This document shows, one piece after another, positions 1 through 61,066 of a DNA stretch of 61,066 bases. Below the pieces are notes generated by a model. That model was not told the DNA's origin. It saw nothing but the letters and a program-made list of their open reading frames with translations, and did no database searches. The stretch is taken from NCBI GenBank assembly GCA_039648995.1, contig JBBWZH010000215.1, positions 1-61,066 of the forward strand, read 5' to 3'. The position numbers were made by a program, and so were the translations under genes. Origin of the DNA: Mycobacteriales bacterium. GTDB lineage: Bacteria > Actinomycetota > Actinomycetes > Mycobacteriales > CADCTP01. How positions within the stretch are numbered: position 1 is the first letter of the stretch; each line of letters starts with the position of its first letter.

Positions 1-3000
1 CCGGCGCGAGCCGCTGCGGCGAGCAGGGCGGCCGGGTCGGCGCAGTCGCCGCCGACCACGGTCAGCCGGCCGCCGTCGTGCTCCACCTCGGTGGCCAGCG
101 CGCCGGCCACCAGCGCGGTCGAGGTCGCCGTCGGGCCGGCCGGGTCGGCCAGCACCACCTGCGCCGCGCCGTTGCGGGCCAGCCAGCGGGCGGCGTGCCC
201 GGCCAGCCCGGCGACCGGGCCGACGATCAGCACCGTGCCGCTCGGCGACCAGCCGTGCCCGCCGGCCGACCGGGCGGCCGGCAGCCGCTCCAGTTGCTGC
301 CGCCCCGGCTCACCCCGGGGCGCGGCGACCCGGTAGTACCAGGTCCGCTGGCGCCGCCACGCGGTCAGCGCCGGCAGCACCTCGGCCAGCGCGGGCCGCT
401 GCCCGGCCGGCAGATCCAGCGCCTGGCCCAGCCCGGCGGCGTCGGCCTGGTCGACCGCGTCCCAGAACCGGGTCTCCGCGGCGGACGCTCTGGCGGGCTC
501 GGCGTCCAGCCAGTAGCGGCGGCGCTGGAACGGGTACGTCGGCAGGTCGACCTCGCCGCCGGGCCGGCCGAGCACAGCCGGCCAGTCCACCGGCAGCCCG
601 TGCAGGCCGGCCAGCGCGACGGCGGCGACCGCCGCCTGGGCGTCGCCCCGGTCGGCCCGCAGCGTCGGGATCACCAGCGGCCGGTCCGCCGGGTCCAGGC
701 AGTCGGGCACCATCGGGGACAGCACCGCGGCCGGGCCGACCTCGACATAGCAGGTGACGCCGAGGTCGCGCAGGGTCCGGACGCCGGTCTCGAAGCGGAC
801 CGCGGCGCGCATGTGCCGGGCCCAGTAGGCCGGCGACCGCAGTTCGCCCGGCCCGCCGACCCGGCCGGTCACGTTGGAGATCACCGGGATCGCGGGCGGC
901 GCGAACGCCAGGCCCTCGGCCACCCGGGTCAGCTCGGCCACCGCGCCGTCCATGTGCGGCGAGTGGAACGCGTGACTGACCCGCAGCCGCTTGGTCCGGT
1001 GCCCGAGCGAGCGCAGCGTCCGGGCCAGGCCGAGCGCGGTCTCCCGGTCGCCGGAGATCACCACCGACGCCGGCCCGTTCACCGCGGCGATGCCGACCCG
1101 CTGTTCGTGGTCGGCCAGCAGCGGCAGCAGGTCGGCCTCGGTGGCCTGCACCGAGATCATGGCCCCGTCGGTGGGCATCTGCTGCATCAGCCGGGCCCGG
1201 GCGGCGACCAGCGCGCAGGCGTCCTCGAGGCCGAGCATGCCGGCCACGTGGGCGGCGGCCAGCTCGCCGATCGAGTGGCCCATCACGTAGTCCGGGGTCA
1301 GTCCCCAGCTCTCCAGCAGCCGGTACAGCGCGACCTCCAGCGCGAACAGCGCCGGCTGGGTGTGCCGGGTCTCGTCCAGCAACGCCGCGTCGGCCTCGTC
1401 CGGGTCGGCGAAGATCACCTCGCGCAGCGGCCGGACCAGGTGCGGGTCGAGGTGGGCACAGGCGGCGTCGAACGCGGCGGCGAACACCGGATAGGTCGCG
1501 TGCAGCTCGCGGCCCATCCCGAGCCGCTGGCTGCCCTGACCGGTGAACAGGAACGCGGTCGCGCCAGTGCTGGAGGGCCCGGCGGCGGTGACCACCCGCG
1601 GGTCGGGCAGGTCCGCGGCCAGCGCGCGCAGGCCGCCGATCAGCTCGTCCGGGCCGGCGGCGACCACCGCGGCCCGGTCTTCCAGCAGCGCCCGCTCGCC
1701 GACCAGCCCGGCGGCGACCCCGGCCAGGTCGACGGGCCCGGCGCCGATGAACCCGGCCAGTTGGTCGGCCTGGGCCTGCAGCGCGGCCCGGCCCCGCGCG
1801 GAGACCAGGTACGGCAGCGGCCCGGCCGGCACCGGCGCGGCGGCCGCCTCGGGCAGCGGCGCCGGCTCGGGCAGCGGCGCCGGCTCGGGCGCGGCCTCCA
1901 GGATCAGGTGCGCGTTCGTGCCGCTGATCCCGAACGCGGACACCGCGGCTCGCCGGGTACGCGGCCCGCCGGCTGGCCACGGCTGCGCCTGCGCGAGCAG
2001 TGCCACCCCGCCGCTGGACCAGTCGACGTGCCTGGACGGCTCGTCGGCGTACCGGCTCGGTGGCAGCGTGCCGTGCCGCAGCGCCATCGCCATCTTGATC
2101 ACGCCGGCCACCCCGGCCGCGGCCTGGGTGTGGCCGATGTTCGACTTCACCGAGCCCAGCCACAGCGGCGCCGCCGCCGGCCGGCCCTTGCCGTACACGG
2201 CGAGCAGCGCCTGCGCCTCGATCGGGTCGCCCAGCGTCGTGCCGGTGCCGTGCCCCTCGACAGCGTCCACATCGGACGGTTCCAGCCCCGCGTCGGCGAG
2301 CGCCTTGCGGATCACCCGCTGCTGGGCCGGGCCGTTCGGGGCGGTCAACCCGTTGCTGGCGCCGTCGGAGTTGACCGCGGAGCCACGGATCACCGCGAGC
2401 ATCCGCCGGCCGTTGCGGACCGCGTCAGACAGCCGCTCCAGCACCAGCACGCCGACGCCCTCGCTGAAGCCGGTGCCGCTGGCCGAGTCGGCGAACGACC
2501 GGCAGCGGCCGTCGGCGGACAGCCCGCGCTGCCGGCTGAACTCGGTGAACAGCCCGGGCGTCGCCAGCACGGTGACGCCGCCGGCCAGCGCCAGCGAGCA
2601 CTCGCCGTGCCGCAGCGCCTGCCCGGCCTGGTGGATCGCGACCAACGAGGACGAGCAGGCGGTGTCGACGGTGATCGCCGGTCCCTCCAGCCCGAACGTG
2701 TACGCGATCCGTCCGGACGCGACGCTGCCGGCGCTGCCGTTGCCGACGAATCCCTCGTACTCGGCCGGGATGCGACCGAGCCGGGCGCCGTAGTCGCCGT
2801 ACATGAGGCCGGCGAACACGCCGGTGTCGCTGCCGCCCAGCGACGTCGGCGGGATGCCGGCCCGCTCCAACGCCTCCCAGGACGCCTCGAGCAGCAGCCG
2901 CTGCTGCGGGTCGGTGGCCAGCGCCTCGCGCGGGCTGAGCCCGAACATCTCGGCGTCGAACTCGTCCGCGTCGTACAGGAACCCGCCGTGCCGGGCGTAG

Positions 3001-3272
3001 GACGTGCCAGGGGAGTCGGGTTCCGGGTCGTACAGCCCGTCCAGGTCCCAGCCGCGGTCGGTGGGGAAGCCGCCGACCGCGTCCGCGCTGGACGCCACCA
3101 GCTCCCACAGCGCCTCGGGGCTCCGGACGCGACCGGGGTAGCGGCAGCTCATCCCAACGATCGCGATCGGCTCGTGTGCCCGCGACTCGACCTCGGCCAG
3201 CCGGGACCGCGTTTGCGCGAGCTCGGTGGTGACCCACTTCAGGTACTCGACGAGCTTCTCTTCGTCGGCCAC
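1..3272 (-). CDS. Type I modular PKS, 5' part (docking-KS-AT(malonyl)-dimerisation element-degenerate KR...), truncated by window edge; module 5 in gene order
   Basis: Absent from the ORF track because it has no stop in the window; translated by hand from GTG at 3272 (GAGAGG RBS upstream): [18 protein letters not shown]...[23 protein letters not shown] and HGTGT; AT FTGQGSQ, GHSIG, HAFH (malonyl); then [23 protein letters not shown] and a KR-like [20 protein letters not shown] with a broken Rossmann motif. Confidence 0.93.
1848..1890. repeat. 18-bp tandem repeat (about 2.4 copies) in the KS-AT linker, encoding PEPAPL repeats
   Basis: CTCGGGCAGCGGCGCCGG at 1848-1865 and 1866-1883, plus partial CTCGGGC at 1884-1890. 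Confidence 0.8.
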
Positions 3273-3311
3273 AGGCGAACCTCTCTTGATAACGCTGGTG
3301 GGCGCGGGCGG

Positions 3312-6300
3312 TCAGCGGACCGCTCGGCCGAGCTGGTTGTCGATGAAGTCGAAGATCTCGACCGCGCTCGCGGCGGCCAACTGGTCGGAGACGGCGCCCG
3401 CCGAATCGGCGCCGCCTTCCAAGCGGGCCAGGATCGCCCGCAGCCGGCTGGCGATCAGCGGCCGCTGCGGGTCGGCATCGCCGATGCCGGCGAGTTCGGC
3501 CTCCAGCCCGTCGAGGTCGACCGGCACCGGGCCCGGCTCGCCGGTGGCCAGCTCGGCGCGCAGGTAGCCGGCCAGGCCGGCCGGGGTGGGGTAGTCGAAG
3601 ACCAGCGTGGCCGGCAGCCGCAGCCCGGTGCCGGCGCCGAGCCGGTTCCGCAGCTCCAGCGCGGTGAGCGAGTCGAAGCCGATTTCGGTGAACGTGCGGT
3701 CCAGCTCGATCGCCCGCGGGTTCGGGTGGCCGAGCACGGCCGCCACGGTGCTGGCGAGCAGGTCCCGGATCACCTGGTCCTGCTCCCGCCCGGCCAGCCC
3801 GGCCAGCCGGCGGGCCAGCTCGTCGGCGCCGCCGGCGGCGCCGGCCTGCCGGTCCGCGGGCCGGACCAGGTCGGCGAACAGCGCCGGCAGCGTCCCGGCC
3901 CGGGCCCGCGAGCGCAGAGCCGCGCCGTCGAGCCGGACCGGTGCCAGCAGCGGGCCGCCGCCGGCCAGGGCCCGGTCGAACAGGGCCACCCCGAGGTCGG
4001 CGCCGAGCGGCAGCAGGCCGCTGCGGCGCAGCCGGGCCGTGTCCGCCGCGCCGGTCAGCTCGCTGGCCGGCGCCCACAGCCCCCAGGCCAGCGAGATGGC
4101 CGGCAGCCCGGCCGCGGCCCGCTGGCTGGCCAGGCCGTCCAGCACCGCGTTCGCGGCCGCGTAGCTGGCCTGGCCCGGGCTGCCGGCGACGCCCGCGAAC
4201 GAGGAGAACAGCACGAACGCCGCCAGCTCCCGGGTCAGCTCGTGCAGGTGCAGCGCGGCGTCCACCTTCGGCCGCAGCACCGCGTCGACCCGCTCGGGGG
4301 TCAGCGCGTCCAGCACGCCGTCGTCCAGCACGCCGGCCGCGTGGACCACCGCACGCACCGGGTGCCCGGCCGGCACCGCGGCCAGCACCGCGGCCAGCTC
4401 GGCGCGGTCCGCGACGTCGGCGGCGGCGATCGTGACCTCAGCGCCCAGCTCCCGCAGCTCGCCGGCCAGCTCCGCTGTGCCGGGGCTGCCCGGGCCGCGC
4501 CGGCTGACCAGCAGCAGGTGCCGCACCCCGGCGGTGCCGGCCAGGTGCCGGGCGAGCAGCCCGCCGAGCACGCCGGTGCCACCGGTGATCAGCACCGTCC
4601 CGTCCGGGTCCCAGGGTGCCGCCGCGGGCCCGGCCGCCGGGGCCGGCGCCAGCCGGGGTACGTGCACGGCGCCGGCCCGGATCGCGAGCTGCGGTTCGCC
4701 GGTGGCCAGCGCCGCCGGGATCGCGGCCGGGGAGTCCGGGTGGTCGTCCAGGTCGAGCAGCACGTACGTGCCCGGCCGTTCGGCCTGCGCGGTGCGGGCC
4801 AGCCCCCACGCCGCCGCGCCGGCCAGGTCGCGGACGGGGTCGCCGGGCCCGGTGCTGACCGCGCCGCGGGTCGCCAGCACCAGCGTCGCGCCCGGCCGTT
4901 CCACGGCCTGCCAACCCTTGGCGAGCGCGAGCACCCGGCCGGTCGCCGCCCGCACCGCGCCGGCCGGGTCGGTCTCGGCCGGGTCGGCGCCCGCCCAGGC
5001 GAACGCGACGGTCGGCGGCGGGTCGGGGACGGCAGCGAGGTCGGGGTACCGGGGCACCTCGACGCCACCGGCGGCCAGTCCGGGCGCCAGGGCCAGCGGG
5101 CCGGCGCCGATCAGCGCCCAGCCCCCGGGCGGCGGCCCGGCGGGCGCGTCGACGACCGGCCAGTGCAGCGCGTACAGGGCGCTGCGCAGGTCCACCCGCA
5201 GGTTGCGGAGCGCGTCCAGCGGGGTGTCCCGGACGGTGAGCGAGTCGATCGTGGCGACCGGGGCGCCGGTGTCGTCGGCCACCGCGACCGCCACCGCGTC
5301 CGGCCCGGACGGGCGGAGCCGGACCCGCAGCGCGGTCGCGCCGGCCCGGTGCAGCGTGACGCCGGACCAACCGAACGGCAGCGGCACCGTCCGCGTCTCG
5401 CCGGCGGCGGCCGGCCGGGCCAGCGCGAGCGCGTGCAGGGCGGCGTCCAGCAGCGCCGGGTGCAGCCGGAACCCGGCGTGCGCCGCGGTCGCCGGCAACC
5501 GCACCTCGGCGTAGATCTCGGCGCCCACCTGCCAGGCCGCCCGCAGGCCTTGGAACGCCGGTCCGTAGGCGAGGCCGAGCTCGGCCAGCCGCTCGTAGCC
5601 GCCGGCGACCTCGATCGGCACCGCGCCGGCCGGTGGCCAGGCCGCCGGCCACGGGTCGGGCGCACCGGCCGGGCCGTCGGGCGGGCCGCCCGCGGGCCGG
5701 CTGCCGGGCGGGCCGCCGGCGGGGTGGCCGAGCAGGCCGCTGGCGTGCCGCGTCCAACCCCGGCCGGCACCGTCCGATTCGGACGGTCGCGAGTGGATGC
5801 TGACCGGCCGCTGGCCGCCGGGAAGCCGACCGCCCACGGTCACCCGCAGCTGGGCGGTGTCGTCCCCGGCCAGCACCATCGGCGCTTCCAGCGTGACCTC
5901 GTCCACCCGGTCGCAGCCGACCTCCTCGCCGGCCCGCAGCGCCATCTCGACGAACGCGGTGCCGGGCAGCAGCGTCGCGCCGCCGGCCACGTGATCGGCC
6001 AGCCACGGCGCGGTGCGGGCGCTGAGCTGCCCGGTGAGCGTGACCGAGTCGCCCTCGACGTCGTCTACGACCGCCGCCAGCAGCGGGTGGTCGGTGCCGG
6101 CCAGCCCGAGGCCGGCCGCGTCGCCCGGTTCGGCCGGCGCGTCCAGCCAGTACCGGGTGCGCCGGAACTGGTAGGTGGGCAGGTCGACCCGGGCCGTCGG
6201 GCCGCCGAACGCGGCCGGCCACCGCACCGGCAGCCCGTGCGCGTACGCCTCGCCGGCCGACAGCAGGAACCGGTCCAGGCCGCCCTCACCGCGGCGCAGC

Positions 6301-9300
6301 GAGCCCAGCGCCGCCGCGGCGGACCGCCCTTCGGCGCACCCGGCCGCCTCGATCGTCTCCTGCAGGCCCACGGTCAGCACCGGGTGCGCGCTCACCTCCA
6401 CGAACACCCGGTGTCCGCGGTCGAGCAGGGCCCGGGTGGCGCGCTCGAACTGGACGGTGTCGCGCAGGTTGTCGAACCAGTAGCCGGCGTCCAGGGCAGC
6501 CGTGTCGAGCAGGTCGCCGGTGGTGGCCGAGTAGTACGCCACGTCGGCCGGGCGGGGCGTGATGCCGGCCAGGTCGGCCAGCAGCCGGTCGCGCAGCGCG
6601 TCCATCTGCGCGGAGTGCGAGGCGTAGTCGACCGGGATCCGGCGGGCCCGCAGCCCGTCGGCGACCGCCGCCGCGACCAGCTCCCCGACCGCGTCCGGGG
6701 TCCCGGACACCACCGTCGACTGTGGACCGTTGACCGCGGCCACCGAGAGCCGGCCGTCCCAGCGGGCGATCCGGTCACGCACCGCGGCGACCGGCGCCGC
6801 CACCGAGGCCATCGCCCCGGCGCCCGCCGCCAGCGCCGCCACCGCCTGGCTGCGCAGCGCGACCACCCGGGCGGCGTCGTCCAGGCTGAGCGCGCCGGCC
6901 ACCGCGGCCGCGGCGATCTCGCCCTGCGAGTGGCCGACCACGGCGGCCGGCGTCACCCCGTACGACCGCCAGAGCTCGGCCAGGGCCACCATCACCGCGA
7001 ACAGCGCCGGCTGCACCACGTCGACCCGCTCCAGCACCGGCGCCGGCAGTTCGCCACGGACCGCGTCGATCAGCGACCAGTCCAGGTGCGGGCGCAGCGC
7101 CTCGGCGCAGGCGTGCAGCCGGTCCCGGAACACCGGCGCGGTGTCGAGCAGTTCGGCCGCCATCCCGGCCCACTGCGAGCCCTGGCCCGGGAAGACGAAC
7201 ACCACCGGCTTCGGGTCGAAGCCGACGCCGGTCACCAGGTTCGGCGCCGGCACCCCGGCCGCGGCCGCACGCAGCCCGGCGAGCAGGCCGGCCCGGTCCC
7301 GGTCCACGACGACCGCCCGGTGCTCCAGCGTGGCCCGGCCGCCGTACAGCGAGCCGGCAACGTCCACAATGGACAGATCCGGGTGCGCCTCGGCGTGCCG
7401 CAACAACGCACCCGCCTGTGCCCGCAGCGCCGGCCCATCCCGGCCGGACAGCACCCACGGCGTCACCGGGCCGGCCGCCGGCGCGTCAGCGTCCACCGTG
7501 GACGCCGGATCCGGTTCCGGCGCGGGGCCGGGGGCCTGCTCCAGGATCGCGTGCGCGTTGGTGCCGCTGATCCCGAACGAGGACACCGCGAACCGGCGCG
7601 GCCGGGTGCGGTCCGGCCACGGCACGGCCTCGCGCAGCAGCGCCACCGTGCCGGCGGACCAGTCGACGTGCGGGGACGGCTCATCGACGTGCAGCGTGGG
7701 CGGCAGTTCGCCGTGCCGCAGCGCCTGCACCATCTTGATCACGCCGGCCACCGCGGCGGCGGCTAGCGTGTGGCCGATGTTCGACTTGATCGAGCCGAGC
7801 CAGAGCGGGGCGTCCGCGGGCCGGTCGCGGCCGTAGGTCGCCAGCAGCGCCTGCGCCTCGATCGGGTCGCCGAGCGCGGTGCCGGTGCCGTGCGCCTCGA
7901 CCGCGTCCACATCGGACGGTCCGAGCCCAGCGGCAGCCAGCGCCTGCCGGATCACCCGCTGCTGCGCCGGGCCGTTCGGGGCGGCCAGCCCGTTGCTGGC
8001 GCCGTCGGAGTTGACCGCGGAGCCGCGGACCACGGCCAGCACCTGGTGGCCGTTGCGGCGCGCGTCGGAGAGCCGTTCGAGCAGCAGCAGGCCGGCGCCC
8101 TCGCCCCAGCCGGTGCCGTCCGCGTCCGCGCCGAACGCCTTGCACCGGCCGTCGGCGGACAGCCCGCGCTGCCGGCTGAACTCGATGAATGTGTTCGGCG
8201 TGGACATCACCGCGACCCCGCCGGCGACGGCGAGGCTGCACTCGCCGGCCCGCAGCGACTGGCAGGCCAGGTGTAGCGCGACCAGCGAGGACGAGCAGGC
8301 GGTGTCCACCGTGATCGCCGGCCCCTCCAGGCCGAAGCTGTACGCGACCCGGCCGGAGGCGACGCTGGTGGTGTTCCCGGTGATCAGCAGACCCTCGACG
8401 TCGGCGGGGATGTTGCGTAGCCGGGAGGCGTACTCGCCGGCGATCACCCCGGCGAACACGCCGGTACGGCTGCCGGCGAGGCTTGTCGGGTCGATGCCGG
8501 CCCGCTCGAACAGCTCCCACGTGGTCTCCAGCAACAGCCGCTGTTGCGGGTCGGTGGCGAGCGCCTCGCGCGGGCTGAGCAGGAACAGGCCGGCGTCGAA
8601 CTCGTCCGCGTCGGCCAGGAAGCCGCCCTTGTCGGTGTAGCTGCGGCCGGGGCGGTCCGGGTCGGGGTCGTAGAGCCGGGCCAGGTCCCAACCGCGGTTG
8701 GTGGGGAAGTCGCCGATCGCGTCGGTTCCGTCCCGGACCAGCCGCCACAGGTCCTCCGGGGTGCGGACCCCGCCGGGGTAGCGGCAGCTCATCGCGACGA
8801 CCGCGACCGGCTCGTCCACTGTGGACACGGCCGGCGCGGCGGGGCCATCGGGGGTGGCGCCGGCTGTGCCGAGCAGTTCGGCGCGCAGGAACGCGGTGAG
8901 CGCCGCGGTGGTGGGGTGATCGAACAGCAGAGTGGCCGGCAGCCGCAGGTCGGTCGCCGCATTCAGCCGGTTCCGCAGCTCCACCGCCGTCAGCGAGTCG
9001 AAGCCCAGCGTGCTGAACGCCCGGTCGGCCTCGATCAGCTCGGCCGCGCCGTGCCCGAGCACCACCGCCACCTGGCCGCGCACCAGGTCGCCCAGCGCCC
9101 GATCCTGCTCGGCCGTGGGCAGCCCGAGCAGCCGGCCGCGCAGGCCGGGGGCGCCGGCCGCGGAGTCGGCCGTGGCGGCGCGCCGGGTGGGCTGGCGGAC
9201 CAGGCCGCGCAGCAGCGCGGGCAGGTCGCCGGCACCGGCCCGGGCCCGCAGGGCGGCCTGGTCGAGCCGGGCCGGCACCACCGCCGGCCGCCCGGCCGCC

Positions 9301-12300
9301 AGCGCCGCGTCGAGCAGGGCCAGCCCGTCGCCGACCGGCAGCGGCACGGCGCCGGAGCGGGCGAGCCGGGCCCGGTCCGCGTCGGCCAGCCGCGCGGTCA
9401 TCCCACCGGTCGGCTGCCACGGGCCCCAGGCCAGCGCCATTGCCGGCAGGCCGCGGCGGTACCGGTGCTCGGCGAGCGCATCCAGGAAGGCGTTGCCGGC
9501 CGCGTAGTTCGCCTGCGCTGGGTTGCCGGCGATGCCGGCGAGCGAGGAGAACAGCACGAACGCGGCCAGGTCCGCGCCGCCGGTCAGCTCGTGCAGGTTG
9601 ACCGCGGCGTCCACTTTGGACCGCAGGACGTGCTCGAGCTGCCCGGGGGTGAGCCGGTCGAGCGGAGCGTCGTCGAGCACACCGGCCAGGTGCAGCACCC
9701 CGGTCAGCGGGTGACCGGCCGGCACCGCGGCCAGCACCGCGGCCAGCGACTCCCGGTCGGCGGCGTCGCAGGCGGCGGCCGTGACCTCGGCGCCCAGTTC
9801 GGCCAGCTCGGCCCGCAGTTCGGCGACCCCATCCGCGTCCGGCCCGCGCCGGCTGGCCAGCAGCAGGTGCCGGGCGCCGTGCGCGGTGACAAGGTGCCGG
9901 GCCACGTGCCGGCCCAGGCCGCCGGCGCCACCGGTGATCAGCACGGTCCCGTCCGGGTCGAGCGGCGCGGGCAGCGTGAGTACCACCTTGCCGACGTGCC
10001 GGGCCTGGCTGAGGTAGCGGACCGCCTGCCGGGCCTGCCGCACGTCCCATACGGTCACCGGCAGCGGCCGCACCTGCCCGCTCTCGAACAGCGCCGACAG
10101 GGTGGCCAGCAGCCGGCGGTGTTCGTCCGGGCCGGCGTCGTTGAGGTCGAACGGCTGGTAGCTGATGCCCGGGTAGCGGGCGTGCATCTGCGCCACGTCC
10201 CGGATGTCGGTCTTGCCCATCTCCAGGAACCGGCCGCCGGAGCCGAGCAGCCCGGCGGAGGCGTCGACGAACTCGCCGGCCAGCGAGTTGAGCACGACGT
10301 CCACGGCGCGGCCAGCGAACCGGTCGGCGAAGGACAGGTCGCGCGACGACGTGATGTCCGCGTCGGCCAGGCCCTCGGCTCGCAGCGTGTCCCACTTCCC
10401 GGGGCTGGCCGTGCCGTAGACCTCGGCGCCGAGGTGCCGGGCCAGCCGGGTAGCCGCGATCCCGACACCGCCGGCGGCGGCGTGCACGAGCACCGCCTCG
10501 CCGGCCCGTAGCCCGCCCAGGTCGACCAGGCCGTGGTAGGCGGTCATGAACGCGATCGGGGCCGCCGCGGCCTGCGGGTACGACCAGCCGGTGGGGATCG
10601 GGGCGAGCAGCCGCCGGTCGGTCACCGCCACCGGGGTGATCGCGCCGGCGATCAGGCCCATCACCCGATCTCCCGGAGCCAGGTCGGTCACGTCCGACGC
10701 GACCTCCAGCACGACGCCGGCGCCCTCGCTGCCGAACGGCGCCTCGCCGGGGTACATGCCCAGCGCCAGCAGCACGTCCCGGAAGTTCAGCGCCGCGGCG
10801 CGAACCGCGAGCCGGACATGGCCGGCCGGCAGCGGCGCGGTCGCGGAGTCGGCCGGCACCAGTGCCAGGTTCTGCAGGGAGCCGGCGGCGGTGACGTCCA
10901 GCCGCCACGAGCCGGGCCCGGGCGGTGGGGTGAGCGGCTCGTCGGCCACCGCCAGCCTCGGCGCCCAGGCGTCCCCGGCGCGGACGGCCAGTTGCGGTTC
11001 ACCGCTGGCCAGGGCGCCCGGCAGCACCTGGTACGAGGCCGGCGCCCCGTCGACGTCGACGAGGACGACCCGGCCCGGGTACTCGGACTGAGCGGTCCGC
11101 GCCAGCCCCCACAGCGGCGCCTGGGTGAGCCCGTCGACGGCCTCGCCGGCGCCGGCGGCGACCGCCCCGCGGGTAAGCACGACCAGCCGGCAGTCGCCGA
11201 GCCGCTCGTCGCCGAGCGCGTCCTGCAGCAGCCCCAGCATCCGCGCGGTGCCCCGCCGCGCCGCCGCGGCCGTCCGCTCGCCCGGCCCCACCGGGTCGGC
11301 GGTGTCGGCGCAGAGGATCACCGTGGCCGGCGGCGGCCCGGCGCCGGCCCCGTCCAGGTCGGGATGGCCGGTGGCGGTGGGGCCGGCGGCGAGCACGGCG
11401 GCCGGTAGCGCGCCGGTGCCGACCACGGCCCAACCGCCGCCCGGCTCGGCCGCCGGCAGCGGCACCGGCGCCCAGTCGACGTGGTAGAGCGGCCCGGTCG
11501 GCGGCGCCGCGGTGAGCTGGTCGGCCCGGATCGCCCGCAGCACCAGCGAGTCGACGCTCAGCACCGGCGCGCCGGCCACGTCGGTCAGGTCGACGGTGAC
11601 CGCGCCGCCGCCGGCCGGGCGCAGCCGGGCCCGGACGGTGCTGGCGCCGGTCGAATGCAGGCTCACCCCGGACCAGGAGAACGGCACCCGCAGGCCGTCC
11701 TGCGAGTCGCCGGCGGCGGCCAGTTCGAGGTCGGCGAGCGGGTGCAGCGCCGCGTCGAGCAGTGCTGGGTGCAGGCCGAAGCCGGCAGCCGCGGCGGCGT
11801 CCGGCAGCCGCAGCTCGGCGTACACCTCGTCGCCGCGCCGCCAGGCCGCCCGCACCAGCTGGAACGCCGGGCCGTAGCGGTAGCCGCGGGCGGCCAGCCG
11901 GTCGTAGAGGCCGGCGGTGTCCAGCGGGTCGGCACCGGGCGGCGGCCACGCGCCGGCGTCGCCCGCGGTGGCCGGGCCGGTGGTGGGGTCGGCGGCGGTG
12001 ACGGTGCCGGTGGCGTGGCAGGTCCAGCCGCCACCGCCGCCGGCCAGGTCGACACCGTCGCCGGCGGACAGCCGGGAGTGGATGGCGAACGACCGGTCGC
12101 CGGCCCCGTCCGGCGCTCCGACAGTGACCTGCAGGTCGGTGGCCCCGGCGGCGGCCAGGATCAGCGGCGCGGCCAGCACCAGCTCGGCCAGCCGGCCGCA
12201 GCCGACCCGGTCGCCGGCGTGCACGGCCAGGTCGACCAGCGCGGTGCCGGGCACCAGGACGGTGCCGGCGACGGCGTGGTCGGCCAGCCACGGGTGGGTG

Positions 12301-15300
12301 GCCCGGGAGATCCGGCCCGTGAGCACCGTGCCGCCGTCCCCGCTGGCCAGCGTGATGGCCGCGGCCAGCAGCGGGTGGGTGCTGGCGTCCTGGCCGAGGC
12401 TGGTCGGGCTGGTCGGGGCGGCCGGTTCGATCCAGTAGTGCCGGCGCTGGAACGGGTACGTGGGCAGGTCGGCGTGCCGGGCGCCGCGGCCGGCGAACAG
12501 CCCGGCCCAGTCCACCCGGTGGCCGTGGGTGTGCAGCCGCGCCAGGGCGGTGGTGAGGGCGGCGGTCTCCGGGTGGTCGCGGCGGGTGGCCGGCACCAGC
12601 AGCGGGGCCGGCTCGCCGGCCCGCGCCGCGAGGGTGTCGCCGGCGGCCGCGGTGAGGATCGCGTCCGGCCCGAGCTCGAGGTAGGCGCGGACGCCGTGCT
12701 CGGCGTGCAGCCCGCCGACCGCCTCGGCGAACCGGACCGCCCCGCGCACGTGCGCGACCCAGTACCCGGCCGTGGTGAGCTCGTCGCCGGTGGCGAGCCG
12801 GCCGGTCAGGTTGGACACCACCGGGATGACCGGCTGGTGGTAGGTCAGGGTCTGCGCGACCTGGCGGAACCGCTCCAGCATCGGGTCCATGTGCGGGGAG
12901 TGGAAGGCGTGGCTTACCTGCAGCCGCCTGGTCCGCCGGCCCTGCGCCTTCCAATGCGCGGCCAGCTCCGCCGCCGCCGCCGTGTCACCGGCGACCACAG
13001 TGGACAGTGGGGTGTTGGTGGCCGCGATCGCCAGCCCGGGCTGGCCGGCCAGCATCGGGGCCAGCTCGCTCTCGGTGGCCTCGATGGCGATCATCGCGCC
13101 GCCGCCGGGGAGCTGCTGCATCAGCCGGCCACGCGCGGCGACCAGCGTGCACGCGTCGGGCAGCGTGAGGACGCCGGCCACACAGGCCGCGGCGATCTCG
13201 CCGATCGAGTGGCCGGCCAGGAAGTCCGGCCGCAGGCCGAGCGACTCGACCAGCCGGTACAGCGCGACCTCGAACGTGAACAGCGCGGCCTGGGTGTACG
13301 CGGTCTGGTCCAGCAGCCCCGCCGGCCCGGCGCCGGACATCACCTCCCGCAGCGGCCGGTCCAGGTGCGGGTCGAACGCGGCGGCGATCTCGTCCACCGC
13401 GGCGGCGAAGACAGGGAAGTCCGCGTAGAGGCCGTCGCCCATCCCGGCGCGCTGGCTGCCCTGGCCGGTGAACAGGAACGCCAGCCGGCCCGGCTGCCCG
13501 GCCGTCCCGGTGAACACGCCGGCCGCGGGGCGGTCCTCGGCCAGCGCCGCCAGCCCGGCGACCGCCTCGGCCACGTCACCGGCCGGCACCGCCGCGCGGA
13601 ACTCCAGGCCGCCGCGGCCGGTCGCCAGCGTGTACGCGATGTCCGCGGCCGGCACGCCGGCCCGCTCCGCCCAGGACGCCAGCTGCCGCGCCCTGGCCCG
13701 CAGCCCCGGCGCGTCCGCCGCCGACAGCAACCACGGCACCGCCACCCCCGCCGGTGCCGGCGCCGCATCCGCGGCGGCCGGGACCGGGCCGGCGGTCGGC
13801 GCAGGGACCCGAGCGGCCGGCGCCTCGGTGGCCGGGCCTCCAGCGGCCGCCGCGACCCCGGCGGCGGCCGGGACCGGGCCGGCGGCCGGCGCCGCGGTGG
13901 TCGGGGCGGTGGGCTGCGGCGGCTCCTCGATCACGATGTGGGCGTTGGTGCCGCTGATGCCGAACGCGGAGATGCCGGCGCGGCGGAGGCGGCCCGGCCT
14001 GGCCGGCCACTCGACCGGCGTGTCCAGCAGCGACACCTGCCCAGCGGCCCAGTCCACGTGCGGCGTCGGCGCGTCCACGTGCAGCGTGCGGGGGAGGCGG
14101 CCGTGCGCGATGGCCTGCACCATCTTGATCATGCCGGCCACGCCGGCGGCGGCCTGGGTGTGGCCGATATTGGACTTGATCGAGCCCAGCCAGAGCGGGC
14201 CGCCGTCGGGCCGGCCCTGGCCGTAGGTGGCCAGCAGCGCCTGCGCCTCGATCGGGTCGCCGAGCGCGGTGCCGGTGCCGTGCGCCTCGACGGCGTCCAC
14301 ATCGGACGGTGCGAGCCGCGCCTGCGCCAGCGCGCTGCTGATCACGCGTTCCTGGCTGGGCCCGTTCGGCGCGGTCAGCCCGTTGCTCGCGCCGTCCGAG
14401 TTGACCGCCGAGCCGCGGATCACGGCCAGCACCGGGTGCCCGTTGCGGTGCGCGTCGGACAGCCGCTCCAGCAGCAGCAGCCCGCCGCCCTCGGCGAAGT
14501 TCGTGCCGTCGGCGGCGGCGGCGAACGACTTGCACCGGCCGTCGGCGGCCAGCCCGCGCTGCCGGCTGAAGCCGACCAGCACGCCCGGTGACGCGAGCAC
14601 GGTCGCGCCGCCGGCGACGGCCAGCGAGCATTCGCCCGCGCGCAGCGCCTGGCAGGCCAGGTGCAGCGCGACCAGCGAGGACGAGCAGGCGGTGTCCACT
14701 GTGTACGACGGACCCTCGAAGCCGAACGTGTACGAGACCCGGCCGGACGCGATGCTGGGGGTGACGCCGGTGAGCAGGTAGCCCTCGTACGCCTCGGGGG
14801 CATCCTGCAGGCGGGGGCCGTACTCGGCGCTGATCACGCCGGCGAACACGCCGGTGTCGCTGCCGCGCAGCGATTCCGCCGGGATGTTGACCCGCTCCAG
14901 CGCCTCCCAGGTCAGCTCCAGCAGCATCCGCTGCTGCGGGTCGGTGGCCGCCGCCTCCCGGGGCGAGAGGCCGAAGAAGCCGGCGTCGAAGTCGCCGGCC
15001 GTGTCGACGAAGCCGGCCTGGCGCACGTAGCAGGTGCCGTGGTGGTCGGGGTCGGGGTGGTAGAGCGCGTCGGGGTCCCAGCCGCGGTCGGTGGGGAAGT
15101 CGCTCATCGCGTCGGTGCCGGAGTCCAGCAGCCGCCACAGGTCCTCGGCCGAGGCCACCTCACCCGGGAACCGGCATGACATGGCGACGATCGCGATCGG
15201 CTCGTGGTCGCGCTCCTGCGCCGCGGCCAGCCGCTGCCGCGCGTCGTGCAGGTCGACCGCCGCGCGCTTGAGGTAGTCCCGCAGCCGTTCCTCGTTGGTC

Positions 15301-15302
15301 AC
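3312..15302 (-). CDS. Type I modular PKS, 2 modules: KS-AT(malonyl)-DH-ER-KR-ACP / KS-AT(methylmalonyl)-DH-KR-ACP (modules 3-4)
   Basis: ORF 3312..15929; the real start is probably GTG 15302 ([18 protein letters not shown] docking helix) or TTG 15314. Module 3: [28 protein letters not shown] plus HPALLD, ER LNFRDV..LGMYP and [13 protein letters not shown] and YAAGN, ACP GFDSL. Module 4: [32 protein letters not shown] and YAAAN, ACP GFDSL. C-terminal docking [10 protein letters not shown]. Confidence 0.96.
13771..13890. repeat. 30-bp direct repeat pair 90 bp apart in an expanded Ala/Pro-rich KS-AT linker
   Basis: GCGGCGGCCGGGACCGGGCCGGCGG(T/C)CGGC at 13771-13800 and 13861-13890 (one mismatch); encodes AGPVPAAA twice. 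Confidence 0.75.
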
Positions 15303-15324
15303 CTGGCTGGTCAACCCGCCGCCC

Positions 15325-27102
<11,778 letters not shown>

Positions 27103-27225
27103 GCCGTCCGTCCTCCCGTACCACGCCGAGCCGCACTGCCGAGCGGCTGGAGCAGCCCGCCGCCGCTCGTGCCGCCCCAGGTGGGGGCCGGCCCGGTCGC
27201 GGCCCAGCCCCGGCGGCTGTCCGCC

Positions 27226-27272
27226 GTAGCCTCACCCGGGGCACTGAGGACGGGCTAAGCGGCTTCTAAACC
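27226..27272 (-). promoter_or_regulatory. Putative PKS operon promoter: three heptamers at 11-bp period followed by a possible -10 element
   Basis: Minus strand reads GGTTTAG-AAGC-CGCTTAG-CCCG-TCCTCAG, then 10 nt later GAGGCT, about 130-170 nt upstream of the PKS ATG. Helical-turn spacing is typical of SARP/OmpR-type operators. Inference only. Confidence 0.35.
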
Positions 27273-27458
27273 CACGCCGCCCGCCGGTGACCGCTCAGCC
27301 GCCGCCGGCGCCGATGGGCGGCAACGGCTCCGGGGTACGGCTCGGGCGCGGCCTTCGTCGCGTTCGTGGCGATGCTGCTCACCGCCGCGCGGTGCTGTTC
27401 CGGTGCCGCGGCGCGCAGTGAGCCGGCCGGCCTGGCGGACCGGGCGCGCCGGTGGCCG

Positions 27459-27791
27459 TCAGGCGTCCGCGGCGGAGTGGAACGCGTCGAGGACGGCGCG
27501 CCGGGTGGCCGGATCAGTCACGTACACCTCCAGACCCGACGGCCGCGCCACGACCCGCCGGACCCCGACCACCACCTGCTCGGCCCGCACCACAACCGCC
27601 CCGCGGTGCACCACCAGCCCCAGCGTCTCGCCCGCCACCGCCATCCCCCATTGTTCCCCGCCCACCGCCGCGTCGCGCGACCCTACGACCCGCCACCGCG
27701 CAGGCCCCGCCACATCACCTGACCACAGCGCGGCAGTCGTGGCGTCCGCCGCCACAGCGCGACCACCCACCTTGATCAACAACTCGCTCAT
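27459..27791 (-). CDS. Small hypothetical protein (about 110 aa, Val/Gly-rich)
   Basis: 3' part of ORF 27459..27989 from ATG 27791 (MSELLIKVGGRAVAAD...); co-oriented with the PKS; no family recognised. Confidence 0.4.
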   Translation of the reverse strand: MSELLIKVGGRAVAADATTAALWSGDVAGPARWRVVGSRDAAVGGEQWGMAVAGETLGLVVHRGAVVVRAEQVVVGVRRVVARPSGLEVYVTDPATRRAVLDAFHSAADA

Positions 27792-28347
27792 ACCGCTCTG
27801 AATTGGGCACATCGGGACGTAGTTGTCCCACTGGTCGCTGACCTCGGTGGACCGTCGCCAGCCAGTCGTTCCGTCGGCGCCGCCCAGCCGCCAATCCGGA
27901 CTGATCCCACGCGACGGGTCGAGCACCACAGGCGGATACGCCAGGACCTTACGAACGGGTGCCCATTGCATCCGTTGGGCACTCGACATGGACCTGGAAA
28001 GCGGGTCGAGGAAGATCGGCGCAGCATTCTCCAGTCGAGGCCGTGGTGGGGTCCACCCCGGCGAGGCGGCCCACCCCGCCGGCCGGCTCGACGCATGCCC
28101 GAACGAGCCGCATTAGTCACCCAGGGTACCCGCATCCGCAGTACGGCCAAGCCGCAGCCGTACCCGATGTGCGCAGCAGTCGTGCATCGACCGCGGTGAG
28201 AAAGTGGCTGGAGATGGAGAACAAGATCTACGGCGTGGCAGCGTATTCTTGTGCGGGAACGCCCTGGCGAGTGTGCGATGATGCCGGAGTTCCGCTGCCG
28301 GACGATGTCACGTACATGCGCGCAGGAATTTCCGGGAGACCGCCTGA

Positions 28348-29574
28348 ATGACGGACGTAAGGCCTGAGGGCGACGATCTTGCCGCGACATCGGCCGACCG
28401 CCGGAACGCACGGCTCTATCTGATCGGTCTCGGGCTCTCACTCGTCGGGGACAGCGCACTCAGCCTTGTTTCCGGGATCTGGGTCAAGTCCGACACCGGC
28501 AGCAGTGCCGCTGCCGGCCTCGTACAGGCGTGCATCTACGTTCCCTCGCTGCTCGCTCCGCTGGCCGGGCTGCTCGTCGATCGGATGCCGCGGCAGCGCT
28601 TTCTTGTCGTCGTGAACGTGTGCTCGGCATTCGTCGTGGCGGTACTCCTGCTGGTCACCGATCCGGGCCGGATCTGGCTCATCTACCCGGTGATGGTCGG
28701 GTACGGCGTCTCGCTGGTCCTGGTCGGGCCGGCCGAGAGCGCGCTGTTCGCGCACATGCTGCCGACCGCCGTCCGGCGGCGGGTGAACGGCTGGCGGCTC
28801 GGGATGCAGGAGATGGGCCGACTGGTCGCGCCGCTGCTGGGCGCCGCGCTCTTCACCTCGCTCGGTGGGCCGGCGGTGGCGGCCCTGGACGCCGTCACGT
28901 TCGTCGCCGCCGCTGCGGCGACGGCGCTGCTCAGGCCGCCGAGCGAACCCCCACCGCCGCCGAGACAGCGATGGCGGACCGAGATGGGCGCCGGGATCGC
29001 TCATACCCGGGCGACACCGGCGCTGGCCCGCATCGTCGGGACCGCGGCCATGATCATGGCCGTGTCCGGCCTCGGCGTGAGCGCGCAGTACAGCCTGGTC
29101 GAGGGCCTGGGAAAGTCACCCGGCTATTTGGGCGTGCTCACGGCCGTGCTCGGCGCCGGGTCCGTGGTCGCAAGCCTGGTGAGCTCTCGAATCATCGGGC
29201 GGCTCGGCCTGATTCCGGTCGAGCTGTGCGGGCTCGGCGCTTACGCGGTCGGCAGCCTGCTGCGGGTGTTCGACAGCAGCGCGGCGGCGATAGCCGGGTC
29301 CTTCGTCCTGGGCTTCGCGCTGCCGTGGGTGTTCCTGGTCACCCTCAGCGCGGCTCAGGATATGACGCCGACCTGGCTGCAGGGCCGGGTGAACGCCGTC
29401 GTCATCTTCCTCCTGTTCGCGCCGCAGGCACCGCTGCAGGCTGTTGGCGCGTTCCTCATCGCGCACTTCTCCTATCAGGCCATTTACGCGGCGTCGGCGT
29501 CGGCGGCGGCCGTCCTCATGGTGTACACCTATATCGCCGATTCCCGGATCAAGCGCGTGCGAAACGACAGTTGA
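28348..29574 (+). CDS. Major facilitator superfamily exporter (DHA3/macrolide-efflux-like)
   Basis: 408 aa with about 12 hydrophobic segments; motif A-like AGLLVDRMPRQRFL; N-terminal LSLVGD; C-terminal QDMTPTWLQGRVNA. Confidence 0.9.
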   Translation: MTDVRPEGDDLAATSADRRNARLYLIGLGLSLVGDSALSLVSGIWVKSDTGSSAAAGLVQACIYVPSLLAPLAGLLVDRMPRQRFLVVVNVCSAFVVAVLLLVTDPGRIWLIYPVMVGYGVSLVLVGPAESALFAHMLPTAVRRRVNGWRLGMQEMGRLVAPLLGAALFTSLGGPAVAALDAVTFVAAAAATALLRPPSEPPPPPRQRWRTEMGAGIAHTRATPALARIVGTAAMIMAVSGLGVSAQYSLVEGLGKSPGYLGVLTAVLGAGSVVASLVSSRIIGRLGLIPVELCGLGAYAVGSLLRVFDSSAAAIAGSFVLGFALPWVFLVTLSAAQDMTPTWLQGRVNAVVIFLLFAPQAPLQAVGAFLIAHFSYQAIYAASASAAAVLMVYTYIADSRIKRVRNDS

Positions 29575-29715
29575 CCGCGTCTGGTGCCCATCGCCGACCC
29601 CGTCTAGCATGGCCGTGTTGCCCGCCGGATTCATAGCCGCGGTCACCCGCCCCGGTGCCATTCGCGGCAACTTGTCGTCGTTTCTCGCGACCGTACAGGT
29701 AATTGAGGGAGCGGC

Positions 29716-30912
29716 ATGAGCCAGGTACGACTTCCCGGTTTCGTCGACGCCAACCGCTCGGGCGATCTCGACCCGTACCCCAACTTCGCCTGGCTTCGGG
29801 CCACGACGCCGATCACCCAGGTACCCGGGTCGGCGGGCGAGGGAAACGTCTGGTTCGTGACGTCGTACGCGCTGGCCCGGGCGTGCCTGGCGGACCGCCG
29901 GCTGAGCCACGAACGCACGAACGCGAAGAATGCCGACGGCCTGTCGCTGGACCACGGCGACATGCTGGGTTCGGACCCGCCGGACCACTCACGGCTGCGG
30001 CACCTGGTTAGCCCCGTGCTCAGCTCGGGCGCGATCGAGAAACTTCGCCCAATGGTGGCGCGGGTGTGCTCCGAACTCATCGACTCCTTCGCCGCGAAGG
30101 GCAGCGCCGAGCTCGTCGGGGAGTTCGCGTGGCCGATCCCGTGGGCGGTGATCCACGACTTCTACGGCATCCCCGAGTCCGAGCGGATGGAGGTGAGCCG
30201 CTGCATCGACCGGTTCCTCGTGGCCGGCTACATCGAGCAGCCGCTCGGCGGCGGCCCGGCGAGCGAGGAGCTGGGCGAGTACGTCCACCGCCTGATCGCG
30301 TACAAGCGGACGCACCGCGGGGACGACCTCACGACGCGGATGATCGAGGGGCTCGAGCGCGGCGTGGTGCGCAGCGAAGCGGAGCTCGAAGGCATGCTCT
30401 ACGTGCTCCTCGGCGCCGGCCAGGTGAGCACCGGGCCGCTCATTGCCGCGGCGGCGCTGCGGCTGCTGGAGAATCGGTCCGAACTGGCGCAGCTCATGGC
30501 CGGTCGGCGGAGTTGGCGGGCCGCCGCGGAGGAGTCGTTGCGCTTCGACTCGCCCGTGCAGACCTCGGTCCGCCGGTACGCGTTGGTGGACATGAAGCTG
30601 GGCGACGCCGAGATCGCGGAGGGCGACACTGTCGTCGTCTCGCTGGCCGCCGCGAACCGGGACACCGACTGGTTCGACGACGCCGAGCGGTTCGTGGTCC
30701 GTACACGCCGGTCGAACCTCGCGTTCGGCCACGGAATCCACCTCTGCATCGGGGCGCCGCTCGCCCGGCTGGAGGGTGAGGTGGCGTTGCGGCTGCTGTT
30801 CTCCCGGCTGCCGGGTCTCCGGCTCGCGATCGCACCGCAGGACGTCGCCTGGATCCTCGGTCCGAAGCTGCGCAGCCCTCGCGAGGTCCCGGTGGTCTTC
30901 GACGCAGGCTGA
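29716..30912 (+). CDS. Cytochrome P450 (CYP107-like) with atypical I-helix
   Basis: GAGGGAG RBS; DPYP, DPPDHSRLR, ExxR (EESLR), heme motif FGHGIHLCIG; I-helix reads AGQVST instead of AGxET. Confidence 0.95.
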   Translation: MSQVRLPGFVDANRSGDLDPYPNFAWLRATTPITQVPGSAGEGNVWFVTSYALARACLADRRLSHERTNAKNADGLSLDHGDMLGSDPPDHSRLRHLVSPVLSSGAIEKLRPMVARVCSELIDSFAAKGSAELVGEFAWPIPWAVIHDFYGIPESERMEVSRCIDRFLVAGYIEQPLGGGPASEELGEYVHRLIAYKRTHRGDDLTTRMIEGLERGVVRSEAELEGMLYVLLGAGQVSTGPLIAAAALRLLENRSELAQLMAGRRSWRAAAEESLRFDSPVQTSVRRYALVDMKLGDAEIAEGDTVVVSLAAANRDTDWFDDAERFVVRTRRSNLAFGHGIHLCIGAPLARLEGEVALRLLFSRLPGLRLAIAPQDVAWILGPKLRSPREVPVVFDAG

Positions 30913-30938
30913 GGCCGCCGGCGGTCCGGTGCGGCTGC

Positions 30939-31592
30939 TCAGTCCCGGGTCGGCAGCCGGCGGATGGCGGCGGCGGTCTCCGCGTCCGCCGCGCGGCCGC
31001 GGTCGATCAGGCCGGTGCAGATCCGGTCCCGGGTGGCGGCGTCCTTCTCCTGGCTCAGCTTGAACATGCCGTCCGCGGCGAGGACCGACATGGCGAACGC
31101 CCCGACGCCGGGGAGGATCCGCCGGAAATACTCCAGCGACCGGTCCTGCGTCCAGCCGAGGCCGAACCGGCCCTCGAGGCGGCGCGCGGTCTCGCGCACC
31201 ACCTTGAGTGTCTCGTCGCCCGGCGCAAGGGGCTCGATGCTGACGCGGGCGTGCACGACGCTGAAGTCCCACGTCGGCGCCGCCGGCTGCACGCCGTACC
31301 AGGCGGGGGACACGTAGGCGCCTGGCCCGCTGAAGACGAGCGTGCCATGCGTCCCGCCGCGCAGCGCTGCCCAGTGCGGGTTGGCGCGGTTCATGTGGCC
31401 GAGCAGCCGGGCACCGACCAGCCCGGTAGGGCCGCCGCCGTCGTCCAGGTCTCCGGCGGCCGGAACGACGGGCACGTGCGTCGCCCACGGCTCGGCCGCG
31501 CCGTTGGTGGTGAGCAGGGCGAGCGGGTTGTCGAGGACGAGCGCGCGTGCCCACGCCGGGTCCGGCGGGCGGTACTGGCCGGGGACGAACAT
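30939..31592 (-). CDS. pzbB: Piperazate synthase (KtzT/PzbB-type heme N-N bond-forming enzyme, PaiB/FMN-binding fold)
   Basis: MFVP start, GHMNRANPHW (candidate heme-ligand His), YVSPAWY, APTWDF, FKLSQEK; directly downstream of an ornithine N-oxygenase. Confidence 0.9.
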   Translation of the reverse strand: MFVPGQYRPPDPAWARALVLDNPLALLTTNGAAEPWATHVPVVPAAGDLDDGGGPTGLVGARLLGHMNRANPHWAALRGGTHGTLVFSGPGAYVSPAWYGVQPAAPTWDFSVVHARVSIEPLAPGDETLKVVRETARRLEGRFGLGWTQDRSLEYFRRILPGVGAFAMSVLAADGMFKLSQEKDAATRDRICTGLIDRGRAADAETAAAIRRLPTRD

Positions 31593-31596
31593 CTCG

Positions 31597-32946
31597 TCAC
31601 CGCGCGTTCTGGCTCACCGGCAGGTCGATCATCGAGGTGAGGATCTCCCCGGCGCGGACGGCCACGTTGGACAGCAGCGACGAGGACAGCCCGTGGGTGT
31701 GCTCGCTGCCGCCCTGGACGTAGATGCCCGCGTGCACCGCGTCGGTCGTCAGCACCTGGTAGGACCGGGAGATCCGCAGCCGGCCGTTCGCGTCGCGCAG
31801 GCACGCGCCGGCGATGTCTGGCAGCAGGTCCGTGGGGTCCATCTGGGTGTAGCCGGTGGCGAGCACGACCAGATCCACCGCCAGGCGCTCGCAGGCGAAC
31901 GTCTGGCGGGAGGCGAGGTCGAGCACCGGGCGGCCGTCGTCGGCGGCGGTGATGCCGGTCAGCTGCCGCATCGGGTACATGAGCAGCCGCGGCCGCCCCG
32001 CCACCAGTTCTCCATACACGCGCTTGTAGAGGTCGGAGATCAGGTGCTCGTCCACGACCGAGTAGTTCGTGTTGGCGTGGTACTGGAAGATCTGCCGGCG
32101 ACCCTCCGCGGTCGCCGTGTAGTAGTCGTCGACCGCGTCGGGGTCGAAGACCCTGTTCGCGAACGGCGTGTTGTCCGCCGCGCTGTAGCCGTACCGCTGC
32201 ATCACGCAGTACACGGTCGCGGTGTCGAACCGCTCGTGCAGGTACGCCGTGGCCTCGGCCGCGCTCTGACCGGACCCGACGACCGCGATCGATCGCGGCG
32301 GCGCGGCGCGGAGGCTGCCGACCTTCGACATCAGCTCCGAGGTGTGCCAGACGCGGTCGGACAGCGCCGTGCCGACCGGCATCCGGGGTGTCATGCCGGT
32401 TGCCAGCACCACGTTGTGGGCCCGCAGCGGCGCCGCGGCGGCCCGGGTGGTGGCGTGCCGGCTCTCGATCTCGAACATCGTCACCGTGCCCTCGGCGTTC
32501 ACCGGGCGGATCCGGGTCACCTCCCGGTCGTAGCCGACGAGGTTCCTGACCCCGTCGGCCACCCAGGTGAGGTAGTCGTGGAACTCGGATCGGGTGGGGA
32601 AGAAGTCCTTCTGGTTGATGAAGTGCGCCAGCCGGCCGTGCTCGAAGAGGTAGTTGACGAACGTGAACCTGCTCCGGGGATCGCGCATGGTGGCCAGGTC
32701 CTTGAGGAACGCGACCTGCATGGTGGCCCCCTCGATCATCATCCCGAGGTGCCAGCCGAACCGCGGCTGGCGCTCGAGGAAGGCCGCCCGGATCAACGGG
32801 CCGCCCACCTGCTCGTTGCGCTCCTGGACGGCAACCGCGAGCGAGAGGTTGGAGGGTCCGAACCCGATGCCGACGAAATCCAGCAGGTCGTGCCGCGGAT
32901 GATCGTCATCGGCGAACCTGGCGGCACTCCGACGTACCGACTCCAT
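31597..32946 (-). CDS. pzbA: L-ornithine N5-monooxygenase (KtzI/PzbA, IucD/PvdA family)
   Basis: FAD motif GIGFGPSNL, FGWHLGMM, FLKDLATMRDP, NADPH motif GSGQSAAE, DLVVLATGY, THGLSSSLLSN. Confidence 0.95.
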   Translation of the reverse strand: MESVRRSAARFADDDHPRHDLLDFVGIGFGPSNLSLAVAVQERNEQVGGPLIRAAFLERQPRFGWHLGMMIEGATMQVAFLKDLATMRDPRSRFTFVNYLFEHGRLAHFINQKDFFPTRSEFHDYLTWVADGVRNLVGYDREVTRIRPVNAEGTVTMFEIESRHATTRAAAAPLRAHNVVLATGMTPRMPVGTALSDRVWHTSELMSKVGSLRAAPPRSIAVVGSGQSAAEATAYLHERFDTATVYCVMQRYGYSAADNTPFANRVFDPDAVDDYYTATAEGRRQIFQYHANTNYSVVDEHLISDLYKRVYGELVAGRPRLLMYPMRQLTGITAADDGRPVLDLASRQTFACERLAVDLVVLATGYTQMDPTDLLPDIAGACLRDANGRLRISRSYQVLTTDAVHAGIYVQGGSEHTHGLSSSLLSNVAVRAGEILTSMIDLPVSQNAR

Positions 32947-32997
32947 TGCCCGGATACCTCCGTTGCGTTGTCTGCGGTTCGGGACGGCCGGGCCGGG

Positions 32998-33957
32998 CTA
33001 GCGCGCCGGCCGGCCGTCGAGGGCGTCGGCGGCGGCCTCGGCGACGTCGGCGGCCGACGGCAGGACGACCGCCTGCAGCGTCGGGCTCGCCGGGATGGGG
33101 CATGGGTCGCTCGCCACCACGCGCAGGCCGACGGGTTCCACCGCCCCGCTGGTGAGCAGGTGCAGGCCGAGGTCGTTCATCAGCGAGCAGGCACCGATCG
33201 CCTCGTCGACGAGCACGGCCGCCCGGGTGGTGGACGCCAGCAGCGCCACACCGTCGCGGTCGAGCGGAGCGGCCGTGCGCAAGTCGACCACCTGGGCGCT
33301 GATGCCGCGCTGGGCCAACTGGTCCGCGGCGGTGAGGCAGTCGGTGACGGTGTTGCCGATGCCGACGAGCGTGACGTCCGTGCCCTCCCGCACGCGGTGC
33401 GCCAGGCCGAAGGGGATCGGGTCGAAGGTGGGCTCGATGTCGGTGGCCGTGTCCCACCCGGGGAAGAAGATCCGCGACGTCTCCAGGATCACGACCGGAT
33501 CGGGGTGGTTGAGTGCGGTCGCCATGAGGCCGGCGGCGCTGTTGACGGAGGAGGGCACCGCGACGACCAGTCCGGGCACCTGACACAGCATCGAGTGCGG
33601 GACGTGCTCGTGCTGCGATCCGGAGTTCTCCCCGCACCGCGTGATGGCCAGGACGAGCAGCGGTACGGAGTACTGACCGTCGCTGAGGTACCGCCACTTC
33701 GTGGCCTGGTTCACGAGCGGGTCCATCGCGGTGAAGAGGAAGGCGGCCCGGGCGAGGTCGACGACCGTCCGCCGACCCGTCATGGCCAGGCCCACGCCGA
33801 TGCCCATCATCGCGTTCTCGGAGATCGGCATGCACACCGAGCGGTCTGCGCCGTACGTGCGCTCCCACCCGGCCACCCGGGTCGTCGCGAGGTAGGTCAG
33901 CTCGGGCTGCTCGTCCATGGCGCGTTCGAAGACGACGTTGATCGGGTGCTGGCTCAT
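32998..33957 (-). CDS. ThDP-dependent 2-oxoacid/acetoin dehydrogenase E1 beta-like subunit (transketolase C-terminal fold)
   Basis: ATG 33957 overlaps the alpha-subunit stop (ATGA); MPISENAMMGIGVGLAMTG, DPLVNQATKWRYLSDGQ, SGSQH, REGTDVTLV, VVDLRTAAPLD. Confidence 0.9.
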   Translation of the reverse strand: MSQHPINVVFERAMDEQPELTYLATTRVAGWERTYGADRSVCMPISENAMMGIGVGLAMTGRRTVVDLARAAFLFTAMDPLVNQATKWRYLSDGQYSVPLLVLAITRCGENSGSQHEHVPHSMLCQVPGLVVAVPSSVNSAAGLMATALNHPDPVVILETSRIFFPGWDTATDIEPTFDPIPFGLAHRVREGTDVTLVGIGNTVTDCLTAADQLAQRGISAQVVDLRTAAPLDRDGVALLASTTRAAVLVDEAIGACSLMNDLGLHLLTSGAVEPVGLRVVASDPCPIPASPTLQAVVLPSAADVAEAAADALDGRPAR

Positions 33958-34931
33958 CGCACATCGCTCCCGGCGAGGGCGGCGCCGAACGGCGCGACGG
34001 TCACGCTGGACAGCGCCGTGTCGACCGGGGTCGGCGGCGCCGCCAGCGCGCCGCGGACCGCCTCGGCCACCGCCGCCGAGGCCGCGTCGAGCACGGGTTG
34101 CGGGTCGGTGCCCAGCGACCGCAGGCGCTGCCCCGCACGGAGGAGGGGGTCCTTCGCCTTCCACCGCTCGACCTGGTCCGCCGGCCGGTACGCGGCGGGG
34201 ACGAAGTTCCGCAGCTGGGAGTGAAAGTCGCGCAGGTAGGTCCGGGCCACCAGCGCGGCCGGTCCGCCGCCGGCACGGCACACGTCCAGGACGCCGGACA
34301 TGGCCGAGGCGACCTGCTCGACGTCGTTGCCGTCCGCCTCGGTCACCTCGACGCCGAGGCCGCGAAGCAGCTCCGCGGGTTTCATCGGCATCACCGCGGG
34401 GCTCGGGTTGCGGTCCTGCCAGCCGTTGTCCTCGCAGACCAGCGCCAGCGGCAGGCCCTTCTGCCGGGCGATCATGAGGGTCTCGTACGCGACGCCCGCG
34501 CCCAGCGCGCCGTCACCGCAGAAGACCACCACCGCCCGACCGCTGCCCGCGGCCCGCTCCCCGAACGCCACGCCGGCCGCGATCGGAAGCTGCGACCCCA
34601 CGATCGAACTGGCGAGCAGGAACCGGCGGTCGCGGTCGCAGATCTGCATCGACCCGCTCTTGCCGCCGCAGATGCCGCCCGCGCGGTCCAGCATCTCGCG
34701 CAGGAGCGGGCCGATCGGGCTTCCGCTGGCGATCGCGTGGCCGTGGCACCGGTAGTACCCGACGACCCACTCGTCGGGTCGGCGCCCGGCGACGGCCCCG
34801 ACCGCGACCGCCTCGTGACCGGTGTACGGGTGGACGACCCCGGGCACCTCACCGCGTGCGGCCACCTCGAGCAGGGCCTCCTCGAAGGCCCGGATCAGGC
34901 ACATCTGCGCGTACAGCTCGGACAGGTCCAT
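33954..34931 (-). CDS. ThDP-dependent 2-oxoacid/acetoin dehydrogenase E1 alpha-like subunit
   Basis: IRAFEE, HPYTGHEA, YRCHGH, GGKSGSM, ThDP motif GDGA...CEDN, DGNDV, WKAKDPL. Confidence 0.92.
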   Translation of the reverse strand: MDLSELYAQMCLIRAFEEALLEVAARGEVPGVVHPYTGHEAVAVGAVAGRRPDEWVVGYYRCHGHAIASGSPIGPLLREMLDRAGGICGGKSGSMQICDRDRRFLLASSIVGSQLPIAAGVAFGERAAGSGRAVVVFCGDGALGAGVAYETLMIARQKGLPLALVCEDNGWQDRNPSPAVMPMKPAELLRGLGVEVTEADGNDVEQVASAMSGVLDVCRAGGGPAALVARTYLRDFHSQLRNFVPAAYRPADQVERWKAKDPLLRAGQRLRSLGTDPQPVLDAASAAVAEAVRGALAAPPTPVDTALSSVTVAPFGAALAGSDVR

Positions 34932-34940
34932 GTGTCCCCT

Positions 34941-37900
34941 CTACTCTCGACCGAGGCGTCGCCGGACTTCGGCTGGTCTCATCGCGGCGACGTCGGCCAG
35001 CACCAGTTCCTCGACGCGCCGGCTGATGGCACGCAAGGACCGCCCGTCGAAGATGGCCCGCAGCGGCAACGACAGCGCGAAGGTCTCGTTGACCCTGGTC
35101 CGCAGCCTCGTGGCGGACAGCGAGTTGCCGCCGAGCGCGAAGAAGTCGTCCTCGACCGACGGGTCTGAGACGTCCAGCACCTCGCACCACAGCCGGGCTA
35201 CCGCCTGCTCGGTCGGCGTCGCGGGCGGCGACGCGGCCACCTGCTCCGGGGCGAGCGACGCGAGTCGCCGCCGGTCGACCTTGCCGGACGGGGTGATCGG
35301 CAGCGTGTCGATCGACCGGACGACCTGCGGCAGCATGTAGGTCGGCAGCGTGCGGCCGGCGAAGTCGCGTATCTCGGTCTCGTCGGGTGTCCGGGCGCCC
35401 CGCCGCGGCACGCAGAAGGCGGTCAGTGTGGGGCCGGCGGCCGACCCGGTGAGCACGACCGCGACCTCGGCGATGGCGGGGTGCGCGGCGAGCACGCTCT
35501 CCACCTCCCCGGCCTCGATGCGATGCCCGCGGAGCGCCAGCTGCTGATCGAGCCGCCCCACGTACCGCAGCGACCCGTCGTCCTGCCAGACCACGAGATC
35601 ACCGGTCCGGTACATCCGGGCGCCGGGGCCCGCGCGGAACGGGTCGGGGACGAACCGGTCCGCGGTGAGCGCGGGCCGACGCCAGTAGCCCCACGCGACA
35701 GCGGCGCCACCGAGGTGGAGTTCCCCCACGGTGCCCTCCGGCACGAGGTCGCCGCGCGGGTCGAGTACGTACGCGCGCACGCCGGCGATCGGCCGCCCAA
35801 TGGAGTGGCCGGTCCACGGCGGCCACAGCTGCCCGCTCGCCGTCGCCACCACGGTGTTCTCGGTGGGGCCGTAGTGGTCGACGACCGGCAGGCCAGGGCT
35901 GTGCTCGGTGCCGGGCCGGAACACGTCGCCACCGGTCAGCACGGTGCGCAACGCGGTCCGCCGGCCGAGTGGGTGCCTGATCACCTGCTCGGCGAGCGGG
36001 GTCGGCAGGAACGCGATCGTGACGCCGGAACCGGCGAGCCAGTCGACCAGCCGGTCCGGATCCCGGACCGCCTCCTGCGGGCACGGTCGCACGGTGCACC
36101 CCGCGATCAGGGCCGGCCACAGCTCCCACCCCATCGCGTCGAACGACGGGCTCGCGACCTGGGCCACGGTGTCACGCGGGGTCAGCTGGTACCGGCCGAG
36201 GTGCCAGTCGACGAGCGAGTTCATCTGCCGGTGGGCGATCGCGACGCCCTTGGGGCGGCCGGTCGAGCCCGACGTGTACGTGACGTAGAGGAGGTCGTCC
36301 GGGTGTCCGTCCGGGGCCGGCGCGTGCCGGCTCGCGGACGCCCCGGGCGCCGCGCCGGGGGAGACGCGGACGGCGTCCGTGCGGTCCTGATCGGTGATCA
36401 GGACGGTGGCACCGGCGTCGCCGAGCTGGAACGTGACCCGGTCGCGCGGCAGCTCGACATCCATCGGCAGGTAGGCGGCGCCCGCGACCAGCACGGCGGT
36501 GAGCGCGACCACGAGGTCCGTGCCGCGGGCCAACAACACCCCGACCACGTGGCCGCGCCGGACGCCGCGGGCCCGTAGGACGCCGGCCAGGCCGGACGCG
36601 CGGTCCCACAGCTCCTGGTAGGTGCAGGTGCCGTCGTCGGTGCGGACGGCGACCCGGCCGGGCGCGGTCCGGGCGACCCGCGCGATGCGGCTCGCGAGGT
36701 TCTCCGCCGGCAGGCCGCTCGCTGCGCCGTCGCCGAGCGCCAGCAGCCGCGCCCGGTCGGCCCGGCCGATCAGCTCGATGTTCGCCAACGGCTCGTCCGG
36801 CGCGCGGGAGGCCCGGTCCAGCAGCTCGACCAGGTGCTGCGCGAGTCGCCCGGCGGTCGCGGTCCGCACCCGGTCGACCGCGTAGGTCAGCACCCCTTGG
36901 AGCCGGTCTCCGTCGGTCCACCACTCGAGTTCGGTGTCGAATCGCGACCGGGTGTTCGGCACCCGCAGCGGTTCACAGCTGGCTCCGGCCAGCTGCAGGA
37001 CGGGCTCGGTGAGCGTCCCGTCGTCGAGGCTGAACCAGTGCTGGAAGAACGGGTTGGCGGCGCCGCGGCGGGGCAGCGCCAACCGGACGGCCACGTCCTC
37101 GAACGGCACGTCCTGGTGGTCGAGCAGGTCCCACAGCCGGTCGCGTTGCCGCCGGACCAGGGAGCGCAAGCTGTGCCGCCGCAGACCGGTGGCGACGACC
37201 GGCACGGTCCTGGTGAAGTAGCCGACGGTGTCCTCGTCGTCGAGGTCGAGCCGGCCGGCCAGGGCGGTTCCCAGCACGCAGCTGTCGGTTCCGGCCGCCG
37301 CCGCGAGGAGGAACTGGTAGGCGGCCAGCACCACGGTGAACAGCGAGGTGTGCTCCTCGGCCGCGAGCGTGCGCAGGCGAGCGGTCAGGTCGCCGTCGAT
37401 GGCGCAGCTGACCTCCGTCGCCGCGGTCGACTCTGAGCCGGGGACCGGCGGGAGCCGCTCCACCAGCAGCTCCTCGACGCCGGCCAGCTCGTGCGCCCAG
37501 AAGTCCACGTCGGCCGGTGCCGGGTCGCGGCGGGCCGCGGTCACCTGGTCGACGAACGACCCGGCCGGCGGCTCCCCAGCCGCCGGCACTGCCCCGGGGC
37601 GCCCGCCCGCCGCGGCGCGTTCGTACACCCGGCTCAGGTCACGTTCCACGGTGAGCCGCGATGGGCCGTCGACGACGATGTGGTGGACGGCCAGCACCAG
37701 GACGGCGTCCGCGGGGCCGAGCCGGGCGAGCACGAGCCGCAGCAGGTTGCCGTCGGCCAGCTCGAAGGGCCGGGTGGCGCGGTCGACGGCGTCCCGGAGC
37801 GCGGCGTCCGGCTGCCCGGCAGCGGCGTCGATGACCTCGAGCCGCGGCGACGCCGTGTCGGCCATCATGACCGGACCCGTCGCGCTGTCCACGATCGAGA

Positions 37901-38087
37901 CCCGCAGGGCGTCGTGCCGCGCGACCACCGCGTCCAGCGCCCGCGCGAGCGCGGCCACGTCGAGCGGCCCGCGGACCCGGTAGCCGCGGACGATCAGGTA
38001 CGCCTGGTCCTCCGCGAGCTGCTCGACCAGCCACAGTCGGTGCTGCTCCGGCGACAGCGGTACGGCGCGAGCCGCCCGGAGGCTCAC
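34941..38087 (-). CDS. NRPS module C-A(Leu predicted)-T
   Basis: 3' part of ORF 34941..39464; GTG 38087 overlaps the upstream stop (GTGA). C HHIVVDG; [22 protein letters not shown]; specificity code read by eye DAWFLGHVVK (Leu-type); T GGNSL. Confidence 0.93.
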
Positions 38088-39919
38088 CTCCCGTCCTCCG
38101 CGACCAGCTTCTCGACCGTGCCGGCCAGGCCCTCGACGGTCGGGTGCTCGAACACCGCGACGAGCGGCAGGTCGACGTCGAAGACCTCGCGGATCTCGTA
38201 GACGACCCGGGCGACGAGCAGGGAGTGCCCGCCGAGCGCGAAGAAGTTGTCCCGCACGCCGACCACATCCCGGCCCAGGACGGTGCTCCAGATCTCGGCG
38301 ATCGCCGCCTCGGTGTCGGTCCGGGACCGCACCGTCTCCGGCGCCGCCGGGTTGGGCCGGGGGAGCTCGGCCCGATCGACCTTGCCCGTGGCGAGCAGCG
38401 GGAATGCGTTGATCACGACGAAGACCTCGGGCACCATGTGCGCCGGCAGGACGGACGAGGCGTGCGCGCGCACGGTGTCCACGTCGACCGGCGCCGCGGA
38501 TGCGCGCGTGACGTAGGCGGTCAGCGCCGGCCGGTCGTCCGGCCCGATCCCGGCCAGCAGCACGGCCGCGCGGTCGACCTGCGGGTGTGCCGCCAGCGCC
38601 CGCTCGACCTCGGCCGGCTCGACGCGGTAGCCGCGGACCTTCACCTGGAAGTCGCTGCGGCCCATGAACTCCAGCCGGCCACCCGTACGCCACCGGCCCA
38701 GGTCGCCAGTGCGGTACATGCGGGCGCCCGGCGTGGCGGAGAACGGGTCCGGCACGAAGGACTGCGCCGTGACGCCGCCCTGACCGAGGTAGCCGCGGGC
38801 CAGCGGGTCGCCGCCGATGTAGATCTCGCCGACGACGTTGCGGGGCGCCGGTGTCAGCGCGGGTTCGAGGACGTAGACCCGGGCGCCCACGATCGGGGCC
38901 CCGAGCAGGGGTTGGTCGGGCCAGGCCGCGGCGGGCTGTTCGAGCCGGGGAGCGACCACGACGTTGACCTCGGAGGAGCCGTAGTGATCGTCGAGCACCG
39001 TGCCGTCGCCCAGCGCGGTCACCATGTCGCGGAGCTCCGGGGTGATCGTGAGGCGCTCGCCCGTCGTGATCAGCTCGCGGAGCGAGGCGATGCCCGAGAA
39101 GTCCGGCGCGCAGTGCTCGGCAAGCTGGTGTAGCACCGCGACCGGCAGCAGCGCCCGGGTGATGCTGTGGTTGGCGACGAGGCCGGCGACGGCCGCGATG
39201 TCGTGGCGCTCGGCGTCGGTCGCCACGACGAGGCAGCCGCCGGTGCCCCAGGTCATGAAGATCTCCAGGGACGCGACGTCGGACGTGGCCGGAAAGTAGT
39301 GCAGCGCGGTCGCCCGCTCCGCGTACCGCATGCGCGACCACTCGACGAGCCGGACCTGAGGGTGGTGCGTCATCGCGATCGCCTTGGGCCGCCCGGTGGA
39401 CCCCGAGGTGCGGATGACGTACTGGAGGGAGTCGCCGCGGACCGTCGCCTTCGGCCTGATCCACTGGCCGGGGCCGGGGTCGTCGCCGCCGGCGGTCACC
39501 CCCCGCAGCCCCGGGCCGAGCCCGGCGGCACGACCCGCCAGGCCGGGGTCGGTCACGACCACGCCAACACCGGCCGAGCCGAACGACGCGGCGAGGTAGT
39601 CGTCCGGGTCCGCGGGGTTGACCGGCAGGTAGGCCGCTCCGGCCCGCAGGACGCCGAGGAGTGCCACCGGCAGCTCGGCGGACCGCTCCATCAGCACGCC
39701 GACGACCCGCTCCGGACCAACCCCGCGATCACGCAGTTCGCAGGCGAGACGGCAGGCGCGGCGGTCCACCTCGGCGTACGTCAGCGTGACCGCACCACAG
39801 CGGACGGCGGCGGCGACGGGCGTGCGCTCCAGCCATTCGTCGAACTGGTCGAGGACCGAGACGGACTCGTCCACCGGTGCGGCCCCGGTCGCGGCGGGCG
39901 GTACGAGCTGGTGCGCCAT
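38084..39919 (-). CDS. NRPS A-T didomain (Pro-like code; piperazate candidate)
   Basis: ATG 39919 with [10 protein letters not shown] inside ORF 38084..40471; [25 protein letters not shown]; code by eye DVLLITHVVK (compare Pro DVQLIAHVVK); T GGHSL. Confidence 0.92.
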
Positions 39920-39948
39920 GAACCCTCCCGAGTGGATGGCTGAGCTGG

Positions 39949-41625
39949 TCACAGGGTCCGGGCAGCGGTCGCGGACCGGGCGAGTTCGGCCCGGTCGACC
40001 TTGCCGTTGATGGTCAGCGGCAGGCGCGGCACGGCGATCCACCGCTGCGGGACCATGTACGCGGGCAGCCGCGTCCTGGCGAAGGCGAACAGGTCCCGCT
40101 TGGCCGGAGCGGCGCCGCCGGCGAGCACGAGATAGGCCACCAGCCGGGTGGGACCGCGCTCGTCGGGCTCGGCCGCGACACACACCGACTCCACGTGCGG
40201 GTGCGCGCGCACCGCGGCCTCGACCTCGCCGAGCTCGATGCGGTGGCCGCGTATCTTCACCTGGTCGTCGGCCCGCCCGAGGAACACGAGCCGGCAGTCG
40301 GCGTCGACCCGGGCGAGGTCGCCCGACCGGTACAGCACGGTCGCGTCCGGATCCCCGACGTGGACGAAGCGGCTCCGGGTGAGCGCCGGCCGGTTCAGGT
40401 AGCCCAGGGCCACGCCCGCGCCGCCCACCCACATCTCCCCGGTGGTCCCGTCCGGCACCGGGGCGCCGCACTCGTCGACCAGGTAGACGCGCAGATCCCG
40501 GAGCGGCCGGCCGATGGTACGGGCGCCGGAGCGGAGATCCCCTGCACCGACCTCATGCGCGGTGACGTGCACGGTGGTCTCGGTGATGCCGTACATGTTG
40601 ATCAGGCGCGGCCGGCCCAGCGGGTGGCGCTCGACCCACGGGACCAGGGTACGGTAGTCCAGCGCTTCGCCGCCGAAGACCACATGCGTCAGGGCCAACT
40701 CCGGTGGGCTGTCCCGGCGTGCCTCCTCGGCCAGGAGCAGGCTGAACGCGGACGGGGTCTGCGACAGGACGGTCACCCGCTCGGCGGCGAGCAGGTCCAG
40801 GAAGCGCGCCGGGTCGCGGCTCACCTCGTAGGGCACGACGACGAGGCGGGCGCCGTGCACCAGCGCACCCCAGATCTCCCAGACCGAGAAGTCGAAGGCG
40901 AACGAGTGGTAGAAGGTCCACACGTCCTCGCCGGTGAACCCGAACAGCTGCTCGGTGGCGGAGAACAGCCGCGCCACGTTGCCCTGCGTCACGCGGACGC
41001 CCTTGGGCGCGCCGGTCGAGCCGGAGGTGTAGAGCACGTACGCGACGTCCCCGGCGGTGACCCTGCCGCCGGTGGCGTCGGTGCCCGGTCCGCCCGGCGC
41101 CGGCAGGAGGTGGTGGTCCGGGTGGGCCACGGGCCCGGTCAGGTGCACGATGTCGAGGTCGCCGTCGGCCGGTCGCCAGCCGCCTCCGCAGTCGACCGCG
41201 ACGCGGAGCGCGCTGTCCCGGGCGATACCGCTCAGCCGGGTCTCCGGGTTGACCGGGTCCAGCGGAACGTACCCGGCAGCCAGCTTGTGTACCGCCACGA
41301 TCCCGACGACCAGACCGGGCGACGGGCGTCCGGTGAGCCCGACGAGGCTGCCACCCCCCACCCCGTGGCGGGTCAGTTCGGCCGCGAGCGCCGAGGCGCG
41401 CGCGTCCAGCTCGCCGTAGCTCATGCTGGTCCCGCCCGCCGAGACCGCGATCCGCCGGGGCCACGTCGCGGCGACCTTCTCGAAAGTGCGCACGCACGGC
41501 GTGAGCGACGGATCGGCAGCGGGCGGCGGGTCCCGCCGCACCGCGCGCAGCAGGGCGTCGCCGGGCCGGGGGAGCGGCGTCCCCGCGGCATCCCCGGCGA
41601 GCGGCCGGCGACCGGGGTCACTCAC
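39949..41625 (-). CDS. Stand-alone NRPS adenylation domain (Thr predicted)
   Basis: Likely GTG 41625 overlapping the upstream stop; YTSGSTGAPKG, HSFAFDFSVWE, NMYGITETTVH, NGKVDR; code DFWSVGMVHK (canonical Thr); no T domain follows. Confidence 0.93.
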   Translation of the reverse strand: MSDPGRRPLAGDAAGTPLPRPGDALLRAVRRDPPPAADPSLTPCVRTFEKVAATWPRRIAVSAGGTSMSYGELDARASALAAELTRHGVGGGSLVGLTGRPSPGLVVGIVAVHKLAAGYVPLDPVNPETRLSGIARDSALRVAVDCGGGWRPADGDLDIVHLTGPVAHPDHHLLPAPGGPGTDATGGRVTAGDVAYVLYTSGSTGAPKGVRVTQGNVARLFSATEQLFGFTGEDVWTFYHSFAFDFSVWEIWGALVHGARLVVVPYEVSRDPARFLDLLAAERVTVLSQTPSAFSLLLAEEARRDSPPELALTHVVFGGEALDYRTLVPWVERHPLGRPRLINMYGITETTVHVTAHEVGAGDLRSGARTIGRPLRDLRVYLVDECGAPVPDGTTGEMWVGGAGVALGYLNRPALTRSRFVHVGDPDATVLYRSGDLARVDADCRLVFLGRADDQVKIRGHRIELGEVEAAVRAHPHVESVCVAAEPDERGPTRLVAYLVLAGGAAPAKRDLFAFARTRLPAYMVPQRWIAVPRLPLTINGKVDRAELARSATAARTL

Positions 41626-43192
41626 CGCTGGAGCCGGCGGGAACGGCGGCCGTGGACGCATCGAGCAGCGCCGCCCGAAGCTCGTCCAGGAGCGCCTGGG
41701 CCGCGGTCGGGGACACCTGGTCGGGGTCGTAGCTGACCATCGCCCCGGTGCCGAGCATGGGGTCCTCGGTGAAGACGTCGACCATGACCGGGAACGTCGC
41801 CACGTCCTCGGTCCACCACCCGGCCACGGCGACGCTCGCCAGCCGCTCCAGCTCGCCGACGACGTGGAGGTGGGTGAAGTTGAAGGTCACGTCGAACAGC
41901 GGGCCGCCCGCGTCGCTGGTCATCGTCGCGAGCGGGTACCGGCGGTACGGGTACATCTCGCGCTCCGCGTCGAGCGCCGCCCGCGCGATCTCCGGCCAGC
42001 CGCCGCCGGTGCGCAGCGCCAGCGGCACCGTGTTGAGGAACAGGCCGACGAGCAGGTCCGCGCCGTCGATCTCCGGCCGGCCGTTCGTCACGAGCCCGGT
42101 GACCACCTCCGCCGCGCCGCGCCAGCTGCCGACCGCGCGGGCGTGCGCGGCGAGGCAGAGGCTCTTCACCGGCACCTGGAGGGCGGCCGCGGTGCGCGTG
42201 AGCCCCGCCCAGGCAGGCTCGTGCAGCGGCGCGACGAGCTGGCGCGACGCCCGCGCGACCTCGGCCCCCGGCACGGGGCGGGGCGCCCCTTCGGTGTGCC
42301 GCCGCCAGTACCGCTGCGCCGCGGGCGAGTTGATCGCCTTCCGCTCCAGCCGCACGAACTCGGCTCCGCCGCCGCTCGGGATGTCGGGCAGCTCGGCGGT
42401 CGTGCCGCCCATCGCGGCGTCGTAGTGCAGGAGGAGGTCGACCATGAGGCGGGTGAAGCTCCAGCCGTCGAGCACGCTGTGGTGCGTCGCGAGGGTGAGC
42501 CAGAAGTGGTCCGGCGCGGTGCCGACGTGGCAGCGCAGCGGCGGTGCGGCGGCGGTGTCGATCCCCTCGTCCACGACCTGCTGCCGCCATCGCGCGATGA
42601 CCGCGCGAGCGTCGTCGCGCTCGCCGAGCGCCGACCACTCCGGCGCCACCGTGGCGTGCGGCAGCACGATCTGCGCCGCGACCGGGTAGCTCGCGAGGTC
42701 GAAGTAGCTGCGCAAGCTCTCGTGCCGGGCCACCACGCGGGCGAGCGCGGTGCGCAGCGCGCCGGGCTCGACCGCGCCGCTGACCCGTACGCCGCAGAAG
42801 TCGACGTAGATGCCGGTGCTCGGGCCCGCCATCTCGGTCAGGAAGAGCATGCCGACCTGCAGGCCGCTCGCCGGTCTGATGGCGCTCGCGCCGGCCGGCG
42901 GCGCGAGCGCCGGGCCGCTGGCCGGCGAACCGGCCCCGGCGGCTTCCGGCCCGACCGGGACGCGCGCGCACCGCGCCAGCTGGCCGAGCGTCTGCGCGGT
43001 CAGGACGTCCGCAACCTCAATGGCCAAACCGCGCCTGGCCAGGCCCTCGATGACCTGGAGCGACCGCATCGAGTCGCCGCCGGCGGTGAAGAAGTTGTCG
43101 TCGAGTTCGACGGTGTCGTCACCCAGCACGTCCCGCACGACCGCGCGGACCGCGTCCTGGCGATAGCGGAGCCGCGGGTCGTCGCCGGCCAC
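41618..43192 (-). CDS. NRPS T-C didomain (GGDS-type T, DCL-like C)
   Basis: ORF 41618..43261; start GTG 43192 (GAGGAGGG RBS) or ATG 43249. T DNFFTAGGDSM; C LQVGMLF, HESLRSYFDL, HHSVLDGWS, TNGRPEIDGADLLVGLFLNTVP. Confidence 0.9.
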   Translation of the reverse strand: MAGDDPRLRYRQDAVRAVVRDVLGDDTVELDDNFFTAGGDSMRSLQVIEGLARRGLAIEVADVLTAQTLGQLARCARVPVGPEAAGAGSPASGPALAPPAGASAIRPASGLQVGMLFLTEMAGPSTGIYVDFCGVRVSGAVEPGALRTALARVVARHESLRSYFDLASYPVAAQIVLPHATVAPEWSALGERDDARAVIARWRQQVVDEGIDTAAAPPLRCHVGTAPDHFWLTLATHHSVLDGWSFTRLMVDLLLHYDAAMGGTTAELPDIPSGGGAEFVRLERKAINSPAAQRYWRRHTEGAPRPVPGAEVARASRQLVAPLHEPAWAGLTRTAAALQVPVKSLCLAAHARAVGSWRGAAEVVTGLVTNGRPEIDGADLLVGLFLNTVPLALRTGGGWPEIARAALDAEREMYPYRRYPLATMTSDAGGPLFDVTFNFTHLHVVGELERLASVAVAGWWTEDVATFPVMVDVFTEDPMLGTGAMVSYDPDQVSPTAAQALLDELRAALLDASTAAVPAGSSGE

Positions 43193-43241
43193 TGTCTCAC
43201 CCTCCTCGGGTCGGTGGGCGGCTGCCGCAGGAGGCAATCCG

Positions 43242-44726
43242 TCAGCCATGTGACCAGGCATTGACGATGGTCTCGATGTCGTCTTGTCCGAGCAGCGGCA
43301 ACCGGGACAGCCGGGTGTCCGGTGCGGCGGCGGCCGCGGCCAGCAGCCGGCGGTAGGAACCGGCGAGCTGCTCAGCCGTGTCGGCCTCGAAGAGTTCGGC
43401 CGAGTAGAGCAGCCGCGCCTCCAGCGTCCTCGATTTCTCGGTGAGGTGGAGTTCGAGGTCGAACCGGGTGGCCGTGTCCCCGCACGGAAAGGCGGTGGCC
43501 GTCAGATGCGGTGGCCAGGGAACGTCGTCGGCGTCGCCGACCGCGTAGTCGAACCACACTTGGAAGAGCGGGTTGTGGGAGACCTCACGCGGCGGTTGCA
43601 CCAGCGCCAGAATGTCCTCCAGCGGGGTCTCCTGGTGCTCGTGGGCCGCCAGCATCGCCTCCCGGGCCTCGTGGACGAGCCCGCAGAAGGTCGGATCGGT
43701 CTGCATGCCCAGCCGCGTCACGATGGGCAGTGACCGCGTGAAGAAGCCGATCAGCCGCTCGGACTCCACGCGGTCGCGGGCGGTGAACGGGCACCCCACG
43801 GCGAACGACGCCGCCCCGGTGCAGCGGTAGAGCAGCGCCTCGAAAGCGGCGAGGCAGACCGCGAACGGCGTCGTGTCGTTCCCGTCCGCCAGCGCCCGGA
43901 TGGCAGCCGTGTCGCCGCTGCCGAACTCGACGCGGGCCTCGCCGGCAACCCCGGACAGCCCGCCGCGCGGACGCTCGTGGTCGGTCGGCAGGTCGAGGAA
44001 GACGCCGACCCCGGCCAGCTGGCGCCGCCAGTAGTCGAGGTGCTCAGCGTGCCGCGCGCCGGATCCGATGGCCGGCGACGTTCGGGCGTAGTCGGCGTGA
44101 CCCGCGGATGGGAGTCCCGGCTCGGTCGGGGCGAGACTGCCGGCCCGTTCGTACGCCGCGAACAGCTGCTCGAGCATGATGACCAGCGAGTCGCGGTCGA
44201 AGACCAGGTGGTGGACCGTCACACCGAACACGTGGTCGTCGGGCCCGAGCCGGGCGAGCCAGAACCGGTAGAGCGGGCCGTTCTCGAGGTCCAGCGGCCG
44301 TCTGCTTTCGTCGAAAGCCAGCCGGCGGGCCGTGCCGATCGGGTCGTCCGCCGTACTGAGGTCGTGCTCCTGCAGAAGCGAGGTTGGCGGCGGCGCGAGC
44401 CACGCCCAGGTTTCCCCGTCCCCGACCGCGACCGCGGTACGCAACGCGTCCTGCCGGGACACGACATCGACGAGGGCCGCATCCAGCGCGCCGGGACTGA
44501 CCGGGCCGGACAGGCGCCACGCCGCGGCGACGTTGTAGTCGGCCCGGTTCGGTTTCAACTGGTCGAGGAACCAGAGCCGGCGCTGGTCGGGAGACAGCGG
44601 TCGCCGCCGGCTGTGCTCCGCCCGCTGTGCGGGTGCGGCCGGCGCGTCGACCTGCGCAAGCCCGGCCAGACGGCGGCGCAGCAATTCCTGTGCCTCGCTG
44701 GAGAGAGCGGTCGATTCAGAAGGCAC
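43242..44726 (-). CDS. Stand-alone NRPS condensation domain protein (LCL-like)
   Basis: PLSPDQRRLWFLDQL, YNV, HHLVFDRDS (Gly to Arg variant), IGFF, NPLFQV, FDLEL; N-terminal helix LSSEAQELLRRRLAG; no A or T. Confidence 0.9.
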   Translation of the reverse strand: MPSESTALSSEAQELLRRRLAGLAQVDAPAAPAQRAEHSRRRPLSPDQRRLWFLDQLKPNRADYNVAAAWRLSGPVSPGALDAALVDVVSRQDALRTAVAVGDGETWAWLAPPPTSLLQEHDLSTADDPIGTARRLAFDESRRPLDLENGPLYRFWLARLGPDDHVFGVTVHHLVFDRDSLVIMLEQLFAAYERAGSLAPTEPGLPSAGHADYARTSPAIGSGARHAEHLDYWRRQLAGVGVFLDLPTDHERPRGGLSGVAGEARVEFGSGDTAAIRALADGNDTTPFAVCLAAFEALLYRCTGAASFAVGCPFTARDRVESERLIGFFTRSLPIVTRLGMQTDPTFCGLVHEAREAMLAAHEHQETPLEDILALVQPPREVSHNPLFQVWFDYAVGDADDVPWPPHLTATAFPCGDTATRFDLELHLTEKSRTLEARLLYSAELFEADTAEQLAGSYRRLLAAAAAAPDTRLSRLPLLGQDDIETIVNAWSHG

Positions 44727-44737
44727 GCGAGACCGTC

Positions 44738-44766
44738 CTATGCCGTAGCTATACCAGAGCTATGCC
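44738..44766. promoter_or_regulatory. Three heptamer direct repeats at 11-bp period in the divergent NRPS promoter region
   Basis: CTATGCC (44738), CTATACC (44749), CTATGCC (44760). Confidence 0.5.
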
Positions 44767-44843
44767 GTGTGGCAACGGGTTGACCGGCCGGCACAACGAG
44801 GACCTCCGGCCGGCTGGAATCCACCGCAATCAAGCAATATCAG

Positions 44844-44881
44844 AGCCCTGGAGGTGCGCACCAGTGAGATTCTCCAGGGCT
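44844..44881. promoter_or_regulatory. Perfect 10-bp inverted repeat with 18-nt spacer; candidate operator
   Basis: AGCCCTGGAG (44844-44853) and CTCCAGGGCT (44872-44881), midway between the divergent C-domain and mbtH genes. Confidence 0.45.
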
Positions 44882-44999
44882 GTTGTATGGGGCCTCCGGG
44901 AGGTTGCGGAAATGGCGCTCGCCGGTGACGATGCTCGCCGGGGCCGAGAAAAGGCGGGCTTGATTTGTCCGTGTGCCGCGTCCGGCGGAGGTGAGTGGC

Positions 45000-45221
45000 G
45001 TGGAAACCGTGGATGAGAGCCAGGTCGACGACTCGTTCGAGGTAGTCGTCAATCACGAAGAGCAGTATTCGGTGTGGCCGTCCGATCGGGAGCCACCCGC
45101 GGGTTGGCACCTCGAGGGGACCCGTGGCAGCCGGGATCAGTGCCTGGCACACATCGACACGGTGTGGTTGGACATCACCCCCAAGAGCGTCCGCGAACGG
45201 CTCGCCGCCGAGCGTGACTGA
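45000..45221 (+). CDS. mbtH: MbtH-like protein
   Basis: GGAGG RBS then GTG 45000; VVVNHEEQYSVWP, PPAGW, CLAHIDTVWLDITPKS with the three conserved Trp. Confidence 0.95.
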   Translation: METVDESQVDDSFEVVVNHEEQYSVWPSDREPPAGWHLEGTRGSRDQCLAHIDTVWLDITPKSVRERLAAERD

Positions 45222-46989
45222 CGTCGGCGGCGGGCCGCCCGCCGGCGTGCGGCGCATGATGCCGGGGCTGCTCGCCGAATCCCTCGTCCGGCACGCGTCG
45301 AGAACCGCGGTGCTGCGGGCCGGCGGGCCGGCGCTCAGCTACCGGGACCTCGCGGCAGCCGCCGCCGACGTGACCGACCTGCTTGCCGGCGAGGGTGTCC
45401 GCACCGGCGACACCGTCCTGTTCTGCGGCGAGCGCGGCCTCGGCCACGTGCTCACCGTGCTCGCCGCGTGGCGGCTCGGCGCGGCGGTCGCGGTGGCACC
45501 GCCCGGCCCCGACGCCCGCCGGGACAGCGTGCGCCGCCGGGTCCGGCCGCGGGCCGTGCTGGATGACGTCGCGGGCGGCCGCGGGGTGCGCGTCCTGGGC
45601 GGCGATCCCGGCCCGTCCACCCGCCCGCCCGGTGCCGGCCGTGGGCGGGGCGTGGACGGCGCGGACCTCGCCTACCTGCTGCCCACGTCGGGGACGACCG
45701 GCGAGCCGAAGGTGGTGGCGGTGCCGCACGGCGCCTTCGCGCGGCGCTGCGCCTGGGCCCAGCGCGCCTACCCGCTCACCCCCGGCGACGTCGTCCTGGC
45801 GTCCAGCTCGCCGGCCTTCGACTTCTGCCTGTGGGAGACGTTCGCGCCGCTCGCCGCCGGTGCGTCGGTCGCGTTCGCGCCCGCCGCCGCGGAGGCCGAG
45901 CCCGAGGTGCTCGCCGCGTTCATGCTCGAGCACCGGGTCACCGTCGCCCACTTCGTGCCGTCGCTGCTGGCGTTGTTCGTCGAGGACGGTGGCGGCGCCG
46001 CGCTGGCCGCGCTGCGGCTGCTCCTGCTCGGCGGCGAACCGCTCACCGCCGAGCTGTGCCGGCGGGTCCGGCAGGTCAGCGCCGCCCGGCTGTGGAACCA
46101 GTACGGGCCGACCGAGACGTGCATCGACGCGGTGTCCCACGAGATCACCGATGACGACCTGGCGACCCGGGACGTGCCGATCGGGGCTCCGGTCGATGGC
46201 GCGGAGGTCTGCGTGCTGGACGCCGCCGGTCACCCGGTCGAGCCGGGCGGCGTCGGCGAGCTGCACATCGGCGGCGCGCTTCTCGCCTGGGGGTACCTGG
46301 GCATGGGCGGCAGGACGGCCGACCAGTTCGTGCCCGCGCCGACCGGCCCGCCCGGCGGCCGGCGCTACCGTTCCGGCGACCTGGTCCGCCGGCGGCACGA
46401 CGGCCTGCTGGTGCACGCCGGCCGGACCGACCAGCAGATCAAGATCCGCGGCGTACGGCTCGAGCCCACGGAGGTCGAGGCGGTCCTCCGGGCGCATCCG
46501 CACGTGCGGGAGGCGGCCGTCGTGGTCGGCGCCGGGGCCGGTCACCTGCGGCGCCTCCTCGCGCACGTGGTGCCGGCCGGCCCGCTGTCCGGCGACGAGC
46601 TGCGTGCCCACCTGGCCGCCCGGCTGCCGGCGGCCGCGGTGCCCGCGCGCATCGTGCTCCGCCCGGCGCTGCCGCGCCTGGCCAGCGGCAAGGTGGACCG
46701 CGGTGCGCTGGCCGCCGACGACGGTTCCGGCGCCGACGATCCCGCGGCGCCGGCGCCGCTGGATACCGAGCTGCAGGTCCTCGTCGGCGGCATCTGGAGC
46801 GGCGTGCTGAACGTGCCGGCGAGCGCGTCCATGCACTTCTTCGAGGCCGGGGGCAGCTCACTGACCGCGATGCGCGCCGCGGCGCGGGTCCGACGGGCGA
46901 CCGGACGCCAGATCCCGGTCCGGCTGATGTTCGAGGCCCCGGTGCTGGAGACCTACGCGGCGCGGCTGCGCGACCTCATCGACCCGTGA
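45214..46989 (+). CDS. NRPS A-T didomain, substrate not predictable
   Basis: Start GTG 45214 (coupled to the mbtH stop) or ATG 45256; TSGTTGEPK, NQYGPTE, YRSGD, SGKVDR; code by eye DFWHLGQIDK; T FFEAGGSSL. The 3' end overlaps the convergent gene by 14 nt. Confidence 0.9.
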   Translation: MTDVGGGPPAGVRRMMPGLLAESLVRHASRTAVLRAGGPALSYRDLAAAAADVTDLLAGEGVRTGDTVLFCGERGLGHVLTVLAAWRLGAAVAVAPPGPDARRDSVRRRVRPRAVLDDVAGGRGVRVLGGDPGPSTRPPGAGRGRGVDGADLAYLLPTSGTTGEPKVVAVPHGAFARRCAWAQRAYPLTPGDVVLASSSPAFDFCLWETFAPLAAGASVAFAPAAAEAEPEVLAAFMLEHRVTVAHFVPSLLALFVEDGGGAALAALRLLLLGGEPLTAELCRRVRQVSAARLWNQYGPTETCIDAVSHEITDDDLATRDVPIGAPVDGAEVCVLDAAGHPVEPGGVGELHIGGALLAWGYLGMGGRTADQFVPAPTGPPGGRRYRSGDLVRRRHDGLLVHAGRTDQQIKIRGVRLEPTEVEAVLRAHPHVREAAVVVGAGAGHLRRLLAHVVPAGPLSGDELRAHLAARLPAAAVPARIVLRPALPRLASGKVDRGALAADDGSGADDPAAPAPLDTELQVLVGGIWSGVLNVPASASMHFFEAGGSSLTAMRAAARVRRATGRQIPVRLMFEAPVLETYAARLRDLIDP

Positions 46990-49900
46990 CACCCGACCCG
47001 CTCGTGAGCCGCGGCGGGGCGGGCAGGGCCGCCAGGTCGACCTTCCCGTTGATGGTCGTCGGGACGGCGCCGACGACCAGGAGGTCGGTCGGCACCATGT
47101 AGTCCGGAACGAGCCGGCGCAGCCGGGCCCGCAGGCCGTCCGCGTCGCTCGCGGAGAGGGTGGCGCCCGTGACGTAGCCGACGAGGCCGGCCCCGTCGCC
47201 GCTGCCGACCGAGCGGACGACCGCCTCGTCGACGCCGTCGAGACCGCGCAGCGCCGCCGCCACCTCGTCCGTCTCGACCCGGTGCCCCCGGATCTTCACC
47301 TGGTTGTCGGTCCTGCCGTGGTAGTAGTACGTGCCGTCGGCGTCCCGGCGCACGAGGTCGCCGGTGCGGTAGCTCCGCGCGCCCGCGGCGGCCGCCCCTG
47401 CGTCGGGCACGAACCTGCGGGCGGTCTCGGGCGGGTCGGCGTCGTAGCCCCAGGCAAGCGACCCCCCACCGATCGCCAGCTCGCCGAGCTCGCCCGCGGC
47501 GGCCTCCCGCCCGGCCCCGTCCACGACCCGCAGCCGGACGCCGGGGATCGGCGTTCCGATCGGGAACGGGCGGGGGACGGCCGCGTCCGGGTCCAGGCGG
47601 TGGACGCAGCACCCGACGGTGGCCTCGGTCGGGCCGTACTCGTTGTGGACGACGGTGCGCGGGGACACCTCCCGCCAGGCCTGGACCAGGTCGGCCGGCA
47701 GCGCCTCGCCGCCGATCACGAGCGCCGCGACGTGCCCTGCCATCCGCCGCCCGCGGAGCTGATCGAGCAGGATCCGCAGGTGCGTCGGGGTCAGCTTGAC
47801 GAAGTCGAACGTCGAGCCCTCGCACAGCATCTCCGCCACCCGGACGATGCCGTTCCGCGGATCCACGAGGTGGACCGCTCCGCCCGACACCAGCGGCCCG
47901 AAGAGCGAGGTGATCGTGAGGTCGAACGCGACGGAGCTGTAGAGCGGCGCGCCGGCCCCGCCCGCGCCGCAGTATTCGGCCCGCACCCACGCCAGGTACC
48001 GCGCCAGCGCGGTGTGCGGGACCACGACACCCTTGGGCGTTCCCGTCGAGCCCGACGTGTAGAGCACGTACGCGACGTCGCCGGCGGCCGCGAGTGGCGC
48101 CGGCAGGTCATGCCCGGCTCGGAGCAGCACCGCCGGGCTCACGGTCGCGTCGTCGCCGGCCGGGGCCCCGGCAACGGTCAGTCTGACACCCGCCCGCCGG
48201 AGGGTTCCGCGGGATCGCTCGTCGTCGTGGCGGTGGTCCACCGGGACGAACGCCGCGCCCAGCCGGACCACGGCCAGCAGCGTCGCCAGCAGCGCGACGT
48301 CGTGCGGCAACCGGATGCCCACGCGGTCGCCGGCCGAGACGCCGCGCGCGGCCAGCCCCGCCGCGATGGCCGCCGCCCGGCGATCGAGCTCGGCGAACGT
48401 GACGGTCTCGTGGGCGTCGATGGCGGCCGGGCGCCTGGGCCAGGTCCGTACGGCGCGGTCCCACAGCTCCGGCAGCGTGGCCGGCGCCGCGCCCGCATCG
48501 GCCGGTCCGGCCGCCTCGCCGCGGGCCGCGTGGGAGGCCAGGCGCCCGCTGTCGGCGAGCGCGGCCAGATGGGACGCCAGCAGCACCGCGTCGACCCGGG
48601 GGCCGGCGATCCCGAGGGCCGCCAGCGCCGCGTCGGCTCGGGCGGTGTCCACCGGCCGGCTGTGGCCGGGGCCCCGAGCGAGCACCGTCTGGGTCAGCAG
48701 CAGCGCCGACTCCTGGGCACGGGAGCGGCGCTGCGGGTCGGCCACCGCCCGCTCCAGGGATCGCTGCCAGGCATCGCCGGGCACCCGGTCGATGCGGTGG
48801 CCGGCCGCGCGGGCCACGTCGAGAACCTCGGCCAGCCGGGTGGACGCCGCGTTGACGAGGTTGAACGTCGCTCCGTCCGCCCCGCCGGCCAGCGCCGTGC
48901 GGACCAGCACGGTCGCCAGGAAGTCGGCGGGGACGAGGTTGTCGCTGAAGCCGGACCAGCCGTCCCCCGTGGGCTCCGCGCCGATCTCGATGCAGGCGAC
49001 GACGAAGTTCCAGAAGGCGTCGGCGGCCGGCGGTGGCCCGCTGCCGGCGCCGCCACAGATCCGGCTCGGCCGGTAGACGGTCGCCGGCACGCCCAGGCGC
49101 CCGGCCTGGCGCACGGTTTCCTCGGCCACCCACTTGCTGCGCACGTACCCGTCGTCCGGCAGCAGCGCGGGGTCCGTGTGCCAGTCCTCGGGCAGCGCCG
49201 GCGGGGACGAGGCGTCGCCCCGCATCGTGCTGACCGTCGAGACGTAGTGCACGGGCTTCAGCGACCCGGTGGTGGCGAACCAGAGGACCTCTCGCGTCCC
49301 GATGACGTTCGGCCCCCGCAGGCTCGCGTACGAGTCGAGGAGGTGGGTGCTCGCGGCGACGTGGAAGACGAGGTCGACCGCCGCGGCGGCGTCGGCGTAC
49401 TCGCGCTCGGGCAGGCCGAGCATCGGGCGGGACAGGTCCCCGACCAGCACCCGGATCCACCGGTGCCAGCCCGGGCGCCAGCGCCCGATGCCGCGCAGCG
49501 CCGACTCGGCGCGCTGCCGGGCGGTGTCCGGGTCGCCCGCCCGGATCAGGCACCAGGGTGTGATCGAGGTGCGCTCGAGCACCTCGGCGAGCAGGTGCGC
49601 GCCCAGCAGGCCGGTGACCCCGGTGATGAGCGCGGCGGCGGGCGGGACGGCCACCCGGGCAGGCAGCGGCCCCAACCGGAGCCCGACGTCGTGCCGTACG
49701 TCCGGGCCGCCCGCGGCCCGGACGGGCGCGTCGCCCGCGGCCAGGGCCGACGCGAGAGCCCGAGGGGTCGGATGGGTAAAGAGCAGGTTCATCGGCAGGT
49801 GCTCGCCCACCCGGTCCCGCAGCCGGCGCATCACGTGCAGCGCGAGCAGCGAGTGCCCGCCGATGGCGAAGAAGTCGTCCGTCGCGGCGACCCCGGCACG

Positions 49901-51433
49901 GCCCAGCGTCTCGGCGAACAGGTCGGCGATGTCCTGAACGGTCGCCGCGTCGGTCGCCGCGTCGGCCGCCGCCGGCCCGGTCGCGCGCGGCGGGCTCGCC
50001 GGTCGCTCCCGGCTCGCCGTGGCCGGCGCGGACCGGGGCTGCGCCGGGAACACCGGCAGGTCCGACAGTCGCGTGCCGGGGGCGTCGACGATGAGCGCCA
50101 GCGTCTCGCGCAGGTGCGCGCCGAGTGCCGCGACCGCGGAGCGCGCGAACCGCTCCTCCGGGTAGGCGATGTGCAGCCGGGTTCCGGTGCCGGTCATGAT
50201 CGCGTTGAGGGCGAGCTGGAACTTGGCCTGCTGCGGTGCCGGGTCGAGCGGCTCGACCCGCAGCGGGCCGATGGTGCGGCGGTCCCCGTCGGCGTGGTGC
50301 TGCAGCTGGCAGCTCACGTCGAGCAACGGCACGCGTCCGGTGCCGCGGGCCGGCGCGACGCTTCGCACGATCCACTCCAGCGGGATGTCGGCGTGCGCGT
50401 AGGCCTCGAGAAGGCTGTCCCGGACCGCCAGCAGGAACTCGGTCGCGGTCAGGTCGGTGTCCACGTTGATCCGGACCGGCACCATCGTGACGAACAGGCC
50501 CACGAGGTCCTGCACCGCCATCGCGGTTCGGCCGTCGACGGGTACGCCGATGACGAGGTCGCTGGCCGCGTGTGGGTCCAGCTGCGCGAGGACGGCGGCC
50601 CAGGCCGCGAACGCCAGCATGAACGGTGTCGCGCTGACCGAGGACGCGACGATCCGCAGCCGCTCGGTCAGGTCCGCGGGCAGTTCGACGGTGACGGCCG
50701 CGTCGACGCCCCACCGGTCGCCGTCGACCGGTGCCAGCAGGCCGGGCTGGAACCGGTGGTCGGCACCGTCGAGCTTCGCCGTCCAGTACGCGAGGGACCG
50801 GTCGAGCTCACCGGCGGCCACCCGCTGCTGCTGGTACAACGCGACGTCGGCGTACTGCACCGCCAGTGCGGGAGCGTCGGCTTCGACACCGCCGGTCGCA
50901 CGCCGGTAGCCGTGATCCAGGTCGCGCAGCAGCACGGCACCGGATACGGCGTCCGAGACGAGGTGGTGGGTGCTGATCACGACGATCGCCTCGGTGGCCG
51001 CCAGCGCGAGGACGGCGCACCGCACCGGCGGCGTCCTGGTGAGCTCGTACGGCTCCAGCTGGAGTCGCCGGACCAGCGCCCGGGCCGCGGTTTCCGCGCC
51101 CTCCGGCGCCGCGCTCAGGTCGTGGATCGTGACCGGTACGTCGGCCGCCGGGTGGATGCGCTGGTAGGGCTCGCCGGCCGCGTCCGCGGGGAAGCTCGTG
51201 CGCAGGGCCTCGTGCCGCTCGATGAGGGCGGCGAGCGCGCGCCCCAGCGCGGGGACGTCGACATCACCGCGCAGCCGTACCGCGAGCAGCGTGTGGTACG
51301 ACGTATCGGAGACGTCCAGCTGGTGCATGATCCACAGACCGCGTTGCGGCAGCGACAGCGGCACGCGGACGGCGAGCGGCCGGGGGTGCGTGGTCAGCGC
51401 GACGCGAGGGCGTCTCGGTCTGGTCGGTGGCAC
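46976..51433 (-). CDS. Non-canonical NRPS C-T-R(thioester reductase)-A(Asn predicted)
   Basis: One 1485-aa frame: C HHLVSDAVS; T GGHSL; R TGVTGLLG, NVIGT, HYVST, GYVRSKWVAE (YxxxK); C-terminal A YTSGSTGTPKG, NEYGPTE, NGKVD; code DLTKVGEVGK (Asn-type). Confidence 0.93.
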   Translation of the reverse strand: MPPTRPRRPRVALTTHPRPLAVRVPLSLPQRGLWIMHQLDVSDTSYHTLLAVRLRGDVDVPALGRALAALIERHEALRTSFPADAAGEPYQRIHPAADVPVTIHDLSAAPEGAETAARALVRRLQLEPYELTRTPPVRCAVLALAATEAIVVISTHHLVSDAVSGAVLLRDLDHGYRRATGGVEADAPALAVQYADVALYQQQRVAAGELDRSLAYWTAKLDGADHRFQPGLLAPVDGDRWGVDAAVTVELPADLTERLRIVASSVSATPFMLAFAAWAAVLAQLDPHAASDLVIGVPVDGRTAMAVQDLVGLFVTMVPVRINVDTDLTATEFLLAVRDSLLEAYAHADIPLEWIVRSVAPARGTGRVPLLDVSCQLQHHADGDRRTIGPLRVEPLDPAPQQAKFQLALNAIMTGTGTRLHIAYPEERFARSAVAALGAHLRETLALIVDAPGTRLSDLPVFPAQPRSAPATASRERPASPPRATGPAAADAATDAATVQDIADLFAETLGRAGVAATDDFFAIGGHSLLALHVMRRLRDRVGEHLPMNLLFTHPTPRALASALAAGDAPVRAAGGPDVRHDVGLRLGPLPARVAVPPAAALITGVTGLLGAHLLAEVLERTSITPWCLIRAGDPDTARQRAESALRGIGRWRPGWHRWIRVLVGDLSRPMLGLPEREYADAAAAVDLVFHVAASTHLLDSYASLRGPNVIGTREVLWFATTGSLKPVHYVSTVSTMRGDASSPPALPEDWHTDPALLPDDGYVRSKWVAEETVRQAGRLGVPATVYRPSRICGGAGSGPPPAADAFWNFVVACIEIGAEPTGDGWSGFSDNLVPADFLATVLVRTALAGGADGATFNLVNAASTRLAEVLDVARAAGHRIDRVPGDAWQRSLERAVADPQRRSRAQESALLLTQTVLARGPGHSRPVDTARADAALAALGIAGPRVDAVLLASHLAALADSGRLASHAARGEAAGPADAGAAPATLPELWDRAVRTWPRRPAAIDAHETVTFAELDRRAAAIAAGLAARGVSAGDRVGIRLPHDVALLATLLAVVRLGAAFVPVDHRHDDERSRGTLRRAGVRLTVAGAPAGDDATVSPAVLLRAGHDLPAPLAAAGDVAYVLYTSGSTGTPKGVVVPHTALARYLAWVRAEYCGAGGAGAPLYSSVAFDLTITSLFGPLVSGGAVHLVDPRNGIVRVAEMLCEGSTFDFVKLTPTHLRILLDQLRGRRMAGHVAALVIGGEALPADLVQAWREVSPRTVVHNEYGPTEATVGCCVHRLDPDAAVPRPFPIGTPIPGVRLRVVDGAGREAAAGELGELAIGGGSLAWGYDADPPETARRFVPDAGAAAAGARSYRTGDLVRRDADGTYYYHGRTDNQVKIRGHRVETDEVAAALRGLDGVDEAVVRSVGSGDGAGLVGYVTGATLSASDADGLRARLRRLVPDYMVPTDLLVVGAVPTTINGKVDLAALPAPPRLTSGSGVTGR

Positions 51434-51482
51434 CGTGTCTCCCTGGTCGGCATGCGGGTTCCGGTGGACAGGGCAGCGGCGA

Positions 51483-52736
51483 TCAGCGCGACGTGAAGCG
51501 CACCGGCATCCGCCCGAACCCCCAGAGGAACGTGTCCGGTAGACGCAGGTACGGCCCGGCGAGGTCGATCCTGCCGACGTGCGTACGCAGCTGGTCGATC
51601 AGCACGGCCAGCTCCAGCCGCGCCAACGCCGCCCCCAGGCAGTAGTGCGCGCCGAGGCCGAACGTCAGGTGCCGGTTGGGGGTGCGCCCGAGCCGGAGCA
51701 CGTCCGGCGCCTCGAAGAGGTCCTCGTCGCGGTTCGCCGACGGCGTCCAGAGCGTGACGACCTCGCCGGGATCGATCGTGACGCCGCGGATCTCGACGCT
51801 GCCGGTGCAGGTCCGCAGCACGTGCAGGCCGGGGGTCGTCCAGCGGAGGATCTCCTCGACGGCGGGCTCGAGCGCCACCTCGGACGCCCGCAGCGCCGCC
51901 CACTCGGCGCCGAACTCGCTGAACGCGAGGACGGCGCCCGCGGACGCGTGCCGGGTGGTCTCGTTCCCGGCCGTCACGATGCCGCCGCAGTTGAGCATCA
52001 CGTCCTCGTCGCTGAGCCGACGACCGTCGACCAGGCCGGACACCAGAGCGCTGATGACGTCGTCGCCCGGGTCCGCCCGCCGTGCCGGGATCAGCTCCAG
52101 GTAGTACAGGTAGATCTCGGCGTTGCCGGCCTCGCGCTCCGCCCTGGTGGCCGGCCGCCCGTCGTCGAGCTCCCAGCCGAACGCGCTGCTGGTGAGGCGG
52201 CTCATCCAGGCCCAGTCCTGCCGCGGCACACCCATCAGGTCGCAGACGACCGTCGTCGGTATCCGGGCCGCGATCTCGCTGACGAAGTCGAACTCGCCCG
52301 CGTCGACGCGCTCGCGCACGAGGCCGCCGATCGTGGCGGTGAGGCTGTCCCGCAGCCGCGCCATCATCCGCGGCCCGAACACCGGCGCGAGTATGTGCCG
52401 CAGCTTCGTGTGCAGGGGCGGGTCGGTGACGACGAGCATGCGCCCGCTGGCCGCGAGCGCGGCGTCGTCCTGGTGCCCGAGCAGCATCCCGGTCGTGGAG
52501 GTGAAGTCGCGGGTGTTCCGCAGGACGGCGACCTGGTCCTGGTACTTCGTCAGGGCCCAGAACCCGGACGGCAGCTGCGCTGTCGGCGGGTTGCGGAAGA
52601 CCGGCGCGTTGCGGCGCAGCCAGGCCCACACCGGCAGCGGGTCACCGGTCGCGTAGAGGTCCGGATCGGCCAGGTCGACCGGGCGACCGTCAACGACGAG
52701 TCGCCGGTTGTCGTCGCGGGTGATGTCCGCGGCCAC
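51483..52736 (-). CDS. Cytochrome P450, carrier-protein-dependent amino-acid beta-hydroxylase type (OxyD/NikQ/NovI/P450sky-like)
   Basis: GTG 52736 with GGGAGG RBS; DLADPDLY, GFWALTKY, GRMLVVTDPP, LNCGGIVTAGNETTRHA, EEILR, FGLGAHYCLG; lies between two NRPS genes. Confidence 0.9.
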   Translation of the reverse strand: MAADITRDDNRRLVVDGRPVDLADPDLYATGDPLPVWAWLRRNAPVFRNPPTAQLPSGFWALTKYQDQVAVLRNTRDFTSTTGMLLGHQDDAALAASGRMLVVTDPPLHTKLRHILAPVFGPRMMARLRDSLTATIGGLVRERVDAGEFDFVSEIAARIPTTVVCDLMGVPRQDWAWMSRLTSSAFGWELDDGRPATRAEREAGNAEIYLYYLELIPARRADPGDDVISALVSGLVDGRRLSDEDVMLNCGGIVTAGNETTRHASAGAVLAFSEFGAEWAALRASEVALEPAVEEILRWTTPGLHVLRTCTGSVEIRGVTIDPGEVVTLWTPSANRDEDLFEAPDVLRLGRTPNRHLTFGLGAHYCLGAALARLELAVLIDQLRTHVGRIDLAGPYLRLPDTFLWGFGRMPVRFTSR

Positions 52737-52737
52737 C

Positions 52738-55700
52738 TCAGCGCCTCCCTCGGGCCGGCACCGCGGCGGCGTGCAGCCGGTCGACCGCCTCCGACAGCCG
52801 GATCCCGGGATCGGCGCCGCAGCCAGCGACCAGGTCCGTGAACATGCCGGCGAGCCGCCGGGCACCGGGGTCGTCGAACACGTTGCACGCGTACTCGAAG
52901 CCGCACTCGGCGCGGTCGTCCCGGAGCCCGACCTCGAGCGTGAGGTCGAACTTCGAGGTCCCGTTATGCCAGCGGCGTTCGGTCGAGGCGAGGCCGGCCC
53001 CGACCGGGCGGGACAGGTCCTTGTCGTCGTGCAGCACGATCGCGGCCTGGAACAGCGGGTTGCCGGTGCCCGCCCGCGCCGGGTTCACCGCCTGCACGAC
53101 CCGCTCGAAGGGCACCCACCGGTAGCTGTCCGCCTCGATGATGTCCACCCGCGTCCGCCGCACCTGTTCCAGGAAGGTCGGGTCGCCCGCGCCGTCGCTG
53201 CGCATCGCGTTCATGTTCACGTAGTAGCCGACCGACCCCTCGAACTCGACGCGCTCGCGGAGGCTTACCGGGACGCCGATCACGGGGCTCCGGGCCGTGG
53301 TCACCGCGCCCAGCAGCCAGGCGTACGCCGCGAAGAACGGCATGAACGCGGTGGCGCCGCAGGCGGTTGCCACGGCCCGCATCGCGTCCAGCTCGGGACG
53401 CCGGACGACGGCGTGCAGCCGCACGCCGGAGCCGTCCGACCGTGGCACCGGGGACGCCGGCGCGCGCCAGCGCGCCGGCTCGACGCCGCGCAGGCGCTCC
53501 GCCCAGAACCGCAGGCCGTCGCTCAGCTGGTGCTCGACCCGGTGCCGTTCGAGCGCGGCGAACTGCCGGTAGGCGTCATCGGGCCCGGTCAGCGCGCCGC
53601 CCGCGTAGCGCGTGCAGGTGTCGTTCCACAGCACCCGCCACGACCACTCGTCGCACACCGCGTGGTGGGCCACGAGGACGAGCAGGTGGCGGTCCGGGCC
53701 GCGGGCGATCAGCGCGGCCCGCAGCAGCGGCGGGCGGGCGACGTCGAACGGCTCGTTGACGATGTCGCGAACCGCGCGGTCGGCGGCCCCGTCGTCCAGG
53801 CCCGACAGGTCGAGCCGGCGGAGGCCGACCCGGACGTCGTCGGCCGGCGTGTTGGTCACCTGCCCGTTCCGGTACCGCAGCGCGGACCGGAGCATGGTCT
53901 GCCGGCCGGCCGCCTCGCTCAGCGACCGCGCCAGCCGGGCCCGGTCCAGGACGCCGGTCAGCTCGAGCACGTGGTAGTCGTTGTAGTCGGCACGCCCGCG
54001 GTCGACCTGGTTCAGCCACCAGAGCGCCCGCTGGCCCGCGGTCGCCGCGAACTCCGCCGAGGCGGCCCCTGCCGGGGCCGCTGCCGCCGCAGCCGGGGCG
54101 GGCGCGGCGGCGACACCGTCCGCCGCGGTCGTGCTGGCCCGCTCCTGCTCCGCCACGGCGCGGTCGATCGCCGCGGCCAGCGCCGCGAGCGTCCGCTCCT
54201 GGAACACGACCTTCAGCGGGATGCGGAGCCCGAAGCCGGCGCGGATCCGCGCCACCACCTGCGCCACCGTGACCGAGTGCGCGCCCAGCTCGAAGATGTC
54301 GTCGTTCGCCCGCAACCGGTCGCGACCCAGGACGTCGGACCATATCGCGGCCACGCGCCGCTCGGTCGGTGACAACGCCGGCGGCTCGGGCGGCTCGGGC
54401 GGCGGCGGCTCGGGCCGGTCGCCGAGCAGCGCCGCGACATCGGTCTTCCCGCCCGGCGTCGTCGGCAGCTCATCGACGAGGTGAATCTCGGCCGGGACCA
54501 TGAACGCGGGCAGCCGCTGCTCGAGGAACTCGCGGATGTCGGCCGTCGTGAGCGGCATCGCGCCCAGCTGGCGCGGGCTCGCCGGTCGGGGCCGCGTACC
54601 GGCCGCGCGCGCGTAGACGTAGTGGATCGACTGGTCCCGACCGACCGACCAGTCCTCCTCGACGCCGACGTGGAAGCCGTGTCGCCGCAGCAGCTCGGTC
54701 GCCCGGCCGAGCGCCCCGTCCACGTCCTCGAGTTCGAGCGCTACCTGCCGGACCCGCCGCCAGTCGACCGGGTCGACGCCCGCCAGCACGGCAAGCTCGG
54801 AGCGCTCGACGTTGATCTTCAGCAGGTGGACCCGGTCGATCTGGTGCTCGGCCAGCAGGCCGGAGAGCGCGCGGACCCGGACCGTCCGGGAGTGTGCCGT
54901 GAGGCGGTCCGCGGCCAGCTCACGCAGCTCGTCGAGCGACTCCGCGACGCGGCTGTCGCGGGTGCTCGCCCGCTCGAGGAACGACGCCACCAGCGCCCGG
55001 TCCCGGGCCGGGTTGGCGTGCAGCCCGGAGAGGTAGGAGAACTCGTCGTAGCTGCGGAGCTCCGCGTCCCCGTCGCCGGCGCCGACCGCCAGCTCGTGCA
55101 GCTCGGCGCGGGTTCCGTGCAGCTCCGCGTTGGCCCGGAAGACGTCCGCCGCCCGCGGGTTCGGCTCGAACGCCACGTACCGGTCGAGACGCGCGCGGGA
55201 GTGTGCGAACAGCATGAACATGCCGACGTTCGCCCCGACATCGACGACGGTGTCGCCGTCGGCGAGCGCCAGCCCGTGCCGCAGGTAGGCGTTCCGCACG
55301 AAGATGTCCTCGAAGAGGAAGCGGGTCTCGTGCTCGTTGAGGCTCGCCGGGGCGAGGCGGTCGCCGCAGGCCACCCGCGGGTAGCCGCGGAACGCCTGCC
55401 GCCGCTCGGGGATCGCGACCACGAAGGCGACCAGCGTCGTGTCACCGCCGGTGCGCGACCGACCGGCGCCGGCCGCGCCGGCCACGCCGGGATGCGCGGC
55501 CAGCGTCGCCGCGACCTCCTCCGGCTCGACCCGGTACCCGCGGATCTTCACCTGGTCGTCGACCCGGCCGACGATCGTGACCGCGTCACCGCTCGTCCTG
55601 CGCGCGAGGTCGCCGGTGCGGTAGAGCCGGGCGCCCACCGCCCCGGACAAGTGGTCCGGTACGAACGCGGCAGCGGTCGCGCGGGCGTCCCCGGCATAGC

Positions 55701-56802
55701 CGTACGCCAGACCGACACCGCCGAGGCAGAGCTCCCCGACCCGGCCCACCGGAACCTCGCCGAGGTCGGCGTCCAGCACGTAGGCCCGCATCCCGTCGAT
55801 CGCGCGACCCACGCTCATCGGCCGGCTGTCATCTCCGGTCAGCTCGTCGACACCGGCGGTCGCGTTGACGGAGGCCTCGGTGGGCCCGTACTGGTTGGTC
55901 AGGCGCGCGGGCAACCTCGCGAGCAGCCGCCGCGCGTCGCGCTCGTACAGGATCTGGCCGCCGGACCACACGTGCCGCAGCGATCGACACGCGCCGAAGG
56001 ACGGCTCGTCCGCGAGAGCCCGCAGCATCGGCGGCACCGAGTGCACGACGGTGACACCGTTCGCCGTGATCGCGGCGCAGATCTCGGCGGGATCCCGCTC
56101 GCTGCCCGCGGGGGCGACGACGACCGTGCCGCCCGCGCCGAGCGCCGAGTAGATCTCACCGAGCGAGGCGTCGAAGGAGAACGGCGCCTTCCACAGCACC
56201 CGGTCGCGCCCGTCCAGCCGGTGGAACCTGATGCCCCACACGATCCGGTTCCAGAGCCCGGCGTGCGGTACGAGAACAGCCTTGGGTCGACCGGTCGTGC
56301 CGGACGTGAAGAACACGACCGCTGGATCGCTGTCGGCCGCGCCGGCCGCGCCCCTCGGGTGCGATCCGCTCCCGCCGGCCACCGGCAGGCACGTCACTCC
56401 GGTCGGGCCCAGCCGAGGCGCGAGGCCGTCGCCGGTGAGGACCGTGCCGACCCGGGCGATGTCGATCATCGAACGGAGGCGCCCGAGCGGGTACTCCGGG
56501 TCGAGGGGAACACAGATGCCGCCGGCCGTCCAGGTCGCCAGCTGCGCGACGATGGCGTCGACCGATCGGTGCGCGCACACGCCAATGCGCTCGCCGCGGC
56601 AGTCACCGAGCGAGCCCGCCAGCGTACGTACCAGTCCGAGCAGCTCGCCGTACGTCACGTCCCGGGCGGTGTCCCGGACGGCGACCCGTTCCGGATGCCG
56701 ACGCGCGACACCGGTCACCACCGCGAGCAGCGTACGGGCGGATCTCGCCTCAGGCGCCACGGTCATCCCTTCTGCAGGACGCTCAGCACCGACCGCGGTC
56801 AC
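52738..56802 (-). CDS. NRPS A(interrupted by FkbM-type methyltransferase)-T-C
   Basis: Start GTG 56802 or ATG 56766; A FTSGTTGRPK, NQYGPTE, YRTGD, GRVDDQVKIRG (A8); then MT NEHETRFLFEDIF..VVDVGANVG..AFEP..LLKINVE; then A9/A10 LPAFMVP..GGKTD; T GAHSV; C HHAVCDEWS. Code by eye DAGHWGQVNK. Confidence 0.93.
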   Translation of the reverse strand: MTAVGAERPAEGMTVAPEARSARTLLAVVTGVARRHPERVAVRDTARDVTYGELLGLVRTLAGSLGDCRGERIGVCAHRSVDAIVAQLATWTAGGICVPLDPEYPLGRLRSMIDIARVGTVLTGDGLAPRLGPTGVTCLPVAGGSGSHPRGAAGAADSDPAVVFFTSGTTGRPKAVLVPHAGLWNRIVWGIRFHRLDGRDRVLWKAPFSFDASLGEIYSALGAGGTVVVAPAGSERDPAEICAAITANGVTVVHSVPPMLRALADEPSFGACRSLRHVWSGGQILYERDARRLLARLPARLTNQYGPTEASVNATAGVDELTGDDSRPMSVGRAIDGMRAYVLDADLGEVPVGRVGELCLGGVGLAYGYAGDARATAAAFVPDHLSGAVGARLYRTGDLARRTSGDAVTIVGRVDDQVKIRGYRVEPEEVAATLAAHPGVAGAAGAGRSRTGGDTTLVAFVVAIPERRQAFRGYPRVACGDRLAPASLNEHETRFLFEDIFVRNAYLRHGLALADGDTVVDVGANVGMFMLFAHSRARLDRYVAFEPNPRAADVFRANAELHGTRAELHELAVGAGDGDAELRSYDEFSYLSGLHANPARDRALVASFLERASTRDSRVAESLDELRELAADRLTAHSRTVRVRALSGLLAEHQIDRVHLLKINVERSELAVLAGVDPVDWRRVRQVALELEDVDGALGRATELLRRHGFHVGVEEDWSVGRDQSIHYVYARAAGTRPRPASPRQLGAMPLTTADIREFLEQRLPAFMVPAEIHLVDELPTTPGGKTDVAALLGDRPEPPPPEPPEPPALSPTERRVAAIWSDVLGRDRLRANDDIFELGAHSVTVAQVVARIRAGFGLRIPLKVVFQERTLAALAAAIDRAVAEQERASTTAADGVAAAPAPAAAAAAPAGAASAEFAATAGQRALWWLNQVDRGRADYNDYHVLELTGVLDRARLARSLSEAAGRQTMLRSALRYRNGQVTNTPADDVRVGLRRLDLSGLDDGAADRAVRDIVNEPFDVARPPLLRAALIARGPDRHLLVLVAHHAVCDEWSWRVLWNDTCTRYAGGALTGPDDAYRQFAALERHRVEHQLSDGLRFWAERLRGVEPARWRAPASPVPRSDGSGVRLHAVVRRPELDAMRAVATACGATAFMPFFAAYAWLLGAVTTARSPVIGVPVSLRERVEFEGSVGYYVNMNAMRSDGAGDPTFLEQVRRTRVDIIEADSYRWVPFERVVQAVNPARAGTGNPLFQAAIVLHDDKDLSRPVGAGLASTERRWHNGTSKFDLTLEVGLRDDRAECGFEYACNVFDDPGARRLAGMFTDLVAGCGADPGIRLSEAVDRLHAAAVPARGRR

Positions 56803-56833
56803 TGAGGCCGACCAGGATCGGTTGCGGACGCGG

Positions 56834-57856
56834 TCAGTCGCCGTCCGAGTCGGCGGTGCGCATCGCCGCGCTGCCGCCGCGCCGCTCCAGCCGCTCGGCC
56901 AGCTCCTGCCACGCCTCCGCGCAGTCGCGGGCGAGGTCGACGATCAGCTCCACGCAGTGCGCCGGCACGGCGTCGGGCACCCAGGTGTTGTCGTCGACGC
57001 CGATCGCGTGGTGCAGCAGCCAGCGCAGCAGTTGCCGGCCGCTCTCGGAGAACCGGAGCGTCGGGTCGTCACGCAGCCGGCCGAGAATTGTCAGCCGCGT
57101 CCTCGGGTCGCGCGAGGCCGGCGCGGCTCTGTCCTGGTGCGGATCCGCGACCTCCAGCCGGGCGCCCGCTAGCCGGCGCGCCGGCCGCCGGACGACCGGA
57201 TCCTCACCGCGTTGCAGCCGTTCCCGCACATCCCGGGCGGTGCCCACGGCGATGCCGCAGGACCGTGCGATCTCGCGCAGCGACGCGCGCGGCCGGGCGC
57301 GGATCATGTCGGCCGCGCGCCGCCGGCCCGGCGCCGAGTTGAGCGGGCGCACCCGGCCGTCCAGCCCCAGCCGGGCGTCCAACTGTCCGGCTTCGACAGT
57401 TGAACGCCGGACCGCGCCGACCGTGTCGGGAGCGAGGCCCGTCGATGCCGCGACCCGCCGATCCGACCAATCCGGACGGTGCCGCAGGATCCGCGCCGCG
57501 GCGGCATGCCGGTCAGCGATCGACAGGGGCATCCCGTGCTTGATATTGGCCTCGACGGCCAACACGAACGCTGCCTCTTCGTCGCCCTTGAAGAACACCA
57601 CCGGAATTTGTGCCTCGCCACGTAGCTCGGCGGCCCGGAGTCGGTGCACTCCGTCAATGACACACATTGTCGAATGGTGCACGGTAATGGGCGGCAGTGG
57701 AGCGCCGCACTCGGCTAGCGCCATCGTGTGTTCGGTGTTCTCGCCGTTCAGACGCGGCGAATCTGCTACCTTGATAGCGTTGATCTCAACGTATACGGCA
57801 TCGGCTGTCCGCATGTCGTCGTCAGTTGCGATCCGGCCGTTTTCCTCATCCGACAT
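56834..57856 (-). CDS. StrR-family pathway-specific transcriptional activator (ParB-like N-terminus plus HTH)
   Basis: DSPRLNGE, LPPITVH, IDGVHRLRAA, ANIKHGMPLS, PDWSDRRVA, GLDGRVRP, ASLREIAR..GTARDVR: the pattern of StrR/NovG/Bbr. Confidence 0.92.
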   Translation of the reverse strand: MSDEENGRIATDDDMRTADAVYVEINAIKVADSPRLNGENTEHTMALAECGAPLPPITVHHSTMCVIDGVHRLRAAELRGEAQIPVVFFKGDEEAAFVLAVEANIKHGMPLSIADRHAAAARILRHRPDWSDRRVAASTGLAPDTVGAVRRSTVEAGQLDARLGLDGRVRPLNSAPGRRRAADMIRARPRASLREIARSCGIAVGTARDVRERLQRGEDPVVRRPARRLAGARLEVADPHQDRAAPASRDPRTRLTILGRLRDDPTLRFSESGRQLLRWLLHHAIGVDDNTWVPDAVPAHCVELIVDLARDCAEAWQELAERLERRGGSAAMRTADSDGD

Positions 57857-57886
57857 AGCGTCCTGATCCGCTTCGAGAGTCGGGGC

Positions 57887-57920
57887 TGTCGTAAGTACGG
57901 TCTCGATAACACCTACGACA
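57887..57920. promoter_or_regulatory. Imperfect inverted repeat upstream of the StrR-family gene
   Basis: TGTCGTAAGT-N14-ACCTACGACA (9 of 10 complementary), 30 nt upstream of the ATG. Confidence 0.35.
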
Positions 57921-58246
57921 ATAGCTGACTCGAGCAGTGGTCAGGTTGTCGGATAACCGCCGGTCTCATATGCCAAGTGCTCCCCAACGGTGAGACATAG
58001 CCCGTACCATCCGGCGGGAGGTACCCTGAAGTCGCTCTAGCGGTCGGGCCTGACGGCCGAGCCGTTGCGACGGCGCGAGAGTGGAGCACGCCTCAGGCCC
58101 CCTTTCGTAGTGGCCTGAGTCGTCGTCAATTCCGCAGTGGACGGCGACGGTGTCGAGGATCCGGTTGCGGATCCACACGTCGCGGCAGGCCTGCAGCTCC
58201 GCGCGACGGCGGGCGCCGTTGAGATAGGGCACGCAGCTGCCTGGGC

Positions 58247-59272
58247 TCAGCCGGTCGTAGCATTTGATCTTGGAAGTTGGGCGGGACAGGATCTGGCCGT
58301 GCGTGACATGTTGATGTTGGCCGATCGGAGGAGATCTCCCGTGGACTGGTCGGCGGCTTGCGTCTCGAGGAGATCGGGCTGCGGTTGGGTCGTGATCCGT
58401 CGGTGATATGTCGTGGGGTGGCCCGGCACGGCGGCCGTGTCGAGTACCGGGCGGTGGCCGTGGGCGATGCGGCGGCCGGGGCTCGGGGTCGGCCGGAGGC
58501 GTTGGCGGTGGACCGGTCGGCCCGGCTGCGGGAGGTGGTCGGGCGGCTGCTGAGCGGCGGGTGGTCGCCGGCGTCGATCGCGGGTCGGTTGCCGGTCGAC
58601 TACGCCACCGATCAGGCTTGCCGGGTGTCGCACGGGGCGATCTATCAGTGGGTCTACGCCCAGCCGGTGTCGAGCCTGGCCGGGCAGCTGATCGCCTGCG
58701 CGGCGGCCGTACCGCCCGCCGCGGCGGGCCCCGGCCGCCTGCACCGCGGATCCGCGAGCCCCGCTACATCGAGGAGCGCCCGGCTGAGGCCGGGGGCCGG
58801 GCGGTGCCCGGGCACTGGGAGGGCGACTTGGTGATCGGCAAGAACGGCGCCAGCGCGGTCGCGACCCTGGTGGAGCGCACGTCGCGGTTTCTCATCCTGG
58901 TGCCGCTGACCGGCAGGGACTCCCTTACCGTCGGGCAGGCCGTCATCGCGGCCACCGGCGGCCTGCCCGCCGGGGTCCGCCGGTCGCTGACCTGGGACTG
59001 CGGCGCGGAGATGGCCCGCCACGCCACGATCACCGCGACCGGCCTGCCGGTGTACTTCGCCCACCCGCACTCCCCGTGGGAACGCGGCAGCAACGAGAAC
59101 CTCAACCGGATCGTCCGCGAGTTCTTCCCGAAAGGGGTGCCCATCACGTCCGACCCGAACTATCTGGCGATGGTGGCTTCCGAAATCAACGACCGACCCC
59201 GTAAGATCCACCATTGGAAGAAGCCCTCCGAGATTCACCGAACTCGTCGAGGCAAATGCTTCCACCGGCTGA
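58247..59272 (+). mobile_element. IS30-family insertion sequence (degenerate)
   Basis: Terminal inverted repeats TCAGCCGGTCGTAGCATTTG (58247-58266) and CAAATGCTTCCACCGGCTGA (59253-59272), 18 of 20 complementary, flanking an IS30 transposase. The true ends may extend a few bases further. Confidence 0.85.
58299..59272 (+). pseudogene. IS30-family DDE transposase with about three frameshifts
   Basis: The HTH (EISRGL..IGLRLGRDPSVICR) and VSHGAIYQWVY are in one frame; GHWEGDLVIG, TLVERTSRF, LTWDCGAEM, PWERGSNENLN and NDRPRK are in another. Shifts near 58328, 58696 and 59234. Confidence 0.88.
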
Positions 59273-59805
59273 ATTCGCCGCCAACTGGCGCCAGACTGGC
59301 CAACCTGATCGGATCCCTACACACGACAGGCCCAGTCCCCACCCTGGCCGGCCCACGCCGATACCAGCACCGCGGGCGAGCTGCCCGACCTCATTTCCGG
59401 CCGTATTTACGCTTGATGACTCGAGGTCCCGAGATTGGCAATTCGACGGCGGCCCGAATCGGGAATATCGGCGGTGTACCTCCATTCCATTCAGCGAATA
59501 GTCGGAAATTCGCCTTGGGTGAATGTCAGTCGCGGGCAGCTGGTGGAGGTCGAGTATTCGACCCTGGCGGTATTCTGGCGGTTCCTGCCGCAGGTGTGGG
59601 GTTGGAGGTGTCGGTGCGCAACCTGCCCGGGTGTCTTCTGCACCAGGACTCGGCCCCGGGCCGGCAGGTAGCGGCCGGTTTGCAGGACGAGGCGGCGGCG
59701 ACGTGGGGCCGGAACTCGTAGCTGCGCCGGGGCGTGCACGTACCTGCTGACAACGCTGGGGGTGTGGCGGTGGTCGTGGCCGGCGGGAGGGGTTGGTCGG
59801 TGACA

Positions 59806-60096
59806 GGGGGTCGGTCCCGTCCGTCCGAAGCACCTGCCCTGGGACGAACGGGAACGCATCCTCGCCTCCGTCTGGATCTGGTACCACGCCACCGACGGCG
59901 ACCGCACCTATAACCCGCACATGCGCCGCGACTGGAGCGACCTCGGCCGGGTCAGCCCGACCGCCAAGTACGTCAGCAGCCGATGGCATCACTCACCGGC
60001 GGTGACGGCCTTTACCAGCCGCTACGCGACCGCCTCCAGAACTACCTGTCTGGCATCGAGATCGTGATCGACTCGGCAAGGACGTGGTCCCGTTAA
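59806..60096 (+). pseudogene. Probable 3' gene remnant of unknown family
   Basis: A startless frame with GC3-rich codons (PKHLPWDERERILASVWIWYHATDGDRTYNPHMRRDWSDLG) appears to continue after a frameshift as LTGGDGLYQPLRDRLQNYLSGIEIVIDSARTWSR-stop. Confidence 0.3.
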
Positions 60097-60199
60097 CCGA
60101 GTTTCGTCCGCGACCGACGCCGCGCGGCATGCGTCGGCTTACCGGCAGTTCCCGGAAGCGGGGTTGGCGTGGTCGTATGAGCGGGTGGTCGTTGGGGTT

Positions 60200-61066
60200 G
60201 TGGAGTCCGTGTTCGACCGGCCGTCGCCGGCCCGGTCACCGGTGGGGCTTCTGGATCCTCGCCGGGCGGCGCTGCCGTTACGTGGTCGTGTCGATGAGCT
60301 GGCGGAACTGGTGGAGTGGTGCGAGGGCGAGGGCCCGACACACGGGATCGTCCAGCTGCTGTCCGCAGTGTCCGGTCAGGGCGCTACCCGGCTGGGGGTG
60401 GAACTCGTCGCGGCTATGCGTTCCCGTGGCTGGGTGGCTGGAATGCTGCGCGACGGTCCGGACCGGCGGGACCTTGCCCGGCTGACGGCCGGACCGGAAC
60501 CGCTGCTCGTGGTCGTGGACGACGCCGAGGTCAGGGGCGGGGATGTCGCCACCCTCGAGCCGTTGTTCACCACGGCCCGAGATGCGCTGATACGGATCCT
60601 GCTGATCGGTCACGCCGGTGACGACCACGGGTTGGTGGCGGCGTTGGAGCCGGCGTTCGAGCAGCTCGGGTACCCCTTCTACACGTTGTCCCGGATCGTG
60701 GCCACCAGCCTGGCCGTGGACGATCGGTCGCGGGTGTGGCAGGAGGCGGTGGCCGCGCTGGCGCCGCGGCTGCCCGAAGTCGCCACGCTGGGCTGCATGC
60801 CGTGGGCGGTCCCGGCACTGGTGCTGCCTACGGTTGATCCCCCGACAGAGCTGTTGGATCGGGCCGGTAACGTTTCCGTTCCCGAGGCCCAGTTCGCCGC
60901 GCTCGCCGCGCTGCTCGGGGCAGCGCACGGCGACCGTGGCACGGACCAGATCGTGATGTGGGAGTCGTGGTACTGGTTCCAGCAGGCCATCGAGCACGAG
61001 TTGTTCTTCCCGGACCATCGGGCGTGCGTGCCGCTGGCCGCGCAGGCGGCGATCTGGGGGGCTGGC
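60200..61066 (+). CDS. 5' part of a STAND-like P-loop NTPase-domain protein with degenerate Walker A (often TPR-associated); runs off the window
   Basis: Open frame to the window end, not in the ORF track (start GTG 60200 or 60185): LLDPRRAALPLRGRVDELAELVEWC, SAVSGQGATRLGVEL (Walker A Lys to Ala), GWVAG, PLLVVVDDAE (Walker B), IRILLIG. Confidence 0.7.
   Translation, partial: MESVFDRPSPARSPVGLLDPRRAALPLRGRVDELAELVEWCEGEGPTHGIVQLLSAVSGQGATRLGVELVAAMRSRGWVAGMLRDGPDRRDLARLTAGPEPLLVVVDDAEVRGGDVATLEPLFTTARDALIRILLIGHAGDDHGLVAALEPAFEQLGYPFYTLSRIVATSLAVDDRSRVWQEAVAALAPRLPEVATLGCMPWAVPALVLPTVDPPTELLDRAGNVSVPEAQFAALAALLGAAHGDRGTDQIVMWESWYWFQQAIEHELFFPDHRACVPLAAQAAIWGAG

Follow-up and report, generated by a model that had tools for sequence, protein, structure and literature searches.

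The demiguisin (dmg/dem) cluster of Amycolatopsis directs the assembly of a linear hexapeptide by seven NRPS genes, whose six A domains are in part stand-alone, and was found by its authors in two Amycolatopsis strains only (PMC11446937, PMC13676617). In the rotihibin (rth) cluster of Streptomyces scabies the last module, which selects Asn and carries a reductase domain, yields a C-terminal L-asparaginol (PMC8552735). A methyltransferase (MT) embedded in an A domain is known from the diperamycin pathway, where it leads to an O-methylserine derivative. The A-embedded MT of KtzH does the same. The window, by which we mean the whole 61,066-nt stretch of DNA analysed here, belongs to a soil metagenome bin of 790 contigs that is 78% complete with 4% contamination, so that partner genes may be missing. 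It contains a split NRPS cluster which, on balance, we take to be a functional and self-contained, dissociated line of six modules.

NRPS genes and their order of action

Domain calls were made by Pfam searches and motif scans over the window proteins, and the A-domain codes were read by way of GrsA anchor positions rather than by a predictor. Eight NRPS genes lie between 34.9 and 56.8 kb (Table 1) and encode six A, six T, five C and one R domain, reproducing the domain orders and totals of the original prediction. Pfam gave no thioesterase (TE) family match among the window proteins, and E-domain motifs are found in none of the five C-type domains. The cluster is intact and not decaying, as had been proposed: HHxxxD is present in all five C domains, the serine motif in 6/6 T domains and the A10 lysine in 6/6 A domains, while the R domain lies directly behind T3 and keeps its TGVTGLLG and YVRSK motifs. 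The NRPS gene junctions have their own start codons, RBS-like purine runs and 4-nt GTGA/ATGA overlaps, and in Logan contigs of sequencing run X1, possibly the source sample, most of them are spanned with no gaps at an even depth of about 18. A short piece from X3 spans the g9/g8 junction (38084–38087), where the GTG start of g9 at 38087 overlaps the g8 stop. The probable start of g6 is GTG 43192, preceded by GAGGAGG, and that of g4 lies near 45256.

Table 1. Features of the NRPS cluster and its probable right-hand border, in window coordinates.
Feature	Position	Strand	Evidence
MFS transporter	28348–29574	+	Pfam MFS_1, 93.1 bits
Cytochrome P450 ‘a’, macrolide-tailoring type	29716–30912	+	Pfam p450
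KtzT/PipS-like haem piperazate synthase (predicted)	30939–31592	-	PF04299, 117.8 bits
KtzI-like ornithine N5-hydroxylase (predicted)	31597–32946	-	Pfam Lys_Orn_oxgnase, 350.7 bits
ThDP E1 beta, 319 aa	32998–33957	-	Pfam Transket_pyr + Transketolase_C
ThDP E1 alpha, 325 aa	33954–34931	-	Pfam E1_dh, 142.6 bits
NRPS g9, C-A-T, Leu-like code DAWFLGHVVK	34941–38087	-	Pfam; HHIVVDG, GGNSL
NRPS g8, A-T, Pro-like code DVL(L/A)ITHVVK	38084–39952	-	Pfam; GGHSL
NRPS g7, stand-alone A, Thr-like code DFWSVGMVHK	39949–41661	-	Pfam AMP-binding + AMP-binding_C
NRPS g6, T-C	41618–43261	-	Pfam; GGDSM, HHSVLDG
NRPS g5, stand-alone C	43242–44726	-	Pfam Condensation, 242.3 bits; HHLVFD
MbtH-like protein	44973–45221	+	Pfam MbtH, 71.4 bits
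NRPS g4, A-T, Ser-like code DFWHLGQIDK, without residue call	45124–46989	+	Pfam; GGSSL
NRPS g3, C-T-R-A, Asn code DLTKVGEVGK	46976–51433	-	Pfam, motifs
Cytochrome P450 ‘b’	51483–52736	-	Pfam p450; PDB 4l0e/4pwv 303 bits, 3mgx 279 bits
NRPS g1, A(FkbM-type MT)-T-C	52738–56802	-	Pfam; HHAVCD, GAHSV
NovG/StrR-type regulator (putative)	56834–57856	-	weak Pfam HTH; Atlas features
IS30-family transposase	58408–59721	+	NCBIfam transpos_IS30, 183.6 bits

Re-reading the codes returned the earlier calls of Thr, Leu, Asn and a Pro-like residue, again with two domains uncalled. One of the latter, A1 of g1, has the code DAGSWGQVNK, which is not a Ser code, and houses a Methyltransf_21 domain (59.1 bits) between its A8 and A9 motifs. 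The A3 code DLTKVGEVGK is, by published codes, that of Asn. No PP-binding domain was found in g7 by Pfam.

The genes would fall into three transcription units, comprising the regulator, g1, P450b and g3; MbtH and g4; and a long operon, opened by g5, of g5 to g9, E1 alpha, E1 beta, KtzI and KtzT. Because the covalent tethering of domains leaves only one consistent arrangement, a single module order appears to fit, presupposing collinearity inside the long operon: A1(MT)-T1, C1+A4-T4, C5+A7(Thr)+T6, C6+A8(Pro-like)-T8, C9-A9(Leu)-T9 and C3-T3-R-A3(Asn). The initiation module, selecting a residue X1, would be provided by g1, module 2 by g4, module 4 by g8, module 5 by g9 and the terminal module by g3, with the stand-alone A7 loading T6 with Thr in trans and A3, from behind R in the same protein, loading T3. 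From this order a linear hexapeptide with reductive release at Asn is predicted; R would free X1(methylated)-X2-Thr-(Pro, a Pro analogue or piperazate)-Leu-Asn with its C terminus reduced to an aldehyde or alcohol, the A-domain substrates and the extent of reduction being those suggested by the sequence. The asparaginol of rotihibin is a precedent for such a reduced-Asn end, and here too an A domain that matches Asn by its code would serve the T domain that precedes R. The domain set, motifs and coupled junctions agree with the idea of one hexamodular line that works mostly in trans and ends in reductive release.

The terminal protein g3 departs from the canonical C-A-T-R order: Pfam places C at residues 24–460, T at 501–564, NAD_binding_4 at 603–841 and A at 992–1330, with R not last and A following it. 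This permuted protein is real and rare. Its orthologue P0002 (64% identity, collinear, full-length, 1470 aa) has the same Asn-type code. In an exhaustive search, R and A were matched without interruption in four representatives among the best 150, namely the cluster of the window itself along with P0362, P0363 and P0404; all four, like P0002, show the motif order C-T-R-A. The order recurs at 64%, 47%, 43% and 34% identity to g3, and DLTK(V/I)GEVGK is found in four of the five C-T-R-A proteins examined; across 400 genomes of the same class there was no uninterrupted R-A match. The closest named relative of the T-R part of g3 is a Streptomyces sp. protein (45%) with ordinary C-A-T-R order. The longest contig for P0002, of 31,604 bp, is equally the longest for the orthologues of E1 alpha (P0124, 75%) and KtzT (P0244, 74%), so that a C-T-R-A/E1 alpha/KtzT cassette is probably conserved, its members probably lying on one sister contig as judged by equal contig sizes alone. 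A second size, 32,207 bp, is the longest contig for both another E1 alpha (P0130, 62%) and another KtzT (P0247, 56%).

Piperazate supply and its destination

The KtzI- and KtzT-like genes form a pair of flavin ornithine N5-hydroxylase and PF04299 protein separated by 4 nt, predicted to make piperazate from ornithine. The former has an RBS and an ATG at 32946; the latter, the sole copy in the assembly, is the final gene of the long operon. The KtzT-like protein scores 212.9 bits against the piperazate synthase 9ebk, as opposed to 134.6 bits against NohD, and its gene adjoins a hydroxylase gene, a neighbour that NohD lacks. It keeps the residues that align to PipS T107 and K178, whose role has been described (PMC12576811), and its closest named relative is 54% identical.

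The further claim that the product is piperazate-containing is unproven as originally stated. Published A-domain codes for piperazate (Piz) are DVFSVAxYAK and DVFTVAAYAK, and none of the six A domains of the window fits either. The A domain of g8, the original candidate for piperazate, has 3/10 positions in common with the Piz consensus, retains the Pro-type H322/V330/V331 and is identical at 8/10 positions to the Pro code DVQLIAHVVK. In competition, Piz accounted for only 0.5% with wild-type, Pro-specific GrsB1. Contig C232, elsewhere in the genome of the window, carries a pair of large NRPS genes encoding six A domains or more, among them a near-canonical Piz-type domain whose code opens with D-V-F-S-V-A over its first six positions and has ‘YA’ at 330/331 one residue out of register; throughout the assembly searched, KtzT and the sole close KtzI are found on the window contig only. 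The pair might then mainly or only supply piperazate in trans to the C232 NRPS, leaving the window line to use Pro or a Pro analogue at module 4, a reading that we regard as a serious but somewhat unlikely one. Against it, KtzI and KtzT close the split-NRPS operon with short gaps, and in a different organism the orthologue of C-T-R-A seems to be accompanied by those of KtzT and E1 alpha. With the assembly 78% complete, C232 may moreover own a pair on missing sequence, and both uses could coexist. We infer that piperazate may enter the hexapeptide of the window line.

Accessory enzymes and cluster boundaries

The accessory genes listed originally (KtzI/KtzT, E1 alpha/beta, P450s, MbtH, MFS and StrR, the last as a putative NovG/StrR-type regulator) are all present, E1 beta in another frame than the open reading frame first given. 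It is intact in this frame, which the GC3 frame plot backs, and its start shares an ATGA with the stop codon of E1 alpha. E1 alpha carries the ThDP motif GDG-X27-N and has orthologues at 85%, 75% and 62% identity, its closest named relative being 63% identical; it scores only 97 bits against human PDH E1 alpha, and the top PDB match of E1 beta is 1um9_B (132 bits). Among the window proteins Pfam found no E2 (lipoyl acyltransferase), E3 or lipoyl partner, and there is no obvious substrate-supplying enzyme for E1 within the window. Relatives of 56–60% identity occur in 8/251 Micromonosporaceae genomes, in a different secondary-metabolism-type cassette with a B12-radical SAM enzyme, MFS and P450s. 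As part of a probably conserved cassette, the E1 pair would most likely use ThDP for a decarboxylation or carboligation that acts on the freed aldehyde or else helps to supply a building block.

P450b, to judge from its relatives 4l0e/4pwv and 3mgx (P450sky and OxyD), appears to belong with the P450s that act as hydroxylases on carrier-bound amino acids. It probably beta-hydroxylates a carrier-bound residue, possibly the starter on T1, in which case O-methylation of that starter by the embedded FkbM-type MT could follow; both modifications had been anticipated, and the two enzymes fit them. Pathway regulators of the StrR/NovG kind combine a ParB-like N-terminus, an HTH in the centre and a NovG helical domain. 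The regulator here gave weak HTH matches only in Pfam, and was likened to NovG_helical clusters by an Atlas feature score of 0.99 and a structure TM of 0.63, the Atlas being lead-level, without alignment or E-value.

The IS30 transposase probably marks the right edge of the cluster, and the coding frame indicated by GC3 switches near 58750. On the other side, an adjacent type I PKS (3–27102) lies on the same contig, 1.2 kb away. Contrary to their original assignment to the NRPS operons, the MFS and PikC-like P450 genes (28.3–30.9 kb) may be those of the PKS. The closest solved relatives of P450a are PikC (234 bits), TamI and EryF, and it is a doubtful member of the NRPS cluster; the transporter could serve either side. 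That the NRPS and PKS constitute one hybrid pathway, yielding for example a polyketide-peptide, might be read from their proximity, from the PikC-like P450 and MFS genes in between and from the opening PKS gene, which starts with a docking domain and KS and needs an upstream partner. We consider this unlikely. Five C domains for six T leave no spare or starter C for an acyl chain, and R terminates the line. The PKS genes point in the direction away from the NRPS and continue beyond the contig end, the gap at 27.1–28.3 kb shows a dip in both GC and coding signal, and the 31.6-kb sister contig is roughly as long as the NRPS part by itself. It is very improbable that the splits reflect sequencing or assembly error, a chimeric contig or a dying cluster, despite the fragmented bin with its 4% contamination and the IS30 element at the edge, given that all catalytic motifs are intact, that at every junction the gene begins with a start codon and RBS of its own, that a fused order C-T-C-A-A-T-C-A-T would still be non-canonical, that C-T-R-A recurs at the four levels of identity given above and that independent contig builds are gapless at the bridged junctions at an even depth of about 18.

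Comparison with described pathways

The chance that the cluster has already been characterised under a name that we failed to recognise seems slighter still. No named high-identity relative was found, in keeping with the original prediction; the best named relatives are 45–63% identical (T-R part of g3, 45%; KtzT, 54%; E1 alpha, 63%), and a scan of genome contigs returned generic NRPS matches of 30–46% only. The full-text literature, covered in part, yielded no account joining piperazate, thioester reductase and adenylation, nor one joining E1 or thiamine with a peptide aldehyde or acyloin. The incarnatapeptin, demiguisin and rotihibin clusters were considered, and none fits the window set.

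A fragmented piperazate NRPS is nevertheless not without precedent, since dmg has seven NRPS genes, stand-alone A domains and KtzI/KtzT. It further shares with the window the hexapeptide (here predicted), a P450 and a Leu module beside Pro/Pip-type ones, and its two-subunit ‘decarboxylase DmgAA9a/b’, assigned to building-block synthesis, may be a counterpart of the two-subunit E1. The dmg cluster differs in that its peptide is released by a thioesterase and ends in Gly, whereas release in the window falls to R, with no TE found; in its A codes, of which four are Pro/Pip-type, one Leu and one Gly as against one each for Thr, Leu, Asn and a Pro-like residue plus two uncalled; and in numerous further precursor genes without counterpart in the window. 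The KtzT proteins of dmg (P0285) and the window are only 56% identical.

The rth cluster, as described, resembles the window in Asn-terminal R release, MbtH and a transposase at the border, and takes Thr from a stand-alone A-T protein where the window has a stand-alone A. RthA is however pentamodular with ordinary C-A-T-R order, in contrast to the split genes and C-T-R-A of the window, and rth, as described there, is without KtzI/KtzT, the E1 pair and the MT, all three of which the window has. Rotihibin is, in that description, a lipopeptide, made with a fatty acyl-AMP ligase, ACP and acyl-CoA dehydrogenases and containing Dab, citrulline and hydroxy-Asn; families for rth-type lipoinitiation, Dab transaminase and Asn oxygenase are absent from the window by Pfam and NCBIfam.

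The kutzneride/azinothricin-type NRPSs (KtzH, HmtL, ArtF/G, Dpn) have in common with the window a KtzI/KtzT-type piperazate supply and an MT embedded in an A domain, which in their case gives O-methylserine derivatives. They are, by contrast, large multimodular proteins with TE cyclisation, unlike the split genes and R seen here, and their Piz modules carry DVF(S/T)V..YAK codes that are absent from the window, whose MT-bearing A domain has no Ser code. The window E1 belongs to the same two-subunit fold families as the E1 components of PDH, BCKDH and acetoin dehydrogenase and has the same ThDP motif, but is distant from the solved 2-oxoacid dehydrogenase E1s (97 and 132 bits) and is without adjacent E2/E3. 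The cluster is uncharacterised, unusual in its layout and familiar in its kind.

Layout and integrity of the split synthetase

The original prediction of a split non-ribosomal peptide synthetase (NRPS) cluster is confirmed as a whole. Pfam reproduced exactly the eight NRPS genes with the domain orders A(MT)-T-C (g1), C-T-R-A (g3), A-T (g4), C (g5), T-C (g6), A (g7), A-T (g8) and C-A-T (g9), and every item listed in that prediction lies within a tight 16-gene block. The window is a whole contig, 61,066 bp long, of a fragmented bin that comprises 790 contigs at 78% completeness and 4% contamination, and the public runs containing its DNA, from one study only, are labelled soil metagenome. Coding frames were assigned by third-position GC, the GC content lying between 69 and 81% across the window.

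Features of the contig around and including the NRPS block
Feature	Position (nt)	Strand	Remarks
Type I PKS, three genes, at least five modules	3-27102	-	runs off the left contig end
PKS genes individually	15325-27102; about 3312-15320; 3-3311	-	modules with DH/ER/KR sets
16-gene block	30939-57856		all predicted items
IS30-family transposase	58408-59721	+	183.6 bits; right edge of cluster
Open frame, GC3 up to 0.94	60164-61066	+	exits contig; no Pfam match

The first PKS gene has a docking domain followed by a KS at its start, which places the loading part elsewhere, while the last exits the contig; the PKS DNA is 68-73% identical to that of a complete same-genus genome (G001) at 8.76-8.82 Mb. 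A 1.2-kb stretch of weak coding signal follows the PKS, and beyond it the plus strand encodes an MFS transporter and a P450. At the other side of the block the third-position GC signal of the IS30 element shifts to another frame near 58750, suggestive of a copy with a frameshift.

The motif integrity originally claimed was borne out by motif scans, with HHxxxD present in all five condensation-type domains and the carrier serine in six of six T domains. The motifs A3, A8 and A10 were found in the adenylation domains, and the R domain carries TGVTGLLG and YVRSK. A C1-type motif opens each condensation-type domain, and a scan for epimerase motifs found them in none of the five. No thioesterase family was matched by Pfam among the NRPS-region proteins. 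E1 beta is intact (319 aa, Transket_pyr and Transketolase_C) in a frame that differs from the ORF listed at first, and the MbtH protein was recovered at 71.4 bits. For the candidate StrR regulator the Pfam HTH matches of the 340-aa protein upstream of g1 are weak and a protein atlas gives 0.99 to NovG-helical-domain clusters; the label ‘StrR-type’ is reasonable.

The splits are real sequence features, since every gene junction has its own start codon and preceding purine-rich run, contigs assembled from public runs show no gaps over the stretches they cover, and the boundary at 38084-38087 is crossed by a short piece that stems from a different sample. Several junctions show four-base start/stop overlaps (GTGA at 38084-38087, ATGA at 33954-33957). 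The public-run contigs have no gaps over 34001-38246, 41000-43576, 43585-47645 and 47616-54000, at an even depth near 18, though with weak independence, since this run could be that of the source sample. None of the listed pieces crosses the junction of g7 and g8 near 39949, nor does any extend over the whole stretch. Small indels at 38808, 42362, 44889, 45788, 47345 and 48484 lie off the junctions, within conserved NRPS motifs common to other organisms.

Predicted assembly order and the permuted release module

Tethering in the split line places C1 behind T1, C6 behind T6, C9 ahead of A9-T9 and C3 ahead of T3-R, with C5 free, T4 and T8 held within A-T didomains and A7 lacking a carrier (domain numbers follow gene numbers). 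If the long operon C5, T6-C6, A7, A8-T8, C9-A9-T9 is assumed to be collinear, only one chain uses every domain once, and the peptide would pass from T1 through T4, T6, T8, T9 and T3 to R. We infer this module order. Specificity codes, taken from an alignment anchored on GrsA positions, gave Ser-like for A4 (DFWHLGQIDK), Thr for A7 (DFWSVGMVHK), Pro-like for A8 (DVL(L/A)ITHVVK), Leu for A9 (DAWFLGHVVK) and Asn for A3 (DLTKVGEVGK), with no residue assigned to A1 (DAGSWGQVNK); a PDB search with A8 did not help to assign its substrate. The expected peptide, X1-X2-Thr-(Pro-like)-Leu-Asn, would be released by reduction. An FkbM-type methyltransferase sits inside A1, and a P450 gene (P450b) lies between g1 and g3; the best solved relatives of its product are 4l0e/4pwv (303 bits) and 3mgx, which we take to be P450sky and OxyD, both hydroxylating carrier-bound amino acids. 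The position of P450b and of the methyltransferase suggests that the starter may be beta-hydroxylated and then O-methylated. In rotihibin biosynthesis (PMC8552735) L-asparaginol is formed by an Asn module that carries a reductase domain, and by analogy an alcohol would be at least as likely a product here as an aldehyde.

The release module itself departs from the order of its nearest named proteins, from Streptomyces spp. and Lentzea, which keep the ordinary C-A-T-R arrangement. One orthologue (P0002) shows 64% identity along its whole length and has an identical Pfam order. In an exhaustive search of 1.84 billion representatives, only four of the best 150 matched an R-to-A query in one stretch, namely the window's own cluster, P0362 (47%), P0363 (43%) and P0404 (34%), and the remaining 146 matched R alone or A alone. 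The C-T-R-A proteins span 1431-1485 aa, with that motif order in all examined; P0362, P0363 and P0404 measure 1431-1465 aa. The code DLTK(V/I)GEVGK was found in four of the five proteins examined, the pattern having missed the first three positions in P0404. Within the class, 19 of 401 genomes, the source genome among them, had a match to the R-A stretch (E<=1e-40), and in none of the 400 sampled genomes did a match continue past R into A uninterrupted by a stop codon. At a locus of another genome (G411:C1:4244657-4245985) the R-A match crosses a TGA and reaches query residue 462; here a gene ending in R may be followed directly by one starting with A, as a split version of the arrangement. 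Against genome contigs the matches listed for the C-T-R-A protein were generic NRPS relatives (at least 598 pattern matches, with 272 encoded relatives and 79 loci retained at 30-46% identity); the genomes of all 41 relatives were matched generically to NRPS, the best non-self match being 43% over the A part only, and an alignment of the R-to-A linker found two weak loci (30% and 27%) in metagenome contigs. As judged by sequence, the C-T-R-A proteins are a small conserved family of putative Asn-type release modules with the A domain behind R, and not an artefact. They raise the question of an A domain behind R serving the T domain in front.

Putative piperazate supply and the ThDP E1 pair

The KtzT-like protein scores 212.9 bits to 9ebk as against 134.6 to the dehydratase NohD and keeps the residues aligned to T107 and K178 of PipS; its gene adjoins the hydroxylase gene, whereas the NohD locus lacks a hydroxylase. 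These features clearly point to a protein of the piperazate synthase type. Use of piperazate (Piz) by the split line is another matter. None of the six window A domains fits the published Piz codes (DVFSVAAYAK, DVFSVGPYAK, DVFSVASYAK and DVFTVAAYAK; consensus DVFSVAxYAK), and A8 shares with them only D, V and K and retains the His/Val/Val residues whose replacement was needed to steer a Pro domain towards Piz. Piperazate in the product, as originally claimed, is hypothetical, and the codes of the A domains argue against it.

When the whole assembly was scanned with a profile from the six window A domains (41 hits), an A domain on another contig of the same genome (C232) showed a near-canonical Piz code (DVFSVA..YA..K), with D-V-F-S-V-A at the first six code positions and a Tyr-Ala pair that is shifted by one residue relative to 330/331. 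The multimodular NRPS on that contig (L114, L115; 2-20041) consists of two genes with at least six A domains, the second exiting the contig; immediately upstream come a beta-lactamase-family gene and then ADH, PTS and DeoR genes. Because C232 carries this Piz-like domain and KtzT occurs in the assembly on the window contig only, piperazate may go to the C232 synthetase, to the window line or to both. The sole other KtzI-like match in the assembly is 33% identical. Two points favour a link of KtzI and KtzT to the split line: they are the last genes of its long operon, and a KtzT orthologue belongs to a set with a common longest contig of 31,604 bp. G001 has a KtzT-like gene (L121, G001:C1:4637731-4638375; 49% identity) with one in-frame TGA, near KtzI-like and NRPS matches at 4.60-4.62 Mb; it is a different and possibly broken piperazate locus.

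The 31,604-bp figure is common to orthologues of KtzT (74%), E1 alpha (75%) and C-T-R-A (61-64%), from which equality we infer that the three lie on one contig; a second figure, 32,207 bp, is common to the 62% E1 alpha orthologue and a 56% KtzT relative. These matching figures suggest joint occurrence of E1 and KtzT in up to three lineages. E1 alpha has orthologues at 85, 75 and 62% identity. The alpha subunit keeps the GDG-X27-N motif and beta the PISE motif with its glutamate, both far from the E1s of primary metabolism (97 bits for alpha, 132 bits for beta), and neither E2 nor E3 was found within the window. In the class-level search (E<=1e-60) E1 alpha matched the source genome alone, one of 401. 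In Micromonosporaceae, 8 of 251 sampled genomes encode relatives, with identities of 56-60% for alpha and about 52% for beta, accompanied by a B12-radical SAM enzyme, an MFS transporter and P450s. Within 10 kb either side of six such E1 loci there was no NRPS or KtzI/T, and these loci therefore leave the function of the window's E1 unexplained. The six (L108-L113, each from a different genome) share a small conserved cassette of a B12-binding radical SAM protein, a 261-aa protein, an MFS transporter, E1 alpha, E1 beta and nearby P450s, again without E2 or E3. It resembles a small-molecule pathway of an undescribed kind in which the same divergent clade of E1 enzymes is employed.

The favoured putative role of the E1 pair is the making or modifying of a building block, and the alternative is a carboligation on the released aldehyde. 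The E1 alpha/beta-KtzI-KtzT cassette may be a conserved unit, seemingly present beside the C-T-R-A orthologue on a 31.6-kb contig and once more on one of 32.2 kb. A more specific proposal, which we consider rather improbable, is that either this unit makes an undescribed ornithine- or hydrazine-derived Pro-like block taken by the non-canonical A8, or the ThDP enzyme joins an acyl anion derived from a 2-oxoacid to the peptidyl-asparaginal freed by the permuted release module; if true, either option would give a peptide scaffold with chemistry unseen in the piperazate or peptide-aldehyde families.

Comparison with characterised clusters

The interpretation first given to these genes holds in part: the cluster is an intact orphan of known kind, while the claim of piperazate in the product is weakened by the A-domain codes. 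It stands out by three traits: full dissociation, a conserved and permuted release module of the type C-T-R-A(Asn), and the apparent association of an E1 pair with KtzI/KtzT. Bioactive compounds abound among piperazate peptides as well as among peptide aldehydes or alcohols, and a line combining them would give a new scaffold. The divergent E1 pair, without E2/E3 and apparently travelling with KtzI/KtzT, hints at unknown chemistry that would involve either ornithine or piperazate or else a peptide aldehyde, and a fully resolved hexamodular line working in trans would be a convenient system for protein-protein recognition in NRPSs. Set against this, orphan NRPS clusters are very common in soil metagenomes, the source organism is uncultured, and the A-domain codes fail to back the main claim, that the product contains piperazate.

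In collection scans and full-text searches the window cluster matched none of the characterised ones. Its best named relatives reach 45% (T-R part of g3), 54% (KtzT) and 63% (E1 alpha) identity, and full-text literature searches found neither a paper pairing piperazate with a thioester reductase nor a cluster matching that of the window. The incarnatapeptins, azinothricin-like depsipeptides, were rejected as its identity. The view that only large multimodular NRPSs produce piperazate peptides is outdated, since the demiguisin line is partly dissociated; in that cluster a two-subunit ‘decarboxylase DmgAA9a/b’ has a proposed role for a proline analogue. Demiguisin and rotihibin were likewise rejected as identities and are kept as analogues: the former is a partly dissociated piperazate hexapeptide line with TE release, and the latter shows asparaginol release, the kind considered here, but from a multimodular lipopeptide line.

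What the first reader, a model, noticed from the sequence alone, without database searches (positions are those of the whole stretch)
32998..34931. Orphan ThDP E1 alpha/beta pair inside the NRPS operon, possibly a carboligase acting on the released aldehyde
Seen: E1 alpha and beta are coupled (ATGA) and lie between the Leu module (9-nt gap) and the piperazate genes. No E2/lipoyl domain, E3, dedicated ACP or KSIII is in the window. They look divergent from housekeeping E1 (GSMQ rather than GSMH, RDFHS rather than GHS). Established: cluster-encoded E1-like pairs transfer C2 units, for example NapB/NapD and QncN/QncL (glycolyl from ketose into an NRPS), AviB1/AviB2 (acetyl onto a keto-sugar) and PglB/PglC (phenylglycine route). 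Inference: with an R domain in the same cluster, the pair could add an acetyl or hydroxyacetyl anion equivalent to the peptide aldehyde, giving a C-terminal acyloin or ketol. Alternatively it makes a non-proteinogenic substrate for one of the two unassigned A domains.
Basis: inference. Interest (0 to 1): 0.75.

Follow-up and report, generated by a model that had tools for sequence, protein, structure and literature searches.

The report
Orphan thiamine enzyme tied to reductive NRPS
A divergent two-subunit thiamine-dependent enzyme sits in a hybrid peptide-polyketide gene cluster without its usual partners, and its closest relatives always lie beside an unusual aldehyde-releasing peptide synthetase, so it probably extends a peptide aldehyde by a carbon-carbon bond.

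Summary
E1 alpha (33954-34931, minus) and E1 beta (32998-33957, minus) overlap by ATGA. They lie 9 nt after a C-A-T NRPS gene and 51 nt before a KtzI/KtzT-like pair. The contig has no E2, lipoyl domain, E3, KSIII or free ACP.

The pair is not housekeeping. It scores at half the curated PDH cut-offs and is 29-37% identical to the genome's other E1 alphas. It falls in a separate, rare actinomycete family of about 112 tree rows.

That family splits by context:
- About 77 rows form two clades; the 15 of these rows whose context is known lie in clavusporin-type RiPP clusters.
- A 28-row clade (support 100) holds the window and all three NRPS-linked metagenome loci.

In the 28-row clade, E1 travels with an unusual NRPS protein of order C-T-R-A (window 46976-51433) and an orthologous MFS.

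Carboligation onto the released aldehyde is the best reading (about 0.4) but is untested. GSMQ is not a family trait. Bases 3-27102 encode PKS, not NRPS.

The parts
33954..34931 (-). E1 alpha-like ThDP subunit (325 aa, P0001)
   Evidence: Pfam E1_dh 142.6 bits. TIGR03182 gives 195.8 bits against a cut-off of 393.85. The GDG...EDN ThDP motif and the invariant His in FHS are present.
32998..33957 (-). E1 beta-like subunit (319 aa, P0002); its ATG overlaps the alpha stop (ATGA)
   Evidence: Transket_pyr plus Transketolase_C. NF006667 gives 163.2 bits against a cut-off of 321. It lacks the GEDxG..GGVF segment found in the genome's housekeeping betas.
46976..51433 (-). NRPS protein of order C-T-R-A (1485 aa), the conserved partner of this E1 clade
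   Evidence: Domains: C 24-460, T 501-564, NAD_binding_4 603-841, A 992-1330. Full-length relatives are P0124 (64% identity), P0125, P0126 and P0127, and L031 with P0243-P0245.
28348..29574 (+). MFS transporter, orthologous to the MFS beside E1 in L030/L031
   Evidence: 54% identical to the L031 MFS and 51% to the L030 MFS, against 30% to the MFS of the RiPP-type loci.
43242..44726 (-). Stand-alone condensation domain protein (494 aa)
   Evidence: Pfam Condensation 242 bits. 44% identical over its full length to the stand-alone C beside E1 in L032.
34941..38087 (-). NRPS C-A-T gene directly upstream of E1 alpha; its GTG start overlaps the stop of the A-T gene (GTGA)
   Evidence: A 9-nt gap separates it from E1 alpha.
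38084..39919 (-). A-T didomain gene (611 aa, within P0122), hidden in another frame of the long ORF
   Evidence: Codon-position GC profile, translation, carrier domain at 38117-38305.
31597..32946 (-). KtzI-like Lys/Orn N-oxygenase, 51 nt after E1 beta
   Evidence: PF13434 at 350.7 bits.
30939..31592 (-). KtzT-like FMN_bind_2 protein, 4 nt after the N-oxygenase
   Evidence: PF04299 at 117.8 bits.
39949..41661 (-). Stand-alone A domain (570 aa)
41618..43261 (-). T-C protein
45124..46989 (+). A-T protein on the opposite strand
51483..52865 (-). Cytochrome P450
52738..56802 (-). NRPS A-MT(FkbM)-T-C
29716..30912 (+). Cytochrome P450
   Evidence: It is only 32% identical to the P450 of the RiPP-type loci.
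15325..27102 (-). Type I PKS, two modules (KS-AT-DH-KR-ACP, KS-AT-DH-ER-KR-ACP)
3312..15929 (-). Type I PKS, two modules. The real start is probably near 15300, because the docking domain lies at residues 211-238 of the listed ORF.
3..3311 (-). Type I PKS, KS-AT-..KR, cut off by the contig end

Best explanation
The pair is a dedicated secondary-metabolic ThDP enzyme that works without an E2. It belongs to a distinct, rare actinomycete branch of the E1 alpha/beta family. In the subclade that holds the window, it works together with the NRPS protein C-T-R-A.

Proposed mechanism:
1. The A domain loads the T domain.
2. The C domain adds the upstream acyl or peptidyl group.
3. The R domain releases an aldehyde.
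4. The E1 decarboxylates a 2-oxo acid (pyruvate is the simplest guess) to a ThDP-bound acyl-anion equivalent.
5. The E1 adds this to the aldehyde, giving an alpha-hydroxyketone (acyloin). Later modules, or tailoring, then use this product.

Shown: the gene anatomy, the missing partners, the intact cofactor and catalytic residues, the separation from housekeeping E1, and the conserved neighbourhood.

Inferred: that the aldehyde is the acceptor, the identity of the donor, and the product.
For: Not housekeeping:
- Scores are half the curated cut-offs.
- Identity to the five other E1 alphas of the same genome is 29-37%.
- In the tree, about 112 family rows separate from the 4 own-genome housekeeping rows.
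- No orthologue was found in 0 of 60 relatives, or in 0 of 400 genomes sampled from the class.

Partners missing on the contig.

Catalytic set kept: GDG...(E)DN, the beta Glu in PISEN, alpha His (28/28, 81/81 and 20/20 rows) and beta His.

Conserved partner:
- The 28-row clade (SH-aLRT 100) holds the window and L030, L031 and L032.
- L031 has a full C-T-R-A protein, an MFS 54% identical to the window's, and then E1 alpha and beta.
- L030 has C-T-R (cut by the contig end) plus the MFS.
- In L032, an A domain 52% identical to the A of the window's C-T-R-A (36% to another window A domain) ends where E1 alpha starts. A stand-alone C 44% identical to the window's lies next to it.
- P0012 and P0126 are both from Kibdelosporangium.

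Architecture is rare: in the two searches only 10 listed rows, among them a truncated copy of the window's own protein (P0123) and one row at 55% coverage (P0246), carry C, T, R and A in a protein of 1287-1765 aa.

The sister clades pair E1 with a class-III aminotransferase (11 of 15 RiPP-type loci), an enzyme class that interconverts amines and aldehydes or ketones. So each branch couples the E1 to an enzyme that makes or uses a carbonyl.

The beta subunit lacks a 9-residue segment around GEDxG..GGVF that the housekeeping betas have. From memory, not tested here, this segment lines the active-site entrance.
Against: - No assay, product or structure exists. Co-occurrence with C-T-R-A cannot tell the R domain from the A domain as the functional partner.
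- Both His residues that classical E1s use for reductive acylation of lipoamide are retained, so a dehydrogenase-type transfer is not excluded.
- In the window, E1 is co-transcribed with a different NRPS gene (C-A-T) and the piperazate genes. It lies 12 kb from C-T-R-A.
- L030 and L031 have identical E1 alpha and count as one case.
- Five E1 alpha rows of the clade on contigs over 20 kb (P0005, P0008, P0010, P0017, P0021) had no C-T-R-A row of matching contig length among the 120 rows listed in either search.
- An acyloin has no carboxylate. How the product would re-enter the assembly line that continues into the PKS is unexplained.
Confidence: 0.4

Rival explanations
1. Precursor supply. The E1 joins a 2-oxo acid to a small acceptor such as glyoxylate, or simply decarboxylates it. 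This makes a non-proteinogenic building block that the co-conserved A domain of C-T-R-A, or another A domain, activates.
For: The conserved partner protein carries an A domain as well as an R domain. In L032 that A domain ends exactly where E1 alpha starts. L031 also encodes a diaminobutyrate-type aminotransferase (TIGR00709, 402.4 bits against a cut-off of 401.6). The window has six A domains, none assigned here.
Against: The window and its genome (78% complete) have no orthologue of either aminotransferase type: best identity is 31-35% and there is no hit on the contig. The pocket residues of the C-T-R-A A domain are conserved among the window, L031, L032 and P0126. They read D-L-T-(T/K)-V-G-E-V-G-K. 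From memory, not tested, this resembles Asn/Asp codes, which would mean an ordinary amino acid. It does not explain why an R domain is always fused.
Confidence: 0.2
2. Classical oxidative decarboxylation. The pair borrows a lipoyl-E2/E3 from primary metabolism, or another oxidant, to make an acyl thioester. This would serve as a starter for the C domain or the PKS.
For: Both catalytic His residues are conserved. The genome has at least five E2 genes elsewhere. E1 pairs of this kind are known beside PKS/NRPS clusters: in passages of PMC3943440, orf8-orf10 lie next to the polyoxypeptin cluster with a lipoyl protein and a KSIII.
Against: No lipoyl protein, E2, E3, KSIII or free ACP is on the contig, in L031 or in L032. 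The beta subunit has lost a segment conserved in E2-dependent betas. The pair is absent from relatives that have the housekeeping complexes. Nothing explains the tie to C-T-R-A.
Confidence: 0.12
3. Plain decarboxylase. The E1 turns a 2-oxo acid into an aldehyde, which a transaminase aminates. Alternatively the T-R didomain, run in the oxidising direction, captures it as a thioester. That would be an E2/E3-free way of loading.
For: The E1 is linked with carbonyl-handling enzymes in both branches of the family. T and R are fused in the partner protein.
Against: Reverse use of a thioester reductase domain has no precedent that I know of (from memory). L031 has only one T domain for both tasks. 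No aminotransferase is in the window.
Confidence: 0.07
4. The pair serves the piperazate branch: it modifies ornithine, N5-hydroxyornithine or piperazate.
For: E1 beta, the N-oxygenase and the KtzT-like gene are spaced by 51 and 4 nt in one operon.
Against: No KtzI or KtzT homologue is in any of the 23 related loci. The piperazate route as I recall it needs no ThDP step.
Confidence: 0.05

Closest known systems
Heterotetrameric 2-oxo acid dehydrogenase E1 (PDH, BCKDH and Thermus 2-oxo acid DH; PDB 3EXF, 1UM9, 1W85)
   Same: Same fold families and subunit split. The ThDP motif, the beta Glu and both catalytic His residues are kept. The best solved relatives are human PDH E1 alpha (E 1.1e-26) and Thermus E1 beta (E 1.8e-37).
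   Different: No E2 or E3. Scores are half the NCBIfam cut-offs. The alpha has CEDNGWQD and TYLR[DH]FH[SA]Q in place of the usual motifs. The beta lacks the GEDxG..GGVF segment. The context is biosynthetic.
Acetoin dehydrogenase E1 (AcoA/AcoB)
   Same: Many relatives carry the automatic JGI name 'acetoin:DCPIP oxidoreductase subunit alpha'. From memory, Aco E1 cleaves an acyloin, which is the reverse of the reaction proposed here.
   Different: No AcoC/AcoL partners. The name is automatic. No Aco sequence could be compared here.
Cluster-encoded E1-like or transketolase-like C2 transferases (AviB1/AviB2, AlmDI/DII; NapB/NapD, QncN/QncL; PglB/PglC; AziC5/C6), all from memory
   Same: ThDP enzymes recruited into biosynthetic clusters without a full dehydrogenase complex. 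Several add a C2 unit to a carbonyl acceptor.
   Different: Those act on keto-sugars, use a lipoyl/ACP relay, or make acyl-CoA. None is reported with a C-T-R-A NRPS or a RiPP cluster.
Reductive release followed by carbonyl tailoring (myxochelin MxcG R domain plus MxcL aminotransferase, from memory)
   Same: An NRPS R domain makes an aldehyde that a separate enzyme processes. L031 even has a class-III aminotransferase beside C-T-R-A.
   Different: Here the conserved tailoring enzyme is a ThDP E1 pair. The R domain sits inside the protein and is followed by an A domain.
Clavusporin (mpc) and daptide RiPP pathways
   Same: The sister clades of this E1 lie with a B12 radical SAM C-methyltransferase (TIGR03975, 570.7 bits), DUF5825, an MFS and short precursors, as in mpc clusters (passages of bioRxiv 10.1101/2024.01.23.576971). 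Their aminotransferase is closest to the daptide model NF041821 (257.4 bits, below the cut-off of 450).
   Different: The passages I read in the clavusporin and daptide papers mention no ThDP enzyme. The window has none of these RiPP genes.

Membership tests
2-oxo acid dehydrogenase E1 alpha/beta (Pfam E1_dh; Transket_pyr + Transketolase_C) | Domain families and split into alpha and beta | tested here: met
   142.6, 63.6 and 78.9 bits, all above the Pfam cut-offs.
2-oxo acid dehydrogenase E1 alpha/beta | ThDP/Mg motif GDG...NN, cofactor-activating Glu in beta, catalytic His in alpha and beta | tested here: met
   Alignments to human, Thermus and Geobacillus E1. Column counts. NN reads DN here.
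Pyruvate dehydrogenase E1 (NCBIfam equivalogs TIGR03182, TIGR03181, NF006667, NF008854) | Score above the curated cut-off | tested here: not met
   195.8 against 393.85, 144.8 against 411.35, 163.2 against 321, and 158.8 against 454.
2-oxo acid dehydrogenase complex | E2 with lipoyl domain, and E3, in the operon or nearby | tested here: not met
   No PF00198, PF00364 or PF02852 hit on the contig. None in L031 or L032.
2-oxo acid dehydrogenase E1 beta | N-terminal GEDxG..GGVF segment | tested here: not met
   a 9-column gap in the window and in 6 relatives. The segment is present in own-genome L001 and L004 and partly in L005.
E1 + lipoyl protein + KSIII + ACP starter cassette (as beside the polyoxypeptin cluster) | Free lipoyl protein, KSIII and ACP next to E1 | tested here: not met
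   none on C126.
Glycolyl-transfer systems NapB/D and QncN/L/M | E2-like lipoyl/acyltransferase protein and dedicated ACP; sequence relatedness | tested here: not met
   No lipoyl domain or free ACP on the contig. Sequence relatedness is not testable because no reference sequences were on hand.
Sugar C2-branching E1 pairs AviB1/B2 and AlmDI/DII | Deoxysugar genes in the cluster; sequence relatedness | not testable with these tools
   No sugar genes were seen among the window ORFs scanned.
The new E1 family, NRPS-linked subclade (defined here) | Placement in the 28-row clade; C-T-R-A NRPS and orthologous MFS on the same contig | tested here: met
   (SH-aLRT 100).
RiPP-linked sister clades of the family | B12 radical SAM, DUF5825, 254-aa protein and class-III aminotransferase beside E1 | tested here: not met
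   None in the window. No radical SAM orthologue in the genome. The best aminotransferase identity is 31-35%.

The most novel reading that the evidence does not exclude
This E1 family is a set of peptide-directed carboligases used by both ribosomal and non-ribosomal pathways. Each branch pairs the ThDP enzyme with a generator of a peptide-bound carbonyl. In the NRPS branch the generator is the R domain of C-T-R-A. In the clavusporin-type RiPP branch it is a class-III aminotransferase, acting for example on the Lys-rich precursors MKIKKV.IKKVTHGTCKY. The E1 then forges a C-C bond onto the peptide. That post-assembly reaction has not been described for either peptide class.
Probability: 0.25. 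Interest if true: 0.85.

Novelty: new variant of a known kind. Interest (0 to 1): 0.62.

Why it matters
ThDP E1 pairs recruited into biosynthesis are known, but each known case has a different acceptor. Here an uncharacterised branch is tied by comparative genomics to two kinds of peptide pathway. Its NRPS-linked subclade comes with a rare fused protein, C-T-R-A.

If the E1 extends a peptide aldehyde, this would be a new way to build acyloin or ketol units, or after transamination amino-alcohol units, inside peptides. It would also be a portable enzyme pair for C-C bond formation on peptide aldehydes.

L031 offers a five-gene test system: aminotransferase, C-T-R-A, MFS, E1 alpha and E1 beta. 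That system makes the question directly testable.

Tried and rejected
- **GSMQ as a signature.** Rejected. It occurs in only 10 of 28 rows of the nearest clade and in 0 of 81 rows of the sister clades.
- **Shared origin of the window's P450 and MFS with those of the RiPP-type loci.** The P450 is 32% and the MFS 30% identical, which is generic similarity. The MFS is instead orthologous to that of L030/L031.
- **RiPP-type partners elsewhere in the genome.** No radical SAM hit. The best aminotransferase identity is 31-35%. The genome is only 78% complete.
- **Orthologues in kin.** 0 of 60 relatives and 0 of 400 class genomes (only 5 candidates were scored per genome). 5 of 400 further genomes of the family of G456 had a match, at 45-58% identity, none in the NRPS subclade.
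- **A-domain specificity from solved structures.** LgrA ranks first only because two of its domains add up (183 + 242 bits). No assignment is possible.
- **Orthology of the two aminotransferase types.** 29% identity, so they are not orthologous.
- **The 254-aa protein of the RiPP loci.** No Pfam family. There are only faint ferritin-like and DUF455 hints at E 0.16-0.21.
- **Earlier notes of this scan.** Nothing found.
- **Literature.** Nothing describes this pair.
  - one paper, polyoxypeptin.
  - 4 papers hold at least 4 of the 5 terms; by title and abstract none bears on this.
  - bestatin/AHPA, nothing relevant.
  - none of the 20 papers listed holds 'acetoin dehydrogenase'.
  - 0 papers.
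  - 4 papers, all irrelevant.
  - Subscription journals are not in that library.
- **Queries that could not be made.**
  - More of the metagenome contigs (records not held).
  - Accession look-up of cluster members (database off).
  - Protein atlas (machine unreachable).
Full report
**Observation**

On the minus strand an ATG at 34931 opens a 325-aa protein, and an ATG at 33957 opens a 319-aa protein. The two overlap as ATGA.

- The first protein matches Pfam E1_dh at 142.6 bits.
- The second matches Transket_pyr (63.6 bits) and Transketolase_C (78.9 bits).
- The upstream NRPS gene stops 9 nt before the alpha start. The gap, AGGGGACAC, looks like a ribosome-binding site.
- A Lys/Orn N-oxygenase gene follows 51 nt after the beta stop, and an FMN_bind_2 gene follows 4 nt later. 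Together these are the KtzI/KtzT-type piperazate pair.

Family searches of the whole genome place no relevant partner on this contig:

- no E2 catalytic domain (0 of 6 hits)
- no lipoyl domain (0 of 12)
- no KSIII (0 of 6)
- no E3 dimerisation domain (0 of 6)

All 10 carrier domains on the contig lie inside large synthases.

**Anatomy of the window, corrected**

The three largest ORFs (3-3311, 3312-15929 and 15325-27102, minus strand) have no C or A domains. They are modular type I PKS with KS, AT, DH, ER, KR, ACP and docking domains. The cluster is therefore a hybrid.

The codon-position GC profile shows that the ORF 34941-39464 changes frame near 38080. It is really two coupled genes:

- an A-T gene, 38084-39919
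- a C-A-T gene that starts at a GTG at 38087, overlapping the A-T stop

The NRPS part consists of:

- A-MT(FkbM)-T-C
- a P450
- C-T-R-A
- A-T on the other strand
- C
- T-C
- A
- A-T
- C-A-T

E1 alpha, E1 beta and the piperazate pair then follow. Next come an MFS and a P450 on the plus strand, and then the PKS genes. The only reductase domain is inside the protein C-T-R-A (46976-51433), not at the end of the line.

**Not housekeeping**

- The pair scores at about half the curated cut-offs of the PDH E1 models.
- The genome has at least six stronger E1_dh matches (169-290 bits, against 142 here) and five or six E2 genes on other contigs.
- Identity to those E1 alphas is 29-37%, and identity to the betas is 30-34%.
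- No orthologue was found in 0 of 60 relatives, including one genome of the same genus.
- None was found in 0 of 400 genomes drawn from the class, with the caveat that only five candidates per genome were scored.

**The family**

A search of 5.8 billion proteins listed about 100 clusters at 48-85% identity, all from actinomycetes where a name was given.

I built a tree of 134 rows. The rows were:

- the window
- 23 fetched loci
- 4 own-genome E1 alphas
- 106 listed proteins of at least 290 aa

Shorter proteins, exact duplicates and the partial or repeated own-genome loci L002, L008, L010 and L015 were left out.

The tree puts about 112 rows in one family, apart from the own-genome rows. Inside this family, a 28-row clade with support 100 holds the window together with L030, L031 and L032.

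The remaining rows fall into two clades that hold all loci from Micromonosporaceae and Pseudonocardiaceae.

**Two contexts**

I scored all 23 loci with one set of probe proteins. The contexts divide as follows.

- 15 loci carry RiPP-type partners, meaning a B12 radical SAM enzyme and/or a conserved 254-aa protein. Eleven of these also carry a class-III aminotransferase.
- 3 loci carry NRPS-type partners.
- 5 short or cut loci carry neither (L020, L024, L034, L036, L038).
- No locus mixes the two sets.

The radical SAM enzyme is a RiPP C-methyltransferase (TIGR03975, 570.7 bits). It comes with DUF5825, and short precursor genes such as MKIKKVSIKKVTHGTCKY... lie in front of it. This is the clavusporin (mpc) type (passages of bioRxiv 10.1101/2024.01.23.576971). 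The passages I read there name no ThDP enzyme or aminotransferase.

The aminotransferase is closest to the daptide model but falls below its cut-off (257.4 against 450 bits). The daptide papers use an alcohol-dehydrogenase-type decarboxylase, not ThDP (passages).

**The partner in the window's own clade**

- **L031** encodes, divergently, a diaminobutyrate-type aminotransferase and a 1918-aa protein with C, T, R and A in that order. On the other strand it encodes an MFS, then E1 alpha, then E1 beta.
- **L030** shows the same arrangement but is cut by the contig end. Its E1 alpha is identical to that of L031, so the two count as one case.
- **L032** has an A domain that ends where E1 alpha begins. 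That A domain is 52% identical to the A domain of the window's C-T-R-A, against 36% to another window A domain. A stand-alone C next to it is 44% identical to the window's stand-alone C.
- The L031 MFS is 54% identical to the window's MFS.

Two database searches with the C-T-R-A proteins found very few full-length look-alikes. These were P0124 (64%), P0125, P0126 and P0127 for the window, and P0243, P0133, P0244 and P0245 (61-70%) for L031. Everything else covered only a quarter to a third of the query.

I read this as the same contig.

P0126 and the E1 alpha P0012 are both from Kibdelosporangium. The printed sequence of P0126 has the order C, T, R, A.

Against this, five clade members on contigs over 20 kb gave no such match. 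The listings are capped, so this does not show absence.

**Sequence features**

- The ThDP motif, the beta Glu and the His residues of both subunits are kept.
- The family has its own motifs: HPYTGHEA, YYRCHGH, CGDGALG, CEDNGWQD and TYLR[DH]FH[SA]Q.
- GSMQ occurs in 10 of 28 rows of the window's clade. The sister clades have GSMH in 81 of 81 rows. The groups in that count were set by tree position, not by known context.
- All family betas examined (7 of 7) lack nine residues around the GEDxG..GGVF segment. Two of the three own-genome housekeeping betas have the segment in full, and the third has it in part.
- From memory, that segment contributes an aromatic residue to the active-site entrance. 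I could not test this.

**Mechanism**

Without lipoamide there is no oxidant or acyl acceptor for a dehydrogenase reaction. An E1 on its own is left with decarboxylation or carboligation; this follows from established ThDP chemistry.

In the window's clade the conserved neighbour is a protein that makes an aldehyde on a carrier-bound amino acid or peptide. In the sister clades the neighbour is a transaminase, which also makes or consumes carbonyls.

The simplest common reading is that the E1 adds a ThDP-bound acyl anion to such a carbonyl. I give this reading about 0.4.

Rival readings:

- It supplies a building block for the fused A domain (0.2).
- It is a borrowed-E2 dehydrogenase (0.12).
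- It is a plain decarboxylase (0.07).
- It has a role in piperazate formation (0.05).

The pocket residues of the fused A domain are conserved among four orthologues. From memory they resemble Asn/Asp codes, which would weaken the building-block rival, but this was not tested.

One problem remains open. An acyloin has no carboxylate, so it is unclear how it would feed the later NRPS and PKS modules.

**Known systems and novelty**

The nearest solved relatives are PDH and branched-chain E1. Automatic names point to acetoin dehydrogenase E1.

Cluster-encoded E1-like enzymes are known from memory: AviB1/B2, AlmDI/DII, PglB/C, NapB/D and QncN/L. None could be compared, because no sequences were on hand.

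Six literature searches found nothing on an E1 pair with an R-domain NRPS or with a RiPP cluster. The library lacks most subscription journals.

I rate this a new variant of a known kind.

**Limits**

- All functional statements rest on sequence and neighbourhood.
- The contigs of the closest relatives (P0003-P0008, 65-85% identity) could not be fetched.

Noticed in passing
window 3-27102 (-): The three largest ORFs are modular type I PKS (at least five modules, with docking domains), not NRPS. The last one runs off the contig, and no TE domain is visible.
   Followed up: partly
window 38084-39919 (-) and 34941-38087 (-): The 1507-aa ORF is an artefact of an open frame. A separate A-T gene lies in another frame and is coupled by GTGA to the C-A-T gene.
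   Followed up: yes
L017-L019, L021-L023, L025-L029, L033, L035, L037, L039: Clavusporin-type RiPP clusters (B12 radical SAM C-methyltransferase, DUF5825, MFS) also carry an E1 alpha/beta pair, a class-III aminotransferase closest to the daptide model, and a conserved 254-aa protein of no known family. The clavusporin and daptide passages I read do not mention this subtype.
   Followed up: partly
L018:7092-7562, L025:7356-7561, L017:12684-12826 and equivalents: Short precursor genes lie in front of the radical SAM gene: MKIKKV.IKKVTHGTCKY... and MKITVVKVKA.THGV.K... L018 has three copies. They are Lys-rich with a conserved THG.CKY core.
   Followed up: partly
window 46976-51433; L031:2057-7813; P0124-P0127, P0133, P0243-P0246: NRPS proteins with the order C-T-R-A (a reductase followed by an adenylation domain and no further carrier) are very rare in the database searches. 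L031 has an extra 172-aa N-terminus and a roughly 260-aa low-complexity linker.
   Followed up: partly
L031:153-12503: A possible minimal cluster: diaminobutyrate-type aminotransferase, C-T-R-A, MFS, E1 alpha, E1 beta and a small HAD-like protein, followed by a GntR regulator and mobile-element-like genes.
   Followed up: partly
window 52738-56802 (-): An FkbM-type methyltransferase domain (PF05050) is inserted in the A domain of the first NRPS protein.
   Followed up: no
window 58408-59721 (+): An integrase-core (rve) protein lies just beyond the last NRPS gene. It may mark the cluster edge. ORFs at 56834-57856 and 60164-61066 have no Pfam family.
   Followed up: no
G000:C684:20951-22546: Elsewhere in the genome, a lipoyl domain, a KSIII and a small ACP lie side by side.
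   Followed up: no
L017:8718-9764, L019:1628-2449: An aminoglycoside 3-N-acetyltransferase gene lies directly upstream of E1 alpha in two Pseudonocardiaceae loci.
   Followed up: no

Follow-up and report, generated by a model that had tools for sequence, protein, structure and literature searches.

The window (the whole stretch of DNA analysed, 61,066 nucleotides) contains, within an antibiotic-type gene cluster of a soil actinomycete, an NRPS gene whose product carries a condensation (C), a carrier (T), a thioester reductase (R) and an adenylation (A) domain in the order C-T-R-A (Table 1). The open reading frame starts with GTG, immediately 5' of which a GGGAGA-like ribosome site is situated, and direct reading reveals no stop codon within it. 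PKS genes are also found within the window, as is a PF13434 match (E 1.1e-104) adjoining a PF04299 match (E 5e-34), for which NCBIfam gives no specific name; KtzT of the piperazate pathway KtzI/KtzT (an ornithine N-hydroxylase-type flavoenzyme plus a PF04299 protein) presumably belongs to the latter family.

Table 1. Position of the C-T-R-A gene, its domains and neighbouring genes within the window
Feature	Residues	Position	Strand	Remarks
C-T-R-A NRPS gene		46976..51433	-	1485 aa, P0001, single unbroken frame
C domain	24-460	50054..51364	-	HHLVSD motif
T (carrier) domain	501-564	49742..49933	-	GGHS, Ser528
Thioester reductase R	602-964	48542..49630	-	TGxTGxLG and YxxxK
R-A linker	965-991	48461..48541	-	Ala/Pro/Gly-rich, variable among homologues
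A domain	992-1470	47024..48460	-	code DLTKVGEVGK (Asn type), no T after it
Cytochrome P450		51483..52865	-	directly upstream of C-T-R-A; 35% orthologue upstream of second-locus homologue
A-MT(FkbM)-T-C initiation protein		52738..56802	-	longest ORF; true start probably internal
MbtH-like gene		45021..45158	+	
A-T protein, convergent		45124..46989	+	14-bp overlap with C-T-R-A 3' end
Free-standing C		43242..44726	-	HHLVFDRDS; second-locus orthologue 44%
T-C protein		41618..43261	-	A-less T, GGDS motif; second-locus orthologue 32%
Free-standing A		39949..41661	-	T-less; code DFWSVGMVHK (Thr type)
A-T protein		38084..39948	-	code DVLLITHVVK
C-A-T protein		34941..38080	-	code DAWFLGHVVK (Leu-like); approximate start; identical code in second locus
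PDH-E1-alpha-like TPP enzyme		33954..34931	-	second-locus orthologue 61%
PDH-E1-beta-like subunit		32998..33957	-	second-locus orthologue 68%

Concerning the individual domains, Pfam assigns residues 24-460 to Condensation (PF00668, E 1.7e-77), 501-564 to PP-binding (PF00550, E 2e-13), 603-841 to NAD_binding_4 (E 4.3e-50) and 992-1330 to AMP-binding (E 6.9e-65), followed at 1390-1464 by AMP-binding_C with 23.5 bits, slightly below the cut-off of 24.5. The NCBIfam models for thioester reductase (TIGR01746, 602-964, 233.7 bits vs. a cut-off of 213.35) and for amino-acid adenylation (TIGR01733, 1012-1406, 348 bits vs. 317.4) exceed their cut-offs, the MxcG model covers T-R (489-965), and the closest solved structure to this R is the MxaA R domain, the match spanning the whole domain. 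The TIGR01746 score and the MxaA match mark it as an R of the terminal type. The catalytic motifs are complete in all four domains: HHLVSD (residues 156-161), GGHSLLA, TGVTGLLG and YVRSK are read from the sequence of C, T and R, and YTSGSTGTPKG, FDLTIT, NEYGPTE, YRTGD, NQVKIRGHR and NGKVD from that of the C-terminal A, in which the adenylation core motifs A3, A5, A7, A8 and A10 are all found. Domain models and motifs thus agree on the order C-T-R-A in one unbroken frame, as the initial annotation had described it, and the protein departs from the canonical C-A-T-R order in that A, not R, is the last domain. It ends 11 residues past LPAP and 21 residues past the NGKVD of A10.

The linker between R and A (48461-48541) exhibits neither an in-frame stop nor an in-frame ATG, GTG or TTG start, and the junction is covered, gap-free, by an 18x contig from the probable source sample (run X1); the stop or start between R and A that had been named as a concern is not present in the main assembly. 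An independent 4013-bp contig encodes the identical fused protein (P0002), and GC3 remains even, at 0.92-0.96 in each domain and in both linkers. That C-T-R and A are separate proteins in the cell, with the fused frame originating from an assembly error or a strain-level indel, could be argued from a 2-nt deletion at 48484 within the linker, found in one low-depth contig (2.3x of 5.2x) of a second soil sample, which would split the frame, leaving C-T-R out of frame and the frame of A open upstream of the junction. Against the evidence just given, and given that 5/5 distant homologues are fused in frame and that one of them (P0004) exists in at least five near-identical full-length copies on different contigs, this explanation is extremely improbable. 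Because the homologues keep the same order, one of them in a cultured strain, it is confirmed that the C-T-R-A order is not an assembly artefact.

The order is found in four full-length collinear homologues, i.e., P0003 (64% identity), P0004 (46%), P0005 (44%, from the cultured Kibdelosporangium sp. MJ126-NF4) and P0006 (42%). A further homologue, P0012, is organized as C-T-R-halfC-A: half of a C domain, the C-terminal one, still separates R from A, and this suggests that the architecture arose when a downstream C-A unit was fused on. The R-A linker varies freely among the homologues, to the point of accommodating about 280 inserted aa. HHLVSD is invariant in 6/6 homologues, as are, across the C-T-R-A family, GGHSLLA with Ser528 and the TGVTGLLG and YVRSK of R. 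Every homologue found is fused, such that C-T-R and A are nowhere in this set encoded separately; a related end, an A-less C-T-R, is found at the C-terminus of P0255. Among 81 R-containing proteins examined, R is the last domain in 69 and is followed by A in 12, all of which (12/12) belong to the C-T-R-A family, and searches of 400 genomes of the class, of 401 genomes from the family to which an Amycolatopsis genome belongs and of 60 relatives did not reveal the R-A junction. The architecture is rare, in agreement with the earlier expectation that it is uncommon.

A second locus, of which 21 kb are visible and which is incomplete at one end, shares with the window the C-T-R-A, T-C, free C, P450 and C-A-T genes as well as the E1 alpha/beta pair. 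The E1 subunits are the most similar (alpha 61%, beta 68%), ahead of the C-T-R-A NRPS itself (46%), the free C (44%), the P450 (35%) and the T-C protein (32%), and the A code of the C-A-T protein is identical in the two loci. The start of the E1 alpha gene in the second locus overlaps the stop of the C-T-R-A gene; the T-C protein is present in its visible part, and no free-standing A is found there.

Concerning the specificity of the A domains, the ten code positions were mapped at what we take to be the established sites. The mapping is cross-checked only by the reappearance of published codes, among which, in the accessible part of the source (PMC12283262), DFWSVGMVHK is assigned to Thr and DLTKIGEVGK and DLTKVGHVGK are assigned to Asn/Asp. 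The previously proposed Asn type of the C-terminal A (DLTKVGEVGK) and Thr type of the free-standing A (DFWSVGMVHK) are both recovered, and the Asn-type code is kept as DLTK[VI]GE[VI]GK in 6/6 members of the C-T-R-A family. In total, the cluster contains 6 A, 6 T and 5 C domains. The domain count agrees with the earlier bookkeeping of two A-less T domains (in the C-T-R-A and the T-C proteins) and two T-less A domains (in the C-T-R-A protein and the free-standing A at 39949-41661).

Two readings of how these domains pair are leading, namely self-loading in cis and a swap in trans with the T-C protein; both had been raised in the initial annotation, the interpretation of which is, overall, partly supported. 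We favour the first. Within a highly dissociated NRPS, the C-T-R-A protein would be a genuine, conserved termination module of the reductive kind, permuted but with C, T and R in their usual relative order and with Asn loaded onto its own T, an explanation that, taken as a whole, we consider to have about an even chance of being correct. A code fixed throughout the family indicates that a fixed A specificity travels with C-T-R, which is counted for self-loading, and a fusion kept down to 42% identity, together with free variation of the linker, fits a tethered partner and not a rigid interface. Furthermore, the T-C gene and the free-standing A gene of the window are adjacent and overlapping, such that every A-less T has an A encoded beside it or within the same protein.

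In the swap, the C-terminal Asn A, split off at the A/T joint, would load the T of the T-C protein, and the Thr-type A would load that of C-T-R, the chain then ending in threoninal. The numbers permit such an exchange (two A-less T and two T-less A), the T-C protein is conserved in both loci, and the end of the C-T-R-A protein 11 residues past LPAP, i.e., where an A-T linker would begin, together with the free T at the beginning of T-C, can also be read as a module split at its natural joint. The half C before A in P0012, which looks like the remnant of a C-A-T-C unit that was fused and then cut, suggests that the A stems from a downstream C-A-T(-C) unit and likewise favours the swap. It nevertheless appears somewhat unlikely: the overlap of the T-C gene with the Thr-type A gene suggests that these two pair with each other, the second locus (incomplete) shows no free-standing A for C-T-R, all six C-T-R-A proteins keep the Asn code, and there is no obvious gain from fusing an initiating or elongating A behind a terminating unit. 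The second locus, with two A-less T and one T-less A in its visible part, would be accommodated if the single Asn A loaded both its own T and that of T-C, with the Thr-type A acting elsewhere, e.g., in a tailoring branch; A domains that serve several T domains exist, as in yersiniabactin HMWP2. Dual loading is quite improbable, however, since A and T domains are equal in number in the window and one end of the second locus is missing. As none is free-standing in the visible part of that locus, its fused A may have to serve T-C, which counts against self-loading.

The E1 pair is the most conserved partner of C-T-R-A in the comparison of two loci, in which the neighbourhoods of P0003, P0005, P0006 and P0012 are not included. 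Alpha has the E1_dh domain instead of Transketolase_N, beta consists of Transket_pyr and Transketolase_C, and their genes are adjacent; both subunits score far below the cut-offs of the PDH E1 equivalog models (195.8 vs. 393.85 and 161.9 vs. 321). A close orthologue of E1 beta was found in 0/400 genomes of the class, and lipoyl domains, acyltransferase (E2) domains or a free ACP had no Pfam match in the window or in L086/L087. The pair is cluster-specific and E2-less. Its place in the conserved cassette had been missed by the initial annotation, as had the half C between R and A of P0012.

A conserved E1 partner suggests that R produces the aldehyde as an intermediate and not as the end product, and by analogy the E1 pair probably takes up the released aldehyde as a substrate: the accessible part of PMC4425429 describes E2-less PDH-E1-like pairs, in the avilamycin and paulomycin pathways, that transfer a C2 unit from pyruvate onto a carbonyl. 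Alternatively, the pair might be unrelated to the aldehyde and provide the T-C carrier or the PKS with an acyl unit or with one derived from a keto acid, in the manner of QncN/L/M or of polyoxypeptin. According to the portions available of PMC7570522 and bioRxiv 10.1101/265645, the biosynthesis of quinocarcin, naphthyridinomycin, dnacin and scleric acid includes an A-less C-T step whose carrier receives a C2 unit from TPP-dependent two-component enzymes, and according to that of PMC3943440, an E1/E2 set adjoins the polyoxypeptin cluster and serves the supply of PKS extender units; the window contains PKS genes too, and the A-less T-C protein is co-conserved with the pair. This alternative is doubtful, as the lipoyl domain, E2 and free ACP that the Qnc and Scl systems possess in the parts of those sources available are not seen in either locus, alpha is of the E1_dh and not of the Transketolase_N type, and the visible 21 kb of the second locus are without a PKS.

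If the preferred pathway, i.e., self-loading followed by use of the aldehyde, is adopted, the Asn-specific A would have left its usual place after C and before T and would now be held at the C-terminus by a flexible stretch of some 25 residues. It would adenylate Asn, as the observed Asn-type code and intact A motifs suggest, and transfer it to Ser528 of its own T or of the T of a second copy, a pairing that we infer. The C domain would then join the upstream peptidyl chain to Asn-S-T, the likeliest donor being the conserved C-A(Leu-like)-T protein, because 6 T, 5 C and 6 A would close into one hexapeptide line. The MxaA-like R, for which family membership and intact catalytic residues are observed, would release peptidyl-asparaginal with NAD(P)H, an aldehyde presumably being formed in preference to an alcohol. 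The released aldehyde would finally feed the E1 pair, as the conserved linkage and the precedent of AviB1/B2 and Pau11/12 suggest. That C-T-R-A and the E1 pair together form an undescribed chain-ending cassette, which leads from a self-loaded module through peptidyl-asparaginal and a pyruvate-derived C2 extension to a C-terminal alpha-hydroxyketone or a cyclised lactam hemiaminal warhead, is an unlikely extension of this scheme.

NRPS engineering takes it for granted that A directly precedes T and that the last domain is R or TE. The C-T-R-A family, kept to 42% identity, exhibits a module that looks functional and in which A is attached by a tether downstream of R; such a module would show that sequence proximity of A to T is dispensable and would provide a natural model of how an A domain can be appended. 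The co-conservation of the E1 pair leads to the testable idea of C-C bond formation on a peptide aldehyde after release which, if the cassette exists, would constitute a new assembly-line route to such a bond. The predicted product is a peptide ending in Leu-like-Asn-aldehyde or a derivative thereof, and Asn would, speculatively, sit at the position recognised by Asn-specific proteases. With Kibdelosporangium sp. MJ126-NF4 in culture, the question is experimentally accessible.

The organization is most easily compared with canonical C-A-T-R modules (MxcG, AusA, the MxaA R domain), the four domains of which are all present with intact motifs in C-T-R-A, whereas A is situated behind R and not between C and T. 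A-less C-T modules loaded in trans are found in syringomycin biosynthesis (SyrE module 9 with SyrB1/SyrC) and in yersiniabactin HMWP1; equally to these, there is no A between C and T, such that loading of T depends on an A outside the C-T unit, whereas an A of fixed specificity is here located on the same polypeptide, downstream of the release domain. In colibactin ClbH (A1-C-A2-T), an extra A is fused to a foreign module and acts in trans. Both proteins thus have a T-less A fused to another module; however, the extra A of ClbH is situated at the N-terminus, and its module has retained an A of its own, whereas here the sole A follows a terminal R. NapB/NapD and QncN/QncL/QncM (glycolicacyl-ACP, A-less NRPS step) resemble the present cluster, as far as the accessible descriptions go, in having TPP subunits beside an R-bearing NRPS and an A-less carrier, but they additionally possess lipoyl domains, acyltransferase domains and a free ACP (QncL/SclQ4, bioRxiv 10.1101/265645, in the part available), none of which was found in the window or in L086/L087. 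By domains, the E1 pair resembles AviB1/AviB2 and Pau11/Pau12, which are equally alpha/beta pairs of the same Pfam make-up in secondary-metabolite clusters without E2; the acceptor is a 4-ketosugar there, whereas it would be an NRPS-released peptide aldehyde here.

The C-T-R-A protein, named for its condensation (C), carrier (T), thioester reductase (R) and adenylation (A) domains, is read from a single frame of 1485 aa with a GTG start and a GGGAGA-like site upstream. The initial annotation described exactly this order in one uninterrupted frame, and it was correct as written, since Pfam and NCBIfam domains, motifs, codon-position G+C and the linker all agree: the catalytic motifs read from the sequence are complete (HHLVSD, GGHS, TGVTGLLG, YVRSK and A3-A10), codon-position G+C is uniform across the domains and both linkers, and the 27-residue R-A linker contains neither a stop nor an in-frame start, either of which would have spoken against the fusion. 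The R domain is closest to the release reductase MxaA and the A domain to ordinary NRPS A domains. The window is an entire contig (C126, 61 kb) from a metagenome-assembled genome of 7.26 Mb that is 78% complete; the G+C content of the window is 69-81%. The public runs containing it are labelled soil metagenome, and no RNA run was among the sequencing runs listed.

Features of the window's gene cluster (nucleotide positions) and domains of the C-T-R-A protein (residues)
Feature	Position	Strand	Remarks
Three modular type I PKS genes	1-27102	-	at least five modules; run off contig start
P450 and MFS genes		+	beyond the PF04299 pair, before the PKS genes
Lys/Orn N-oxygenase (PF13434, E 1e-104) and PF04299 FMN_bind_2 protein	30939-32946	-	adjacent genes
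E1 alpha and E1 beta	32998-34931	-	
C-A-T	34941 to about 38080	-	A code DAWFLGHVVK, Leu-like
A-T	38084-39948	-	A code DVLLITHVVK; divergent A, with A4 TSD not FD and A5 YGSSE not YGPTE
Free A	39949-41661	-	A code DFWSVGMVHK, Thr type
T-C	41618-43261	-	
Free C	43242-44726	-	
MbtH and A-T	45021-46989	+	A code DFWHLGQIDK
C-T-R-A	46976-51433	-	A code DLTKVGEVGK, Asn type
Condensation	residues 24-460		Pfam
PP-binding	residues 501-564		Pfam
NAD_binding_4	residues 603-841		Pfam
Thioester reductase, TIGR01746	residues 602-964		NCBIfam, 233.7 bits (curated cut-off 213.35)
AMP-binding	residues 992-1330		Pfam; C-terminal subdomain 1390-1464
Amino-acid adenylation, TIGR01733			NCBIfam, 348 bits (curated cut-off 317.4)
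P450	51483-52865	-	
A-MT(FkbM)-T-C	52738-56802	-	first NRPS protein; A code DAGHWGQVNK; FkbM-type methyltransferase inside the A domain, between core and C-terminal subdomain
HTH protein	56834-57856		right cluster edge
rve-type integrase ORF	58408-59721	+	just past right cluster edge

That the fused frame is an artefact appears very improbable. In a lone contig of low depth (2.3x of 5.2x), assembled from a second soil sample, 2 nt are missing at 48484, within the R-A linker, which would place C-T-R and A in separate, overlapping frames; either an error or a strain with split genes could explain this variant. Against an artefact, an 18x contig of 6792 nt from run X1, possibly the source sample, spans 47616-51500 without a gap, a separate 4013-bp contig encodes the identical fused protein (P0002), and four relatives retrieved from 5.8 billion protein clusters are full-length and collinear: P0003 (64% identity, 99% coverage), P0004 (46%, 98%), P0005 from Kibdelosporangium sp. 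MJ126-NF4 (WP_052477591.1/CEL12853.1; 44%, 99%) and P0006 (42%, 97%). Homologues with C-T-R and A on separate proteins, a further possible objection, were not encountered, all four being C-T-R-A by Pfam, in protein searches that covered forms of 816 aa and above. All catalytic residues are invariant in the six-way family alignment. A further homologue, P0012 (1732 aa), covers 66% of the query, and all other hits among the matches listed cover at most 42%. It carries about 280 additional residues between R and A (residues about 990-1240), which match positions 193-425, the C-terminal half, of a C domain (28% over 239 aa, E 1.6e-5). The R-A tether is thus variable among homologues and tolerates insertion.

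Concerning the rarity of this order, HMMs of the four domains were built from the family alignment and run over all 506 proteins returned, which served as the background (the fetched loci alone gave just 3 other R domains). An R domain is found in 81 proteins and is the last domain in 69 of them, 52 of these being C-A-T-C-A-T-R; the remaining 12, in which an A domain follows R, all belong to the C-T-R-A family (self twice, P0003, five of the P0004 cluster, P0005, two of the P0006 cluster, and P0012). A probe of 311 aa across the R-A junction had no match in 400 other genomes of the class (E <= 1e-30), in 401 genomes from the family of an Amycolatopsis genome (E <= 1e-25), or in 60 relatives, among them one genome of the same genus that is 97% complete, these zeros being floors, as 5-37 candidates were scored per genome; the equally empty draw from the family of a Saccharothrix genome was the same sample as the Amycolatopsis draw, with 2-5 candidates scored per genome in these family draws. 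These counts give no sign that the architecture is common, as had been allowed for. Profile and junction-only protein searches, which scored the 8000 candidates sharing most words, missed P0004-P0006, so that the family is undercounted in their lists. A T-R-A query against a representative library brought giant multimodular NRPSs to the top, their bit scores being summed over many A domains; scanning genomes with the family alignment yielded 80 ordinary NRPS loci, the motifs picked being generic; the ESM Atlas comparison is insensitive to domain order. The architecture, under its various spellings, was not found in 8.4 million papers, mostly outside subscription journals and supplements, nor was it mentioned in literature on piperazic acid with a reductase domain or on TPP with peptide aldehydes. 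The solanimycin paper and PMC9306805 proved to have no bearing on it. As far as these searches reach, the C-T-R-A family is small, conserved and undescribed, with one cultured member.

One chain carries C, T, R and A domains that are complete and conserved, R being of the terminal type and A of the Asn type. In the window, the A (six), T (six) and C (five) domains add up to a single hexapeptide line with C-T-R at its end. This line fits either pairing of the two A-less T domains (of C-T-R-A and T-C) with the two T-less A domains (of C-T-R-A and the free A), in agreement with the initial annotation, which had considered both possible. The ten code positions are assumed here to be placed correctly; the cross-check of this mapping consists solely in the reappearance of codes published in PMC12283262.

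We prefer loading in cis, in which the A domain would load Asn onto the T of its own protein, the C domain would add the chain from the conserved Leu-like C-A-T, and R would release a peptidyl-asparaginal. In its favour, the fixed A specificity (DLTK[VI]GE[VI]GK in all six C-T-R-A proteins) is inherited with C-T-R throughout the family, a fusion kept down to 42% identity usually marks cooperating partners, and the other orphan pair of the window, T-C and the Thr-type A, is encoded by adjacent overlapping genes. Confidence in loading in cis is about even, because three observations oppose it. The LPxP motif normally leads into a T domain; the C-T-R-A protein stops 11 residues past it, and T-C opens with a free T. 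The half C domain retained before A in P0012 suggests that a C-A-T-C (C-A) unit lying downstream was fused on and brought the A domain with it. The visible second locus, around P0004, possesses T-C and no free A. The first two would suit a swap in trans, with the Asn-type A loading the T of T-C and the Thr-type free A that of C-T-R, which is nevertheless rather unlikely. That the Asn-type A serves both its own T and that of T-C is still less probable.

In the second locus, the P0004 gene is split over two contigs, L087 and L086, from the same metagenome, and its surroundings comprise MFS, an ATP-grasp-like gene, P450, T-C, MbtH, an unknown ORF, A-T, P450, SDR (other strand), C-T-R-A, E1 alpha, E1 beta, free C and C-A-T. 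In a reciprocal comparison with the window, identity is 68% for E1 beta, 61% for E1 alpha, 44% for the free C, 35% for the P450 upstream of C-T-R-A and 32% for T-C; the C-A-T code DAWxLGHVVK is common to both loci. The PDH-E1-like pair is more conserved than the NRPS itself (61-68% vs 46%), and E1 alpha, its first gene, overlaps the C-T-R-A stop in the second locus. HHxxxD is present in all five C domains of the window cluster. The free C reads HHL[VL]FDRDS, with Arg where Gly usually follows the catalytic Asp, both in the window and in L086 (3699-5186, minus strand); the T of T-C has GGDSM in the window and in L087 (5012-6721, plus strand), C-T-R-A having GGHS.

The Lys/Orn N-oxygenase and PF04299 genes are a putative KtzI/KtzT pair for piperazic acid; neither protein received a specific NCBIfam name. 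The A domain of the A-T protein at 38084 is a candidate for piperazate activation. At the start of the first PKS gene, a docking domain precedes a KS, and there is no loading module.

Judged from its sequence, the E1 pair is not a housekeeping enzyme, because it scores far under the PDH equivalog cut-offs, no close E1 beta orthologue was found in 400 genomes of the class (E <= 1e-85), and neither a lipoyl/E2 domain nor a free ACP is found in the window or the visible second locus. The product of an R domain is an electrophilic aldehyde, that of an E2-less PDH-E1-like pair nucleophilic hydroxyethyl-TPP. Like the pair studied here, AviB1/B2 (avilamycin) and Pau11/12 (paulomycin) are E2-less PDH-E1-like pairs, which according to PMC4425429 are believed to attach a C2 unit from pyruvate to a carbonyl. 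The Qnc/Nap/Scl systems (PMC7570522, bioRxiv 10.1101/265645) transfer the C2 unit onto an ACP and carry lipoyl and acyltransferase domains, neither of which is seen beside the E1 pair. A Qnc-type glycolicacyl system was rejected on the missing E2/lipoyl domain and ACP. Since the lipoyl and acyltransferase domains are missing, the analogy favours a carboligation, in which the E1 pair of both loci would act on the aldehyde released by R.

Among known NRPS types, the C-T-R-A protein functions in the manner of a C-A-T-R termination module, from which it departs in the defining order of domains. There is a likeness, too, to A-less modules that are loaded from outside, and A-less reductive ends occur outside the C-T-R-A family as well, since P0255, a giant NRPS of 6726 aa, ends in an A-less C-T-R module. 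A further resemblance is to modules bearing an extra, trans-acting A domain.
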